Assembly (NCBI GenBank): GCA_965238275.1
Contig: OZ250186.1
Coordinates: 1,088,001 to 1,152,000 of the forward strand
Length of the DNA: 64,000 nt
Origin: Nitrosopumilus sp.
GTDB taxonomy: Archaea; Thermoproteota; Nitrososphaeria; Nitrososphaerales; Nitrosopumilaceae
Reading direction: 5' to 3'
Part shown: piece by piece, positions 1 to 64,000 of the stretch
How the letters are laid out: every line of letters begins with the position of its first letter
Position numbering within the stretch: position 1 is the first letter of the stretch
Made by a program: the position numbers and the translations under genes
The notes under the pieces: model-generated
The model's input: only the letters and a program-made list of their open reading frames with translations
The model's database searches: none
What the model was told of the DNA's origin: nothing

Positions 1-1182
1 CACCTTTCCGTATATCTCGGCCTTGACGTTCTCCCACTTGCGCGCGCTTATGCACTCGCCCAACACCCGCTTGAACGTGGAAAATACAATCTCGACTGAC
101 CACCGGTCGTTGTACCCTGACTCCCTGCGCCACGCCTTCTGGAATTCCCTCTTTTGTTCGCGCGTGAGGCCTGCAAACTTGCGTTCTGCCGTCTTGTCCA
201 TGCAGTCCAGGTCCCCCAGCTGCCTGAATCCTGCCTCCTTGCGGGGCATGCACCCGTTCGCCTTTCCGGCAAAGTCGATGCGGACGGGAATCAGCGGCTC
301 GATTCCCTGCTCGTCGCAGTACCTGCGGATCTTCTGGGTGTCGTACGCGCCGTCGGCTGCCGCCTTGGTGCCTGCAGAAGTGTCTGAGTTTGGTGATTTT
401 TTTGCATTTGCAAGGGCCTGCCCCACCAGTTCCTCAAACTGCGGAGAGTCCCCGCACTTGTCGTCGGTTATGGCCACGGCGTAGATCTTTTTGGTTTTGG
501 CATCCACCCCGACGTGCAGCTTTATGAAGCCCCGCCTGGTCCCCCACTTTTCTGTCATCCAGTCGCCGCGGTTTGTGGGCTTGAGTCCAGTGGAGTCGAA
601 GGCAAACAGCTTGATCTCGGCCCGGGTGCCGCCGTCTGAGAACCACGCAGAAGCCGTGCCGCTACCATCATCATTGTCTGCAACAGTGCAGCCAAGCTTG
701 GTCATCCTCTTCTGGAACGCCGAGTACGTGGGCGCGTTTTCCTTGCCGACTATCGTCTCTGCCAGACCCTGGAGCTGCCTGTACCTTATGCCGGTGGCGT
801 TTTTGAACAGGGATGCTGCTGCAAAGCACGCGTTTGAAAATACGTACGGGCGGCCTACCTTCCCGCAGTTTAGCTTCTCGACCCCCTGAGTCAGGATCTC
901 CGGGCTTATCTGGAGCGTCCACAACTGGCCGCGGTCTATGTACCTGCGGTCATCGTACTGGAACCGGCGTTCTTTGGATTTGAAAGATTTTTTAGCCTCA
1001 TGCGTGCCCGTTTTGTCTGGAGAGGATGTGTTTTCAGTCATGGCGATAACCTGACTGTCTGCACACCTCTCTGATCAATACGGTTTTCTATTGAAGATGT
1101 TTGATATTGTGTTCAAATTCAACTGATCTGGCCTAATTCTGAACCTGTTGGGTGTGACTGGCGATAATTAGGAAACAGAGTT
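1..1182 (-). mobile_element. IS5-family insertion sequence, partial copy cut by the window edge; transposase starts at 1041
   Basis: Near-identical reverse complement of 8168-9350; terminal TAATTAGGAAACAGAGTT ends at 1182. Confidence 0.9.
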
Positions 1183-1608
1183 CGCATATGCAGTACAATT
1201 AATATGATGAATCTTAATGTCTGATGCTTTGGGAATGTTGTGATAAATTGCAAATCTGTCTTGCATGAAATACGAACGCCTGACTTGTTAAAAAATTAAA
1301 CTATTCAGTAACATGATCGTGCTGTTGTTTCCCATTCACCGTCAAGGCGGCATTTGGCCATCCGTATACCATGGGTCACTCTTTTGCACGCCATCATAAG
1401 TGGCAAGTTCTTGCCGACTCCCAGGTCCGACAGGGTAAATGCCATGGTCACCGCTAACGGCAACACATGGCGTCTTCGGCGCGTCGCTAAAGGTGTTTCT
1501 CGGGGATGGCAGTCGGTCGTAAAATCAGTCAGTTGACGCAAAAAGAGTCAGTCAGGTATAGTTTTTTTGACACGCCCTGTAATTAGACGATTCATCCACC
1601 AATAACAC

Positions 1609-1839
1609 ATGGCCAAATACGAGGAACTCATCCATAATGTAACCCGGCATGCAAGTGCGGGGGTATTGCATGACACTACAGGCGAAAAACACATGGCGAT
1701 AACAGAATACGAAGACGGCATAATTGCACTGGATGCCATCTTGAAGGATCATCCGGGACGCGGGCCGCACGATCTGTTCGTTTACAGGCGTGGCCTGTAT
1801 GCCAAACGGATTGACGTGTTGCGTGCACAGTTAATGTGA
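1609..1839 (+). CDS. Small helical hypothetical protein (76 aa), possibly MIT-like three-helix bundle
   Basis: Coding-like ORF with a three-helix pattern (AITEYEDGIIALDAIL ... YAKRIDVLRAQL); the fold is inference only. Confidence 0.5.
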   Translation: MAKYEELIHNVTRHASAGVLHDTTGEKHMAITEYEDGIIALDAILKDHPGRGPHDLFVYRRGLYAKRIDVLRAQLM

Positions 1840-2043
1840 CGGATATTTGTCATATGTGTGGCATCTTGGATGGCTCATTGATTCAGATTCATCCAACTCA
1901 TTACCACAAAACACGCACATGTTCTCGTCCTGCCGTCTGAACCATTCATCGAGGCATACCATGTGTACGTCACCGCTCCCACCATCGCCGGCATCTTTGT
2001 CTGGATATATCTCCCTGTCGCAAAACATGCATGGGCCTAGCAT
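1831..2043 (-). CDS. Double zinc-finger microprotein, family member 1
   Basis: CMFC...HMVCLDEWFRR...CVFCG...HPRC; the motif is shared with three other ORFs in the window. Confidence 0.75.
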   Translation of the reverse strand: MLGPCMFCDREIYPDKDAGDGGSGDVHMVCLDEWFRRQDENMCVFCGNELDESESMSHPRCHTYDKYPSH

Positions 2044-2344
2044 GCAGACAGATGTATACGGTACGTAAAAACACCTTGGCTGTGTCAAAATAACGGATGC
2101 CGGTATTCATGGCCAACAACATCCAATAGAAAGCATACATATGCTGACGCGTAGCTTGTTGAACACATGATAACCCTGCCCACCACGTGTGACGGGCTGA
2201 CCCCTGACTGTGCATGGTCACAAAGACCTGGTCTTTGAATGGGGCTATCCGAGCTGCCGTGTTACTGGACTTTGAGTCTAAGAGGCGGCAGACGCAGTTC
2301 AGCCGGGGAGCCGCAGCAGGAGACGCAGGTGATGCTCCAAAGGG

Positions 2345-2441
2345 CGCATGTTCACGTTTCTCAGGTACCGGGGCATGCCGCCGCACGATGACGCAACCGA
2401 GCTGGAGATACACGGCACTGTACAGGAACGCGCAACACCAG
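2345..2441 (+). pseudogene. Degenerate fragment of an IS66 transposase C-terminus
   Basis: Translates MFTFLRYRGMPPHDDATELEI, compared with MFTFLRHPGMPPHNNAAELEI in 45857-47389. Confidence 0.65.
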
Positions 2442-4418
2442 AGACGTAATCCGTAATTAGTCGTTAGGCACAAAGTGGGAATAGATGCTAGGCACGAAAT
2501 GACCCAAAACTGCCTATTACGTAACTGTGTAGTTTTTTGATCAAATGGTGAATTCCATGCCTACAAGATCCTCCGCACTATGTATTTTTTTCAAACATGG
2601 AACCAGATTCTCGCGCAGGACCGTGCATAATCAACGATCATCGTCCCCTTGCCTTGCAGACGTCTGCTTGATGCTCAGGTGCGCAGCACGGCAATCGGCG
2701 TCTGCGCGCCTTCTTGGACCTGCTCCCGTTGACTGTTCTTGCGAAGAGTCAACGTACGGCCTGATGGCCCGCTCTGCCCGGTTGTTGTGGTATTCGACAT
2801 CGTCAGTCTCCAGAAACGCAAACAGGTGATCCCTTTCCCGCACCAGCCGTCGCATCCCGGCAGGTCTGTTGCAGTGCTTGCCGTCGCGGTCCTTCACGCC
2901 GATCCCGGCCTATCAGCGAACGCGATGCGACGGTCCACTTCGCACGACTCTTCTTGGTCGGCATAGCGCGGTCTGCTCCTCCCGGAATGGCACCGTCAGA
3001 CGTGCGAGTCCCACAGTAAATGCTGCGCAGCGTCCTTGCGTGCCGCCGGTAGTCCTGGCCGGATTGGCGTATCTCAGGGTGTCCTTGATGTACCGGGCTG
3101 TAATGCAGGTCAGGCCACTTTTGGTGCATGGATCCTATGACGCATTTTCCACGCTCACCCACGAGTAACATCGTGCTGTTGTTTCCCATTCACCGTCAAG
3201 GCGCATCCCGTATACCATGGGTCACTCTTTTGCACGCCATCATAAGTGGCAAGTTCTTGCCGACTCCCAGGTCCGACAGGGTAAATGCCATGGTCACCGC
3301 TAACGGCAACACATGGCGTCTTCGGCGCGTCGCTAAAGGTGTTTCTCGGGGATGGCAGTCGGTCGTAAACTCAGTCAGTTGACGCAAAAAGAGTCAGTCA
3401 GGTATAGTTTTTTTGACACGCCCTGTAATTAGACGATTCATCAATAACACATGGCCAAATACGAGGAACCATCCATAATGTAACCCGGCATGCAAGTGCG
3501 GGGGTCCTTGCATGACACTACAGGCGAAAAACACATGGCATATCCAGAATCTGACATGCCGTGCATAATTGCCTGAGGATGACCATCATTGAAGGATCAT
3601 AAAGTTGATCCCGTACCTGGAGTTTGGCAGTTGCCAGGCGGGCCTGTCCTGCCGGACACGTGTCTTCTTGCACAGTTCCTGCAGCGGATCTTTACTGTCA
3701 CCTTGATGTGCTCTAGTTCCATCATCCGGGACGCGGGCCCCTGGCACAGCTTGGATGGCTCATTGATTCAGATTCATCCAACTCATTACCCAAAACACGC
3801 ACATGTTCTCGTCCTGCCGTCTGAACCATTCATCGAGGCATACCATGTGTACGTCACCGCTCCCACCATCGCCGGCATCTTTGTCTGGATATATCTCCCC
3901 GCGCAAAACATGCATGGGCCTAGCATGCAGACAGATGTATACGGTACGTAAAAACCCTTGGCTGTGTCAAAATAACGGATGCCGGTATTCATGGCCAACA
4001 ACATCCAATAGAAAGCATACATATGCTGACGCGTAGCTTGTTGAACACATGATAACCCTGCCCGGACGTGTGACGGGCTGACCCCTGATCTGTGCATGGT
4101 CACAAAGACCTGGTCTTTGAATTTGGCTATCCGAGCTGCCGTGTTACTGGACTTTGAGTCTAAGAGGCGGCAGACCTTCAGCCGGGGAGCCGCAGCAGGA
4201 GACGCAGGTGATGCTCCAAAGGGCGCATGTTCATGTTTCTCAGGTACCGGGGCATGCCGCCGCACGATGACGCAACCGAGCTGGAGATACACGGCACTGT
4301 AAAAATAGTTTCAAAAAAAACTACACCAGAGACGTAATCCGTTTAGTCGTTAGGCACAAAGTGGGAATAGATGCTACGGCACGAAATGACCCAAAACTGC
4401 CTATTACGGATTATGTCT
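2442..4418. mobile_element. 90-bp IS5-type MITE interrupted at 2520 by a reverse IS66 copy; interior garbled
   Basis: 2442-2520 matches the MITE at 22871. An IS66 end GTAACTGTGTAGTTTTTTGATCAAATG starts at 2521. The MITE end CCTATTACGGATTATGTCT is at 4400-4418. Confidence 0.7.
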
Positions 4419-5268
4419 CTGGTATCCACTGTCTAGGAGCTCTCTGACCTTGGTCCTTTTCTTGTCCTTGCCCCCGTCCTTGCATGGAAGATTCTCTGGG
4501 AATGTCGGGTGCTTTTTTTTGAATACCGCAAAGTCATGGATCTTGCCCGGGGAATGCCTGGTCTTGTGGAGGATGAGGCCGTCCGTGGCTGGCGTGTACT
4601 GGACCTTGGACGTGTGCCTGTGTGCCTTGCCCGAGTAGTGGGACTTTTCCATGTCCTTGCGCTTGGGGCGCTGTATCTGCTGCTCGGAGGCATCAATCAG
4701 GGCAGTCAGGCCCGGAATGATCTCATCAAGATCGTCAAGCGTCTTGGTGGCCTTGATGTCAGAGTATATCTTTGACGGAAGCGGAACGCACTGCCGGATC
4801 GACGGCTCCAGTGCCCCCATGCTGCGGGACACGCTGGCCTGACCCACATGGAACGTCAGGGCAAGAAGATCCTGCGTGGCGTATGTCCTGTAATAGAACA
4901 GGACCAGAAGAAACCTGTTTTTCAGATCCAGTTTCCACCTGCGTCCGGCGCCCATGCCGCGCACCCTGTCTCTTCTGGAGAGTCGCTTTTGCTCTGCCTT
5001 GGGGTATTTTTCTGCCAGCCGCCCTGCCACCAAATCAAATTCGGAGACTGTCAGTCCAGTGCACCGGATGAACAGATTGGGCTTTTTTGTCAATCTGTCG
5101 TACAATGACATGCTTTGACATTGGAAATCAAAATAAAACACGACTGACGTATCGTTTTGATCATTGGGTGAGCCCGAATTGACCTGTAATCCCTGCAACC
5201 GACCGGATTTGGTTCGACAATGTGCCCAATCGCGTGGTTATGCCCAATTACGGATGATGATGATGTCT
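4419..5268 (-). mobile_element. IS5-family element (HTH + DDE transposase, ATG at 5111), 3'-truncated at a MITE end
   Basis: Homologous to 9838-11004; motifs LIDASEQ, HDFAVF and LDSGYQ; slipped TIR at about 5245-5268. Confidence 0.85.
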
Positions 5269-5446
5269 CATGGATCGTGACAAGAATGCCGGGCGCAGCA
5301 TCCTGGCGCGTGGGCTGTGGTGGTTTGGCCCAGTCGGATCCGCAAGTGAAGCGATGGTGGTGAGGGCTAGATCTGGGAAGCCGGATTCGAATACTTTAGT
5401 CGATGCGGATCAGTCAAGTCGCGGGTCACCGTAACTTTACAGAGCC
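5269..5446 (+). pseudogene. tnpB: 3' remnant of a TnpB gene with its element end (probable omegaRNA region)
   Basis: Translates MDRDKNAGRSILARGLWWFGPVGSASEAM, a RuvC-III DRDxNA motif; ends GGGTCACCGTAACTTTACAGAGCC. Confidence 0.7.
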
Positions 5447-5463
5447 GCCACTGAACAACATTA

Positions 5464-6309
5464 ATGAATCGCGGCGTTTCACATGGCTTGTTGGTTATGG
5501 CAAGCATGATCTCCATACTGGAATCGGACGGAATCTACACTGACGAGAAGACCGTACGCGGCATATTGGAAATGGGGGAAGAGTCGTTCCATCTTTTGGC
5601 ACAACTTGCGACAGATGATGAGTACTGGAACGATCTGGATGATGACAGCTTGGTTCCAATATGTGCAATACATATTCTGGCCAAGATGAAACATTACAGG
5701 GCGCAGCTGGTCATAAACACAGCCATCATAAAGCATTATGAAGAAACCGGCGACTGGCTGACCGAGGACATGCCGTACGTGCTGGCACACATGGGGGTCG
5801 GTGCCATACCGACGTTGACTGCCCTCATGCGGTACGATGGTGCCGACATATTCGTGCGAGGCGGCACGGCAGGCGCGTTGATTATGATCGCCATGGACAA
5901 TCCGGAGGTAAAATCTGGCATAGTTGCATCGATAAAGGATGCCGCACAAAACGAGGCAGACATTGTAACAAGGACCGTACTTGTCAATGTCCTGCTGGAC
6001 CTGAAAGATCCCGACCTGTACGGATACCTAAAGGACTCGTTGGAGACAGGCTTTATCCTAGATGATTATTTCGATCTGGATTATCTTGACGGCGCATATG
6101 CTGGCACGTTCAATCCATCACGCGGGGTTCCAATGGATCCCCTGTACATTTTCTCGTATTCCGATGAGAACCCATACAAATATGCGGACGGCGACAGAGG
6201 CAGTGCCGGGCCACACACAATCCCGAAGGTAGGCAGAAACGAACGCTGCCCCTGCGGTTCGGGGAAAAAATACAAAAAATGCTGTCTATCCATGAGACAT
6301 AATCCGTAA
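5464..6309 (+). CDS. HEAT-like (DUF1186-type) protein with C-terminal SEC-C motif; last four residues supplied by a MITE
   Basis: [20 protein letters not shown]; the terminal RHNP-stop is encoded by the TIR starting at 6295. Confidence 0.85.
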
Positions 6310-6382
6310 TGAACGATTTGTCGTGAATCTGTGCCTAGCACCCACGTCCACTTTGCCTAACTGCTAATTACGGATTATGTCT
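6295..6382. mobile_element. 88-bp IS5-type MITE
   Basis: AGACATAATCCGTAAT ... ATTACGGATTATGTCT inverted ends with no ORF between them. Confidence 0.9.
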
Positions 6383-6593
6383 CAGGAGTTCGTCAAGACC
6401 GGCACGGCAAAATACGTGGAATACGCGTGTCCGCTCATGCTGTTTACGGCCGCCGCGGCATTCATGTTGTTGTTGGCACATGCTCACATTGCGATCTTGG
6501 TTGTATAGCTGCAGGATCCGCAAACTATCTCTGCTATCCCACGGTTCACGTATTCACGGGTTTCATGGTCGGTGATGCGCATGCATTCGACAC

Positions 6594-6661
6594 GGCACTG
6601 TTCAGAATTGTGGATCAAGGGTCAAATCATACCGGCCAGATCACCAAAAATGAACAGTGCC
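6594..6661. mobile_element. 68-bp palindromic MITE with IS6-like ends
   Basis: GGCACTGTTCA ... TGAACAGTGCC; the inner GATCACCAAAA is shared with the 47-bp copies. Confidence 0.75.
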
Positions 6662-6992
6662 GTATTCTCGAACCGCCCGTGGCACGTTTCGACAACGTTC
6701 AACCCGTCCCCACACGTCACATCAAACGCGCCGTGGAACCTGTGCCGCCCGTCGTACATCTTTTGGACAAACCTCTCTTCTTCTGCTGGATAGCGCCCGC
6801 CGTGGTACATGCCGCCGTCCTAGAAATCGAACACCAACACGTCCAGGTTCACAACATCACCGTAATTCAGTTTGAGCTTCTGAATCAAGGACAGGACGGC
6901 GTGGGCGGATCCTGCCTGTCAGGCTGGATCTTTTACTTCTGTGTTAACTGACCCTGGAAGAATTATTATATATACATGGAGAAAAACATTCA

Positions 6993-7841
6993 ATGATTGT
7001 AGTGACGAACAAACAACGCACGTTGTTGATGGCAATCGCCATAATCGCCGTCGCAGGCGTGGCCGTCATCATCATCATCACCACCACCACCACCACCACC
7101 ACTGCCACTGTCGGCTTTCTTGTCACAGATTCCTCGACTGTCACCGTCACCACCACCACCTACAACCCAGACATGACAGACTGGTGGGACGACATGATCG
7201 AGCACCTTGACGACGAGAAAAGCAAGATCTGGACCGAGCCAGCTTGGGGCGACGAGATATGGGTCGAAATAGAAGATCTAGGCAATGACATGTACCGCAT
7301 ATCACTGCACGGCATAGCCGCGTCCGGCCAACCCATCGTGTACACGATAACGGAGACCGCAACCGGGTACGACAAGTATGGACCGGCATTGCCTGACGGC
7401 AGCATGGATTCTCGCAGTTACATAAAAATTAATGAGGGCGAGGGAACTGCTCCAATAGAAGGCTACGCCCACATAGACCACGTACCGGTGACCCAGGCGA
7501 TTCATCCGTTTCCAATCAACAGCATCACGCACCACGCTTCGAACGACACCATAACCGTCGTCTTCGAAGGCGGTACGCACCCGTCATCCGGGGCCGTCAC
7601 GAATTTTGAATACTCCGACAGTTACGCGGTAAACGAATCATTCGCGTTTGGCTGCTACGAATCCGGGGACTATGCGTACTTGGTGTTTTACGGGTACTTG
7701 GGAACCGTCACGGTGAACAATACGACACACATGCGCCTTTTGCACTACGACGGTATGACCCAAGATCCAATGCAGTGCGCCTACCCTGACGTCATACGCC
7801 ATTCAAAGTCCGCCATTCCGGAAAATATTGACTATAACTAA
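6993..7841 (+). CDS. Membrane-anchored or secreted hypothetical protein with a poly-Thr linker
   Basis: N-terminal hydrophobic segment, (ATC)4(ACC)7 repeat, acidic extracellular domain, and TTATTATATATA upstream. Confidence 0.8.
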   Translation: MIVVTNKQRTLLMAIAIIAVAGVAVIIIITTTTTTTTATVGFLVTDSSTVTVTTTTYNPDMTDWWDDMIEHLDDEKSKIWTEPAWGDEIWVEIEDLGNDMYRISLHGIAASGQPIVYTITETATGYDKYGPALPDGSMDSRSYIKINEGEGTAPIEGYAHIDHVPVTQAIHPFPINSITHHASNDTITVVFEGGTHPSSGAVTNFEYSDSYAVNESFAFGCYESGDYAYLVFYGYLGTVTVNNTTHMRLLHYDGMTQDPMQCAYPDVIRHSKSAIPENIDYN

Positions 7842-7886
7842 AATGATGAACGGCAGAAAGATCGGCTTGATTGCATTGGTACCCGT

Positions 7887-7944
7887 GGCACTGTTCATTT
7901 TTGGTGATCTGGCTTGCATGGGTTGACAGGGTTTAACTATGACC
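7887..7944. mobile_element. Degenerate IS6-like MITE inserted in a small signal-peptide-like ORF starting at 7843
   Basis: GGCACTGTTCATTTTTGGTGATCTGGC is the reverse complement of 6635-6661; removing the insert gives MMNGRKIGLIALVPVIVVAIAIL. Confidence 0.6.
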
Positions 7945-8167
7945 CATAGTCGTGGCCATAGCAATCCTGACACCTGCCAGCCATTAATCCGGAAAATCCC
8001 ATAGATGAGTCCTCAGAATGGTCTCAAAAATGATTTACAAGAACCCATTATTTCCTGACATTGCAGCATAATAGGCTGGTGTGTAAGTCGTTCATATTGC
8101 AACACAGGAACAAACAAACACACCAAGATAGCTACGCCGGATCTCCATTTAAGGTAATTGATTCGGC

Positions 8168-9521
8168 AACTTTGTTTCCTAATTATCGCCAGTCACACCC
8201 AACAGGTTCAGAATTAGGCCAGATCAGTTGAATTTGAACATCATATCAAACATCTTCAATAGAAAACCGTATTGATCAGAGAGGTGTGCAGGCAGTCAGG
8301 TAACAGCCATGACTGAAAACACATCCTCTCCAGACAAAACGGGCACGCATGAGGCTAAAAAATCTTTCAAATCCAAAGAACGCCGGTTCCAGTACGATGA
8401 CCGCAGGTACATAGACCGCGGCCAGTTGTGGACGCTCCAGATAAGCCCGGAGATCCTGACTCAGGGAGTCGAGAAGCTAAACTGCGGGAAGGTAGGCCGC
8501 CCGTACGTATTTTCAAACGCGTGCTTTGCAGCAGCATCCCTGTTCAAAAACGCCACCGGCATAAGGTACAGGCAGCTCCAGGGTCTGGCAGAGACGATAG
8601 TCGGCAAGGAAAACGCGCCCACGTACTCGGCGTTCCAGAAGAGGATGGCCAAGCTTGGCTGCACTGTTGCAGACAATGATGATGGTAGCGGCACGGCTTC
8701 TGCGTGGTTCTCAGACGGCGGCACCCGGGCCGAGATCAAGCTGTTTGCCTTCGACTCCACTGGACTCAAGCCCACAAACCGCGGCGACTGGATGACAGAA
8801 AAGTGGGGGACCAGGCGGGGCTTCATAAAGCTGCACGTCGGGGTGGATGCCAAAACCAAAAAGATCTACGCCGTGGCCATAACCGACGACAAGTGCGGGG
8901 ACTCTCCGCAGTTTGAGGAACTGGTGGGGCAGGCCCTTGCAAATGCAAAAAAATCACCAAACTCAGACACTTCTGCAGGCACCAAGGCGGCAGCCGACGG
9001 CGCGTACGACACCCAGAAGATCCGCAGGTACTGCGACGAGCAGGGAATCGAGCCGCTGATTCCCGTCCGCATCGACTTTGCCGGAAAGGCGAACGGGTGC
9101 ATGCCCCGCAAGGAGGCAGGATTCAGGCAGCTGGGGGACCTGGACTGCATGGACAAGACGGCAGAACGCAAGTTTGCAGGCCTCACGCGCGAACAAAAGA
9201 GGGAATTCCAGAAGGCGTGGCGCAGGGAGTCAGGGTACAACGACCGGTGGTCAGTCGAGATTGTATTTTCCACGTTCAAGCGGGTGTTGGGCGAGTGCAT
9301 AAGCGCGCGCAAGTGGGAGAACGTCAAGGCCGAGATATACGGAAAGGTGCAGCTGTACAACCAGATGATCGATACTGCAATCGACAACGGGTACGGCACG
9401 CCAAGGATCGTGCAAGCCTACAAGCCCGGCCCAAGGACTGCAAGGGAAGGGGGCAAGACGACGACGTAGGCAGAATTGCACAGACGAGTATCTGTGTCGA
9501 GCGTAATTAGGAAACAGAGTT
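8168..9521 (+). mobile_element. Complete IS5-family element
   Basis: 18-bp TIR AACT(T/C)TGTTTCCTAATTA; 8-bp TSD GATTCGGC at 8160-8167 and 9522-9529. Confidence 0.92.
8309..9469 (+). CDS. IS5-family DDE transposase
   Basis: FDSTGLK, FIKLHVGVD, ADGAYD and YNDRWSVEIVFSTFKR motifs. Confidence 0.92.
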   Translation: MTENTSSPDKTGTHEAKKSFKSKERRFQYDDRRYIDRGQLWTLQISPEILTQGVEKLNCGKVGRPYVFSNACFAAASLFKNATGIRYRQLQGLAETIVGKENAPTYSAFQKRMAKLGCTVADNDDGSGTASAWFSDGGTRAEIKLFAFDSTGLKPTNRGDWMTEKWGTRRGFIKLHVGVDAKTKKIYAVAITDDKCGDSPQFEELVGQALANAKKSPNSDTSAGTKAAADGAYDTQKIRRYCDEQGIEPLIPVRIDFAGKANGCMPRKEAGFRQLGDLDCMDKTAERKFAGLTREQKREFQKAWRRESGYNDRWSVEIVFSTFKRVLGECISARKWENVKAEIYGKVQLYNQMIDTAIDNGYGTPRIVQAYKPGPRTAREGGKTTT

Positions 9522-9529
9522 GATTCGGC

Positions 9530-9576
9530 GGCTCTGGTAAATTTTAGTAATCTGATCACCAAAATTTAACAAATCC
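9530..9576. repeat. 47-bp palindromic MITE (IS6-like ends)
   Basis: GGCTCTGGTAAATTTTAGTAATCTGATCACCAAAATTTAACAAATCC, similar to the copies at 22135, 25558 and 34936. Confidence 0.75.
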
Positions 9577-9711
9577 GCAGGGTTATTCCCTTGCGACTTG
9601 ATCTTCCTGAACCGCGTTTGCTCATGTGGACATATGTTCAATTGCCGTATTTAACGTATACTTATCGCTATAAGCCTCGATTTTTGGCTACTCTGATTCA
9701 GCCACTCTAGG

Positions 9712-11157
9712 TCACGCAGCCTCGCACCCGCACGAATCCATGCCGGAACCGCACTTGAGGCACTTGGCGTATTCTGCGTTCAACCGGTTGGGCCTTATCA
9801 CCTGTATGGTGTCCTCGCCTACCTCATGGTACTCCTTAGACATAATCCGTAATTGGGTATAACCACACGATTGGACGCATTGCAGGACAAATCCGGTTGA
9901 TTGCACGGAATTGCATGTCAATTCGAACTTACCCGATGATCAAAACTATCGTCAGCCGTGTTTTATTCTGATTGCCCATGTCAAAGCATGTCATTATACG
10001 ACAAATTAGCAAAAAAGCCCAAACTGTTCATCCGGTGCACTGGACTGACAGTCTCCGAATTTAATTTGGTGGCAGGGCGGCTGGCAAAAAAATACCCCAG
10101 GGCAGAGCAAAAGCGACTCTCCAAAAGAAGCAGGATGCCGGCATTGGTGCCGGACGCAGGTGGAAACTGGATCTGAAAAACAGGTTTCTTCTGGTCCTGT
10201 TTTATTACAGGACATACGCCACACAGGATCTTCTTGCCATGGTGTTTCAGGTGGGCCTTAGCGTGTCCCGCAGCATGGGGGCACTGGAGCCGTCGATCCG
10301 GCAGTGCGTTCCGCTTCCGTCAAAGATCTACGCCAGCATCAAGGCCACCAAGACGCTTGACGATCTTGAGGAGATCATTCCGGGCCTGACTGCCCTGATT
10401 GATGCCTCCGAGCAGCAGATACAACGTCCCGGGCGCAAGGACATGGAACGGTCCCACTACTCGGGCAAGGCACACAGGCACACGTCCAAGGTCCAGTACA
10501 CATCGGCCACGGACGGCCTCATCCTTCACAAGACCCGGCATTCCCCGGGCAGGATCCACGACTTTGCAGTATTCAAAAAGAAACACCCGACATTCCCTGA
10601 CAACCTTCCACGCAAGGACGGGAGCAAGGACAAGAAAAGGATCAAGGTCAGAGAGATCCTGGATGGCGGATACCAGGGGATCAACAAGGAGTTTCCTGAC
10701 CGGGATGCCGTAGTGCCGTACAAGAAGCAAAAAGGTGCAGAATTGTCCCCCGAGCAGAAGGAATTCAACAAAAAACACTCAAAGGTACGGGTGTATGTGG
10801 AGCACGCCATCCGCAGGGTCAAACGGTTTCGCATAATGGGCGGTGTCTACCGAAACCGCCTGAAAAAATATGACACCATCAATGACATCGTTTGCGGATT
10901 TGCCAACCTCAGGGTTCTCCTAGTCCGGGAAGCAATCGGGTAGGAGTCAAAAAACCTACACAATATAGGAAAATATGCATAATTTCTAATTACGGATTAT
11001 GTCTCTTGTGGTTCCAGCACTCCCTGCACATCTGGAACATGAACGTCTTGTGATCCTTGTATCTTGTCTCGACCTCCGGCTCGTGCTGGCATGATCGTAT
11101 CGTCTTGAGCCTGTCAAGGATGTCCATGAATTCCATCACTGCTTCTGTATCTTGCAT
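9712..11157 (-). pseudogene. Small Cys-rich protein gene split by the IS at 9838-11004
   Basis: Removing the IS and one TSD joins ...MCRECWNHK to EYHEVGEDT...KCLKCGSG in frame. Confidence 0.8.
9838..11004 (+). mobile_element. IS5-family element; transposase 9988-10943 with two frameshifts; likely partner family of the 88-90 bp MITEs
   Basis: TIR AGACATAATCCGTAATT; 3-bp TSD CTT; LDGGYQG and RVYVEHAIRRVKRF motifs. Confidence 0.9.
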
Positions 11158-11315
11158 GCAACCAATGGAACAGTTTGAATAAAAGCCCCAAACGAACCCG
11201 TCCCGGAGATCCTTGCAAAACCCCACTGCATCCTATGTCAATTTACCACTTTACCAAAATTTTACCGCGCATTTTTATCAACTATGTTGTCGTAGCATAC
11301 GTACCGGGATACGTA

Positions 11316-12573
11316 TATACCAGCAATGAAAAATTCATATCAAAATCGCTCATAAATTTTTGATGCAACAGCCGTCTCTGGAAATTACGAGGTGCGTTGA
11401 ATTCCCAAATGACGAGAAAAGACGCCCCGAACATTAGACATTGCATGCTCTGGTGCGCCGTGCATGGCACACGCTAGGCGGCGTGGGTCCGGTGCGGTTT
11501 GATGTCGTTCTAGATGGCCCTGTACAGAAAGTTTTCAACGACCAGATTCGGTTTTTTGTACCTCGTGTACCTGGTGATCGCCTCGCGGAGCATGCTCAGG
11601 CTGGTGTACGGCACGTCAAGCACTGCCCGTTTGAGATCCCCCGGTACGTCTCTATGGCGCTCAGGTCCGGGGTTGCAGTTGGCAGGAAGACTATCTCCAG
11701 GCCGTCTGTGCCATCAAGCAGTTTGCGTATGTTTGATGCCCTGTGCTGGGAGGCCTTGTCCATGATCAGGCAGATCTTCTTGAACCTGTACATCGCCTGC
11801 CTTAGAAAGTCCTCAAAGGTGTCCTTGGTAAACGCATCGTACTGCCGGAACATGCCCCTGCCGTCCGTGGTGATTAGTCCGTGGATTATCGTCTTGGAGT
11901 GTGAGCCGGTGTACGTGAAAAACGCCCGTATTCCCTTCCTGGTGTAGCCGCGTCTTCGCGGCCGCGCATCGGAGATTACTATGGACTCGTCCTGTATCGC
12001 TACGACTGTTCCTTCACTGTTCTTTTTTTTATAAGCTCTGGCATCTCTTTTTGGAATTTCCTGATCTCCTCGTCAGGCGCCCTTCTTGCATGTTTTCCTA
12101 CGGGAACCTTCTGGGAATAGCCCCACCCGCGCAGTATCTGGCGCACATATCCGAGTTCGTACCTTACTCCGGTCTTCTGTTGGATGTATTGCTGCATCTC
12201 CATGCCCGTCCAGACAGGTTTCCTGCATGCGGCCTTTCTGATCTTCTTCATGTCTGCCTTGCTCGCCTTGGTCGGCCTGCCGGAACGCGGCATGTTTCCC
12301 AGCCTGTCAAATCCGACTTCCAGGTAGCGCTCGTGCCACTTGTAGCCCCACGAGGCTGACTTTCCCAGGGATTTTGCAGAATCCCTCATGGTTATCCCGT
12401 CACGTTTGACTCTGATGATCAGCATCATGCGGTCCTTGGTATCGCAGTCTGTCTCAGCGGCGTATCTTTTCAACATCGTCTTGATCTTCATTGACTATGC
12501 TACGTGAAATAAGCATAATTTCACATGGAGTTAAAATATTTTACAATCACATCAATTTTTCATCTTTGGTATA
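11316..12573 (-). mobile_element. IS630-family element (HTH ORF 12000-12491 plus DDE ORF reached by -1 frameshift; extra frameshift near 11640)
   Basis: TA-flanked ends TATACCAGCAATGAAAAATT and TATACCAAAGATGAAAAATT; PRSGRP, IQDES, IMDKAS and PDLSAIE motifs; A8 run at 12023-12030. Confidence 0.9.
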
Positions 12574-12654
12574 CCTCTGACGGCGTGCCATGTGAACCAC
12601 TAATAAACATTCTTGCCAATGCGGGGGGGCTTACATACGTTAGTGAACACAAGA

Positions 12655-12849
12655 TTACGAAGAGCCCCGTAAGGCTTCAATGTCTTTCTTCATTTGATCG
12701 AGTTTGGTACAGTTGGCCTTTAGTTGCCCTTCCATCCCCGATACCTTGGTTTCAAGGCTTGCCATGCGTGCGCCGAGGTTGGTTTGTCCTGTCTCAAGAC
12801 GTTTGAATCCTGCCCTCATTTCCTTCACAATGTCGTCTATCGTGTTCAT
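12655..12849 (-). CDS. Small coiled-coil protein (64 aa)
   Basis: Heptad pattern; AT-rich TATA-like sequence upstream. Confidence 0.65.
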   Translation of the reverse strand: MNTIDDIVKEMRAGFKRLETGQTNLGARMASLETKVSGMEGQLKANCTKLDQMKKDIEALRGSS

Positions 12850-12973
12850 ATTACTAAAAGTAATTACTTATATCATATAAACTCTTTCTGTTGCCACTTT
12901 TTTCTCCCTACACGTTGAACGGGTCGAAATATCAGCGCGGCCTGACCGTGTTCACTAACGTATGTAAGCCCCT

Positions 12974-13409
12974 TTATTTTGGCGTCACGCCTAACTTGTT
13001 TTCAACCACGACTGATGCTAGTTCCTGTATTTCTCCGTATGCTTTTTTGGCGAGTGCCATATCCTGCATGTTGATGCCGTAAAAGAATCGAAGTCCCCAA
13101 AAAGTGGCGTCTTTTGTCAAAAACTCATTGGATTTATTGTTTCTGGCAATGTCTTCAGATATGTTGGCCCGTTCGCTGATGGCACATGAGCTCCAAAGGC
13201 TTGCCTGATCCTTGGTGTCCTGGGTGATTTTTTCTCCAGAATCCAAAAATTCCTTCCATCCCATGATCCTGCCCATGTATTTCATCAAGCCACATTGGCC
13301 TTGATGTAAAATAAGTCTTTTTTTTTGGCAAGATGGCCGGATCTGGAACAATTTGTTTGACGACCACGCCGATTCTGAATTGACTGCGTGCGCCATAGAA
13401 CTAGTCATG
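12974..13409 (-). pseudogene. Degraded helical protein fragment, possibly HEPN-like
   Basis: C-terminal part (DMALAKKAYGEIQELASVV) is coding-like; the 5' side abuts an IS66 end. Confidence 0.3.
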
Positions 13410-13497
13410 TAAAACCACCAATAGTGAGAACATGCATACTCCACCCGTTTTTCCAATCCGCCACGACATGGAACAATGCCAGTCAGACGTTTTTGTG

Positions 13498-13810
13498 GTA
13501 AGAGGTCGCCTTTGCGAAGTGATTCCGTGCCTGATTTGCCCCGATTAATTACCAACTGAGCTACGTTTTCGACCATAAATACCCGATTTAATTGCACGTT
13601 ATCAGTACGATCCGCAGGCAGGACAGTTTTCAAATCAAGGCTCACCTGCCGGATCTTTTGCGCCTCATTTTCCGGCAGGCACTATGTCCAAAAGCTTTAT
13701 GGATCATGTCTTCCCGTGTTGTGGCATGGTGCCTGTAATCGACTTGGAAAAGATTGACTGGAACTCCATAACCGACACAAAAGATCTCATGCAGAATGTG
13801 CCTGATTTAA
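13498..13810 (+). mobile_element. Truncated left end of the long-TIR IS66 element
   Basis: Starts GTAAGAGGTCGCCTTTGCGAAG and includes a diverged VIDLEKIDWNS start. Confidence 0.85.
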
Positions 13811-13886
13811 AAAACTGAATTAAATTGGGTTATTCCCACGTGCGCGGCACCACATGCGGCCGAATATCCACAGAATCGTAAAGCAT

Positions 13887-16160
13887 GTAAGAGGTCGCCT
13901 TTGCGAAGCGATTTCGTGCCTGATCTGCCCCGATTAATTACCAACTGAGCTACGTTTTTGGCCATAAATGCCCGATTAATTACACGTTATCAGCACGGTC
14001 TGCAGCATGGTGGTCTTCAGATCAAGGCATTTCCTGCAGGATGTTTTGCACCGTATTTTCCGGAGGCACTGCGTGCCCAAAAGCTTTATGGATCATGCCT
14101 TCCGGTGTTATGGCATGGTGCCTGTAATCGACCTGGAAAAGATTGACTGGAACTCCGTAACCGACACCAAGTCCCTCTTCGAATCCGTCCTTGACATGCT
14201 CAAATCCAAGGACGAGGAGAGCATGGCGCTGAGAAAAGACATCGAGCAGCTGAAGGAGGAGGCAGAGGCCTTCTCAGGGGAACACGCGATGCTGACGGAG
14301 ATGGACGCCAGGATCAAACTGCTGGAAGAAGAGAACGTGCAAAAGGACTCCGAGATAGAACAAAAGGACTCCGAGATAGAGCTGAAAGATGCAGAGATAG
14401 AGAATCTGGGAGGAGATATGGAGAATTTGAAGGTAGAGGTAGAGAAGCTGCGGGCAGAGAATGCCGCCCTCCTGCAGGGATGCGACGTCTCGCAGGCAGT
14501 CATGGACAGGATAGCCCGCCTGGAACGGCAGGCATCAGAGCATGCCTCTCAGTTAAGGGAGGCGCGCGCGGCCAACTCGGCGCTGGCAGCCGAGAATCTG
14601 GGCATCAAAAGCCGCCGCTCCCAGAAGCGGCTCCGGGAATCACCCGGGCCTGCACCAGACCCGTTCAGGAAGGTCGTCTGCCTGCGCACCGGCCGTGATC
14701 CTCCCCCGATATCCGAAAAAAAGCTAGTCGACATGCCCGCCTGCCCGCACGGCCATGCCCTCTCGAAGGAGCCCACCGAGGTGACCATCCGGGTAGTCGA
14801 GGAGATTATCGACGGGAAGCTGACCGGCATCCAGTATACCGTCGTCCGCAGGTACTGCAGGGAATGCGGCAGGCAGTTTGCCCCCGAGATCCCGGGGGTC
14901 GTCCCCGGTGGACGGTTCGGCGCCAGCCTGACGTGCCTTGAGACGACGATGAGGATGTACAACATTCCCTACGAACCCATCCGCAAGCTGATCAACATAA
15001 TCTACCACACGGACCTTGCAAAGTCGACTGTCATCGGCCACGTGGATGCCGTGACAGGATCCCTCCACCCGCTCTACGAGGAGATGCTCAAGGAGATATT
15101 CTTCTCAGAGCATGTCTTCGGGGACGAGACCAGCTGGAGGGTAGCCGGTGTGCTGTACTGGCTGTGGATACTAGTCGGTGACAGCTCGACTGTCTTTTAC
15201 GTGGACAAGCGCCGGGGAGGAGACGTGCTGGAGACCCTGCTTGGGGGGTACGCAGGCCACGTCACCTCTGATTCACACTCCGCGTGGAACCGCATCGGCA
15301 GGACCCACCAAAAGTGCCACTACCACTACCTCCGCGAGATCATCCGCACCCTGACCATGAAAAACCCGGGGCCAGAATTCAAAAAGTTTGCCAAGGCCCT
15401 AAAGGGGATAATCATCGATTCCTGGCACGCAGAGAAGGGACTCAACCCGAACGATGATGCGGCCGCGCGAAACCTCAAGGTGCGCAACCTCCTGGCCCGG
15501 GTGAGGCGCCTGATGTCTGGCAGCTACGCCGAACCCCACTGCAAGCGGTTTGTCAAGCGGCTGCGGCGCGAGATCACCCACCTGTTCCCATTCATCCGCC
15601 TCAGCACAAAGTGCCATAACAACGATGCCGAGCGCCCCCTGCGGCCCAGCGTCGCATCCCGGAAGGTCTCAGGCGGCAGCAAGAGCCTTGCCGGCGCATA
15701 CAACCACGCCGTCCTGGCCAGCATCCGCGAGACGTGCAGGATGCGCGGCGTCAACCCGCACGACTTTTTGGTCGACTACATGCGAGGCATGGTCGAAAAA
15801 ATACCGGCAGCAGCAGCAGCGGCAGCAACTGCATAAATCCTGCAAAATCCATCCATGGCTGCCCTGCATGTCCTGCGCGACCCCCACAGCACCGGTTGCC
15901 TGACACATGTCAGGCCGCCGTGCCGGCCCGCCACCCGATTCGGGCACAACGCACCACGCCCGACAGCACCAAAAAAGGCCCACTTCGCAAGTCCGATCAC
16001 CGGATCGGCCAAAATGCAGCTCAGCCGAGCCTCATCCCCGCCCGGAAAAAACCCTGAATAATGCCAATTAAATGGGCATTTATGGCCGAAAACGTAGCTC
16101 AGTTGGTAATTAATCGGGGCAGATCAGGCACGAAATCGCTTCGCAAAGGCGACCTCTTAC
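13887..16160 (+). mobile_element. IS66-family single-ORF element with about 87-bp TIRs, copy 1; no matching TSD
   Basis: GTAA...TTAC ends; nearly identical to 58069-60281. Confidence 0.92.
14007..15836 (+). CDS. IS66 transposase with N-terminal coiled coil (true start may be near 14115)
   Basis: CPHGH and CRECG zinc finger; GDETSWRV, VTSDSH, HQKCHYH and HNNDAERPLRP motifs. Confidence 0.92.
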   Translation: MVVFRSRHFLQDVLHRIFRRHCVPKSFMDHAFRCYGMVPVIDLEKIDWNSVTDTKSLFESVLDMLKSKDEESMALRKDIEQLKEEAEAFSGEHAMLTEMDARIKLLEEENVQKDSEIEQKDSEIELKDAEIENLGGDMENLKVEVEKLRAENAALLQGCDVSQAVMDRIARLERQASEHASQLREARAANSALAAENLGIKSRRSQKRLRESPGPAPDPFRKVVCLRTGRDPPPISEKKLVDMPACPHGHALSKEPTEVTIRVVEEIIDGKLTGIQYTVVRRYCRECGRQFAPEIPGVVPGGRFGASLTCLETTMRMYNIPYEPIRKLINIIYHTDLAKSTVIGHVDAVTGSLHPLYEEMLKEIFFSEHVFGDETSWRVAGVLYWLWILVGDSSTVFYVDKRRGGDVLETLLGGYAGHVTSDSHSAWNRIGRTHQKCHYHYLREIIRTLTMKNPGPEFKKFAKALKGIIIDSWHAEKGLNPNDDAAARNLKVRNLLARVRRLMSGSYAEPHCKRFVKRLRREITHLFPFIRLSTKCHNNDAERPLRPSVASRKVSGGSKSLAGAYNHAVLASIRETCRMRGVNPHDFLVDYMRGMVEKIPAAAAAAATA

Positions 16161-16623
16161 GATAGTGCTTGCAGAACTCTCACCTAGCGTGGCAAACGCC
16201 GTGATGCTGAAGCTCACCAGTCGCGGAATCATAAAACAGGTGAATGAAAAACCGGCAAAATACGCCCTAAGGGCGCCCGTCCCGGCATCCCCGAACGGCC
16301 TCGTAGGCATAGACCGGCCTTACAAAAACAGCATGATGGACGCCAATCCGGGAAACCGCATGATAGGCCTTCTCGTGTCAATCGGCGGCATAGAGGAACG
16401 TCTTGGAAAGGTTTGGCCCGGGTGCAAAATGATCTCGGCAGAGCAGGTGTATTACCCGTACTATGACGTGCGGTACGAGATGTCTGACGGCGGCAAGAGG
16501 AACGAGATGATAGACGGCATCACGGGCAACCCGCAAAAATACCTGGCAGAAGTCATGTCAGAAGCCACGGCGGAATCTGCTGCGGATACAGGCAACAGCG
16601 ATTTGCCACCAGGGCGGTCCTGA
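16161..16623 (+). pseudogene. C-terminal fragment of a larger protein (wHTH plus YYPYY...IDGITG tail), 5' part lost at the IS66 end
   Basis: The frame is open from the IS boundary; the tail resembles C-termini of archaeal HerA-like ATPases (inference). Confidence 0.55.
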
Positions 16624-16709
16624 CAGGCTCTTCAAAAACGGTTCTTGCCTCAAGCCTGCCTGCTTGGCGCGTGCCGGTACGGCGCGTTTGAGTGTGGTAG
16701 TAGGCGCGG

Positions 16710-16928
16710 CTATGGGCCTGGATAGCCAAGGTACGGGCTTGAAGTGTCGCAGTCATTGCACCACCCGTAGCATCCTTCTTCTTCCGTATGGTATTGCCTG
16801 CCGCAATAAACGCACAGGCCGTTTTCCCTGCGCCTGGCCCATTCTTCATCGCAATTATCATGCGTGTGGTGAAATTTGTCTGATTCTTCTTTGGACAACT
16901 CCCTGCCGCAATATGCACATCCTGCCAT
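16710..16928 (-). CDS. Double zinc-finger microprotein, family member 2
   Basis: CAYC...HDNCDEEWARR...CVYCG...CNDC...PYLGY. Confidence 0.8.
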   Translation of the reverse strand: MAGCAYCGRELSKEESDKFHHTHDNCDEEWARRRENGLCVYCGRQYHTEEEGCYGWCNDCDTSSPYLGYPGP

Positions 16929-17129
16929 GCTGCAAAAACACGTGGATGGCATAAGGAGAAAATCAAATGCCCGGTTGCGTGGCCGCGCCGCATGAAACCG
17001 GGATCGCAACGGCTGCCCGCGACGCTGCGTAAAACCAAATGCCGCTTTTATCAGATTGACGGCATCATGCCGTGGAGAAGCAATGCGAACCAACAGTACC
17101 TTTATTTCATTGACATACGTATCAATAGT

Positions 17130-17300
17130 ATGGGGACAGATGAAGAGATCGAATGCATAAAAAACGAGATGCGTGAAGTGGCCACGAATGCTATGTCAAT
17201 TGCCAAAGACGGCGAAACAAAAGAGGATTTGGAAAATGTAAAATCCCAAACCGAGGAGCTGGCACGATTGGGTAACAAGTTAAAACAAGCTGTGGAGTAA
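17130..17300 (+). CDS. Acidic helical-hairpin peptide A of cassette 1 (56 aa)
   Basis: MGTDEEIECIKNEMREVA...KLKQAVE; TTTATTT about 25 bp upstream. Confidence 0.7.
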   Translation: MGTDEEIECIKNEMREVATNAMSIAKDGETKEDLENVKSQTEELARLGNKLKQAVE

Positions 17301-17304
17301 CACC

Positions 17305-17459
17305 ATGGCTGAAACAGAACGATTTAGAGAAGTACTACAGCATGTATATTCCCTCCTTAACGGCTTGTAAATGAATACTTGGCCAGTGGCGGCGTCAGGG
17401 GCAATATCGACTTTATCTCGCAACTTATAGACGAAATATTGAGGTTGTTGGGGTTATGA
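17305..17459 (+). pseudogene. Helical peptide B of cassette 1, frameshifted near 17363
   Basis: MAETERFREVLQHVYSLLNG / LVNEYLASGGVRGNIDFISQLIDEILRLLGL; the stop overlaps the next ATG (ATGA). Confidence 0.6.
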
Positions 17460-17878
17460 GGCTGCTTGCGTATGTGGATCTTGGCGCACTGGTGTTCTGC
17501 ATCGTTTCACTGGGCGTGATTGTATGGGATGTATATTCGCATGACTGGGCATGGGACACATACCACCCGATATGGATTACCATACTTGTCGGCATAGGAG
17601 CGTTCTGGATGTTCTTCATCATATCCTCATGGCCCAAACCTGCCACGCAGTTTCTTGTAACAAGATCCTGGTTTGCCCTGGGGGGTGCCGGGCTTGGCTG
17701 GTTTTATGCCTTGGGGCTTGTCGCAGTCATGGTGAACCACTATACTCCTGATGCCGTTTTTTTGATCGGGTGTGTTGGCGCTCTCCTCACCAATGCACGG
17801 GCAGTCATACCTGAAACGTTCTCTGTCATTGTATTTTTGCAAAACAGACGCAAGTACAAGTTTGAGTTTGAAAGATAA
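17456..17878 (+). CDS. 4-TM membrane protein, paralog of 32497-32907
   Basis: Four hydrophobic segments; WPKP...SWFALGGAG...NARAVIP. Confidence 0.8.
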   Translation: MRLLAYVDLGALVFCIVSLGVIVWDVYSHDWAWDTYHPIWITILVGIGAFWMFFIISSWPKPATQFLVTRSWFALGGAGLGWFYALGLVAVMVNHYTPDAVFLIGCVGALLTNARAVIPETFSVIVFLQNRRKYKFEFER

Positions 17879-17882
17879 CTCT

Positions 17883-17928
17883 TGTGTTGGTAAATTAGGT
17901 GATCAGGCCGGTAGATTTTACCAGCACC
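17883..17928. repeat. Degenerate 46-bp palindromic MITE
   Basis: GTGTTGGTAAATTAGGTGATC...TTTTACCAGCACC. Confidence 0.55.
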
Positions 17929-18050
17929 CTTCAATTTGCGGATTTTGTTGCGTACGCGGCATAAGGGGCTTAATCACGATCCGTGAAGTCTTTAGCGAAG
18001 GCGCGGCGCTAAACCAAGTGCCGCTTTTATCAGATTGACGGCGTCATGCC

Positions 18051-18134
18051 ATGGAGAAACAGTGCGACATCTGCTGGTACAGGTATGACCGCGAGGCGCG
18101 CCGTTCGTGTCCCAACTGCGGGGAAACCAGTTAG
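18051..18134 (+). CDS. 27-aa CPxCG zinc-ribbon microprotein (not in the ORF track)
   Basis: MEKQCDICWYRYDREARRSCPNCGETS; CTTTTAT TATA-like box at 18024-18030. Confidence 0.65.
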   Translation: MEKQCDICWYRYDREARRSCPNCGETS

Positions 18135-18170
18135 TTTCTGCTCCTTTTATGTCATCATGCGTCTTGTATC

Positions 18171-18329
18171 ATGCCCCCTGTCCTGCTGCTGGTAAACGAA
18201 CTCAAATGCGAATTCTGCAAGCATTCCCTGTTTTATGACGCGATTGAATTCAAGCAGATGGTTGATGCCCACAGCGCGTGGGAGGAACGCGGGTGTCCTG
18301 CGTGCGGCATGAAATCATCGTACGGCTAA
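18171..18329 (+). CDS. 52-aa CPxCG zinc-ribbon microprotein (not in the ORF track)
   Basis: CEFC ... CPACG; CTTTTAT at 18144-18150. Confidence 0.65.
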   Translation: MPPVLLLVNELKCEFCKHSLFYDAIEFKQMVDAHSAWEERGCPACGMKSSYG

Positions 18330-18407
18330 ACCCGTTTCGTGTGGATTTGACTGTGCCTGAATGCCGATTCAACATAACCCCTTTTATTTGATTCATTCTT
18401 GCCTTTC

Positions 18408-21400
18408 ATGCCAAACCGCCAAACAAGCAAGTTCAGGAAGAGAAGCGGCACGGTAGTCGGGTTCGACCCCGACAAGATAAGGCGCGTCATACAGATGGCG
18501 CTGACTGCAGACGGAAAGGAAGACGAATCCCTGGCCACGTCGTTTACCGCGCAGGTAGTGGAGAGGCTGGAATCCGAAGGCCAGGAGATGCAGTCCTCCG
18601 AGCACGTCCAGGATCTCGTCGAACTGGTTTTGATAGACAACGGGTACAGCGGAACCGCCAAGTCGCTCATCATACATCGTTACGAAAACCGCAAGATCAA
18701 GGACGAGAAGAAGACTCTCCTGAACATACAGACGCTTGATCCCGTGTCCAAGAAATTCGGGCTGAACAGCCTGCGCGTGCTGGCCTCAAGATGCCTGATG
18801 AAAAACCCGAACGGCGACGTGATAGAGACGCCGGCGCAGTGCCTGGAACGGGTCGCAACCGGCGTGGGGCTGGCAGACATGCTGTATTCGCAAGACACGT
18901 TTGACGTGGACGGCGGACACGAACAGGATGTAACGGAGGCGCGGGCGTACCTGAAAAAACTCGACGCGTTTGACAACAAGTTTTACATCGGCAAATACTA
19001 TTTGAACAAGTACCATTTTCGCTCCCTGATCAACCACTACGTCAGGCTGTGCGACGGCGGCCACATGAAAGTCTCGTTCAAGGGGGTGCTGACCATGCTG
19101 GCGCAGAAGAAATTCGCCCACCTGGAGTCGACAATACAACGGTATTACGACGTCATGGAGGCGCAGGACTTCCTTCCAAACTCGCCTACGCTGATGAATG
19201 CCGGCGGCAAGCTGGGCCAGTTGTCAGCGTGCTTCGTGCTGGACGTCGGGGACAACCTTGGCGACATCATGGACACGGCCAGCCATACGGCAAAGATATT
19301 CCAGTCCGGCGGCGGAGTCGGGATCAACTACTCCAAGATAAGGCAGGAAGGCGAGATGGTGGCGTCCACGTTCGGCGTCGCGTCCGGCCCGGTTTCATTC
19401 ATGAACATAATCAATACGGTGACCGAGGTGGTAAAGCAAGGCGGGAAGCGGCGCGGTGCCAACATGGGCATCATGGAGGTCTGGCACCCGGACATCGAGA
19501 AGTTCATCACCAAAAAGACCGAACCTGGCGAATTGGAGAACTTTAACGTCAGCGTCGGCATCTGGGAGGATCTTTGGGAGGCGCTGAAGAACGGCGACGA
19601 ATACTACATGCTAAGGGACCCGCGGGACCAGCAAGTTGCCGGCAGGATCAACCTGCACCACCTCATGGACATCATATCGCATTCGGCATGGAAATCGGGC
19701 GAGCCCGGGCTGCTGTTCTTTGACCGCGTCAACCAGTACAACGTGTTTGCCAAAGCAAGGGGCGGTCCGCTAAGGACGACCAACCCGTGCGTGACGGGCG
19801 ATACGCTCGTGTCGACGCGTGACGGGCTGCAGCGAATCGAAAGCCTTTGGGAATCGCAGAAAGACATCGAGGTGGCAGTGGATGGCAGAATGGGCGGAAA
19901 GACGTTCAGGCGAGCGCCAAAAGTGATTGCAAGCGGCATCAAGGACGTCTGGCGGCTTGTAACGCGGGAAGGATATGAAGTCAGGCTGACGCGGGATCAC
20001 CGCGTCATGACGGACCGTGGATGGGTGGCGGCATCTGATCTCGACGGCGGTGACATGATACATATCATGAACCGCAAGGGCGGGTTTGGCGATGCCGGCT
20101 CGTACGAGATTGGAATGATTCTAGGGTGGCTGGTAGGGGATGGTACGTTGAAGACAGAAAGGGTGGTGTTGCCGTTCTTCGGGGAGAAAAAGGAACTGGC
20201 CCCGAAGTTTGCCCAGATGATGGAGATGGTGGTGCCTGCGGGCGTAGGCAAGAAAAAATACTATTCCATAAGCGTGTGTGAAATAAAGGGACGGGACGAG
20301 GTGCGCGTCAGCTCCGCGAGGTTTTTGAAGATTGCAGCGCAATACGGGCTCAGGTCTGGGCACAAGAATTTGGTGCCCGAGCAGGTGTTCCAGGGTACAG
20401 AAGGGATGCAGAAGGGATTTTTGAGGGCATTGTTCTCTGCAGACGGGCATATTAACAAGAGCGGCGGCATGACAGTGCGGCTTACTTCAATCTCGCACGG
20501 CATGTTGGTTGATGTCCAGCGCCTGCTCCTGAATTTTGGGATAGCCAGCAGGATATACAAGGACAGGCGTCAGGCAGGAACGCGCAACCTTCCAAATGGC
20601 AAGGGCGGGCTGTCGCAATACCATTGTAAGGCATGTCATGATTTGGCGATAAGCAAGGACAATGTATGCAGGTTTGCCACAGAGATAGGTTTTCTTACAA
20701 GGAAAAAACAGGACCGTCTTCTTGCCGACTTGGGTGCCTACACGAATGGGCCGAAAAAAGAGGGATTCGTGACTAGGTTTCAAGAACTTGTCCATGAGGG
20801 AGAGGAGCAGGTGTTTGACATTGTGGAACCAGAGACTCATTCATTTATTGGTAACTCATATGTTATGCACAATTGCGGTGAACAGAATTTATATCCATAT
20901 GAATCCTGTAACTTAGGATCTATCAACGTCTCCAACATGACAAAGGACGGCAAATTCGACTGGGAACGGTACGAGGCGCTGATAAGGATGTGCGCAAGAT
21001 TCCTGGACTGCATCATAGACGTCAACGAATACCCAATACCGGAGATTGAAACGGCGAGCATAGAGAGCCGCCGCACCGGCCTGGGCGTAATGGGTGTGGC
21101 TGACCTGCTGTTCAAGCTGGGAATCCCGTACAACTCCAAGCGCGGGTACGAACTGCAGGACAGGCTTGCAGAGGCCATTTCGTATTTTTCAATGGACGAG
21201 AGCGTCGAGATTGCAAAGGAGCGCGGGCCGTTCCCGCTGTGCTCAAAATCCGAATACCCAGACGGCAAGATCCCGATATCAGGGTACTATGAAAAGACCG
21301 GCCACAGGCACGACTGGAACGGGCTGATAGAACGGATCAAGGAACACGGCATACGCAACGTCCTCACGACCACCGTGGCTCCCACGGGCTCGCTTGGAAT

Positions 21401-22097
21401 GATTGCAGAATGCTCAAACGGCATGGAGCCGGTCTTTGCCATAGCGTACGAAAAACACGTCGCGGTGGGCCAATTCGTCTATACGAATGATTTCGTAAAA
21501 AAGACGCTGAAGTCAGAGGGGCGTTACACAAGCGAATTGGCGCAAAAGATAGCGGACAACGGCGGCTCGCTGCGCGGGATCGCCAAAATCCCGGCCAAGT
21601 ACCGCAACCTGTTCGTCACGGCCATGGACCTGCACTGGGCTGACCACATCATGGCGCAGGCGACGTGGCAAAACTGGATAGGAAACGCCATTTCCAAGAC
21701 GATAAACATGCCGCACGACGCCTCTCCGGATGACGTCAAATCCGCATACGTGCTTGCACATGAACTAGGCGTGAAAGGAATAACCGTGTACCGTGACGGC
21801 TCAAGGCACGCCCAGGTGATGCACAAGCCAGGCGACGAGTCATGTTCGGTTCCAACCATGGCACCAAGCAAGTACGTCGTGGAATACGCAAAAAGCAACA
21901 TCAAGACAAAATACGTGCAGGAGCAGCTTAACGGGTTTGCAGGCGCTGTTACCAGGAAGGTGCTAAAGGCGGACGTCCGCCCACCTGCTGCCAAGGAGGA
22001 ACGAGATCTCTGTCCCACATGCAACAGCTCGTTGACGTTTTCTGAAGGCTGCGGGATGTGCGTAGAGTGTGGGTATAGCGCGTGTTCGTCAGGATAA
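18408..22097 (+). CDS. nrdJ: Class II (adenosylcobalamin-dependent) ribonucleotide reductase with ATP cone and intein
   Basis: FLPNSPTLMNAG, QLSACFV, QGGKRRGANM, TNP/CGEQ, VAPTGS, KGITVYRDGSR, and C-terminal CPTC...CVECGYSAC. Confidence 0.96.
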   Translation: MPNRQTSKFRKRSGTVVGFDPDKIRRVIQMALTADGKEDESLATSFTAQVVERLESEGQEMQSSEHVQDLVELVLIDNGYSGTAKSLIIHRYENRKIKDEKKTLLNIQTLDPVSKKFGLNSLRVLASRCLMKNPNGDVIETPAQCLERVATGVGLADMLYSQDTFDVDGGHEQDVTEARAYLKKLDAFDNKFYIGKYYLNKYHFRSLINHYVRLCDGGHMKVSFKGVLTMLAQKKFAHLESTIQRYYDVMEAQDFLPNSPTLMNAGGKLGQLSACFVLDVGDNLGDIMDTASHTAKIFQSGGGVGINYSKIRQEGEMVASTFGVASGPVSFMNIINTVTEVVKQGGKRRGANMGIMEVWHPDIEKFITKKTEPGELENFNVSVGIWEDLWEALKNGDEYYMLRDPRDQQVAGRINLHHLMDIISHSAWKSGEPGLLFFDRVNQYNVFAKARGGPLRTTNPCVTGDTLVSTRDGLQRIESLWESQKDIEVAVDGRMGGKTFRRAPKVIASGIKDVWRLVTREGYEVRLTRDHRVMTDRGWVAASDLDGGDMIHIMNRKGGFGDAGSYEIGMILGWLVGDGTLKTERVVLPFFGEKKELAPKFAQMMEMVVPAGVGKKKYYSISVCEIKGRDEVRVSSARFLKIAAQYGLRSGHKNLVPEQVFQGTEGMQKGFLRALFSADGHINKSGGMTVRLTSISHGMLVDVQRLLLNFGIASRIYKDRRQAGTRNLPNGKGGLSQYHCKACHDLAISKDNVCRFATEIGFLTRKKQDRLLADLGAYTNGPKKEGFVTRFQELVHEGEEQVFDIVEPETHSFIGNSYVMHNCGEQNLYPYESCNLGSINVSNMTKDGKFDWERYEALIRMCARFLDCIIDVNEYPIPEIETASIESRRTGLGVMGVADLLFKLGIPYNSKRGYELQDRLAEAISYFSMDESVEIAKERGPFPLCSKSEYPDGKIPISGYYEKTGHRHDWNGLIERIKEHGIRNVLTTTVAPTGSLGMIAECSNGMEPVFAIAYEKHVAVGQFVYTNDFVKKTLKSEGRYTSELAQKIADNGGSLRGIAKIPAKYRNLFVTAMDLHWADHIMAQATWQNWIGNAISKTINMPHDASPDDVKSAYVLAHELGVKGITVYRDGSRHAQVMHKPGDESCSVPTMAPSKYVVEYAKSNIKTKYVQEQLNGFAGAVTRKVLKADVRPPAAKEERDLCPTCNSSLTFSEGCGMCVECGYSACSSG
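19788..20873 (+). mobile_element. 362-aa intein with LAGLIDADG homing endonuclease, inserted in the NP/CGE active-site motif
   Basis: Starts CVTGDT; block B LTRDHRV; LGWLVGDG and FLRALFSADG; ends VMHN followed by Cys. Confidence 0.95.
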
Positions 22098-22134
22098 GGT
22101 ACTCTGACTTATCGCTGACTGTTGGCAGTCCGGC

Positions 22135-22181
22135 GGCTTTGGTAAATTCTAGTGATCGGATCACCAAAATTTAACAGTGCC
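22135..22181. repeat. 47-bp palindromic MITE (IS6-like ends) just downstream of nrdJ
   Basis: GGCTTTGGTAAATTCTAGTGATCGGATCACCAAAATTTAACAGTGCC. Confidence 0.8.
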
Positions 22182-22459
22182 GCCGGCATTGCAAGAACCC
22201 GCCGATACGCAGATTCCGCGTAAATGATTGCGGGTTTCACGCGGGCCATGAAGGTTGCCTGGCGTGCTCCTAGTCTGGACATTCCAATTGTCGTTTTCTG
22301 TCGTTTAAAACGTCAATGTTCATTGATGCGGGTTGACAAGTCATTGGCGTACATTGACTTCACGAAATTTTTCTTCGTAGACGGCAAGCCGTTTGTTAAT
22401 GCTTTCAAGATCGCGTACGTTGCTGATGTCCATGTATTCGCGCAATTCCTCTTTGGTCA

Positions 22460-22870
22460 TCAATGACGCGTCGCTTCCTTTGTTCTTGCAACGTCATATG
22501 CGCGGCGTGCCATTTCCAGTCCCAGCGCGGCGTCGTCTGCCGTGCGTTTCCCGTTGCCCAACAACGACGAGTGTTCTTTCTGCCACAGCGCTACATTTGA
22601 AACGTTTAGTTCCGAAATTACGGACTTGTCGGGCAACAGGTCGCACAAGTCGTCTAAGTAACGCGTGAACGGAAACTTGATTCTGTCGCGCAACAGCATG
22701 GATTTTACCGATGCGTCAATGGCCCTGGACGCCAGAAGACACGCGTAGTCAAGCCTTTTGTTTTCTATGGCCCTGCCAATGTCATTGATCGTAGTTTTTG
22801 CCACGTCCAACCAGTAGGGTGCGAATGCCGCGACATCGAAACCGTCCATGCTGTCGTAATCCAACACCAT
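22460..22870 (-). CDS. HEPN-domain protein (C-terminal half of a split MNT-HEPN fusion)
   Basis: YACLLASRAIDASVKSML..IKFPFTRYLDDL..DDAALGLEMA; the usual TH(D/N)L and RY motifs are altered. Confidence 0.75.
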   Translation of the reverse strand: MVLDYDSMDGFDVAAFAPYWLDVAKTTINDIGRAIENKRLDYACLLASRAIDASVKSMLLRDRIKFPFTRYLDDLCDLLPDKSVISELNVSNVALWQKEHSSLLGNGKRTADDAALGLEMARRAYDVARTKEATRH

Positions 22871-22960
22871 AGACGTAATCCGTAATTAGTCGTTAGGCAC
22901 AAAGTGGGAATAGATGCTAGGCACGAAATGACCCAAAACTGCCTATTACGGATTATGTCT
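22871..22960. mobile_element. 90-bp IS5-type MITE with 3-bp TSD CAT
   Basis: AGACGTAATCCGTAAT ... ATTACGGATTATGTCT; CAT at 22868-22870 and 22961-22963. Confidence 0.92.
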
Positions 22961-23374
22961 CATGTCAAGGATCTTCAGACCTTCCGGTTTCACGTGCAAG
23001 AGTTTTCCTTCCCTGAACGCGTTGTATTCCGTCGTCCCGTACACGTTCACGCACCGTTTCATCGATTCGAGCGTTTCTGGTAACATTGTCGTTTTGATTA
23101 CTTCATTGCCGTCATCGTCAGTTATGGTCGGCCAAATACCGTCTTCCAATCGTTCCACCACATTCATAATGTCCAAATCACTGCGTTCTGTCGCGTCCCC
23201 CCTGGCCTGTGACCCGAACACAAGCACGGCCAGTGATTTTTCGGGAATCCCGCCGATGATTTCAGCCAATGCCGTCTTTGCCTTGCCGGTGCATTCCAGC
23301 TCGTTTACGTCATGCACGGCATGAAATGCCGTCTTTGCCGTAATGCCGCGTTGTCTTGTTTTTGCTCCCGCCAT
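22946..23374 (-). CDS. Minimal nucleotidyltransferase (MNT) domain; C-terminus supplied by the MITE
   Basis: VFGSQARGDATERSDLDI signature. Confidence 0.85.
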   Translation of the reverse strand: MAGAKTRQRGITAKTAFHAVHDVNELECTGKAKTALAEIIGGIPEKSLAVLVFGSQARGDATERSDLDIMNVVERLEDGIWPTITDDDGNEVIKTTMLPETLESMKRCVNVYGTTEYNAFREGKLLHVKPEGLKILDMRHNP

Positions 23375-23723
23375 GCCAAATATTGCAGTTTTTGTAAGTT
23401 ATAAGCATGGTTTATCGCGGCCTGGCGGACTCGGGGCAGAAAAGCGAACCGACGTTGACCGGCGAAACCATCGAGTCGCTTGTCCAGCATGCGTTTTAGG
23501 ACGTGCCGGTGGGGGCATGGTTCGTTGTCTTTTTTGAAAGGGGTTGGTTACAACAAACATGTCGTGCTTCAGGCATATCTTTGGAACAACCCGGGCAAGC
23601 CGAACTGCCGGTGAGGCGACAGCCACCCACCCCCGCATTCGCTGCATTGGTACAGAATGCCAGAATGCTTGCAGCCTGGCTCGTGTTTGAAACATTCCAT
23701 GCTTGGCACGCATGTCACGTAAT

Positions 23724-25320
23724 AGAAGATATGCGTAATCCGCCCATTTCGCCAACTCGGTCATAAAAAACCGGAAAAATACGGCCTAAAACTACTCGTG
23801 TCTGGCATGTGGCAAGTCCGTTCACCCCAAAATCCAAAATGACGTGCGCAGCCTTGCAGCACTTCATCGTGCCCTGAATTCTACTTGACCGGAGCTTGGG
23901 AGCAGGCCCTGTCCCAGTCTACTGACGTCTTCCACTGCCCCGGTGGTGGCGGGCCCTTTTCCATGCAGTCCCACAAAAGATTCAGGTTTACCAGCCCTGT
24001 GATCACGTTGAACTCCCTGTTGAACCCGGCTGCGTTGCCGTCGTACGGGTCGGTGAGGCGCGCGTAGCGCTTGAGCCTGCCTATCGTGTGCTCCACCAAC
24101 ACCCGGGTGGAGTTGATCCTGTGGTTGTGCTTTTTTTGCTCCGGCGTCAGCGGCGTGTCCCTGGTCTTCTTGTGCGGGATCTCCGGCGTGGTGCCGGGCA
24201 GGTGGTCTGCGATTCCCTGGTAGCCGCGGTCGACGAATGGGTGGCACCTGTCTGATTCTGGCAGGTCCGGATCGTGCATCGCCTTCTCCCACTTTCCAAA
24301 CGGCATGGGGCGTTCCTTGAGCAGCGTGATGTCGCCGACTGACCCGACGGTGCTTTTTGATATGCCGATCACCACCCCGTTCCGGTTGGTGTACACGTTG
24401 GTATTGTTGGTAAACTTTTTCTTCTTGCCGGAGTATTTCATGCGCCGGACTGACTTTACGGACGGGCGCTGTATGGGGCAGTGCGTGCCGTCTATGAAGA
24501 TCTCGCCCCCATCCGATCCGGGCACGATCTTCTTGAAATCTTCCCTGGTCGGGGCAGCAGCTACCTCCTCGGATATGTTGTCTGCCGTCGGAAGTATTCC
24601 TGCCAGCATCGCGTCCATCACAGGAAAGTACCGGGACACGGTGGACTGGTCTATCCCGAAGAACGCGGCAAGCGTTCCCTGCGTGATGTTTTCCTTTTTG
24701 TGCATCAGCGCCATGAGCAGCGCGTGCCTCAGGTGCAGCTTGCACCGGTTTCCGGGATCGGAGGCCCGGGATGCGTTATCGCAGAACAGCGGCATCTGGC
24801 CCGAATGCGTCAGAAACACCTTGGCCCGCTCCAGCATGTACCGGAACTGTTCCCCGTCTGCCAGCGTGGCATGGCGGAGCTTGTCCCCGTCGCGTATTAT
24901 GTCGTCTAGCACCTCTAGCAGATGCAGCGCGGGCCCCTTGCCGGGGTTCCAGCCATCGTCCCTGCTCTTCCACAGGCCGCGCTCAAGGCCCAGCTCCCTG
25001 TCTTTCTGCTCCAGCTTTTTGTCTTTCTGCTTTAGAATATTTTTTAGGCTTTTGTTTTCCTGCTCCAGCTTTTTGTCTTTCTGCTCCAGCTTTTTGTCTT
25101 TCTGCTTTAGAATATTTTTTAGGCTTTTGTTTTCCTGCTCCAGCTTTTTGTCTTTCTGCTCCAGCTTTTTGTCTTTCTGCTTTAGAATATTTTTTAGTCT
25201 TTTGTTTTCCTGCTGCAACTTGTATATGATCTGATCAGGCGAGTCTGGCATTTGATGTGAGACACGATCGTGCCTGATCTAAATTTATCGATGTGGACAG
25301 GGGGATTACGCATATTCTCT
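23724..25320 (-). mobile_element. IS5-family element with intact transposase 23881-25251
   Basis: TIR AGARRATATGCGTAATCC; TSD AAT; FIDGTH, VDRGYQG and RVLVEHTIGRLKRY motifs. Confidence 0.9.
25001..25215 (-). repeat. About three 75-bp tandem repeats encoding ENKSLKNILKQKDKKLEQKDKKLEQ
   Basis: Visible directly in the DNA and in the translation. Confidence 0.9.
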
Positions 25321-25557
25321 AATGGGCGGCACGTACAAAAAAAGAAAAAAGGTCGTACGCTGGCATCAATAATCCATCCAACAGCCGCATTCGGAAGGAA
25401 ACGTGCGCCTTACCTTCAGGCCGCAGTCTTGGCATTCGTAAACGCTTATCTCGGTGCCGCAATCCGAACAAGGGGTTGTCGTGGACACTCGTTCGGTGCC
25501 ACAGTCACAATCTGTCATTGCGCGGGGTGGAACGGTTTACGTAAAAGGGCATGCTGC

Positions 25558-25604
25558 ATCTCTGGTAAATTCTAGTGATCGGATCACCAAAATTTAACAG
25601 TGCC
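25558..25604. repeat. 47-bp palindromic MITE
   Basis: Nearly identical to 22135-22181. Confidence 0.8.
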
Positions 25605-25801
25605 AGTCCGGCAACACCGAGCATTTGATCTATCATTTGGTGGTCGCGCGTCGACGGTCTCTTCTTAGAAGCCCGAATAAGGTACGCCACACTCCTGCTT
25701 GACGACGGCCGCGCCTGCAGCCTTGTCCCATCCTTTCACCGTATTCGCTTTCGCCAAAAACAACAACTGACGGCAAACTTGTCTTTGCAGTGACTTTTTT
25801 T

Positions 25802-26386
25802 TCACTGCAAAGGCAATATTTGGGGCAAAACGCCGGATTTTGGGATATCTGCACGTGCAGCAGATTGGTTTGTGCCTGCGTCAATCTGGATCGCCTGCAG
25901 CCTCGCTTCTTGGGCCAATTCCGGAAATCTCCTGGCGATTTCGTTTAGTATGCGGTTCTTGATTATTGGATAGACATAGTGTCTGCCTGTCACGCCGTGC
26001 GTATATCCGAGCGCATCGTCATACGCGGTACATTCATGGCGCAGGTAATTGACCTTTTGCCTGTCGCTGCCACAGAGTTTCACGTATTCCGGGAAATCGT
26101 ACCTTAGATAAACCGATTCGGCCCACCGCGTGAGTCTGTGTATCTTGGTTCTCACGGCCTTTGCCGCCGCCTTCTTCCTTCTTGCATCAGGCACGTGTCT
26201 GGCAAACATTCCTGAATTTTCAGCCGCCTTGACCCGTTCGACTGCGTATAGTTTCATCTGCGGGCCGGATTTGTAGTGCGGGTTGTCAGCGTACTTGTCA
26301 GGCTCGCCAAGCAGCCTTTGTATCATTGCATTTGTCCAACCTCGCTTGCCTTTCAGGCCGGTTGGCGTGATGTATTGTTCTGCCAT
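25802..26386 (-). CDS. Basic hypothetical protein (RGWT...LGEPD...NPHY...MKLY motif, XPA C-terminal-like)
   Basis: Coding-like ORF; motif recalled from phage and bacterial hypothetical proteins; start chosen at MAEQY. Confidence 0.65.
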   Translation of the reverse strand: MAEQYITPTGLKGKRGWTNAMIQRLLGEPDKYADNPHYKSGPQMKLYAVERVKAAENSGMFARHVPDARRKKAAAKAVRTKIHRLTRWAESVYLRYDFPEYVKLCGSDRQKVNYLRHECTAYDDALGYTHGVTGRHYVYPIIKNRILNEIARRFPELAQEARLQAIQIDAGTNQSAARADIPKSGVLPQILPLQ

Positions 26387-26511
26387 GCAGCAATGCAAAC
26401 CTCCACGTATAAGCCCGGCAATCATGCGTATGGCGGGCTCTTCAAATAAGGTGATTTGACGCATATTGGTTGGATGAATTTTGTCCAAGAGTCATAATTT
26501 TGAAGAGGCAT

Positions 26512-28998
26512 TCAAGTCCGTATCCTGACGTCAATCGTGATGGGAACGTTTGAATCATTGTGAAGAGCAATCCTGCTTCCGACGATCACGTTGCACGAAT
26601 TTGATTTACTATACCAGTGATCATCGGGATCCTCGCACGTGTAATGGTAGCCCCTGCCGTCATATACATAGCCACTCACGTCAATCTCGGGCGGAAGCAC
26701 GTGCAACGCAAAGGCACCATTCTTAGCAGGCACCGAGAACGAGTATTGTACATCTCCTGTGTTGCATATAGTATATGGAATGAACCATCCTGGCCTTAAC
26801 GTGACGCTTGTTGTAAAGTCATAGTTGGCGCTGTCAGTGGTGCAGTTATTTGGAAACGACTGCCGCGCGACATCGGTGGTTATGCTGCCGTCGATCGTGA
26901 TGGAAACGTCACGATCGTTGTGTATGACTATCGAGCTGCCGGCACGCACGTAACATACGCCTGGTTTGCTGTACCAGCGCTTGTCGGGATCCTCGCATGG
27001 GTAGTGATAACCCTTGCCGTCTTTTACGTAGTCCCCCACGTCGGTCTCAGGTGGAAGCACGTACAGCGAGATGCCTGCGTTTCTGTCTGGCACCGAGAAC
27101 GAGTATTGCACGGTGCCCGTGTTGCATATTGTGTACCATCTATACCAACCGGGTTTTAACTCGTGGTTTTGGAGGTTGATGTTGTAGCGCTTGTCGTTGG
27201 TGTCACAATCGTTTGGGAATGACCGTGTTGTTGGCAGTGGGCGTGGATCCGGTGCCGTGACGGGCGGGGAGTCGGTCTGTCCGCCTTCTGCGAACTTGGA
27301 CTTGTATTCAACCCGGTTGTTTGGGTTGGGAAACCCGTCCAAACCATAGAGGTGCGTCACTCCTGCCAAGTTAAGACTTGACGGCACGTAGTTCTTACTA
27401 GCAGAATCACATGTAGGTATGCCGTTCTCCACACTGCACATCATGTCTCCTGGCTTGTTGAACGTGTGCCCCAATCCAACTGCGTGGATGAATTCGTGTG
27501 CAGCAGTACCGCTGACTTGATAATTAGAGTGTCGTCGATCACCTAACGTAGAACAGACTGTGGTGTTGATTGGTTCTGATTGGCTCGCGAGTGTCTGTGC
27601 CCAGCCAAAGGTTATACCGGAACCATCACGCAGACATCTTTCTTGGCGTTCTGCTGTAACAAGATTCACAATGACATCCGGCCTTGATTCAAACCGTTCT
27701 CCAGGCACCACCACGTCAAACGTTACGTCCCAGTTTCCACCATATTTTCCCTCAAGGCCTGTCGTCCACATCATAATGCCCTCTTGAACTGGAACTATGT
27801 GGCCTTTGACTTGATTGTATGAGTCTGGCTCTGGAATTATGGCAACGTGCGGGGGGCGATTAAAGCTGAGGGAGCGATACAACTCGATATATTCCGCATT
27901 ATCCGGGATGGTAGAGACGGGCGGACTGGGCGGAGGAGACGGATCCACGCGGCCAGATATGCGCAGAGGAAAGGTATCGCCGCACGTGGAACTGCACGTG
28001 GCCTGCCTGTCGTACCTGTCATCACCCTCAAAGACTGCAAAGATATCCACGGTGCTGTCAAAATCGGTATAATCCACAATCCAGTTTGCAGAAAAGCGCC
28101 CGTTTGATCCTACATAGCCAGTCGCGAGCAGTTCGTCCCTGCTGAAAGAATCTTCATCTTTGATGTGCACGACGATCCCTCCGGGATTCCCCCTGTCAAA
28201 ACCCAGCGTGCCAGAGAATGTCACGGTCTGGCCCACCTTTGCCGTGCTCGGAGGCGGATCTAGCGTTATGTCTCCCCCGATCTTGGTAACGTACATGTCT
28301 TGTATGCGCGAAGCATCGCGTCCATAGGACTGGTCGCCCTCGAATACGGCGCGTATCTCGCGCTCGTCCTCAAATCGGTCGACCTTGGCGATCCATGTTA
28401 TGTGGAACCGGCCGTACTGGTCTGTCGTGCCCGATTTAAGGTAGTCGTCTGGCCGAAATTCATCCTCGTCCTGTATGTACACCCTTTTCCCGGCAAGCGG
28501 TTGGCCGCCATGCGTAAGCGTTCCTGTGAATGTGACGGCATCGCCTGCATAAACATGTCCTGGGATCGGATTCAGAATCACCGCCGTGCCCCTGCGCTCG
28601 AAGACGTCCATCTCTTGGTTTCGCGTCCTGTCTTTTTTATGGTGCGAATCCCCTTCGAATATGGCATATATCTCAAACTCCGTCTCGATCGAGTCGGCTC
28701 TGACGTGCCAGTCTATGGAGAACCTTCCGTTTTGGTCAGTCCATCCACGCGTGAGAACCTCGTCAGGCCGCAAAAATTTGTCTTCCTGTATGTACACCCT
28801 TTTCCCGGCAAGCGGACTCCCGTCAGCATACAGCACACCCGTAAACGTGACGGTTTGGCCTTCGTAGGCACGTTCGGGGATCGGATCCAGCGTCAGGGAA
28901 GTGTCTGCGAACGCCGGCGGCGCCAGAGACGCGATCATGGTAACTGCCACGATCCCTGGCAGGATTTTCAGTAAGTACTTGTCAATGGGACCATGCAT
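26512..28998 (-). CDS. Secreted metzincin (matrixin-like) metalloprotease with three Ig-like repeats and two C-terminal Cys-containing repeats
   Basis: Signal peptide; repeated VTFTG.L..GRF...W...FEGD; HEFIHAVGLGH with Met-turn; duplicated SFPN.C...YTICNTG module. Confidence 0.88.
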   Translation of the reverse strand: MHGPIDKYLLKILPGIVAVTMIASLAPPAFADTSLTLDPIPERAYEGQTVTFTGVLYADGSPLAGKRVYIQEDKFLRPDEVLTRGWTDQNGRFSIDWHVRADSIETEFEIYAIFEGDSHHKKDRTRNQEMDVFERRGTAVILNPIPGHVYAGDAVTFTGTLTHGGQPLAGKRVYIQDEDEFRPDDYLKSGTTDQYGRFHITWIAKVDRFEDEREIRAVFEGDQSYGRDASRIQDMYVTKIGGDITLDPPPSTAKVGQTVTFSGTLGFDRGNPGGIVVHIKDEDSFSRDELLATGYVGSNGRFSANWIVDYTDFDSTVDIFAVFEGDDRYDRQATCSSTCGDTFPLRISGRVDPSPPPSPPVSTIPDNAEYIELYRSLSFNRPPHVAIIPEPDSYNQVKGHIVPVQEGIMMWTTGLEGKYGGNWDVTFDVVVPGERFESRPDVIVNLVTAERQERCLRDGSGITFGWAQTLASQSEPINTTVCSTLGDRRHSNYQVSGTAAHEFIHAVGLGHTFNKPGDMMCSVENGIPTCDSASKNYVPSSLNLAGVTHLYGLDGFPNPNNRVEYKSKFAEGGQTDSPPVTAPDPRPLPTTRSFPNDCDTNDKRYNINLQNHELKPGWYRWYTICNTGTVQYSFSVPDRNAGISLYVLPPETDVGDYVKDGKGYHYPCEDPDKRWYSKPGVCYVRAGSSIVIHNDRDVSITIDGSITTDVARQSFPNNCTTDSANYDFTTSVTLRPGWFIPYTICNTGDVQYSFSVPAKNGAFALHVLPPEIDVSGYVYDGRGYHYTCEDPDDHWYSKSNSCNVIVGSRIALHNDSNVPITIDVRIRT

Positions 28999-29289
28999 TC
29001 CACGAACACAACCAACGTCTTCATTGCATGATTGCTATGTGTATGTTATCTAAAGATTGTGTTAAGTAGGATGATTGTTTTTTTATGAACTTGTATTCAT
29101 ATGGTTATCCACGTCATGAATACAGACGGCCGGTTCAAATGGGTGTTCTGGTGCGCGTTGGTTGGTCATGCCTGAATCTGGATCCATAATTTTGACCAGC
29201 AATAACTTGATTGTAAGCTCACTTTTGAACAGTTGATTCCGCAAGATCCTGGAGAATATCCGTATAGCTTACTTTCGAACAGCAGATAC

Positions 29290-29316
29290 GCCAGATCACA
29301 ATAATTGAACAGAACC
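29290..29316. repeat. Isolated IS6-like MITE right end
   Basis: GCCAGATCACAATAATTGAACAGAACC, compared with GCCAGATCACCAAAAATGAACAGTGCC at 6635-6661. Confidence 0.5.
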
Positions 29317-29401
29317 ACAATCCGGCGAAACCGCCCGAAGAATTAACAGAGTGGGGCACCATACACCATAAATAGCCATCAAGAAGAGCACAAATAGAAC
29401 T

Positions 29402-31213
29402 TTGAAAACAGACATTCTTACACCCAAAGATCTATTTGCAAAAGACGTACACTACATAATTCCACCCTTCCAGCGCCACTACGTTTGGTCCCAAGATGCA
29501 CAGTGGGAGCCCTTGTGGGAGGACGTCCGCAACGTGGCCGAAAACTATCTTGAAAAGATGGGACAGACACACGCAGACGAACGGGAGGCTTGGGGGCGCT
29601 CTAGGCCTCACTTTCTAGGCGCCATTGTCATACAACAGATCCCCACCACTGCAAAAGAAATTGATCAGCGAAATGTGATCGATGGGCAGCAAAGAGTGAC
29701 TACGTTGCAGCTTCTTTTGGATGCCATTCAGTGGATTTGTGAGGGTTCGGAATACCCATATCTCAATAAGACAGCAAAGCGTCTAGCCAAGTTTGTTGTC
29801 AACGACCAGGAACTTTTTGAGGGCAATCACATTTTCAAGCTTCGACCGACCAAAAGCGACGAGGATGCATTCAGGCACGCTATGGATAATGGACTTGCGA
29901 CAGATAATTTTAGTGAATCACCCATTGTAAAGGCTCATGAGTTTTTCCAACGTCAGATTACAGCGTGGCTTGAGTATGGAAAAGAACCAATAGAAAACAG
30001 AATCGATGCACTTGTAGAGACAACAACTGCAATGCTCCAAATAGTTGTAATTGATCTAGATGGACAAGACGATCCAAACATAATATTTGAAACATTAAAC
30101 GCACGTGGTACGCCTCTAGAACAATCTGATCTTATCAAGAATTTTGTATTCTCTCTATCAAGAGACTCAAAAAGTGATATCTGGGAGAATCTAAATGATA
30201 AATGGTGGAAAAAAGAGATCAGTCAGGGACGTCTTTATAGACCGCGCTTGGATATGATCTTCAACTACTGGCTCATGATGCGCAAGGGTGCAGAAGTACC
30301 ACCATCAAAGGTATTTGACGAGTTTCGCAAGCATGTAAATAAACAGGATATCCAACAGGTCATGTCTGAAATAAGGCAAGACTTTGCTGCCTATCGTATG
30401 TTCGAAGAATCCCAAGGGCGCAATCCTACAGAAAAATCATTTCACCGTCACATGACCATTATGCAGGCAGGCGTGATAACACCAGTGCTATTGCTGTTGT
30501 TATCTGACAAGGCAGGAACACACACAAGAGCCCTTGATGCATTGGAGAGTTTCTTAATACGCAGAATGATCTGCCGAGATACTACAAAAGACTACAATAG
30601 AATGATGCTGGAGCTTGCCAGTCAATTACGTAACACTAATCCGAACAAGGCAAGTGCCACCATCATCGAATTCCTTAGAGAACAGGAAGCAGATTCAAGA
30701 AAATGGCCAAGTGATGAGGAGATAGAGCACCATCTAGGACAATCCCCACTCTACAACTTGTTAACAAGAGGCAGATTGAGATTGGTGCTTGAGGGTATAG
30801 AGCGGCAATTAAGGTCATCAGGAAAGACCGAACAGTACGACTTTGGAGAAAAATTATCAATTGAGCATAGGATGCCTGTTGGCTGGAGATCGGCAGGGGC
30901 TCAGAACTGGCCACTTCCAGACGGAATCAGTGAAGACAGACGCGACACACTCATCAACTCAATCGGCAACCTCACACTAGTGACTCAGAAACTCAATTCT
31001 GCAATGTCTAATTCCCCTTGGAAACACAAACGTGGCGAGCTTGGAAAACACAGCATTCTCCTATTAAACAAAGAATTACCCCTCTCTTGGGCCGAAAAAG
31101 ACATCACTGCTAGGAGCCGTCGAATGGCACGCCTCGTATCAGAAAGATGGCCGGGCCCAAACTCCAAGAAATGGAATGACGCAGATATCCCAGTACCGAA
31201 TTCCGGCAGGTAA
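29402..31213 (+). CDS. gmrSD: DUF262-DUF1524 GmrSD-family type IV restriction endonuclease
   Basis: IPPFQRHYVW, IDGQQRVTT, IFETLNARG, SIEHRMP and IGNLTL..LNS motifs; lower GC than flanks. Confidence 0.9.
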   Translation: MKTDILTPKDLFAKDVHYIIPPFQRHYVWSQDAQWEPLWEDVRNVAENYLEKMGQTHADEREAWGRSRPHFLGAIVIQQIPTTAKEIDQRNVIDGQQRVTTLQLLLDAIQWICEGSEYPYLNKTAKRLAKFVVNDQELFEGNHIFKLRPTKSDEDAFRHAMDNGLATDNFSESPIVKAHEFFQRQITAWLEYGKEPIENRIDALVETTTAMLQIVVIDLDGQDDPNIIFETLNARGTPLEQSDLIKNFVFSLSRDSKSDIWENLNDKWWKKEISQGRLYRPRLDMIFNYWLMMRKGAEVPPSKVFDEFRKHVNKQDIQQVMSEIRQDFAAYRMFEESQGRNPTEKSFHRHMTIMQAGVITPVLLLLLSDKAGTHTRALDALESFLIRRMICRDTTKDYNRMMLELASQLRNTNPNKASATIIEFLREQEADSRKWPSDEEIEHHLGQSPLYNLLTRGRLRLVLEGIERQLRSSGKTEQYDFGEKLSIEHRMPVGWRSAGAQNWPLPDGISEDRRDTLINSIGNLTLVTQKLNSAMSNSPWKHKRGELGKHSILLLNKELPLSWAEKDITARSRRMARLVSERWPGPNSKKWNDADIPVPNSGR

Positions 31214-31217
31214 AAAA

Positions 31218-31404
31218 ATGCCTACAATATTTGACAATCTCCCCCCCCCCCGAATCACGCCTCTTGCCCGCTCTGCAAGATATGATGAAACTGTCCCACA
31301 AGGCAGATTTCTGTGTTGGATACATAAATCTCCGCGAGTGGGGGGGAGGACTGGCAGCTCATGTGGACCGTTGGGACGAGAACGAAGAATCATACCGCAT
31401 CCTG
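31218..31404 (+). pseudogene. N-terminal remnant of a PLD-domain / SNF2-type helicase gene, truncated by an IS end
   Basis: MPTIFDN...LLPAL...ADFCVGYINLR.W; frameshift in a C11 run; IS5-type TIR at 31405. Confidence 0.6.
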
Positions 31405-31610
31405 AGACATAATCTGTAATTGGGCATAACCCCACTTCTTGATGGCATCCAAGGACACGTGGACGTGGCGCGGGAAGATCTTTCTGGCCAGCGTAGACTT
31501 GTCGCTTTCGGCGATGCCCATAGTCGTGGCCATAGCAATCCGAACACTTGCGACTTGATCCGTAATTGGCAGTCAGGCACAAAGCATGAATTTCTAGGCA
31601 CGCTTGGACA
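31405..31610. mobile_element. Fragments of an IS5-type left end (31405) and a MITE (about 31558)
   Basis: AGACATAATCTGTAATTGGGCATAACC; ATCCGTAATTGGCAGTCAGGCACAAAG. Confidence 0.6.
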
Positions 31611-31755
31611 CGGCGTCGTCGTACATCGTGGAGAAGCTGCAGGACGCCGACGTGTGGACGTGCGAATGCAGGGACTTCATGGCCAAGCTCGTGAGGCACC
31701 AAGACAAGCGGTGCAAGCACACGGCAATCATGCGTAGTCGAAGTTGGTACGTATT

Positions 31756-31971
31756 TCAGCCGGTAAAGCAGTTTTCATAGCCTGCGTATGGTGGATTCGA
31801 GCCATCAAAGCAGTTTTTGCCCACAACGTATCCATACATCAATGGTTCTTCGCCACATACCGTGCAAAGCCGGAGGGACTTTCGCCTTTCATATTCTGCA
31901 AGACACAGGTAGTGTGAACTGTTGCCTGTTCCGTCCGGCACGTCCTTTCCACAAAAACCACAGCCCATCAC
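31756..31971 (-). CDS. Double zinc-finger microprotein, family member 3
   Basis: CGFC...HYLCLAEYERR...CTVCG...KNC...PYAGY. Confidence 0.8.
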   Translation of the reverse strand: MMGCGFCGKDVPDGTGNSSHYLCLAEYERRKSLRLCTVCGEEPLMYGYVVGKNCFDGSNPPYAGYENCFTG

Positions 31972-32076
31972 AATACAGTCTCCTGCATGGTATAAGGACT
32001 AACTACAAAGATATTCATGTCACTAAACAAACAAACAACTCTGAAAGATATTTCAAATTCTAAAAAATGGCAATGA

Positions 32077-32283
32077 CTAATAATTGAGAAAAGGGGATTG
32101 TCCGTCACATTGCTTACACCAAAAATTCCTGCCTGTTTCACGTTCTTTCCCGCACCGGACGCATTTCTTGCCGTCCATCCGTCTTTCAAATTCATTTTCG
32201 CATTTTTCATGGACGAGCCTGCCAAACGAAACATGATTGAATTCTTGCAGTTCCAAGTGACAATATCCACATGGGGTTGCCAT
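32077..32283 (-). CDS. Double zinc-finger microprotein, family member 4
   Basis: CGYC...HEKCENEFERR...CVRCG...CKQC...PFLNY; AT-rich promoter upstream. Confidence 0.8.
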   Translation of the reverse strand: MATPCGYCHLELQEFNHVSFGRLVHEKCENEFERRMDGKKCVRCGKERETGRNFWCKQCDGQSPFLNY

Positions 32284-32375
32284 GAATAATACGAATTTAT
32301 ATTATATTTAAATTTATTAAAAACGCGGGGCCGGGGTGTTTACGGTAGATAATTCTCCCCGGGACCGGTCGGTCG

Positions 32376-32405
32376 GTCTGTGGGTCACTGTAACTTTACA
32401 GTTCC
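32376..32405 (+). repeat. Second copy of the TnpB-associated element end
   Basis: GTCTGTGGGTCACTGTAACTTTACAGTTCC, compared with GTCGCGGGTCACCGTAACTTTACAGAGCC at 5418-5446. Confidence 0.65.
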
Positions 32406-32496
32406 GGCATTTCATAGAATACATTAATCTGTTAATTGCCGGTTTGTTCATTTGGCGGTTTTAAAAAGCCACACTGGCGTTCAAGCATTTGCCATG

Positions 32497-32907
32497 TCAA
32501 CATACACTTTCGCGGTCGCCAAGTGCGGTTCTTGTAGCTTTTATTGCCACGATCCAATCTGGAATGGTAAGCCGCAGGTTTGCGCACAACGCGATGCCCA
32601 TGGCTACAATTCCCAACGCTGTATAATCATCAGTCAGTACCGACAATGACAACCCAAGCCCGAGCAATATCGCGATGAAACTTACCCATCCTGCACCGAC
32701 CCAATCCCACAATGACGGTGTGCGGCGGTGGATTGGGACAGGATTTGGCCAGTATGCACGTAGTCGCAGTCCAAACGCTATCGACATGACCACCAACACG
32801 ATGAGCGTCAATTCATTCATGATCGTCAACCCGTCGATGAGAACCAATGGTATCCCGACCAGCATGGCTGCAAACAGTGCAAGATCATAGATACCCTTGG
32901 CGGTCAT
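32497..32907 (-). CDS. 4-TM membrane protein, paralog of 17456-17878
   Basis: WPNP...SLWDWVGAG...NLRLTIP. Confidence 0.8.
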   Translation of the reverse strand: MTAKGIYDLALFAAMLVGIPLVLIDGLTIMNELTLIVLVVMSIAFGLRLRAYWPNPVPIHRRTPSLWDWVGAGWVSFIAILLGLGLSLSVLTDDYTALGIVAMGIALCANLRLTIPDWIVAIKATRTALGDRESVC

Positions 32908-33062
32908 GGCAAACCACTTCCGAAATCCAACTCGCTGAGTTTTTCCAAGATCAGATTAATATATTCTAAAACATTTACTGGTATTTAGGCCTTGTTTAGA
33001 TTTTCAAGTAATAACACTCTAAGTTGATTTAAATAATTATCAATTTCATCTTTGGTTGTCAT
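32904..33062 (-). pseudogene. Helical peptide B of cassette 2, with an internal TAA
   Basis: MTTKDEIDNYLNQLRVLLLENLNKA*IPVNVLEYINLILEKLSELDFGSGLP; TAATG and ATGA overlaps with its neighbours. Confidence 0.6.
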
Positions 33063-33187
33063 TACTCTCCAACTTTGTCTTTCATTTGTAATAGCAGGTT
33101 CTTTTTTTCTTCGAGATCATCCGTAGATAACGCCTCATCTACCATGTCAATCAATTCCTTGACTGTCTCATTTTCATCCATGGGCAT
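33062..33187 (-). CDS. Acidic helical-hairpin peptide A of cassette 2 (41 aa, not in the ORF track)
   Basis: MPMDENETVKELIDMVDEALSTDDLEEKKNLLLQMKDKVGE; TTTTAATA upstream. Confidence 0.65.
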   Translation of the reverse strand: MPMDENETVKELIDMVDEALSTDDLEEKKNLLLQMKDKVGE

Positions 33188-33215
33188 TATTAGCAAATCT
33201 GATATTAAAATTTTT

Positions 33216-34919
33216 GTATCTGTGTAGTTTTTTGATCAAATGTTGAACTCCATATCTACAATCAGAAAATCCGCGTCTGTCTAATTTTTTAAAACTATTT
33301 TTAATCACTTGATCGAGTTTTTCTCTCCGTCCTAATTTTTAGATCATTGTTGCCCACGGTTTGCATATGTCTGATGATAATTCCGAGTCAAGGATTGCAG
33401 AACTGGAGGAAAAAGTGGGTGTGATGGCAGAGCAGATGGCCGAAAAAGACCGGCAGATGGCCGAAAAAGACCGGCAGATGGCCGAAAAAGACCGGCAGAT
33501 GGCCGAAAAAGACCGGCAGATGGCCGAAAAAGACCGGCAGATGGCCAAACTCGCTGATCTTTACGCTGCCGCCCTCAAACAGATCCAGGATCTCACGGCA
33601 GAGTTGCAGGAGGCAAAGGGCATCATATCGGCTGCCGTTGCAAGGAGCATCGGCGCAAAACCGGACAAAAAGACCGGCAGTACCCGGCGCCGCGCAAAGG
33701 GCAAGGGCAAGGGCAAGGGCAAGCCAAGTGACCACAAACGCACGGGCCTTGCGCGTCCTGAAAGAATAGACGCAGAGGAGACAGCAGATCCGCACACGTG
33801 CGGCAACTGCGGCAGCTCCGACCTCTCAGAATGCGTGTCCACGTACACAAAGGTGGTAAGGGAGGCTGCCAAGACGGAACTAAAGCACATCAAGGTGACA
33901 GTAAAGAGAAGGCGTTGCAGGAACTGCAAGAGGACCGTGTCCGGCAGGACTCCGCTGGCACTGCCAAACTCCAGGTACGGGATCAACTTTATGATAATGA
34001 TGGTCATCCTCCGGCTGCACGGCATGTCAGACCTCAGAATATGCAATATTGTCATGATGATGTACTCGGCAAGAATCACGGAATCTGCGATAAACCGCAT
34101 GGTGTGCAGGATGGCCCGGGAGCTCGGGCCACTGTACGAGAAGATCAGGGAGGAGGTAAGAAACTCGCCTGCGATAAACGGGGACGAGACAATCTGGCGC
34201 GTCGACGGCACAAACTATTGGCTGTGGGTGGCTGTAGCCAGGTACGCCGTAATCTACGAGGTGCACCGCCACAGGAACTCGAAGGTTCCAAAAAAGATGC
34301 TCGGCAAGGACTACCCGGGATGCGTCACGTCTGACTCGTGGGCCGCGTGGAACGTCATCGGGAGCATGCACCAAAAGTGCCACCTTCATTACGCCCGGGA
34401 CATCAAGGACACCCTGAAATACAAGAATCCCGGCGATGACTACAAGCGACACGCAAGGACGCTGCGCGCGATACTGTGGGACTCGCACATCGACGGCGCC
34501 GTTCCGGGAGGAGCCGAAGCACTGGCAGCAAAGAAGAGGCTGGATCGTCGCATCGCGTCACTTATCGGCAGGCTCGAAAAGGACCGCGACTGCAAGCACT
34601 GCAACAGGATGCGCAAGAGGCTGGTGCGGGAAAAAGGCCACCTGTTTGCGTTTCTGGAGACAGACGGCGTCGAATACCACAACAACCGGGCAGAGCGGGC
34701 CATCAGGCCGTGCGTCATCCTGCGCAAGAACAGCAACGGGAGCAGGTCAAAGAAGGGCGCAGATGCCATTGCCACGCTGATGAGCATCAAGCAGACATGC
34801 AAGGCAAGGGGAGATGATCTTGGCACGATCCTGCGCGAGGGCCTGGCTCCACGTCAAAAAACTGCATAGACGCGCGTAGGCATGGAGTTCAACATTTGAT
34901 CAAAAAACTATGCAGTTAC
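33216..34919 (+). mobile_element. IS66-family single-ORF element; transposase about 33367-34869 with (QMAEKDR)5 repeat
   Basis: 38-bp TIR GTA.CTG..TAGTTTTTTGATCAAATGTTGAACTCCAT; 8-bp TSD AAATTTTT; GDETIWRV and HNNRAERAIRP motifs. Confidence 0.93.
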
Positions 34920-34935
34920 AAATTTTTCTGTGTAC

Positions 34936-34982
34936 GGTTCTGGTAAATCCAGGTGATCAGATCACCTGGATTTACCAGTGCC
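34936..34982. repeat. 47-bp near-perfect palindromic MITE
   Basis: GGTTCTGGTAAATCCAGGTGATC-A-GATCACCTGGATTTACCAGTGCC. Confidence 0.85.
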
Positions 34983-35047
34983 GAACCATGCCCGGCGTCC
35001 TGCACGCTCCTAATGCAGTCCTTATACCATTCTCATGCATGCACAGC

Positions 35048-35215
35048 ATGGACAGCGTGTATCTTGAAATCGCCTGCGACGTGTGCGACACGGAAATCAT
35101 TAACATCATGGCTACCCTGGACCAAAATCCCCGGATCGGCAACAGCGTGGACTACGACTGCCCAAAACGCGGCTGCGGCAGCAAGACATTCCATGTTACT
35201 TACGTGCATTATTGA
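35048..35215 (+). CDS. Zinc-ribbon microprotein (55 aa)
   Basis: CDVC ... CPKRGCG; CTTATA upstream. Confidence 0.6.
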   Translation: MDSVYLEIACDVCDTEIINIMATLDQNPRIGNSVDYDCPKRGCGSKTFHVTYVHY

Positions 35216-35257
35216 GCGCGCACGTCACACGAAGAATCAGAAGTATGACTACAATCT

Positions 35258-36349
35258 CTATGCCTGCTCGGGCTGGATTATCTCCATCGGCTTGAGCCAC
35301 GGGACGTTCTGGTCGTTCGTTGCCTGGATCCACATCAGGTACCTGAGTGCTATTTTGCGTTCCGCGTCAGTTACCTTGAAGAACGAGCCGCCTATCCAGC
35401 GCGGCGCTTCGGTTTCGTAGTAGACAGAATGCAAGTCGTCCCTTCCAAGATCACCCTGGACTCTGAACAACGATATCACGAGATCGTCAGTTATCATCTC
35501 CTCTGACAGCGTGCACAACAGGCTGGAGCAAACATTGCCGTTTTTGGTTTTCCCCAGTATGGCCGGATATCCGTGCTTAAATCGTACGTCCTCCAGCCTG
35601 AATGCAATTCCTTCGCCTTCGTAACCAATCTTGGCCTGGTTGGCATGCGTTTCAGGCCCCACGCCGTCCTGGAACCTGCGGAACGTGACAAATATCTTTT
35701 TTTGCTCGTCAAAATAACAGTCGTTCCAGACGTTTGTGAGCGATACGTGGGCCGGAACCTTTGCAGACCTCACGAGCGGCATGGTCTTGGCGCATTCCAG
35801 GTTTTTGCTTTTGGTGTTTGCCAGCGCCTTCCACCCGCTAATGCCGTCGTCTTCCATTTCGCCAGCTTCTATTGCCCTGATTCTCTCCTGCGTGTACTTT
35901 AGTTCTGACTGAAAGTAGTTTACCCTGAAATTCCTGGCACGTGCCTCGTCGTTGGCATCTAGCATGACGTGCTCAAAGACCAGTCCGACGTACTGGAACT
36001 GCGTGTCCAGCATCTTGGTGATCTCCTTGGCCGTGTAGAATCCTTCCTTGAGGCGCATCTGGAAATCCAACTTCTTGCCGTTCTCGGTCCACTTGACCGT
36101 TACCTTGTCCTTGTCGTCCTTTACCGATTCAATCATGTCGTGTTCCAAATGCAGGTATATCCCACGGCTGTGGTGTATGAAGAAAAACTCCATGTTAGTG
36201 ACCAGGAGCCAGCCGTTGCCCTCCGGGGACGTGACCTCTTGCGCAAGCACCATGTGCTCGCCCTTGCGCATGATATAGCCTGACTCGTGCGCGCGCACGC
36301 TCGTGTCTGGTCCTTCCTGCGGCTCCTTTTTCTTCCTGCCAAACATCAT
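35258..36349 (-). CDS. Hypothetical protein with PH-like N-terminal domain
   Basis: Long coding-like ORF; GE......G.LLVTN..FFF pattern typical of prokaryotic PH domains (inference). Confidence 0.75.
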   Translation of the reverse strand: MMFGRKKKEPQEGPDTSVRAHESGYIMRKGEHMVLAQEVTSPEGNGWLLVTNMEFFFIHHSRGIYLHLEHDMIESVKDDKDKVTVKWTENGKKLDFQMRLKEGFYTAKEITKMLDTQFQYVGLVFEHVMLDANDEARARNFRVNYFQSELKYTQERIRAIEAGEMEDDGISGWKALANTKSKNLECAKTMPLVRSAKVPAHVSLTNVWNDCYFDEQKKIFVTFRRFQDGVGPETHANQAKIGYEGEGIAFRLEDVRFKHGYPAILGKTKNGNVCSSLLCTLSEEMITDDLVISLFRVQGDLGRDDLHSVYYETEAPRWIGGSFFKVTDAERKIALRYLMWIQATNDQNVPWLKPMEIIQPEQA

Positions 36350-36486
36350 ACCACACCGGCATCATGCTTAAAAGGACTGTTTCTGCCCGTCATGCATGTT
36401 TTATGCGTGGATCGTTTAAAAATTATAGTAAAGACGCTATAACTATGTTCATTAACCCTTAAATCATATCTTGTACATCTATTGTT

Positions 36487-36732
36487 ATGGAACTGATGTC
36501 AGACGAGGAATGGAACTCGATACAGCCAGACACCAACATATCCAGAAAGGAGAATGCAGATCGTTACGCCACGAGGCTGGCATCAACAGTGGACTGGAAG
36601 AACCTGCCGCCTGAGACTGCCAAGGACATCAAGAAAGCCATGCGCGACACGGCGCACGACATCATAGTGAAGCAAAACAAGATGCCAGGCGGGCATTTTA
36701 TGAACAGGCCGATGGATATCGTGTTTTCGTAA
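36487..36732 (+). CDS. Hypothetical protein (81 aa)
   Basis: Coding-like ORF with CTTAAAT upstream. Confidence 0.65.
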   Translation: MELMSDEEWNSIQPDTNISRKENADRYATRLASTVDWKNLPPETAKDIKKAMRDTAHDIIVKQNKMPGGHFMNRPMDIVFS

Positions 36733-36919
36733 GCGTTTATTAAAAACTACAAACCTTACAAAAACATGATCCAACACCAAACCCAAGTCTGCACAGAACG
36801 CGACCGTTTTGAAAAAAAAACACGCAGGCAATTAGTTTTACACACGTCCCAGACCATGCAGACGTTACGGTTTTGCCGTCGTAGCATTGATAAAATATGA
36901 AATATGTGGAGTGTATGCA

Positions 36920-38014
36920 ATGATATCAAAGCCACCAACCCCGAGAAAACGAGTAGCCATTATCGGCGCTACCGGCTCGGTTGGACAGGAGTTTGTCCGG
37001 TCTCTTGACGGGCATGATTGGTTCGAGGTAACGCAGATAGCCGCCTCTGAACGCTCCGCTGGCAAGAACTATCTTGATGCAATCAGGGACGCAAGCGGCA
37101 TCATCGCATGGGACGTTGGAGGGGAGATACCGGAGTACATAAAATCGATGACCGTGCGCCGGATAGACGGGCTTGACACTTCAAGCCTTGATCTGGTATT
37201 TTCCGCAGTAGAGTCAAAAGCGGCCCGCGACATCGAGACCAGGATGGCGGCCATGCTGCCGGTGGTATCCACGTCGTCCGCGTACCGGTACGAGAAGGAC
37301 GTCCCCATACTCATACCTGGCATCAACGACGCGCAATCGGACCTGCTGGACGTCCAGAGCAGGAACCGCAACTGGAAGGGCTGGGTGGCACCGCTGCCCA
37401 ACTGTACCACGACGGGTCTTGCCATCACGCTAAAACCCCTACTTGACAAGTACGGCGTTAAGCGCGTCTTGATGACGTCGATGCAGGCGATATCCGGCGG
37501 AGGCAAGACCGGGGTGTCTGCGATGGGAATCACAGACAACATACTTCCTTACATACCAAATGAGGAAGACAAGGTCAAAAAGGAGACTAGAAAGATACTC
37601 GGAACGCTCAACGGCGAGAGGATCGAGGACGCCGACATCGGGATCAGTTGTACCTGCACCCGGGTCCCCGTAATCGACGGGCATACCGAGTCGGTGTTCG
37701 TCGAGACTAGAAATGAGATTGACCCGCAAAAGGCAAAGGAGGCGTATCACGACTACAACCATGCGGTGTCGGTGGCCGGGTTGCCGTCGGCGCCAAGAGA
37801 CTATTACGCGTTTCATGAGGATCCTACCAGGCCGCAGCCGCGCATGGAGCGGACCGTGGGCGACGGCATGACTACCACGGTCGGCAGGGTGGAGAAGGAG
37901 GACTTGTTTGAGAACGGGCTCAAATACGTGCTGTTCTCGCACAACAAGAAGATGGGCTCCGCAAAGGGCGCCGTCCTGCTTGCAGAGATGCTGTACACGA
38001 AAGGCAAGATTTGA
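36920..38014 (+). CDS. asd: Aspartate-semialdehyde dehydrogenase
   Basis: IIGATGSVGQ, AASERSAGK, PNCTT, QAISGGG, CTRVPVIDGH and HNKKMGSAKGA motifs. Confidence 0.96.
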   Translation: MISKPPTPRKRVAIIGATGSVGQEFVRSLDGHDWFEVTQIAASERSAGKNYLDAIRDASGIIAWDVGGEIPEYIKSMTVRRIDGLDTSSLDLVFSAVESKAARDIETRMAAMLPVVSTSSAYRYEKDVPILIPGINDAQSDLLDVQSRNRNWKGWVAPLPNCTTTGLAITLKPLLDKYGVKRVLMTSMQAISGGGKTGVSAMGITDNILPYIPNEEDKVKKETRKILGTLNGERIEDADIGISCTCTRVPVIDGHTESVFVETRNEIDPQKAKEAYHDYNHAVSVAGLPSAPRDYYAFHEDPTRPQPRMERTVGDGMTTTVGRVEKEDLFENGLKYVLFSHNKKMGSAKGAVLLAEMLYTKGKI

Positions 38015-38329
38015 GTTTCGTGCAAGACGCAACCATGATTCAGTTTAATGGCGTGGAACCGTTGATTTGGATTTCCTAAATCTTGAGCGTGTTGCCGCAT
38101 TCCTTGCATCTCATGCAGCCAGATATGGATTCGCGTAAAAACGCCTGGATCATGGTTAAGACGGCAGGACTCGAAATTACTCTGCTGGCCATCAGGGTGG
38201 AATTGGAAGAATCGTCAAGCAACCGTCCCCACCATGCGCTGGTAACTATTTATGAAAAAAAACGTGCGCGAAGTGCTTGGCGTGTAGTGGATCAGACAGG
38301 TTATAAAATGCAAGCACTATGTCTTGTTA

Positions 38330-38527
38330 ATGACAAGCGAATACGAGGAATTGGTGGCAGAAAAAGAACAAATTGAAGCAGAATATGGACAAATCGTTGA
38401 AGGCCAAGCACAAGCCATACATGACGGGCAAGAATGGGCATTAGATGATGGTGAGAGAAGGAAAGACGAAATACGGGTTAGGTTGGGGGAAATCGACCAG
38501 CGGTTAACCGAGATACGCGGTTCTTGA
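38330..38527 (+). CDS. Small acidic helical-hairpin protein (65 aa)
   Basis: MTSEYEELVAEKEQIE...; TTATAAAA about 25 bp upstream. Confidence 0.65.
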   Translation: MTSEYEELVAEKEQIEAEYGQIVEGQAQAIHDGQEWALDDGERRKDEIRVRLGEIDQRLTEIRGS

Positions 38528-38731
38528 ATTGCCTCTGCATGTATTCTATGCGTCGGCGCGAGGAATACGCCGTGTTGTCCGGCCCTTTCTGATCACAACA
38601 CGGGGATCATAAGATGGCATGAAGTTTCTTTCGGCAGTTGGTAGTGAAATCGTTTGGCATAACGGGTTGGTTTTAGCGGGCAGGTTTGGCGCGAATTTGG
38701 TCGTTGCGAGAGGTTTTATTGATTACTTGGA

Positions 38732-41518
38732 CTACCCTATGTAGCTCGGCCTGTCTTTGTCCTTTTTTGCCGCCTGTTCCACTTTTGTCTCTGCATCTAC
38801 CTTTGTGGCTGCCTGTTTTTCGGCATCTGTCTGCTCCTTGAGCGCATTAAAGTAATCCTTCGAATCCTCGTAGTCTTTCTTCTTGGCGTCAATGCCGGCC
38901 TGCGTCATTTTGGACGCCTCCTTTCCAACTGGGTCGGAAAACTTTTCAAAACCAAAGCCCTTGGGTATTATGCCCTGCATCGTGGATGCGGCCCCGCCCG
39001 TGACTGCGCCAAACAGGAATGTCTTGATGATGTCCTTTGCCGACTGCTTGCCAGCATACAAATGCTCCGGCTTCTTTATCGTCTCGCCGGCCTTGTTCGT
39101 GACTTCATTTGGAAGAGCATCCCTATCGCTTTGTGAAATGGTCGTGTCTGCAGCTTTTGACTGCGACATGGTGCCGCCGGATGGGCCGGTACCTGATGAG
39201 CCGCCGGATGGGCCGGTACCTGATGAGCCGCCGGATGGGCCGGTACCTGATGAGCCGCCGGATGGGCCGGTACCTGATGAGCCGCCGGATGGTTTACCTG
39301 GAGGGCTGCTTGGCGGCGGGCTGCTTGGAGTGTTGCCGCCGGACTGACCAGCACCAGACGAGCCGTCACCCGGCCATGGTTTTGCCTTGTACGCGCCTGA
39401 CCCCCCGTACATAGGCATGTCGTCTATTTGCCTTTTCGTCTCGATTTCTTCCCATTTTTTCTTCGCCGTTACATCCATGTTTACATCGACCTGTTCTTCT
39501 GCAGCCTCGTTCTGTTCCTTCAACGCCTTGAAATATTTTGCAGAATCCTCATATTCCTGCTTCTCAACGTCAATGGTGTCATGGGTCAGGTTGGCGGCTT
39601 GTTTCCCGACTGGTTCGGTGAATTTCTCAAAACCAAAGCCCTTGGGTATTATGCCCTGCATCGTGGGCGCGGCCCCGCCTGCTATGGCGCCCATGAGGAA
39701 CGTCATGCCCATGTGCTTCTTTGTCGGCTTGTCTGTACGCAAATGCTCCGGCCGTTTTACCGTATTACCGGCCTTGTCCTTGACTTCCTTGGGGTATTGG
39801 CCTTCTTGCGCCGGTTCTTCCGGCTTTTCCATGCTGTCTTTTTTCTTGGCATTTTTGGATGTATCGTCTGCATTCTGCGCAAAGTCTGCGTCTGCAGCCC
39901 CTGACCGTGGCGGCCTGTTGTCAGTCGGCGGGTTTACGCCAAACCCTCCGCTAGGCTGCTGCTCGTTGTATCCTCCCGGCATGTCGCCAGCTCCTGCTTG
40001 GACCGTTCCGGGGATGCCTGGTGCTCCTGGCGGGGCTCCGGGCGGCGCATCCATAAATCCGGCATTTGCATTTACAGACCCGGGCGGCGCGCCGCCCGAC
40101 CCTGCGTTGGTGTCAAGTATTTGTTGGTTCCCGTGTCCGGAATCTTTGCCGGATCTGCTGCCCACAAGACTGGCTGTTTCGGTCGCGGTTGCCATGGTCT
40201 TGGCGCCAGTCGTGGCAATGCCAGTTAACGCCTTTCCTGCCGCCGCGGAAGCACCCGCGCCTCCCATGACCGCGCCTATCCCGCCTGTGGCCGCTGCCGC
40301 AGTCGCAGTTGCAGCCCCTATCATTGCCGTCTTTAGCGCGCCCATGACATTCTGTTTTGCATCCATGAAGAACCCGCCTGCAAGCACCGTGACTGCAGAC
40401 GAGCACAAAAAGCACACGCATACTGCCTGCAGCCAGCGCACCAGTTCATCCTCGTTCCTCGACGATGAAAGATACGCCAGGCCTATCGTAAACACGAGTG
40501 CCGAGAATATCGGGGCCAGCATCAAGCCCGACAACGTGCTCGTAATCTTTCTTGTCGCCTCGCCGAACTTTGGAATCAACGACAACGGGAGCATTATGGG
40601 CATCGCCATGACCGTCATCATGGTGGCCATTACGCGCACTATCCCAGACACCCACATCTCCATGGCAAGCAAAATCACCACGACCGCCTTGAAAATTCCT
40701 ATGAATGCGCCGGTCAGTATGTTGTTGACTGCCTTGGCGGGATCAAAGATAAAACCGACCATTGATTCCGGTTGCCAGACGGTGGGCGGGATTATGCTCC
40801 CGGCCTCCATGAACAACCACGCGCCGCGCAGTTGCGCGTGGCTCTTGAAGCCGTCTTGCGGCGCGCCGACAAATGCCGCGACCGCGCCCACGTCTATGTA
40901 CGGGTCAGATTCTGGCGGGAACGGCGCCATGAAAAACAGCGCAAGTTCCTCGATCATTATGGCAAGCGGATCCCAGACTGTCGGAAGAATCAGGATGAAT
41001 ATGATGTACGGGACTATTTTTTTGACGTTCTCGATTGCCTTGTTCTTGTCCGTAAGACCGGTGCCTTCCGCTACATACTGCGTTACCGCGATGCACATCA
41101 CGATCACCATTATGGATATGCCTATGCCTGCAAGCAACCAATAATACGCGATGAAGACGCTTGGCTTCAGCTGGCAGTTTGGATCCGATCTGGCCCCGGA
41201 GCCCTCGCAGCCAGGCGTGAACCAAACGCAGTCTGCGGCATTATAATTGCCGGTGCGCTCGCAGGCTATCGGTTCGTACGCGCGGCCGCCGTCTTCGGCA
41301 TAATCGTAGAACGTCGGCATCTCGGTAAGGATCTCCGGCAGCGCGAGTCCGGCCACGACCACAATGCCCTGGCTGATTATGATGATTGTGGCAATCACGG
41401 CAAGTATTATCGCAATTATCACTGGTGTGAATACGATGCCGCTCCGCTTTGCCATGCCTTGGAGGATGGTTTGGCATTTAAGGAGAAAATCCAGCCGGCG
41501 TGAGCGTACAGTAGCCAT
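38732..41518 (-). CDS. VirB6/TrbL-like polytopic membrane protein with a long low-complexity C-terminal tail
   Basis: Multiple TM helices (…MPIMLPLSLIPKF…GLMLAPIFSALV…) followed by an Ala/Gly-rich stretch; family assignment is inference; start uncertain. Confidence 0.7.
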   Translation of the reverse strand: MATVRSRRLDFLLKCQTILQGMAKRSGIVFTPVIIAIILAVIATIIIISQGIVVVAGLALPEILTEMPTFYDYAEDGGRAYEPIACERTGNYNAADCVWFTPGCEGSGARSDPNCQLKPSVFIAYYWLLAGIGISIMVIVMCIAVTQYVAEGTGLTDKNKAIENVKKIVPYIIFILILPTVWDPLAIMIEELALFFMAPFPPESDPYIDVGAVAAFVGAPQDGFKSHAQLRGAWLFMEAGSIIPPTVWQPESMVGFIFDPAKAVNNILTGAFIGIFKAVVVILLAMEMWVSGIVRVMATMMTVMAMPIMLPLSLIPKFGEATRKITSTLSGLMLAPIFSALVFTIGLAYLSSSRNEDELVRWLQAVCVCFLCSSAVTVLAGGFFMDAKQNVMGALKTAMIGAATATAAAATGGIGAVMGGAGASAAAGKALTGIATTGAKTMATATETASLVGSRSGKDSGHGNQQILDTNAGSGGAPPGSVNANAGFMDAPPGAPPGAPGIPGTVQAGAGDMPGGYNEQQPSGGFGVNPPTDNRPPRSGAADADFAQNADDTSKNAKKKDSMEKPEEPAQEGQYPKEVKDKAGNTVKRPEHLRTDKPTKKHMGMTFLMGAIAGGAAPTMQGIIPKGFGFEKFTEPVGKQAANLTHDTIDVEKQEYEDSAKYFKALKEQNEAAEEQVDVNMDVTAKKKWEEIETKRQIDDMPMYGGSGAYKAKPWPGDGSSGAGQSGGNTPSSPPPSSPPGKPSGGSSGTGPSGGSSGTGPSGGSSGTGPSGGSSGTGPSGGTMSQSKAADTTISQSDRDALPNEVTNKAGETIKKPEHLYAGKQSAKDIIKTFLFGAVTGGAASTMQGIIPKGFGFEKFSDPVGKEASKMTQAGIDAKKKDYEDSKDYFNALKEQTDAEKQAATKVDAETKVEQAAKKDKDRPSYIG
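39173..39292 (-). repeat. Four 27-bp tandem repeats (PSGGSSGTG)
   Basis: GCCGCCGGATGGGCCGGTACCTGATGA repeated. Confidence 0.9.
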
Positions 41519-41537
41519 GTCCTGCTTCTTGACTGGG

Positions 41538-42173
41538 TTAGTCAACAATCAGGTAGGTGCGGAGGGCGTACTGCGCAAGCGCGGCGGCAACGACCATCTT
41601 GTCCTTGCCGTTGCCGCGTTCTGTCTGGAATGACGCCTCGGCGTTCTTGACGCGTTCGACGTATTCGGGAATCGACATGTAATAATCCACGGCCTTTTGC
41701 TCGGCTTTGACAATGGTCGGAATGCCAAATCCCGGAGACCTCCTGATGGAATTGTACAGCATGAGAAACATCGCCGAGTCGTCGTGCAGCATGCGCAGCG
41801 TGTTCACGGTTGGCTTGTAAGGCGCCAAGCCCAACAAGCCCTGGTGGCAATAAAAAAAACCAAAGTCATTGCCTACTGGACTCATGGAGTACTCGTAGTC
41901 CTTTTTCCCATGCCAGCAGCAATCCAGACGGATGAATCCCGCCAAATTTACCCCGGCGTCGCCGATGGCCTTGATGGCGTGCTTGATGCAATTTATCCTA
42001 GAATGCGCGTGCAGCGTGTCTGAGACGCGCCCATCGTCTGCGTTTGCCGTGTTGATCATCATCGATACGGTATCTGTCATGTTGGCGCCTATCGCGCCCC
42101 AGTCGGTCTGTTCGTCCCGGTTCCGGTAGTTTTTGTAGTTGTCGGTTGCCAATGGCTGCGTGCTGACGCGCAC
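41538..42173 (-). CDS. Hypothetical protein directly upstream of the VirB6-like gene (probable GTG start)
   Basis: Coding-like frame; TATATAA at about 42190-42196 could be its TATA box. Confidence 0.6.
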   Translation of the reverse strand: MRVSTQPLATDNYKNYRNRDEQTDWGAIGANMTDTVSMMINTANADDGRVSDTLHAHSRINCIKHAIKAIGDAGVNLAGFIRLDCCWHGKKDYEYSMSPVGNDFGFFYCHQGLLGLAPYKPTVNTLRMLHDDSAMFLMLYNSIRRSPGFGIPTIVKAEQKAVDYYMSIPEYVERVKNAEASFQTERGNGKDKMVVAAALAQYALRTYLIVD

Positions 42174-42185
42174 CTTGTATGTCAG

Positions 42186-42370
42186 GGAATTATATACAAT
42201 AGTAAACAGCAGCCGCCGAAGGCGGCCCATGTCTACTCTTGTTTTTTTCTGAAGGCAATGAAGCACTTTGATTGGCTCTCTCGTGCACGGTGATTTCCCG
42301 CATATACGCGCGGGGCACCGCGTGCTCCTTTTTCCTCCTAACGACGACCTTCCCGGCCGCCTTTGCGCCG
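42186..42370 (-). ncRNA. Predicted omegaRNA overlapping the tnpB 3' end; element right end probably GTTTAC at 42202
   Basis: Hairpin GCCGCC-TTC-GGCGGC just before GTTTAC; position inferred from known TnpB architecture; 5' boundary approximate. Confidence 0.55.
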
Positions 42371-43545
42371 CGCGCGGATATGTTGACCGCCGCGTTTATG
42401 TCCGCGTGGTCTTCATGCCCGCATCTTGCGCAGATAAATATTGATTGCGAGCGCCTGGAATTCCTGTCCGAATGCCCGCATTCGGCGCACGTCGTGCTGG
42501 TGTAGTGCGGCTTTACCCTGTGGAATTCCTTGCCGTGCTTTTTTGCAAACCACTCTATATACGACAGCACCTCCCCGAGCGCGGCGTGCATTATTGTCCG
42601 GTTCAAACCCGTCTTGCCCCTGCCCTTCCGTGCCATCTGTCTCGGGTGGAGGTTCTCGACTGCTATTATTTCCGCGCATGCAAGGTTTTCCTTGACTGAC
42701 TTTCTCATGAAATCCGTCCGGCGGTTGGTTGTCTTGGCGTTCTTTTTCCGGATGCGCTCCTGCTCCTTCTTCCACGAGTTGCTTCCTTTCTTGCGTTTTG
42801 ACTGCGCTGACTTTCTCATGTCTGTCTCGTCTCCCTTGTACCGCATGGCGTTCTCCGGGAGAGTCAGCAGGACAGATTTACCGTCGTTCAGGTTGTGCAT
42901 CGCCATCATGTTGACTGCGCCCACATCTATGCCGATAATGTCGCCATCGCCGTCGCGTTTTGGCTTATCCGCGTGTATTTGGACGTGCAGTTCATACGTA
43001 CGGTCCTCTGGCTTTGTATTCCTGGTGATTTTTTTGGTGGTCTCGATTATCTGGAACGACTTGATTAGGCTGCGTTCAATCTCGGTGCTTTTGGGCACGA
43101 TGCTGCAGACGCCACCCAGATTCCAGGAGCCGTCCTTGTTGCCTGCAGGCCTTCCATAGCACCCGATTGCCGGCTGTCGTCGTTGCACGCCCACGCGTTT
43201 TTTCCTGAACAAGCTGTCCGGTGACGTGTATTTGCGCTTGCGTTTTGGCCTCCATCGCTTCCCTATGTTTGATGCGCGGAACGCCTCGACTGCCTTCCGA
43301 CCGCCGTCGATCGCGTGCCTGTGGGCATCCAGATTGACATCCAGCCAGCCGTGTTCTGCCCGCTTTTTCGTGAGGATGTTGTACAGGCCAAACCTTCCAA
43401 GATTGTTATCCAGTGCCTGCCGAACGCCTTCATTGTAGCACCAGTTTATCTGCGGACGAACATTCCAGATGAGGCGCGATGCCTCCCGGGATTGGTAAAA
43501 TGGAACGGTGAATGTCTGCGTGGTGTATGAAAGTTCTTGCTTCAT
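42190..43545 (-). CDS. tnpB: RNA-guided endonuclease TnpB, standalone (IS1341-like), catalytic residues intact
   Basis: IGIDVG, AVENL, YTSTTCAECG, FICARCG and HADINAAVNI motifs; no tnpA adjacent. Confidence 0.93.
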   Translation of the reverse strand: MKQELSYTTQTFTVPFYQSREASRLIWNVRPQINWCYNEGVRQALDNNLGRFGLYNILTKKRAEHGWLDVNLDAHRHAIDGGRKAVEAFRASNIGKRWRPKRKRKYTSPDSLFRKKRVGVQRRQPAIGCYGRPAGNKDGSWNLGGVCSIVPKSTEIERSLIKSFQIIETTKKITRNTKPEDRTYELHVQIHADKPKRDGDGDIIGIDVGAVNMMAMHNLNDGKSVLLTLPENAMRYKGDETDMRKSAQSKRKKGSNSWKKEQERIRKKNAKTTNRRTDFMRKSVKENLACAEIIAVENLHPRQMARKGRGKTGLNRTIMHAALGEVLSYIEWFAKKHGKEFHRVKPHYTSTTCAECGHSDRNSRRSQSIFICARCGHEDHADINAAVNISARGAKAAGKVVVRRKKEHAVPRAYMREITVHERANQSASLPSEKNKSRHGPPSAAAVYYCI

Positions 43546-43749
43546 TGGTATGGTACTATACGGTACCGTGCGTTAAAAGGGTGTACTATGTCTGCTCAAG
43601 TATGTAATTCCCGTGCAATACGATGCTGTCTTGAAAAGCCTTACGTGATAAGGATTGGATTCATGTCTGCGCAGTGCCTGTCTGCCCACAACATTTTGGC
43701 GAGCATTGGCTTTCCAACAATCACTCCTTGGGAACAGCCAGAATTGATC

Positions 43750-43944
43750 TTATCTGTATCTGACGGCCACGTATGGCGGCGCAGCCGTTATCTCGGCTGC
43801 CGTATGCCTGTGTTTGGAGAACCAACAGCTGCCGCACACTGGCTTCTCGCAGATTGCGCAGGTCTCGTGGCAATGGTGGCAGAGATCCGCGTTGCAGCTG
43901 CCGCACACGCATTTGGCTTCCTCATGGCACTTCTTGCAATCCAT
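43750..43944 (-). CDS. Cys/His-rich microprotein
   Basis: CKKC, CVCGSC, CHHC, CAIC and CGSC in 64 aa. Confidence 0.65.
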   Translation of the reverse strand: MDCKKCHEEAKCVCGSCNADLCHHCHETCAICEKPVCGSCWFSKHRHTAAEITAAPPYVAVRYR

Positions 43945-43979
43945 CACTTGAGCGTGTAACCAATCATGTAAAAGGGGGT

Positions 43980-44180
43980 TTATCCTATGTCCTTTTTGCA
44001 GGCACTGCAGCGCCACGTTATCCTTTCTATTACCAGCGAGCCGTCGCATTTGTCGCAATCACGGAACCCGTCGCCCCGTTCGTAGCCAAATCCCTCGTCA
44101 ACTTCGTCGCCTTCTTGTCCGCACGTATCGCACTTGAAGTACAAACACTTGTAATACTCGTCATGAGTGCATTCTCCCAT
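43980..44180 (-). CDS. Zinc-ribbon microprotein
   Basis: CTH, CDTC, CDKC and CSAC; CTTATA upstream. Confidence 0.65.
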   Translation of the reverse strand: MGECTHDEYYKCLYFKCDTCGQEGDEVDEGFGYERGDGFRDCDKCDGSLVIERITWRCSACKKDIG

Positions 44181-44226
44181 GATCACGTTCCTGAAAAACG
44201 GTATAAGGGGTTGGCACGGTGGTCAG

Positions 44227-44505
44227 TCAAGCCTCAAGCAGCCGCACGTGGAAGCCGTTGTTTTCAAGCGACAGCAGGCGCTTCTTGTACTTGTCAAACT
44301 CGGCGTACGTCATGATTATGTCGTGCCGCTTGTTCTTTTGCTGGCTGTGCATCAGCCTGCCTGACAACTGCATTTCTTCTTGGCGTGAGCCGTAATGGAA
44401 GTCAACCTCGATGATGCGGTCCAAGTCCTCGATGTGCAGTCCTTCGGTGAACACGGATGATGCAACGAACGAGTGGTTCTCGCGCATCACGTCCAGCGCG
44501 GCCCA
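44227..44505 (-). pseudogene. C-terminal fragment of an XPB/Rad25-like SF2 helicase
   Basis: SSVFTEGLHI...GSRQEEMQLSGRLMH (helicase motifs V and VI). Confidence 0.7.
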
Positions 44506-44673
44506 GATTCCGGTATTGTCTAGGCACAAACACGTACTGTTTTACGGATATTCACGCCTGAGTTTGAGAGGGACCTGAGCCTGTACCACCCGAACTTGTG
44601 AGAGTATTTATAGTTGGATCCGGTCAGTTCAATACATGCATTCACCAATTTGTTGCTTTATCATTTGATGATG

Positions 44674-45063
44674 CTATTTGCCTTGCACCAATACTGTGTT
44701 CGAGTTACTGATATCAAATCGCAACATGTTGTTTTCTATCTCATGTGGTATTTCATTATCATCCACCAATACAACTAAAGTTGTTACGTTCTCATTCGGG
44801 AATGATTCTTGAAACAAAAACAAAGGATTGTCCATCAGTACATACCCAACAGAGGTTTCACTGACCGTAAGTAACATAGAAGGTGTATCGTCTAGTATGG
44901 TAATGGCATACACATCGACATCAGATTGTAACACGAATTCATCATAAAATTCTAAAATTTTGGGATCTATGTTGGTATGAGAAACATCGACACTCAAAAA
45001 GTCAACAATGAACAAACTTGACAATCCAATACCGATTATGATTGGTAAGAAAAAAAGATTCAT
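44674..45063 (-). CDS. Membrane-anchored hypothetical protein, AT-rich
   Basis: N-terminal hydrophobic helix; VVLVDDNEI; clearly lower GC. Confidence 0.7.
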   Translation of the reverse strand: MNLFFLPIIIGIGLSSLFIVDFLSVDVSHTNIDPKILEFYDEFVLQSDVDVYAITILDDTPSMLLTVSETSVGYVLMDNPLFLFQESFPNENVTTLVVLVDDNEIPHEIENNMLRFDISNSNTVLVQGK

Positions 45064-45123
45064 GCTAGTTTAAATGTTAGTTTAGTAAATAAAAAAGTTA
45101 GCGGTGTAAATTTATGGTGCCGG

Positions 45124-47524
45124 TTAGTATTTCCAGTGTACTTGCAGTATCAGCATATCTGGCATGTCAATGTCGTATTCAGAATGTGAGTCTATGTGAA
45201 AATTGTATGTGTCATATTCAGACCAGTCGCCTTGTGAGGCCTTGACAAGAACTCGATCAAATGCGTTTGGGAATAGGCACCAATCAAGATAATAGTATTG
45301 CCCTGAAAACGAATACCATCTCAATCCAGACGAACCATTAGACATGAAATCAGTGTATCAGTCGTTTCCGCATTGAGAATACTCATCATCGCCGAATTCA
45401 TTGTTCGAATTCACAACTGGATTTACCCAAGTGTGCACGATTGTAGTCGGGGTGCCCGGTAGTACTAGACCATCTGCTTGTATTTGAGAACCGATCCTAG
45501 TCTGTCCATTTGTTTGTGTTCCATCGCTATTGTTTTCCCTGCCAATTTTTTTCGTTTCGTTTAGCATAGTGTTGTGAACTTCATATATATCAGTCTGTGA
45601 ATCGTATTTGGCTTTGAATTCTATATCGTAGTCTCCAATTTCATTAGATTGTTTGTCATAAACTTGTATGTTCAAGACCACGTGTTTTGTTTGATCGTTA
45701 TGCTCAACGACGATGTACTTCCACAATTCGGTATGTTCACCATTAATTTTTTGCGCCTCCCATGTGGTATGGACTCAGGTCCGTGCCTAGATTTTAATCG
45801 CTTGTGCATCAAATTAGACCATGCCGATTTATTGATCTCGGAATCCGCGAACCCACGTGAGCAAATCAGAGATATCGCTCCTACGCAGGGAGCTGGCAAG
45901 GGTAGTGACGGAGTTCGAGAAGTTTAAGAAAACGATGTACAAGACAAATGCCGAACTCACCAAGAAGGTGACGCTGCTCGAGATTGAAAACGACCGCCTG
46001 ACCCTGGAAAACGCGGGGTACCGCAGGAGGCTCCGCAAATACGAAAACCCCAACATGTCCTCGTCCACATATTCGTTGTACAACTCGGACCGCACGGCAT
46101 TCAGGAAGCGGATGGACATGGAGGCCAAGATGGAGTCCGATGGCAGCGGGCCCAAGGAAGGAGAAAAGTCCGAATCGGAAGGCGGACCTGAATCAGAAGG
46201 CGAAGGCGCCGGAGACAAGACCCGCAAGGGACCGCCGGCAGGACACGCCGGCGCCTCGCACAAGAACAAGGCCGAGAGGACCGAGAGTCTGCCAGTGTGC
46301 AGGTGCGAAAAGTGCGGACGCGGACACCTGGTCCGGATGCCGTCCATTGTCAAGATGGTGTATGATTTTCCCGACGACGGCGCCATGAGGATCGAGCGCG
46401 TCGCGTACCTGGTGGGACAGGGGTTGTGCAAGAGGTGCAATCACGTCAGCTCTGCCGTGCCTCCCACGATCCCCGGCACGTCGCTTGGCCCCAAGGCCCT
46501 GGGGTTTGTGGAGGAGTACTACGACAAGAGGAGCACGGACTACACCGTATCATACTATTTCAAGGCGCTGTACGGGTTTGGCATATCGCCAAACGCCATA
46601 TGGAACGCGCGCAAGGCCCTCAAAAAGATCCTCAAGGGCGCGTACGAGGGCATACTGGCCCACATCGCCGAGGCCGCGTTCGTGCAGTTTGACGAGTCCC
46701 ACATGAAGATGAACGGGAAGAAGGGGTACGTGTGGCTGGTCACCGCCGGGGACGCCACGTATCTGGTGGCCGCCCCGAGCAGGGCGGCCCTCGTGATAAA
46801 CGCGCATTTTGCCCGGCTGCTTGGCAAGCCGGTGGTGGTGGATGGGTACACCGTCTACAACATGTTCCCAGTCAAGCAGAGGTGCTGGGTGCACCTGCTG
46901 CGCGCCGCAGAAGAGTACGCCATCAAGAACGGCGGCAACGATCTTGCCTGCTACCGCAGGCTGCTTGCCCTGTACCGGTCAGTCAAGGACAGGGAGTCTG
47001 CCGGATCCGGCGAGTGCCTGGACCTGGAAAGGACGGTGCTCCAAATCGCCTCGGACTACGGGGAGTCCCACGACTTCCGCACGACGCTTGAGAACGCGGC
47101 CCCGTGCATGTTCACGTTCCTCAGGCATCCGGGCATGCCGCCGCATAACAACGCAGCAGAGCTTGAGATACGCGACACTGCGGTGCTGCACGGGAACGTG
47201 CGGCACCAGCTGTCCGAACCCGAGGGGCGGGAGGTCTTCTCGGTGCTGATATCAGTGGCGCGCACCTGCCACAAGCAGGGCATCTTCCCGCGCCAAGCAG
47301 TCGAGAACATCATCATGGATCCTGGCTGGAGCATATTCAAGCCACCCGAACAATATCAGAAGGTTTCTGTACCCGCAGTGGCAGCGTAGCGCAGTTTGGC
47401 GACCTGAGTCCATACCCCATGTGCCGGTTTCTGACAACGCTTTATTCAAAAAGTTATATTTCTCGTTGTCGTTTTCAGTAGGAACCACATCTGTATACCC
47501 AGAGCTCGTTCCAATCAGAGGAAG
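45124..47524 (-). pseudogene. AT-rich gene disrupted by an in-frame TGA (45358), an IS66 and an IS630
   Basis: ...KALSETGTW joins EAQKINGEHTELWKYIVV after IS removal; CGND*YTDFMSNG continues in frame. Confidence 0.7.
45767..47415 (+). mobile_element. IS66-family single-ORF element; transposase 45857-47389
   Basis: 15-bp TIR GTATGGACTCAGGTC; 8-bp TSD CCCATGTG; FDESH, VDGY, QRCWVHLLR and HNNAAELEIR motifs. Confidence 0.93.
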
Positions 47525-48800
47525 TATACCAGCAATGAAAAATTCATATCAAAATCGCTCATAAATTTTTGATGCAACAGCCGTCTCTGGAAATTACGAG
47601 GTGCGTTGAATTCCCAAATGACGGGAAAAGACGCCCCGAACATTAGACATTGCATGCTCTGGTGCGCCGTGCATGGCACACGCTAGGCGGCGTGGGTCCG
47701 GTGCGGTTTGATGTCGTTCTAGATGGCCCTGTACAGAAAGTTTTCAACGACCAGATTCGGTTTTTTGTACCTCGTGTACCTGGTGATCGCCTCGCGGAGC
47801 ATGCTCAGGCTGGTGTACGGCACGTCAAGCACTGCCCGCTTGAGATCCCTCCAGTACGTCTCTATGGCGCTCAGGTCCGGGGTTGCAGTTGGCAGGAAGA
47901 CTATCTCCAGGCCGTCTGTGCCATCAAGCAGTTTGCGTATGTTTGATGCCCTGTGCTGGGAGGCCTTGTCCATGATCAGGCAGATCTTCTTGAACCTGTA
48001 CATCGCCTGCCTTAGAAAGTCCTCAAAGGTGTCCTTGGTAAACGCGTCGTACTGCCGGAACATGCCCCTGCCGTCCGTGGTGATTAGTCCATGGATTATC
48101 GTCTTGGAGTGTGAGCCGGTGTACGTGAAAAACGCCCGTATTCCCTTCCTGGTGTAGCCGCGTCTTCGCAGCCGCGCATCGGAGATTACTATGGACTCGT
48201 CCTGTATCGCTACGACTGTTCCTTCACTGTTCTTTTTTTTATAAGCTCTGGCATCTCTTTTTGGAATTTCCTGATCTCCTCGTCAGGCGCCCTTCTTGCA
48301 TGTTTTCCTACGGGAACCTTCTGGGAGTAGCCCCAGCTCCGCAGCATGTACCGCACGTGCGTGAGGTTGTACTTTACCCCCGTCTTCTGCCTGATGTATT
48401 CCCGCATCTCCCTGCCCGTCCAGATCAGCTTACTGCGCGCGTTTTTCCGAATCCGCCCCATGTCTGTCCTGCTTACCTTGGTCGGCCTGCCGGAGCGCGG
48501 AAGGTTTCCCAGCCTGTCAAAGCCGACTTCCCGATAGCGTTTGTGCCACTTGCAGCCCCATGCCGGCGACTTGCCAAGGGATTTTGCAGCATCGCTCATG
48601 GTTGCTCCATCGCGCTTGATCATGATTATCAGCATCATGCGATCCTTGACATTGCAGTCTTTCTCAGCGGCGTATCTTTTCAACATCGTCTTGATCTTCA
48701 TTGACTATGTGATTCGGGATGAGCATAACACTGCATGCGAAAAAAATCTTTTACAACCGTATGAAATATTTTTATTCACGGATTTATGTTCCGCGGTATA
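47525..48800 (-). mobile_element. IS630-family element; transposase 48701-47719 via -1 frameshift at A8 (48233-48240)
   Basis: The 3' two-thirds are nearly identical to 11316-12117; TA-flanked ends. Confidence 0.9.
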
Positions 48801-48899
48801 CTTATGGGATTGCACATACAGAACCAGATTGCACAAGGTTCCACAGACCAACGGAAAGGCTGGAGCGGTTAAGTCATACAAAATCAGGGTTAAAGACAT

Positions 48900-49205
48900 A
48901 TGTCGTCAACACCCACCTACCCCAAGGGGCGAACGCACGTTGAGTTCTCCATAAACTCCGTGGATGACTACAACGGGGAGGAGCAGACCTTCACTGACCA
49001 TAGTAAGCTGGAAATCAGATTCCGCAAGCCGGACGGGACGACTATAACCAAGTCCGCACTGGAGCGTAACGACGGCAAGGAGATCTACCATCTAGACACG
49101 GAGGGAATCTTTGATCATACCGGGTTCTGGGAATACGACGGTCGGGTTACATATTCGAACGGCCGCGTGTGGATCAGCAAGCGCAAGTCGTTCAATGTCG
49201 TCTAG
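48900..49205 (+). CDS. BppU N-terminal-like Ig-fold protein (virus-related)
   Basis: FRKPDGT...IYH...DHTGFWEYDGRV...S...FNV pattern; inference. Confidence 0.55.
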   Translation: MSSTPTYPKGRTHVEFSINSVDDYNGEEQTFTDHSKLEIRFRKPDGTTITKSALERNDGKEIYHLDTEGIFDHTGFWEYDGRVTYSNGRVWISKRKSFNVV

Positions 49206-49564
49206 TCCTGCGGTTTGAGCATTTTTTGGTGCAAAAGCCGGCGGAAACCAACAACGGACTGTTGCTCATAGACATCAGCCAAAAGAACCTCGAATTAGAC
49301 ATCAGACGCGACCTACGGAAGGTGGTAAAAAACGGCAGCAACTGGCAGAGTATCGACCATGTCATTGAGCATACATCTTTGTAGAATCACGCATGCATAG
49401 TATAGGCCAGAACAATCCGCTCACTTTTGGCTAAATTAATCCTGCAATCATGCATCTCACCAGGCATGACGTGGCTAAAACCACGGCTTGCACGGAAATC
49501 AGGCTACAGGCAACCAGGGATCCGCATTATTCCATACGCAAGAGTAGATTTTTCACGCCAGTGG

Positions 49565-50146
49565 CTAATCTACCAGATAGCCCACGAGCCGGTTGCCCAT
49601 CTCTTTTTCAAGGATTGCCGTTATTGCCGCCTTTAGATCCTCCGGGGATTTGAAATACCTGCCTGCTAGTCTCTTCTTGAGATCCCTCCAGACGTTTTCG
49701 ATCTGGTTCAGCTGCGGCGTGCGGGGCGGGAGAAATTCCAGCTCGATATCGCCGCCCGTGCCGGCCACGTACTCGCTGACCGTGTGGGAATGGTGGTACG
49801 ACGCGTTGTCCAAGACCATGTAGAATTTCGGGTGGATCCTGCGCACATCTTCTAGTAATTCCTTGAACGTGTCCGAGTTTGCAGAATCTGCCATGCGGAC
49901 GTAGAGCGTGTCTTTGCCCATGACGCCAAGCAGACTGACGGTCTTTTTTGAAAAACCCCTCGGGATCGTGTCCCTGCCACCGGTGGGTCTCCACCCGTAG
50001 CCCGGTTCCTGCGACATGCCGACTGCGGCCTCGTCTTCGACGAATGTGGCGTACCCGTCCTTGCCCAGTTCCCTTGCCCTCCTGCCTGCCACTGCCTTGA
50101 ATTCCTCCTGCTCGCCTTCGGAGGCGGTCTTGGGCGGCACCAGGTC
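49565..50146 (-). pseudogene. IS630 transposase, catalytic half only
   Basis: VEDEAA, VLDNASYH and PQLNQIENVW motifs; HTH missing. Confidence 0.85.
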
Positions 50147-50474
50147 GGAAAACGAAGACAACCAGACGGGCAAGCGACAAAGGGCGCTAAAGAACATCGC
50201 GACAAAGTTCAGGTAGGCAGGGTTTACCGTGCTGTATACAGAGCTGGACGGTTCTGCAGGCACCCTATACCTGGAAAGCCTGACAATATCCGGGCACAAG
50301 TTGGTAGCCGGGCCACTATTGGAGAACAGAACTGCAAGCGACGGCTTCATCGGCGCAAGACCGGCTGATGCGGTTTACGTGAATGACGGAAGGCTTTACG
50401 CCCTGACAGAAAGGAAGTGCACGAGTGCAGAGGTGTTCCGCGACAGCCTGGGACTGGCTCCTGCGGTTTCTTAA
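50147..50474 (+). pseudogene. Gene fragment with an internal TAG
   Basis: KNIATKFR*AGFTVLYTELDG... reads in one frame. Confidence 0.4.
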
Positions 50475-50498
50475 TTTCTAACCCCTTATGCCTCCCCA

Positions 50499-51946
50499 TA
50501 GTAATCGGATTAAAGATCCGGAAAAGAGCGACCGTATACAATTGGTCAAACCGAAACACTAAGATCGGCGCCGTGCCCGGCACCCTCATGGATCGGTCGA
50601 AAAGGGTAAAACGCGGGGACGGGTTCCTCCCGGACATCGGCCTGCCCGAACTTGAGCAGCTGCACAGGGGGGAACCCCACGGAAAGACCAGAACCATGCT
50701 GCAGGCGGCCATGCGCCGAAAGAAAGGCGAGATCCTGGAGAGCATATCAAACGCCATCGGGGTGGCGATCAGCACCGTACACGACTGGCTGCTGCGGCTG
50801 GAGGAAGGCGGCCTGGAGCGCAGGCACGACCGCAAGAGCCCCGGCAGGCCGTGCCGCCTGTCCGATGAGCAGTGGGCGGCCCTTGACAGGGATGTCGACA
50901 AGGATCCCACGGAGAGCGGCTTTTTCCGCGATACGTGGACGGGCAGGCTCGTCGCCCGCCGCATCCTGAACGCGTTTGGGATCAGGTACAGCGACAGCGG
51001 CGCGCTCAAGCTGACGCGCAGGATGAATTTTTCAGTCAGGGGGGTTAGGCCCGTGCCGTACAACTCGGCCACGGCGAAGGATCTGGCGGAATATGTGGAG
51101 GAGACGGTCAGGCAGGTGAGGGAGTATGACAGGAACGGCTTCAAGATAGTATTCATCGATTTTGCCGGATTTGCCGACTCCCCCGCCTCCAGGCGCGGCA
51201 TACGGCGCAGGGGCGGCAGGGACACGGTCAAGACCAACTGCTCCAAGAAGACCGTCAAGGTCGCAGGAGCCCTTGGCAGGGGCACGCTGGACATACAGTT
51301 CCACGAGTCTGCCAACACGGGGAGCGCAAAGGCCCTTTTGGAGCACCTTCGGCGGAAGTACGGAAAAGTCTACGCAATAATGGACAACGCCGGAGCCCAC
51401 ACCAGCCAGGAGATGAACAGGTACATTGAGAGCACGAAAGGCGACGTGGTTCGGCGGTTTCTGCCCCCGCGCACACCGCAGCACAATTCCATCGAGGTGG
51501 AGTGGAGGGAGCTCAAGGGGGCACTGTCGGCAACCTTCTTTGGCGGATTCGACGAGCTGCAGAAGAGAATCAGACAGCTGCTGCGCAGCGGGGAGGTCGC
51601 CATAGCAAAACTGATCCATTATGTGTTTGAGGCCATCGGCCCCCAGAGGGGGCCATGGAAGAAGGCGCGGCGCATACCTGTGGAACCCCCAAACCGCACT
51701 GCCTGACCCGCCGGTCGTTGAATGCGTGATCGTACCCAGACACTCCGCATCCGAACGCCGCAACCTGCCGAGAGCCATGCCCTGAGCAGAAAATTCTACG
51801 GGAAGGATTGGACCTGCCGGAAATTATCGGGCAAGTTATCATTAGTGGTGCGGCAACCCGTGCCGGCATGCTCATGGGAGTGCACCGGGCTGCCATGGAT
51901 CTAAATCACGTGAGTGGGCTTTTCCGGATCTTTAATCCGATTACTA
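50499..51946 (+). mobile_element. IS630-family element; single-ORF transposase about 50588-51706
   Basis: Perfect TIR GTAATCGGATTAAAGATCCGGAAAAG flanked by TA; SPGRP, FIDFAG, IMDNAG and PQHNSIE motifs. Confidence 0.92.
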
Positions 51947-52232
51947 CCCACATATGCTTCCATGGAATGCATCATTTTCGAATACAAGTACGGCACCAAG
52001 ACATGCGATGGTTAGCGTCCGGGATCAAGCATTGTCTTTGTGCGACCGTACCATGATCTTGGCGATGCCAAAGCGCCGCCGGGCCAATGCATACGCCACG
52101 ACCGCGAACCACATGCAGAATCATTTGTCCCGCGTCGCCGTTCCAGAATTCTGACGCCTGCACGCACGCCTCGTTCAGGCCATGTAGCCACGCAAACACA
52201 CTGCTAAATACCCATCACGCGAAAGGCATCAC

Positions 52233-52916
52233 ATGCAATCATACGGAAAGGTGGACGCGTCTTGGGATGACGCAAGATTCCTAACTGTCATTGAAGACGT
52301 GCTTGAGATGGCCAAGGAAAACAAGAAGGCGTGTGCAGTATGCCAAGACAGTCACGGCAACGTCATGGCAACCGATGGCAGGATGAAGGATCCACATGTA
52401 TACGCATGCTGGACATACGCGTACAGGGACAAGAAATTGCAAGAGGACAAACTGGAACTGGTGGACAATGTAGAGTACCATGATTATTCGGTTGAACAGA
52501 TGGTTCCAAGGGTGCGCGACGCCCTGACAAAGGGAATAGTGGAGTACGGCGGATTGAGGTTCCTGTCAGAAGGGCGCCACCAGATAGGCGAGGCGGCCCA
52601 TTGCGCTGGTATCTTAGTCAGAATGCATCACGGGCCGTTCATCGTGGGCCTGACCGCTGCGGGCATAACAGTGGCACCGATGTCCGAAAGGTCGCGCTTC
52701 GTGGAGCAGGCCGCGTGCGTGGTGACCAGACACGGGTGCTGGAGCTTGGCTGACAGGATTCCGGACGGAGAGGCCTACCGTGATTTTAGATACAGGAAGC
52801 GGGACATCCAGAACGGCAAGGTCGTGTCAGACAGCCGTTCAATCATGGTGGATCCTGTGATGGCCGTCTACATATCCACGTTAGAATATGGGAAGCAAAA
52901 ACGCCAGAGTGCTTGA
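52233..52916 (+). CDS. Hypothetical protein, paralog of the IS-split gene 58003-60964
   Basis: Shared SYGK.DASWDDARF, MVPRVRD.LTKGIVEYG and RFVEQAACVVT blocks. Confidence 0.85.
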   Translation: MQSYGKVDASWDDARFLTVIEDVLEMAKENKKACAVCQDSHGNVMATDGRMKDPHVYACWTYAYRDKKLQEDKLELVDNVEYHDYSVEQMVPRVRDALTKGIVEYGGLRFLSEGRHQIGEAAHCAGILVRMHHGPFIVGLTAAGITVAPMSERSRFVEQAACVVTRHGCWSLADRIPDGEAYRDFRYRKRDIQNGKVVSDSRSIMVDPVMAVYISTLEYGKQKRQSA

Positions 52917-52961
52917 CAGTGCCAATATTTGGCACATGATGACGTTGCAGAACCCATCAGA

Positions 52962-53156
52962 TTAGATCTTTCGTTTCCCCCAGCTATGGCGGCATGAATT
53001 ACAGAACCAGCGATGCGGATCCTCCGGAATGCAGCATCCGCCAAGCGTTATCCTGCCCGAATCCACTTCCTTTTTCCAATCCCAGTCCGGACTGGGAAGC
53101 CCGTAGACAATCTCTGCCATGCTGGCGCTTCCGCACTCTGGGCATTTCCTGGTCAA
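52962..53156 (-). CDS. Zinc-ribbon microprotein (CPECGS...IVYGLP...GGC...CNSC)
   Basis: Motif pattern of a widespread small hypothetical family. Confidence 0.7.
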   Translation of the reverse strand: MTRKCPECGSASMAEIVYGLPSPDWDWKKEVDSGRITLGGCCIPEDPHRWFCNSCRHSWGKRKI

Positions 53157-53366
53157 CCATGTATGTCGTGGGTGCTTGGCAATAAGTCATCTGGATTGGT
53201 CGAATTCACAACCGCGTTAGTTTTCTGCAACCCACGAAGTTGTTGCACATTCACCACGATTGGGGAACCAGACAAATCCTCAAAATAAATTCCAGCGGCC
53301 GCACCGAGCTTGCGCATATAATTCCCAACTTGCCATTCACCATGTTGATATACTTGTTGCCATCAT

Positions 53367-54837
53367 CAGTAGTTGGAAATGTGTCTAATTGCACATGCCC
53401 AACAGTCTTTACCAAACCCATGATTAGCAACTAACTGTCCACAAATCCCGAAGATCATCACAATTGACTGTCCTGCGCACATTCCGTTGGCACCCCGGCA
53501 CCGGTTGCTGCATGTCCGCGCAGCCTTGCGGCCGGCACTTGCGTGTCAATGCGTCAAGAAACACAATTCACGTGGGTGGTTCGGCCAGGCCCAACTCTTT
53601 CATGAACCTGAGAAACAGCCTGAGCATCTTTATGAGCGTCATGTGCCTGCCGTGGAATGAGATCCGGAGCAGGTGGCGGACCAGCGCCCAGGCGTTGTAA
53701 ATGAATATCGGGAAGAACAGCAGCAGCATGCGCACCGACTCGTTCCTGCTCGTGGTGCGGGGCCTGAGGGACTCGTAGTTGCTGTACGCAGTCTCCACTC
53801 CCCAGCGGAGGCGGTACTGTTCTGCGAATCCGTGTGCGCCTGTCAGGCCGCCGCCAGACTCGAACCCCAGCACCTGCGGCACCGTGGCGTTGGTGGCAAG
53901 CGTAAAGTGGCCGTTCTTCCTCTTTTGGATTATCAGTGTAAACTCGGCAGTATCGCGTCCCGAATCTATGGAATGCCGCGACACCGCCTTCCTCCTGCCG
54001 TCTTTGAACTCCTCTACGGCTTTTTTGACGCCCTTGGTCTTGATTGCAGGCACCATGAACGGGATCCCTTCACGCTCCAGCATGTTAATGATGTCCACAG
54101 AAAAGAACTCCCGGTCTATCTTTAGTGACTTGATCATTATCCCCCGCCTTCTGCAGTCTGCTATCAGTCCTGAGACCACCTCGAGGTCTGTATCTCCCCT
54201 TCTGACCAGCCGGGCTGCCAGAAACGCCCTGGAGTCTGCCACGATGCAGTTTGCAGTCGCCAGGCAGTTAAAGTTGTACGTTCCCTTTTTTGGTTTTGAC
54301 TTTATGGTGTTGACGATCCTCCGGAACCTGTCGTACCTGCAGACCAGGTGTTTGTCGATTGCAATGTCCACCGGCTCCCTGAACATGCCGTGCCGCCTCA
54401 TCCTGCGCACGGTGCGGTCTGTCACCGCCTGGCACCGCTTTAACATGTAGTCGTACCGGATATGGCGTATCCTGTCAAGCAGCCACCTGCCCGTGGGAAT
54501 GCCCGTCCCGCCGTCCGGGTCGCTGGACCATGCAGTCTCTGCGTATTCGGTGTGCCTGCACATGCCAAACAAGCGTTCAAAAAAGTGGACCGGTCCGTAC
54601 AGGGCGTTGTACCTGTCTGAGAACTTGATCTGCAACAGGGAAAACAGTACGGGACCGATGATCTTATATGCAGATTCGGCGGACTGTATTTGGAGTGATT
54701 GCTTGTTTTTCATTTGAACGTGTAAGACTCGCGCGCTCCATTTTTAACACCCAGAGTCTAATAATGGCGAACGCCTAGTGATCATAAGGAACGCGGCAAG
54801 ATTAGGTGATCCTAAAAAAACACATTTCCATCTACTG
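53367..54837 (-). mobile_element. ISH3-family (IS4-like) element; transposase 53568-54713
   Basis: TIR CAGTAG(T/A)TGGAAATGTGT; 5-bp TSD ATCAT; IAID, IDREFFS and YRLRWGVETAY motifs. Confidence 0.92.
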
Positions 54838-54850
54838 ATCATGCGGCATC

Positions 54851-57838
54851 ATGGAATTAGACAAGGAACAGGTCGAGGCCGTGTCGTATGGCGGCAGGCA
54901 CTTGCTAGTGAGGGCAGGTCCGGGTTCAGGCAAGACGGCAGTCATAACCAAACGTGCCAAAGAGTTGGCATCAGGCGGTTTACCACACGAGTCCATACTC
55001 TGTATGACGTTCACAGAAAAAGCTGCAGGCGAGATGCGCGATCGCCTGCTGGAATTGGGGATCGATGACATCTGGGTCGGCACGATGCATTCCCTCTGCT
55101 TGGAAATCCTCAAAGAACACGGGGGCTCCACTGGAATAACGGACAAAACTGGAATTATGGGGGAGATCTCCGGAAATGTCTGGTGCATCCGTAACGTTGA
55201 CAGGTTTGGCTTGGATCCTGATATAGTCAAGATGCCCACGAACCCGCTGAACAAATGCAAAGCAATGATGGGTGCCGTACGCATGGCAAAGCGTGAAATG
55301 ATCACAGTAGACGATTTGGGGAGATATTCGTCTTCTGAAGCGCAAGATGCCGCCGGAAAGAAAAAACGCGGCATCATGGGCGAGCTCGCGAAGGTGTATC
55401 GCGCCTATGACGCGTACAAGAAGAAAAACGACATGATCGACTATGACGACATGGTGAGCATGGTAGTGGACTTTCTGGGACGCGACGAAGCGGCACTGGA
55501 AATGTACCGCAACAAGATCAGGCATGTGCTGGTGGACGAATTCCAAGACAACAACTACGCCCAGTTCGAGCTGGCAAGGATACTCGCCAGCAATGGGGAT
55601 ATCACGGCAGTCGGGGATGAGAACCAATCCATCATGGGATTTCAAGGTGCGTTTGGCGGAATATTTGACGAGTTCAGCGGGGAATATGCAGACGGCGAAG
55701 AGATTACGCTGAGCAACAATTATCGGTGCACAGGCCACGTGACCCGCGTATCCAAACGCTTACTCGACGATCAAGAACAACCAACAGGGCGTCCAGAAAA
55801 ATCCGACGGCGACGTAGTGGACATCGTGGAGGCGTCAGACGAGGCGGCCGAACTAAACTTTGTCGCCGACACCATATCCGGTTCGGACACGCCATACGGC
55901 AAAGTGGCCATATTGTGCAGCACCAACAATCTCTGTCAAAGGTTCGCCGCGGCACTACGCGCCCGCGACATTCCCGTATCTGTGGCAAATTCTGGTTCGA
56001 CGACTAACAGGGATGGCGTCGAGATCATGGCGTTACTCCGCGTAGCCGATTCGCCCGAGACGACAGGCAAGTATATCGGGCACTTGTTAAGAATGCGGGG
56101 CATACGTGAATACAACGTGAAAGCCATAATGGCCAAGGCGCGAGAGACGCGCGACAGGCGCCAAGTTTCTGACTGCGTGTACCAGACGATCTTGAATCAT
56201 TCGGGTTCCGATCAGGACGTTGAGATACGGGACATTGCTGACAATCTAGCCAAATTGGCCAGAGAAGCAAGGTCTACGCCGCTCCAAAAACTACTGCACG
56301 ACATGATGGGGCGGCATTCGGATGTCTACAAAAGGCATGCCTGCGGCGAGGGGTCGCCGGAAGATCTAGCCTGGATCCAGAACATGCACAAAATGGCCTT
56401 GGACTACTCCAAGCACTACCCCGACGAGCGGTTGTCGGATTTTATCGACTATGCCACGGTTGTAGACGACATGGCAATTCCAGAATGGTCAGAGAGCAAC
56501 GCCAGGGAACCCGACTCGGTGAAGGTCATGACGGTGCACAAGAGCAAGGGCATGGAATTCCATACGGTGTTCGTGACCGGGCTGAATGAAGGTTTTCTGA
56601 AAGGCGCCAGAAGCGGGAGGGATTTTGAGATGCCGGCAGAATTGCTCAAGGGCACCGGCCGCCCAAGCGACCACGCAGAAGCCAAGGCGATAGAGCGCAG
56701 GAATGGCTTGTATGTTGCCATGACGCGAGCAGAAAGCAGACTGTACCTGACGTATACTTGCAATTCTAATGGCCGCAATAGCAAGAAGATATTTAGCTTG
56801 CTCGATGGCTTGGCGGGCAACGATGATCCCGACATCCGCCAATATGGACATTCGTATGATGTGCCGCCGGCGGCTGTGGCGCAAGACGCGTTAGACATGG
56901 AAATGGGCCGCGTGCAAGAAGACGCGTGTAAGGCCGTGCGCGAATCTCGCCACGGGACGGCGGCAAAATTGGTGGCGCGCTTGGCAAGGATCGAGCATGT
57001 CCGCGTGCACGGGAACCTGGACGGATTCGATCCACATCCCATCTTGGACGCATGCATTGAGGACGGCCCGCCGATCCCTTTGCCTGACGCAAAACTAGTA
57101 AATGAAGACACGCTGTCGCTGTCTCCCAGCAAAATTGCCGACTACCAAAGGTGTCCGCTCATGTACATGTACGCACACGTGATTGGCTTGCCGGGCGGGC
57201 CGTCAATTTATCTCAGCAAGGGCGGGGCGGTGCATGCGGCACTAGAATACATCGGAAAGGCAAGGATGAACGGACGCGTTCCCGATGTCGCCGAGGCGGT
57301 AAAAGTGGCCAAAGATCGACTCAAGACGGATCGCGCCGCGTTCGCCGTGCGGGAGTATGATGCCGTCGAAGCATCGTTGGAAAAAATAGTCCGGGATTCG
57401 GCTGAATGGGATGCCAAATCGTCTAATACGGTGCTCGACGTCGAGTGCAAGATAGGCATCGTTCTTGACGACATACCATACCACGGAAAAATCGACAGGA
57501 TTGAAAAGAACGCGTCGGGCGGATACGAGGTAATCGACTTCAAAACCGGCAAGACTCCCCTTGGCATTTCAGAGATTCCGCTGAACCCGCAGCTCAATAT
57601 TTACTCCAAGGCAATGGAAGAAAAATACGAGTCGCTGCCATCCAAAGCATCTTTGGTATACGTGGAAAAGCTCACGAGCAAGCGCGAGTGCATTTTCACG
57701 CAGAACGCATTGAAGGAAGGCCTGGAAAAAGTAAAGGAGGCTGCACGGAGCATTATCGAAGAACAGTTTGATGCTACGCCGGGCCACCATTGTGGGCAAT
57801 GTTCATACAAGGACTTTTGCCCGGACGCCAAAAAATGA
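54851..57838 (+). CDS. UvrD/PcrA-family helicase fused to a PD-(D/E)xK nuclease with an Fe-S-type Cys set
   Basis: AGPGSGKT, VDEFQD, VGDENQSI, TVHKSKGMEF and YVAMTRA; GKIDRIE..IDFKTG, QLNIY, and QRCP...CGQCSYKDFC. Confidence 0.93.
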   Translation: MELDKEQVEAVSYGGRHLLVRAGPGSGKTAVITKRAKELASGGLPHESILCMTFTEKAAGEMRDRLLELGIDDIWVGTMHSLCLEILKEHGGSTGITDKTGIMGEISGNVWCIRNVDRFGLDPDIVKMPTNPLNKCKAMMGAVRMAKREMITVDDLGRYSSSEAQDAAGKKKRGIMGELAKVYRAYDAYKKKNDMIDYDDMVSMVVDFLGRDEAALEMYRNKIRHVLVDEFQDNNYAQFELARILASNGDITAVGDENQSIMGFQGAFGGIFDEFSGEYADGEEITLSNNYRCTGHVTRVSKRLLDDQEQPTGRPEKSDGDVVDIVEASDEAAELNFVADTISGSDTPYGKVAILCSTNNLCQRFAAALRARDIPVSVANSGSTTNRDGVEIMALLRVADSPETTGKYIGHLLRMRGIREYNVKAIMAKARETRDRRQVSDCVYQTILNHSGSDQDVEIRDIADNLAKLAREARSTPLQKLLHDMMGRHSDVYKRHACGEGSPEDLAWIQNMHKMALDYSKHYPDERLSDFIDYATVVDDMAIPEWSESNAREPDSVKVMTVHKSKGMEFHTVFVTGLNEGFLKGARSGRDFEMPAELLKGTGRPSDHAEAKAIERRNGLYVAMTRAESRLYLTYTCNSNGRNSKKIFSLLDGLAGNDDPDIRQYGHSYDVPPAAVAQDALDMEMGRVQEDACKAVRESRHGTAAKLVARLARIEHVRVHGNLDGFDPHPILDACIEDGPPIPLPDAKLVNEDTLSLSPSKIADYQRCPLMYMYAHVIGLPGGPSIYLSKGGAVHAALEYIGKARMNGRVPDVAEAVKVAKDRLKTDRAAFAVREYDAVEASLEKIVRDSAEWDAKSSNTVLDVECKIGIVLDDIPYHGKIDRIEKNASGGYEVIDFKTGKTPLGISEIPLNPQLNIYSKAMEEKYESLPSKASLVYVEKLTSKRECIFTQNALKEGLEKVKEAARSIIEEQFDATPGHHCGQCSYKDFCPDAKK

Positions 57839-58002
57839 GGCATGCCGTGCCAGGCGGCGGTTCGGCAGCAGCTTTGGGACTTGCAGAAGTGGCGGCAATG
57901 ACGCATGTGGCTTTACTGCACATGCCCAAATTGCAGGGGCCTGCAGCGCTGGCCGGACAGGTGCCACGGCGTTTAAAGCATCCACGGGTGAAACACTGCG
58001 GC

Positions 58003-60964
58003 ATGAAGTCATACGGAAAACCGGACGCGTCCTGGGACGATGCAAGATTCCGGATCATGATAGAAGAGGTAAGAGGTCGCCTTTGCGAAGCGATTCCGTG
58101 CCTGATCTGTTCCGATTAATTACCAACTGAGCTACGTTTTTGACCATAAATACCCGATTAATTGCACGTTATCAACACGGTCCTCAGGCAGGGCGGTTTT
58201 CGGATCAAGGCTCTTCCGGTTGGATCTTTTGCGCCGCATTTTCCGGCAGGCGCTGCGTGCCCAAAAGCTTTATGGATCATGCCTTCCCGTGTTATGGCGT
58301 GGCGCCTGTAATCGACCTGGAAAAGATTGACTGGAACTCCGTAACCGACACCAAGTCCCTCTTCGAATCCGTCTTGGACATGCTCAAATCCAAGGACGAG
58401 GAGAGCATGGCACTGAGAAAAGACATCGAGCAGCTGAAGGAGGAGGCAGAGGCCTTCTCAGGGGAACACGCGATGCTGACGGAGATGGATGCCAGGATCA
58501 AACTGCTGGAAGAAGAGAACGTGCAAAAGGACTCCGAGATAGAACAAAAGGACTCCGAGATAGAGAAACTGAGGGCAGAGAATGCCGCCCTCCTGCAGGG
58601 ATGCGACGTCTCGCAGGCAGTCATGGACAGGATAGCCCGCCTGGAACGGCAGGCATCAGAGCATGCCTCTCAGTTAAGGGAGGCGCGCGCGGCCAACTCG
58701 GCGCTGGCAGCCGAGAATCTGGGCATCAAAAGCCGCCGCTCCCAGAAGCGGCTCCGGGAATCACCCGGGCCTGCACCAGACCCGTTCAGGAAGGTCGTCT
58801 GCCTGCGCACCGGCCGTGATCCTCCCCCGATATCCGAAAAAAAGCTAGTCGACATGCCCGCCTGCCCGCACGGCCATGCCCTCTCGAAGGAGCCCACCGA
58901 GGTGACCATCCGGGTAGTCGAGGAGATTATCGACGGGAAGCTGACCGGCATCCAGTATACCGTCGTCCGCAGGTACTGCAGGGAATGCGGCAGGCAGTTT
59001 GCCCCCGAGATCCCGGGGGTCGTCCCCGGTGGACGGTTCGGCGCCAGCCTGACGTGCCTTGAGACGACGATGAGGATGTACAACATTCCCTACGAACCCA
59101 TCCGCAAGCTGATCAACATAATCTACCACACGGACCTTGCAAAGTCGACTGTCATCGGCCACGTGGATGCCGTGACAGGATCCCTCCACCCGCTCTACGA
59201 GGAGATGCTCGAGGAGATATTCTTCTCAGAGCATGTCTTCGGGGACGAGACCAGCTGGAGGGTAGCCGGTGTGCTGTACTGGCTGTGGATACTAGTCGGT
59301 GACAGCTCGACTGTCTTTTACGTGGACAAGCGCCGGGGAGGAGACGTGCTGGAGACCCTGCTTGGGGGGTACGCAGGCCACGTCACCTCTGATTCACACT
59401 CCGCGTGGAACCGCATCGGCAGGACCCACCAAAAGTGCCACTACCACTACCTCCGCGAGATCATCCGCACCCTGACCATGAAAAACCCGGGGCCAGAATT
59501 CAAAAAGTTTGCCAAGGCCCTAAAGGGGATAATCATCGATTCCTGGCACGCAGAGAAGGGACTCAACCCGAACGACGATGCGGCCGCGCGAAACCTCAAG
59601 GTGCGCAACCTCCTGGCCCGGGTGAGGCGCCTGATGTCTGGCAGCTACACCGAACCCCACTGCAAGCGGTTTGTCAAGCGGCTGCGGCGCGAGATCATCC
59701 ACCTGTTCCCATTCATCCGCCTCAGCACAAAGTGCCATAACAACGATGCCGAGCGCCCCCTGCGGCCCAGCGTCGCATCCCGGAAGGTCTCAGGCGGCAG
59801 CAAGAGCCTTGCCGGCGCATACAACCACGCCGTCCTGGCCAGCATCCGCGAGACGTGCAGGATGCGCGGCGTCAACCCGCACGACTTTTTGGTCGACTAC
59901 ATGCGAGGCATGGTCGAAAAAATACCGGCAGCAGCAGCAGCGGCAGCAACGGTATAAATCCTGCAAAATCCATCCATGGCTGCCCTGCATGTCCTGCGCG
60001 ACCCCCACAGCACCGGTTGCCTGACACATGTCAGGCCGCCGTGCCGGCCCGCCACCCGATTCGGGCACAACGCACCACGCCCGACAGCACCAAAAAAGGC
60101 CCACTTCGCAAGTCCGATCACCGGATCGGCCAAAATGCAGCTCAGCCGAGCCTCATCCCCGCCCGGAAAAAACCCTGAATAATGCCAATTAAATGGGCAT
60201 TTATGGCCGAAAACGTAGCTCAGTTGGTAATTAATCGGGGCAGATCAGGCACGAAATCGCTTCGCAAAGGCGACCTCTTACTAGAAGAGGCACTCCGAAT
60301 GGCCAAAAAACACGAAAAGACGTTTGTCGTATGCCAAGACATGAACGGCAATGCCATGGTGGCAGAATTCAAACGTGATGATCCCTGCGTGCACGCATGC
60401 CGGGCAAGCGCGCACAAGGGCAATGAGCCTTCGGAATGCGAGGTAAACTTGGCGGATAACGTGGAGTGGAGCCAGTACACAGTAGACGAGATGGTCCCCA
60501 GGGTGCGCGACGTCCTGACGAAGGGAATAGTGGAGTACGGTCCCTTGGGGTTCCTGTCCGAAGGTCGAATACAGATAGGCGTGGCCCTCGAATGCGCGGA
60601 GAGGTTGAGCGACATTCATCACGAACCGTTCATTGTGGGTTTAACCGTATATGACGCAACGGGTACACTGCTGTCTGATCTACGACATGCAAGTGGAATA
60701 AGGCATTCCCCGGATGACATAATGGTAACGCCGCTGTCCGAAAGGGATCGCTTCGTGGAGCAGGCGGCATGCGTGGTGACTGGGCACGAATGCTGGAGCC
60801 TGCCTGACAAGCTTCCTGATACACGGGAGTATCGGCATTGGGGGATAGACGTGCCTGACAGCCTGGAAGACACGATCGTGTCGGACCTGCGCTCAATAAG
60901 ACTGTTAGATCCGGCAGGGATCATCTACAAATCCACATTGGAGCACTGGAGGCAGGAGCGCTAG
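58003..60964 (+). pseudogene. Hypothetical gene interrupted by IS66; paralog of 52233-52916
   Basis: MKSYGKPDASWDDARFRIMIEE joins ALRMAKKHEK after removing the IS and one TSD. Confidence 0.88.
58069..60281 (+). mobile_element. IS66-family long-TIR element, copy 2; transposase ends at 59957
   Basis: 8-bp TSD TAGAAGAG; near-identical to 13887-16160 except for the left end and a 63-bp in-frame indel. Confidence 0.94.
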
Positions 60965-61108
60965 AATGCATGAGCGCCGATTTGCATGCGTCAGTTTAAC
61001 AACAGTATCTCAAACATGATGCCCGCCATCTGGATTCGTGGCCTGCCTTGAGGCGCGCCGCGCGCAACACCTCATACAGGTTATATGCCGCGTGCGAGAC
61101 TTCTTTCC

Positions 61109-61570
61109 ATGGCACTGCAACTTTTCCAGATGACTCCGACCGGGATCCGCCTGCAGAGCCGCTGGTTTGAAGAGTCAAAGGCGGCTGGTACCCAAGACCA
61201 GGAACAAAAAATAACGGAGCACGGCATGGTATACTTCAAGCAGGACGGGGAAACACAGGTGAAAGAAGAGCCCGCCGATTTTCCCAAGGCAAAATCAGAG
61301 ATCGAGTCATTGGGTCACGGGGAATACAACCACTATATCGGATTCATAAACCAAAAGACCCGTGAGCTGCTTCAATTTGCAAGGTACGAGGCTGATGGCT
61401 GGTACGCGGACGTGCCGATCGGAGGCCGCCGCAAGGATTGGGCCGGCTATGTCTGGGGGTGCAGGACGAACACGGAGTCAGTCGTCTCCGTGTCCAAGCT
61501 ATTCATCGAAGAGATGCCCTGGTTTGACACGCTTCCGTTCACGATGCGGCGGGTCCGCCAAGATTCATGA
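61109..61570 (+). CDS. Hypothetical protein, tandem paralog 1
   Basis: IGFIN...WYADVP...WAGYVW...LFIEEMPWF..L.F.M; TTATAT upstream. Confidence 0.75.
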   Translation: MALQLFQMTPTGIRLQSRWFEESKAAGTQDQEQKITEHGMVYFKQDGETQVKEEPADFPKAKSEIESLGHGEYNHYIGFINQKTRELLQFARYEADGWYADVPIGGRRKDWAGYVWGCRTNTESVVSVSKLFIEEMPWFDTLPFTMRRVRQDS

Positions 61571-61673
61571 TGCACGGGCCTCAGGCTTATGGGCAGCTGC
61601 AGCCTGCCGACAACTTCAACCCAAAACAACAAAACACTTACACCCGCATCAGCCAGACATTACGCAGATAAAC

Positions 61674-62132
61674 ATGAATGAGACTATTCTCTCCAAAGAC
61701 AAATCACTGACAGAAATCAGGCAGCATCCGGATGAAAAATACTATGAAGATTTGCTGCAACGATCAGACGCCGCACACCAGAACATCACATACTGGAAGC
61801 ATGGCAAGTTCGTGTATGTGCATGCCCTGCGTTTTGTTCCCATCGACTTGCAAAAAGCGCTGCGCGAGACAGAAAAATTACTGCATGAATACAGTGAGTC
61901 TATAGGATTCAGCAATGGGCGCAACAAGGACGCAATAAGCATTACCAGAATCGCAGATGACAAATGGGACGTCGAGGTTCCGGTGTTTACGAGAGACGAA
62001 TGGGACGGGTACCGGTGGAGGACATCTACGGACACCAAAAAAATCATGGATGTCATAAAGATGTTCTTTGAGGAATTGGAGTGGTTTGGAATGCTTGGCT
62101 TTAAGATGGACCGACACAACAAGCATACATAA
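61674..62132 (+). CDS. Hypothetical protein, tandem paralog 2
   Basis: IGFSN...WDVEVP...WDGYRW...MFFEELEWF..L.F.M. Confidence 0.8.
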   Translation: MNETILSKDKSLTEIRQHPDEKYYEDLLQRSDAAHQNITYWKHGKFVYVHALRFVPIDLQKALRETEKLLHEYSESIGFSNGRNKDAISITRIADDKWDVEVPVFTRDEWDGYRWRTSTDTKKIMDVIKMFFEELEWFGMLGFKMDRHNKHT

Positions 62133-62324
62133 AATATGGCACATCATGAGGCGTTCCTGCACGTGTCACGCAACTTTTGTAACTAATCTGGCTTGAGTTT
62201 CCCTGGTTCCATGGCACGTGCCCTATCGTGGAATCTTAGTATCCGTGGTTTATGCGCACAAAATGGGCACAAGCAAACTGGCGTCTGGCAAGATACAAAT
62301 ATTCAGCCTGCCGGCGAAGATCGA

Positions 62325-64000
62325 ATGAAAGTATCTTCGGATGCAGACTTGCCCGCACCCATACGGGACATCGCAGCAACAGACGCAAAGAGACTGCGCG
62401 TCATGGCCGGCCCCGGCACGGGCAAGTCATGGGCGCTCAAGGAACGCGTGAAGCGGCTGGTCGGGGAAGGGCAGGATCCGTCCCGCATCTGGGCCGTCAC
62501 GTTCACCCGCAACGCCGCCAGGGAGCTTGCCGACGATCTTGACGACCCGGGAATCGCCGGCGGTGAGCTCATACGGGTCAGCACACTCCACTCATACTGC
62601 TTTGGCCTTTTGAGGGATCATGCGACCAGTATCGGCCGCATCCCCCGCATAGTCATGAGGGTTTCATCGTCCAATCCCTTGGGGTTTGAGAGTGGCATGC
62701 TGGTAAGTGATCTGATCAACGAGAGTCCGGAGTTTGGTGATGAAAAGGGATGCTCTGAACGCATAAAGAAGTTTGAGGCGGGCTGGGCGGAGATGGAATC
62801 AGACATGCTTGACGACCCGGTCAACCAGTCGCTTGAAAAGCGCCTGGGCGCATGGCTTGGTTTCCACGGGGCGATGCTCATGAATGAGCTCGTGCCGGAA
62901 TCCTTGCGGATTCTTCGCGGCGGCATGGTCCCCGGCGCGCTTGCCGATTTTGATCACGTGATAGTCGACGAGTACCAGGATCTGAACAAGGCAGATCAGG
63001 AGATTACCAATCTCGTATCCGGGAACGGATCCCTGACGATAGTGGGCGACGGCAACCAGTCAATCTACGGCTTCCGTCACGCGCATCCGAAAGGGATAGA
63101 GGATTTTCAAAACAGGTATCATGACGCGTGCGACGTGTCGCTTGCGGAATGTCAAAGGAGCCCGGTCCGGGTCGTGGAGATGGCCAACAACCTGATTGCC
63201 CTCAATCACCCGTCCGGCACGCCGCCCGGCTTGCGGCCCAAGCCTGGCAATCCTGACGGGGAAGTGCACGTAGTCCGCTGGGGTACCATGGATGAAGAGG
63301 CAGAGGGCATAGCCAAATACGTAAGGCACCTGACGAATGATTGCTCCTACAAGCCGGAAGATATACTGATCATGGTCCCGCGCAAAATATTGGGCCACAA
63401 GATACATGACGCGGTAAGCGACCAGGGCGTCTCCGTGCACAACTTTGATCAGGACGTGCTGGCAAAAGACGTGGCGCAGCGTGCATTCGCGCTGCTCACG
63501 TTGTTGGGCAACGGCGAAGACAGGGTGATGCTCAGGTGGTGGCTGGGGCATGATGATCCCGGACGACTCAGCGGCCCATACCGAAAGCTTCGCGAATACT
63601 GTGAAGCCAGCGGCGTGTCGCCACGATCCGTGCTTGAGGACATGATGCATGGCCGAACGGACTTGCCCGACGCGTCGCCCCTGCTGGCGCCGTTTGGGAA
63701 TCTGGTTGGGGAGACTGACCGGTTGTCCAAACTGAGCCTGCGTGGCTTGGTCGACGACTTGTTGCCAGAAGACAATGGGAACTGTGCGGTTTTGAGGAAG
63801 ATTGCAGAACGCGCGCTTGCAAACAGCGAAAATATCCAACAAATGTACGAACGCGTACTGGAAGACATCATCCAACCCGAAGATCCAAGCGGCGATTCCG
63901 TGCACGTGATGACCATGCATAAAACCAAGGGACTGTCCAGCAAGGTCGTAATCGTGGCCGGCTGCTGTGACGGGCTGGTTCCTTTCAGAGACAACAGACT
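62325..64000 (+). CDS. Second UvrD/Rep-family helicase, runs off the window end (absent from the ORF track)
   Basis: AGPGTGKS, VTFTRNAA, STLHSYCF, VDEYQDLN, VGDGNQSIYGFR and MTMHKTKGL motifs. Confidence 0.92.
   Translation, partial: MKVSSDADLPAPIRDIAATDAKRLRVMAGPGTGKSWALKERVKRLVGEGQDPSRIWAVTFTRNAARELADDLDDPGIAGGELIRVSTLHSYCFGLLRDHATSIGRIPRIVMRVSSSNPLGFESGMLVSDLINESPEFGDEKGCSERIKKFEAGWAEMESDMLDDPVNQSLEKRLGAWLGFHGAMLMNELVPESLRILRGGMVPGALADFDHVIVDEYQDLNKADQEITNLVSGNGSLTIVGDGNQSIYGFRHAHPKGIEDFQNRYHDACDVSLAECQRSPVRVVEMANNLIALNHPSGTPPGLRPKPGNPDGEVHVVRWGTMDEEAEGIAKYVRHLTNDCSYKPEDILIMVPRKILGHKIHDAVSDQGVSVHNFDQDVLAKDVAQRAFALLTLLGNGEDRVMLRWWLGHDDPGRLSGPYRKLREYCEASGVSPRSVLEDMMHGRTDLPDASPLLAPFGNLVGETDRLSKLSLRGLVDDLLPEDNGNCAVLRKIAERALANSENIQQMYERVLEDIIQPEDPSGDSVHVMTMHKTKGLSSKVVIVAGCCDGLVPFRDNR

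Follow-up and report, generated by a model that had tools for sequence, protein, structure and literature searches.

Three diverged copies of a small gene cassette, each in the order A-B-TM, were found in the genome of one Nitrosopumilus sp. Two of them lie inside the window, by which we mean the whole 64,000-nt stretch of DNA that was analysed, while copy 3 (locus L019) lies 0.83 Mb from the window copies. The features of the two window cassettes are:

17101..17107, + strand: TATA-like box TTTATTT, read by eye, centred 26 nt 5' of the A1 ATG
17130..17300, + strand: A1, an acidic helical peptide of 56 aa (pI 4.57)
17305..17370, + strand: first piece of B1, 21 codons (helix 1) and then TAA, starting 4 nt past the A1 stop
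17361..17459, + strand: second piece of B1, 32 codons open in the -1 frame, covering the loop and helix 2 as far as the TGA (17457-17459) of ATGA
17456..17878, + strand: TM1, a 140-aa protein with four transmembrane helices, its ATG overlapping the B1 stop
32497..32907, - strand: TM2, a 136-aa protein with four transmembrane helices
32904..33062, - strand: B2, 52 codons, interrupted in frame at codon 26, between its two helices, by TAA (32987-32985)
33062..33187, - strand: A2, acidic and helical, 41 aa long (pI 4.17), or 39 aa if the ATG at 33181 is the start

This layout agrees with an earlier note on the window, which had described A, then B, then a four-helix membrane protein, with the stop of B overlapping the start of TM. 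The overlap is ATGA in copies 1 and 2, the TGA of B2 running into the ATG of TM2. The gap between A and B measures 4 nt in copy 1, -1 nt in copy 2, where the TAA of A2 and the ATG of B2 have one base in common (TAATG), and 2 nt in copy 3. The TTTATTT box is a putative promoter of a leaderless A1-B1-TM1 transcript; A/T boxes also precede A2 (33210-33202, 25 nt from the ATG at 33181) and A3 (1110-1119 of L019, 27 nt from the ATG at 1142) at comparable spacing. No Rfam family was found between positions 16000 and 34000.

TM1 and TM2 each have four hydrophobic segments and are distant homologues (BLASTP E 0.012 over 65 residues; hhalign E 7.9e-4). The motifs that had been aligned by eye do line up, with SWPKPA in a loop and NARAVIP in transmembrane helix 4 of TM1, and YWPNPV and NLRLTIP in TM2. 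A profile built from the two proteins recruited seven further proteins of 130-138 aa that bridge TM1 and TM2, and the profile search of 1.84 billion representatives yielded nine for the family, with lengths of 130-152 aa; an Asp, a Pro and an Arg are invariant in the family alignment. For TM1 there is a 91%-identical cluster of seven sequences, and an identical TM2 is found on five contigs. The three TM paralogues of the genome do not form a clade separate from foreign sequences: TM2 clusters with the foreign proteins P0003 and P0004 (support 99/99), not with TM1 or TM3.

Similarity of the A and B peptides between cassettes is weak. When the two pieces of B1 were joined with an X at the break, its similarity to B3 exceeded that of shuffled sequences (z 4.3, p 0.0005), as did that of A1 to A3 (p 0.012), while B1 against B2 was marginal (p 0.045) and the remaining three A/B pairs gave p values from 0.07 to 0.29. 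BLASTP returned no match of A1 to A3. All the peptides are acidic (pI 4.05-4.57 for A1-3 and 4.49-4.90 for B1-3), none has a hydrophobic or transmembrane segment, and no leader motif is common to the three copies; a Gly-Gly pair is present in the loops of B1 and B3 and absent from B2 and from every A. The ending VE or VGE that had been proposed for A holds in both window copies and fails in A3, which ends DTA. The view that A-B-TM is a diversified paralogous module is supported.

In copy 3, A3 is followed by a single 195-aa open reading frame in which an intact B, a 12-residue linker and TM are joined in frame, a fusion observed in this one gene. In the AlphaFold2 model of B-TM3 (mean pLDDT 74.9), a hairpin of two helices precedes four long ones. 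Because B is fused to the N-terminus of TM, it would form a cytoplasmic part of the membrane protein and not an exported peptide, and we conclude that B is most probably a cytoplasmic helical-hairpin subunit or domain of the TM protein that is not secreted. Predicted complexes of A with B-TM scored 0.26 and 0.24, below the tool's mark of 0.32, and speak neither for binding nor against it.

These observations bear on the suggestion in the earlier note of a two-peptide toxin, made up of A and B, with TM as its immunity protein and the toxic part lost. Two small peptides do precede a small multi-pass membrane protein, and B has been knocked out twice while TM was kept. However, the in-frame fusion of B to TM in copy 3, the acidity of A and B (pI 4.0-4.9), their want of a hydrophobic segment or common leader motif, and neighbours that, as far as they were scanned, include no peptidase-ABC exporter, processing or modification gene all speak against such a toxin, and we consider it improbable. 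The note's other suggestion, a small signalling or anti-viral unit, is neither favoured nor disfavoured by these results.

Both B lesions are real and recent. As had been claimed, B is broken in each window cassette, by a frameshift in copy 1 and by an internal TAA in copy 2, while A and TM are intact. The frame break in B1 is confined to 17361-17369. Contigs from runs X1, X2 and X3 (three runs, two studies) match positions 17285-18073 with no gaps; independent contigs thus reproduce the frameshift, which is no assembly error. A contig from a third study, 10% diverged, is one letter longer than the window over 17101-17873, and this one extra letter is what an intact B1 would need. For copy 2, the protein P0030 of a close relative is an intact 52-aa B2 that is 94% identical, with Gln at codon 26 where the window has TAA (a CAA/TAA difference). 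The remaining differences fall at codons 28 and 46, both past the stop, and none precedes it.

Both lesions cut B directly after helix 1, at sites no more than about four aligned codons apart. With one random lesion per cassette, the chance that both would fall in B is about 0.04, a figure calculated post hoc. The near coincidence of the two interruptions between helix 1 and helix 2 is also what might be expected if B were in fact unbroken, either through programmed frameshifting in copy 1 and read-through in copy 2 or through errors of assembly. However, the region 17361-17369 provides the sole 9 nt open in both frames and contains no slippery heptamer, where the window has TAA the relative just encodes Gln, the diverged contig is longer, and the independent contigs agree with the window. 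An unbroken B is thus very improbable.

The surroundings of the cassettes contain paralogous small genes, repeats and mobile elements, the following of which lie in the window:

16710..16925, - strand: ZF1, a double zinc-ribbon protein of about 71 aa, divergent from cassette 1
17023..17088, + strand: left copy of a 66-nt direct repeat (88% identity)
18002..18067, + strand: right copy of the repeat, overlapping the start of a 27-aa zinc-ribbon ORF (18051-18134)
31756..31971, - strand: ZF3, 71 aa, paralogous to ZF1 and ZF2
32077..32283, - strand: ZF2, a double zinc-ribbon protein of 68 aa, on the same strand as TM2 and 213 nt 3' of it
33216..34922, + strand: multi-copy IS66-family element, with its transposase at 33361-34869 (Pfam DDE_Tnp_IS66)

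The zinc-finger genes that had been noticed beside both cassettes, ZF1, ZF2 and ZF3, are true paralogues (E 1e-12 and 1e-7), and copy 3 has another zinc-ribbon ORF 460 nt upstream. The 66-nt repeat flanks cassette 1 on both sides and occurs nowhere else in the genome; its left copy includes, in truncated form, the opening codons of the small zinc-ribbon gene that begins at 18051. Beside cassette 2, the left end of the IS66-family element adjoins the A/T box that precedes A2. Other genomic copies of the element start to match at window positions 33195-33216, mostly 33209-33216, its right-end repeat matches 34876-34922, and read contigs break at 33215/33216. Copy 3 lies between two copies of a MITE, of which the genome contains at least 11 near-full-length copies, and a plain ABC ATPase lies about 1.7 kb away, past a zinc-ribbon ORF and a MITE. 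IS66 elements, GmrSD and a HEPN/nucleotidyltransferase pair all occur in the window, and all three copies sit amid IS elements, MITEs and defence genes.

A common mobile-unit boundary for the three copies was considered and rejected, the flanking repeats differing in kind and position. Contig X6 resembles the window solely over 17101-17873, a stretch that begins at the promoter box and ends just short of the TM1 stop. Two joints in the reads were set aside: one from 17022 to 18024, with 31 foreign letters and a side of 23, is too short to rely on, and one in X6 from 31549 to 33215 has a side of 30, likewise too short, and 33215 is the IS boundary.

Archaeal mobile elements typically encode small Zn-ribbon and membrane proteins. 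The cassettes and their zinc-ribbon genes could be element-specific genes that outlasted the decay of integrated archaeal viruses or plasmids, serving for instance in superinfection exclusion or membrane remodelling. Paralogous zinc-ribbon genes by both window cassettes, with another near copy 3, the flanking repeats, and TM paralogues that intermingle with foreign sequences would all fit such an origin. The neighbours scanned, however, include no integrase, capsid, replication or other hallmark gene, the TM proteins match no PHROG, three profile scans of viral contigs gave no true match, and the orientation of the zinc-finger genes differs between the two cassettes, which leaves this origin unlikely. 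The one hit of the viral-contig scans, L020, was rejected: it spans phage head-region genes on the opposite strand. In tblastn searches of plasmids with B-TM3 and P0019, no match was obtained.

The family is rare. Single-protein searches found it in none of 60 relatives, and at E <= 1e-6 the profile had no match in 400 genomes of the family, 150 of the genus or 400 of the phylum. At order level, 14 profile matches in other genomes (E 1.6e-5 to 6.6e-4, 19-25 bits) were weak and were treated as noise; none reached E <= 1e-6 in the family, genus and phylum searches. Of these matches, 13 fall within open frames roughly 580-600 aa long, and the other in a frame of 46 aa that contains a stop. Profile scans of genome contigs and of metagenome contigs gave no confirmed homologous locus.

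The earlier note did not recognise the cassette as a described system. In agreement with this, searches of Pfam, NCBIfam, PHROGs and PADLOC and a sequence search of the PDB were all negative, and the fold searches returned no informative match. None of 14 family members matches a Pfam model at E <= 0.1 (TM1 and TM2 match nothing at E <= 1), and the Pfam matches of A1 are weak ones of coiled-coil type, each below the cut-off. Toxin and antitoxin domains in Pfam, NCBIfam and PADLOC gave nothing above noise for A, B-TM3, TM1 or TM2. PADLOC-DB 2.0.0 contains no match for the cassette proteins; ZF1 returned PtuB rows at noise level only (E 0.045-0.096). In PHROGs v4 there is no family for the TM proteins, and the A peptides match only PHROGs of unknown function (E 0.002-0.09). 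The family profile found nothing among PDB sequences (best E 0.97). Among structure searches, the best Foldseek match was synaptogyrin 8a6m (E 0.4, 14% identity, TM-score 0.39/0.45), the best VIA-align Z was 10.2, under the background of about 13 that the tool gives for helical bundles and so in the range of unrelated ones, and the ESM Atlas gave a best score of 0.87 with no named cluster, recognition falling under the tool's mark. A search of full-text literature found no description of such a cassette in the texts covered, a weak basis for claiming its absence from print.

We tentatively favour the reading that the cassette is a rare, horizontally mobile accessory operon of three tightly coupled genes and of conflict type, in which B and TM would form the effector and A its acidic partner or inhibitor, with two of the copies disarmed or decaying; we hold it at low confidence, below an even chance. 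Rarity and mobility are suggested by the nine-member family, the failure to find it in relatives and the grouping of TM2 with foreign proteins. A would be a helical protein of the cytoplasm, small and very acidic. B would be a cytoplasmic helical hairpin of 51-52 aa, acting as a subunit of TM or, in one paralogue, as its N-terminal domain, and TM a four-helix membrane protein of 130-140 aa whose conserved residues, in the WPxP loop and at the helix-4 Arg and Pro, are predicted to face the cytoplasm. B and TM together might perturb the membrane, A being their cytoplasmic partner or inhibitor, in a module akin to a toxin-antitoxin, abortive-infection or exclusion system. The lesions would remove helix 2 of B and uncouple translation of TM from that of B; copies 1 and 2 would thereby be disarmed or decaying, and the fused copy 3 alone would be complete.

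The argument from context is one of guilt by association, and pseudogenes may be common in an IS-rich genome. An accessory membrane module with no part in conflict, such as a stress, transport or regulatory complex on mobile DNA, could have decayed neutrally. IS elements, MITEs and truncated genes abound in the genome and in the window; each lesion is a simple point event, a frame break of one base in B1 and a CAA/TAA difference in B2; the two further amino-acid differences of B2 from its relative both follow the stop, as would fit drift; and no defence or toxin model matches. Against neutral decay, both lesions hit the shortest gene (21% of the cassette) at most about four aligned codons apart, A and TM remain open, with TM2 identical on five contigs, and the extreme rarity and patchiness of the family would be unusual for a function of housekeeping type. 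Neutral decay strikes us as a serious though doubtful alternative. At the other extreme, the conflict-type operon could represent a new archaeal class: a mobile unit of about 0.77 kb from promoter to stop, in which helix 2 of B would gate or trigger a four-helix permeabiliser of the membrane and A would inhibit it. The two independent truncations of B in one genome would then reflect convergent disarming under selection, or else conversion of B to a regulator consisting of helix 1 only, and not random decay. We regard this version as a long shot.

Small proteins of archaea, small membrane proteins among them, are largely unannotated, and to our knowledge tests have covered very few of the archaeal conflict systems that have membrane effectors. 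One closed genome provides three natural variants of a very rare family, split and broken twice and fused and intact once. The natural B-TM fusion predicts which products bind each other, and the natural null alleles of the middle gene are matched by an intact allele in a close relative, so that function is directly testable by expressing a few short genes. Should the cassette prove to be merely a decaying orphan operon, a clean annotation would still result: three genes, two pseudogenes and one fusion.

Four known systems resemble parts of the cassette. Class IIb two-peptide bacteriocin loci likewise have two small ORFs and then a small membrane protein; unlike them, the cassette has acidic, not cationic, peptides, no double-glycine-type leader, one peptide fused to the membrane protein in a paralogue and no exporter gene nearby. 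The holin-like proteins CidA/LrgA share with TM a length of about 130-140 aa, four transmembrane helices and a short charged C-terminal tail, whereas none of the 14 family members matches Pfam LrgA at E <= 0.1, there is no LrgB-like partner gene, and the host of the cassette is an archaeon, which has no murein. The tetraspan fold of synaptogyrin 8a6m is an up-down four-helix membrane bundle similar in size to TM; this is a likeness of generic architecture and no evidence of kinship, and synaptogyrin has neither a cytoplasmic N-terminal hairpin nor an A partner. Toxin-antitoxin and abortive-infection operons with small membrane effectors differ in having two genes, not three; A has no recognisable DNA-binding domain, and no model of such operons matches. 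Like the cassette, however, these operons are compact and tightly coupled, with the gene for a small acidic protein first and that for a small multi-pass membrane protein last, and they too have a patchy, strain-specific distribution, occur in multiple copies, lie in IS and defence islands and are readily inactivated.

Re-reading of the sequence upheld the earlier note's coordinates and layout for both cassettes in the window. Each comprises an acidic peptide (A), a helical-hairpin peptide (B) and a protein (TM) with four hydrophobic segments, and B is broken in each:

17130-17300, plus strand: A1, 56 aa, with four bases between its stop and the start of B1
from 17305, plus strand: B1, first piece, 21 codons and then TAA at 17368-17370
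from 17361, plus strand: B1, second piece, frame shifted by -1, open to the TGA within ATGA 17456-17459
17456-17878, plus strand: TM1, 140 aa, starting at the same ATGA that closes B1
33187 to 33062, minus strand: A2, whose TAA stop shares one base with the B2 ATG (33062)
from 33062, minus strand: B2, 52 codons to the TGA in ATGA, with TAA at codon 26 (32987-32985)
32907-32497, minus strand: TM2, 136 aa, starting at the ATGA that overlaps the B2 stop

This arrangement shows a three-gene, translationally coupled operon.

Both lesions in B withstood scrutiny. Contigs from sequencing runs X1 (perhaps the source sample), X2 and X3, which belong to two studies, span 17285-18073 or more without a gap and with 0-1 differences from the window. 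They reproduce the B1 frameshift that the earlier note had placed at about 17363, which this assembly therefore did not introduce. A contig from run X6, of a third study, is ∼10% diverged across 17101-17873 (79 differences) and contains 774 letters there, where the window has 773, and aligns with one gap. A single extra base within 17361-17369 would restore B1 as one ORF, and the extra letter in X6 probably falls in B1 and leaves it intact, because a one-base indel would close A1 or TM1, and the relatives of TM1 are open. For B2, a protein query with the reading frame kept through and X at the stop returned one protein from the protein collection (P0030; 52 aa, 94% identity, full length), the intact B2 of a relative. 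It has Gln at the position of the internal TAA, showing that this stop is a real lesion; the remaining differences are restricted to codons 28 and 46, both past the stop. The TM2 protein is recorded without change on 5 contigs. Taken together, P0030 and the contigs indicate that close relatives have B as a genuine gene of ∼52 codons, and that both window lesions are recent and simple.

A family profile search of the same genome located a third cassette 0.83 Mb away (E 1e-14); HMMs for A and B, run across all stop-to-stop frames of the genome, found no further copies:

G000:C1:1952071-1952855 (1127-1911 of locus L019): cassette 3, outside the window

Here A3 is again acidic (59-64 aa), and two bases separate its stop from a single 195-aa ORF composed of an intact B-like hairpin (the first ∼50 residues), a 12-residue linker and a 4-TM domain. 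The hairpin loop is Ser-Gly-Gly, as in B1, and an AlphaFold2 model of the fusion (14-row alignment, mean pLDDT 74.9) has one helix at 2-26, a second at 33-47 and then four long ones. By eye, each of the three copies has an A/T box 25-27 nt ahead of an A start codon, which suggests that the cassettes may be transcribed as leaderless mRNAs.

The natural fusion speaks for B and TM functioning as a single complex, with B facing the cytoplasm. The same side would then hold three parts of TM: its WPxP loop, the end of helix 4 that bears Arg and Pro, and its basic C-terminal tail. We infer this topology from the positive-inside pattern of the family sequences. The earlier note had offered, as one example, a two-peptide toxin, its toxic part now lost, with TM as the immunity protein. 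Taken as a toxin of secreted peptides, this is contradicted by the in-frame fusion of B to TM in copy 3, by the acidity of both the A and B peptides, and by the absence of a leader and, in the neighbouring genes scanned, of export genes. The original observation stands, extended by the fused third copy and by an intact allele in a relative, and its interpretation is partly supported.

The kinship of the TM proteins, noticed by eye, was borne out as distant homology. Direct comparison of TM1 and TM2 gave 23% identity (BLASTP E 0.012 across 65 residues), and a profile-profile comparison with two rows per side gave E 7.9e-4 at a probability of only 25%. A profile built from TM1, TM2 and their nearest database relatives was searched against 1.84 billion representative proteins (E <= 0.001) and recovered nine, all of 130-152 aa: the window's own two clusters and seven others. 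The family aligns over its full length and has in common an Asp closing helix 1, a loop (S/Y)WPxP after helix 2 and a helix 4 motif A-x-(L/A)-R-x-x-x-P, with Asp, Pro and Arg invariant; we accept TM1 and TM2 as distant homologues on these sequence grounds. In a 14-row tree, for which copy 3 was cut down to the TM part, TM2 is placed beside two foreign proteins (support 99/99) and TM1 within its own cluster; TM3 stands alone on a long branch, and the deep forks lack resolution. The paralogues are therefore either old or separately acquired. The evidence is thinner for the short A and B peptides, as judged by their sequences:

Global alignment of A and B peptides between copies, against 2000 shuffles
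B1-B3: p 0.0005 (z 4.3)
A1-A3: p 0.012
B1-B2: p 0.045
B2-B3: p 0.07
A1-A2: p 0.11
A2-A3: p 0.29

BLASTP of A1 against A3 gave no match. The correspondence of the peptides across copies is drawn mainly from their agreement in position, size, charge (pI 4.0-4.9) and common operon structure.

What the cassette does can be proposed with some doubt. We tentatively favour a conflict-type module, in which B and TM would form a membrane-acting effector and A would be its acidic cytoplasmic partner or inhibitor. Both lesions lie between helix 1 and helix 2 (aligned codons about 22 and 26). A B truncated after helix 1 would lack the second helix, and the ribosome would halt 80-90 nt ahead of the TM start, probably lowering TM output; together these effects may disarm the copy. 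Almost as likely, as the main rival, is that an accessory membrane module with some other function is decaying neutrally. The odds of both lesions falling in B at random are about 0.04, a value that is suggestive and post hoc.

The surroundings form an IS-rich island, made up of IS elements of two IS66-family types together with DDE_Tnp_1 and DDE_Tnp_4 elements, and carrying defence-type genes:

13887-16160 and 58069-60281: two copies of an IS66-family element, inverted ends about 95 nt
33361-34869: second IS66-type transposase, 31% identical to the other type
29402-31213, plus strand: GmrSD-family restriction enzyme
22460-22870 and 22946-23374, minus strand: HEPN and nucleotidyltransferase pair
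18399-22097, plus strand: ribonucleotide reductase gene (ATP-cone, all-alpha and barrel domains), between the two cassettes

The transposases of the two-copy element (609 and 605 aa) contain 21-nt tandem repeats in an N-terminal coiled coil; that at 33361-34869 has another 21-nt repeat, which reads as a seven-residue unit in five tandem copies. A multi-copy IS end at about 33216 abuts the A/T box before A2. The ribonucleotide reductase gene, standing amid the IS and defence genes, harbours an intein with a LAGLIDADG domain. A 152-aa ORF (16165-16623, plus strand) without a family match starts 5 nt beyond the IS66 right end and may be what the insertion left of a longer gene. An 828-aa ORF (26512-28998, minus strand) with transthyretin-like and bacterial Ig-like repeats and internal 315-nt repeats is probably a surface protein.

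Cassette 1 is flanked by a 66-nt direct repeat (17023-17088 and 18002-18067, 88% identity) with no other genomic copies. The right copy contains the start of a 27-aa zinc-ribbon ORF (18051-18134) and the left a truncated version of that start, and the pair resembles a scar left by insertion or duplication. In three runs, contigs of low depth connect 17022 to 18024 through 31 unrelated letters, omitting cassette 1, with only 23 letters on the shorter side; this join could represent either an empty-site variant or a locus that resembles this one. Cassette 3 adjoins the same IS types as in the window and lies between two copies (L019 801-1001 and 1926-2124) of a MITE of ∼200 nt with 21-nt terminal inverted repeats, of which at least 11 near-full-length copies occur genome-wide. 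The MITE end motif also matches window 9531-9571, 22136-22176 and 25560-25599, where the parent IS probably has its ends. Third among the readings, behind the conflict-type module and neutral decay, comes a remnant of an integrated virus or plasmid.

The zinc-finger genes reported beside both cassettes are clear paralogues (ZF1, ZF2 and ZF3, double zinc-ribbon genes). Because their orientation relative to the cassettes differs, we treat them as neighbours of the unit or its possible partners rather than as established components. A few weaker paralogues occur at window 1834-2106 and 3763-3966 (both minus strand), inside a ∼1.9-kb direct duplication (1362-2521 / 3208-4301), and at genome positions 1990262-1990495 and 1179986-1180288.

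As single queries, TM1 and TM2 matched nothing in 60 relatives. At E <= 1e-6 the TM profile had no match among 150 further species of the genus, or among 400 genomes each from the rest of the family and from the phylum; the three sets overlap. Fourteen weak partial order-level matches at E <= 0.001 were regarded as noise, 13 of them lying inside long (∼590-aa) frames. The cassette genes are shown to be accessory, patchy and island-borne.

Comparison with known systems agrees with the initial impression that none described corresponds to the cassette. A, B-TM and TM had no match among Pfam, NCBIfam, PHROG and PADLOC models; the 14 TM family members gave none in Pfam at E <= 0.1 save two noise rows, and Rfam gave none. 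A PDB sequence search, Foldseek and an all-against-representatives structural search returned only generic helical bundles, the ESM Atlas offered no named neighbour, and nothing relevant to such a cassette turned up in the portions of the literature reached by full-text search. Set beside these systems, the cassette is an undescribed, very rare small-gene module, and its appeal lies mainly in the ease with which it can be tested.
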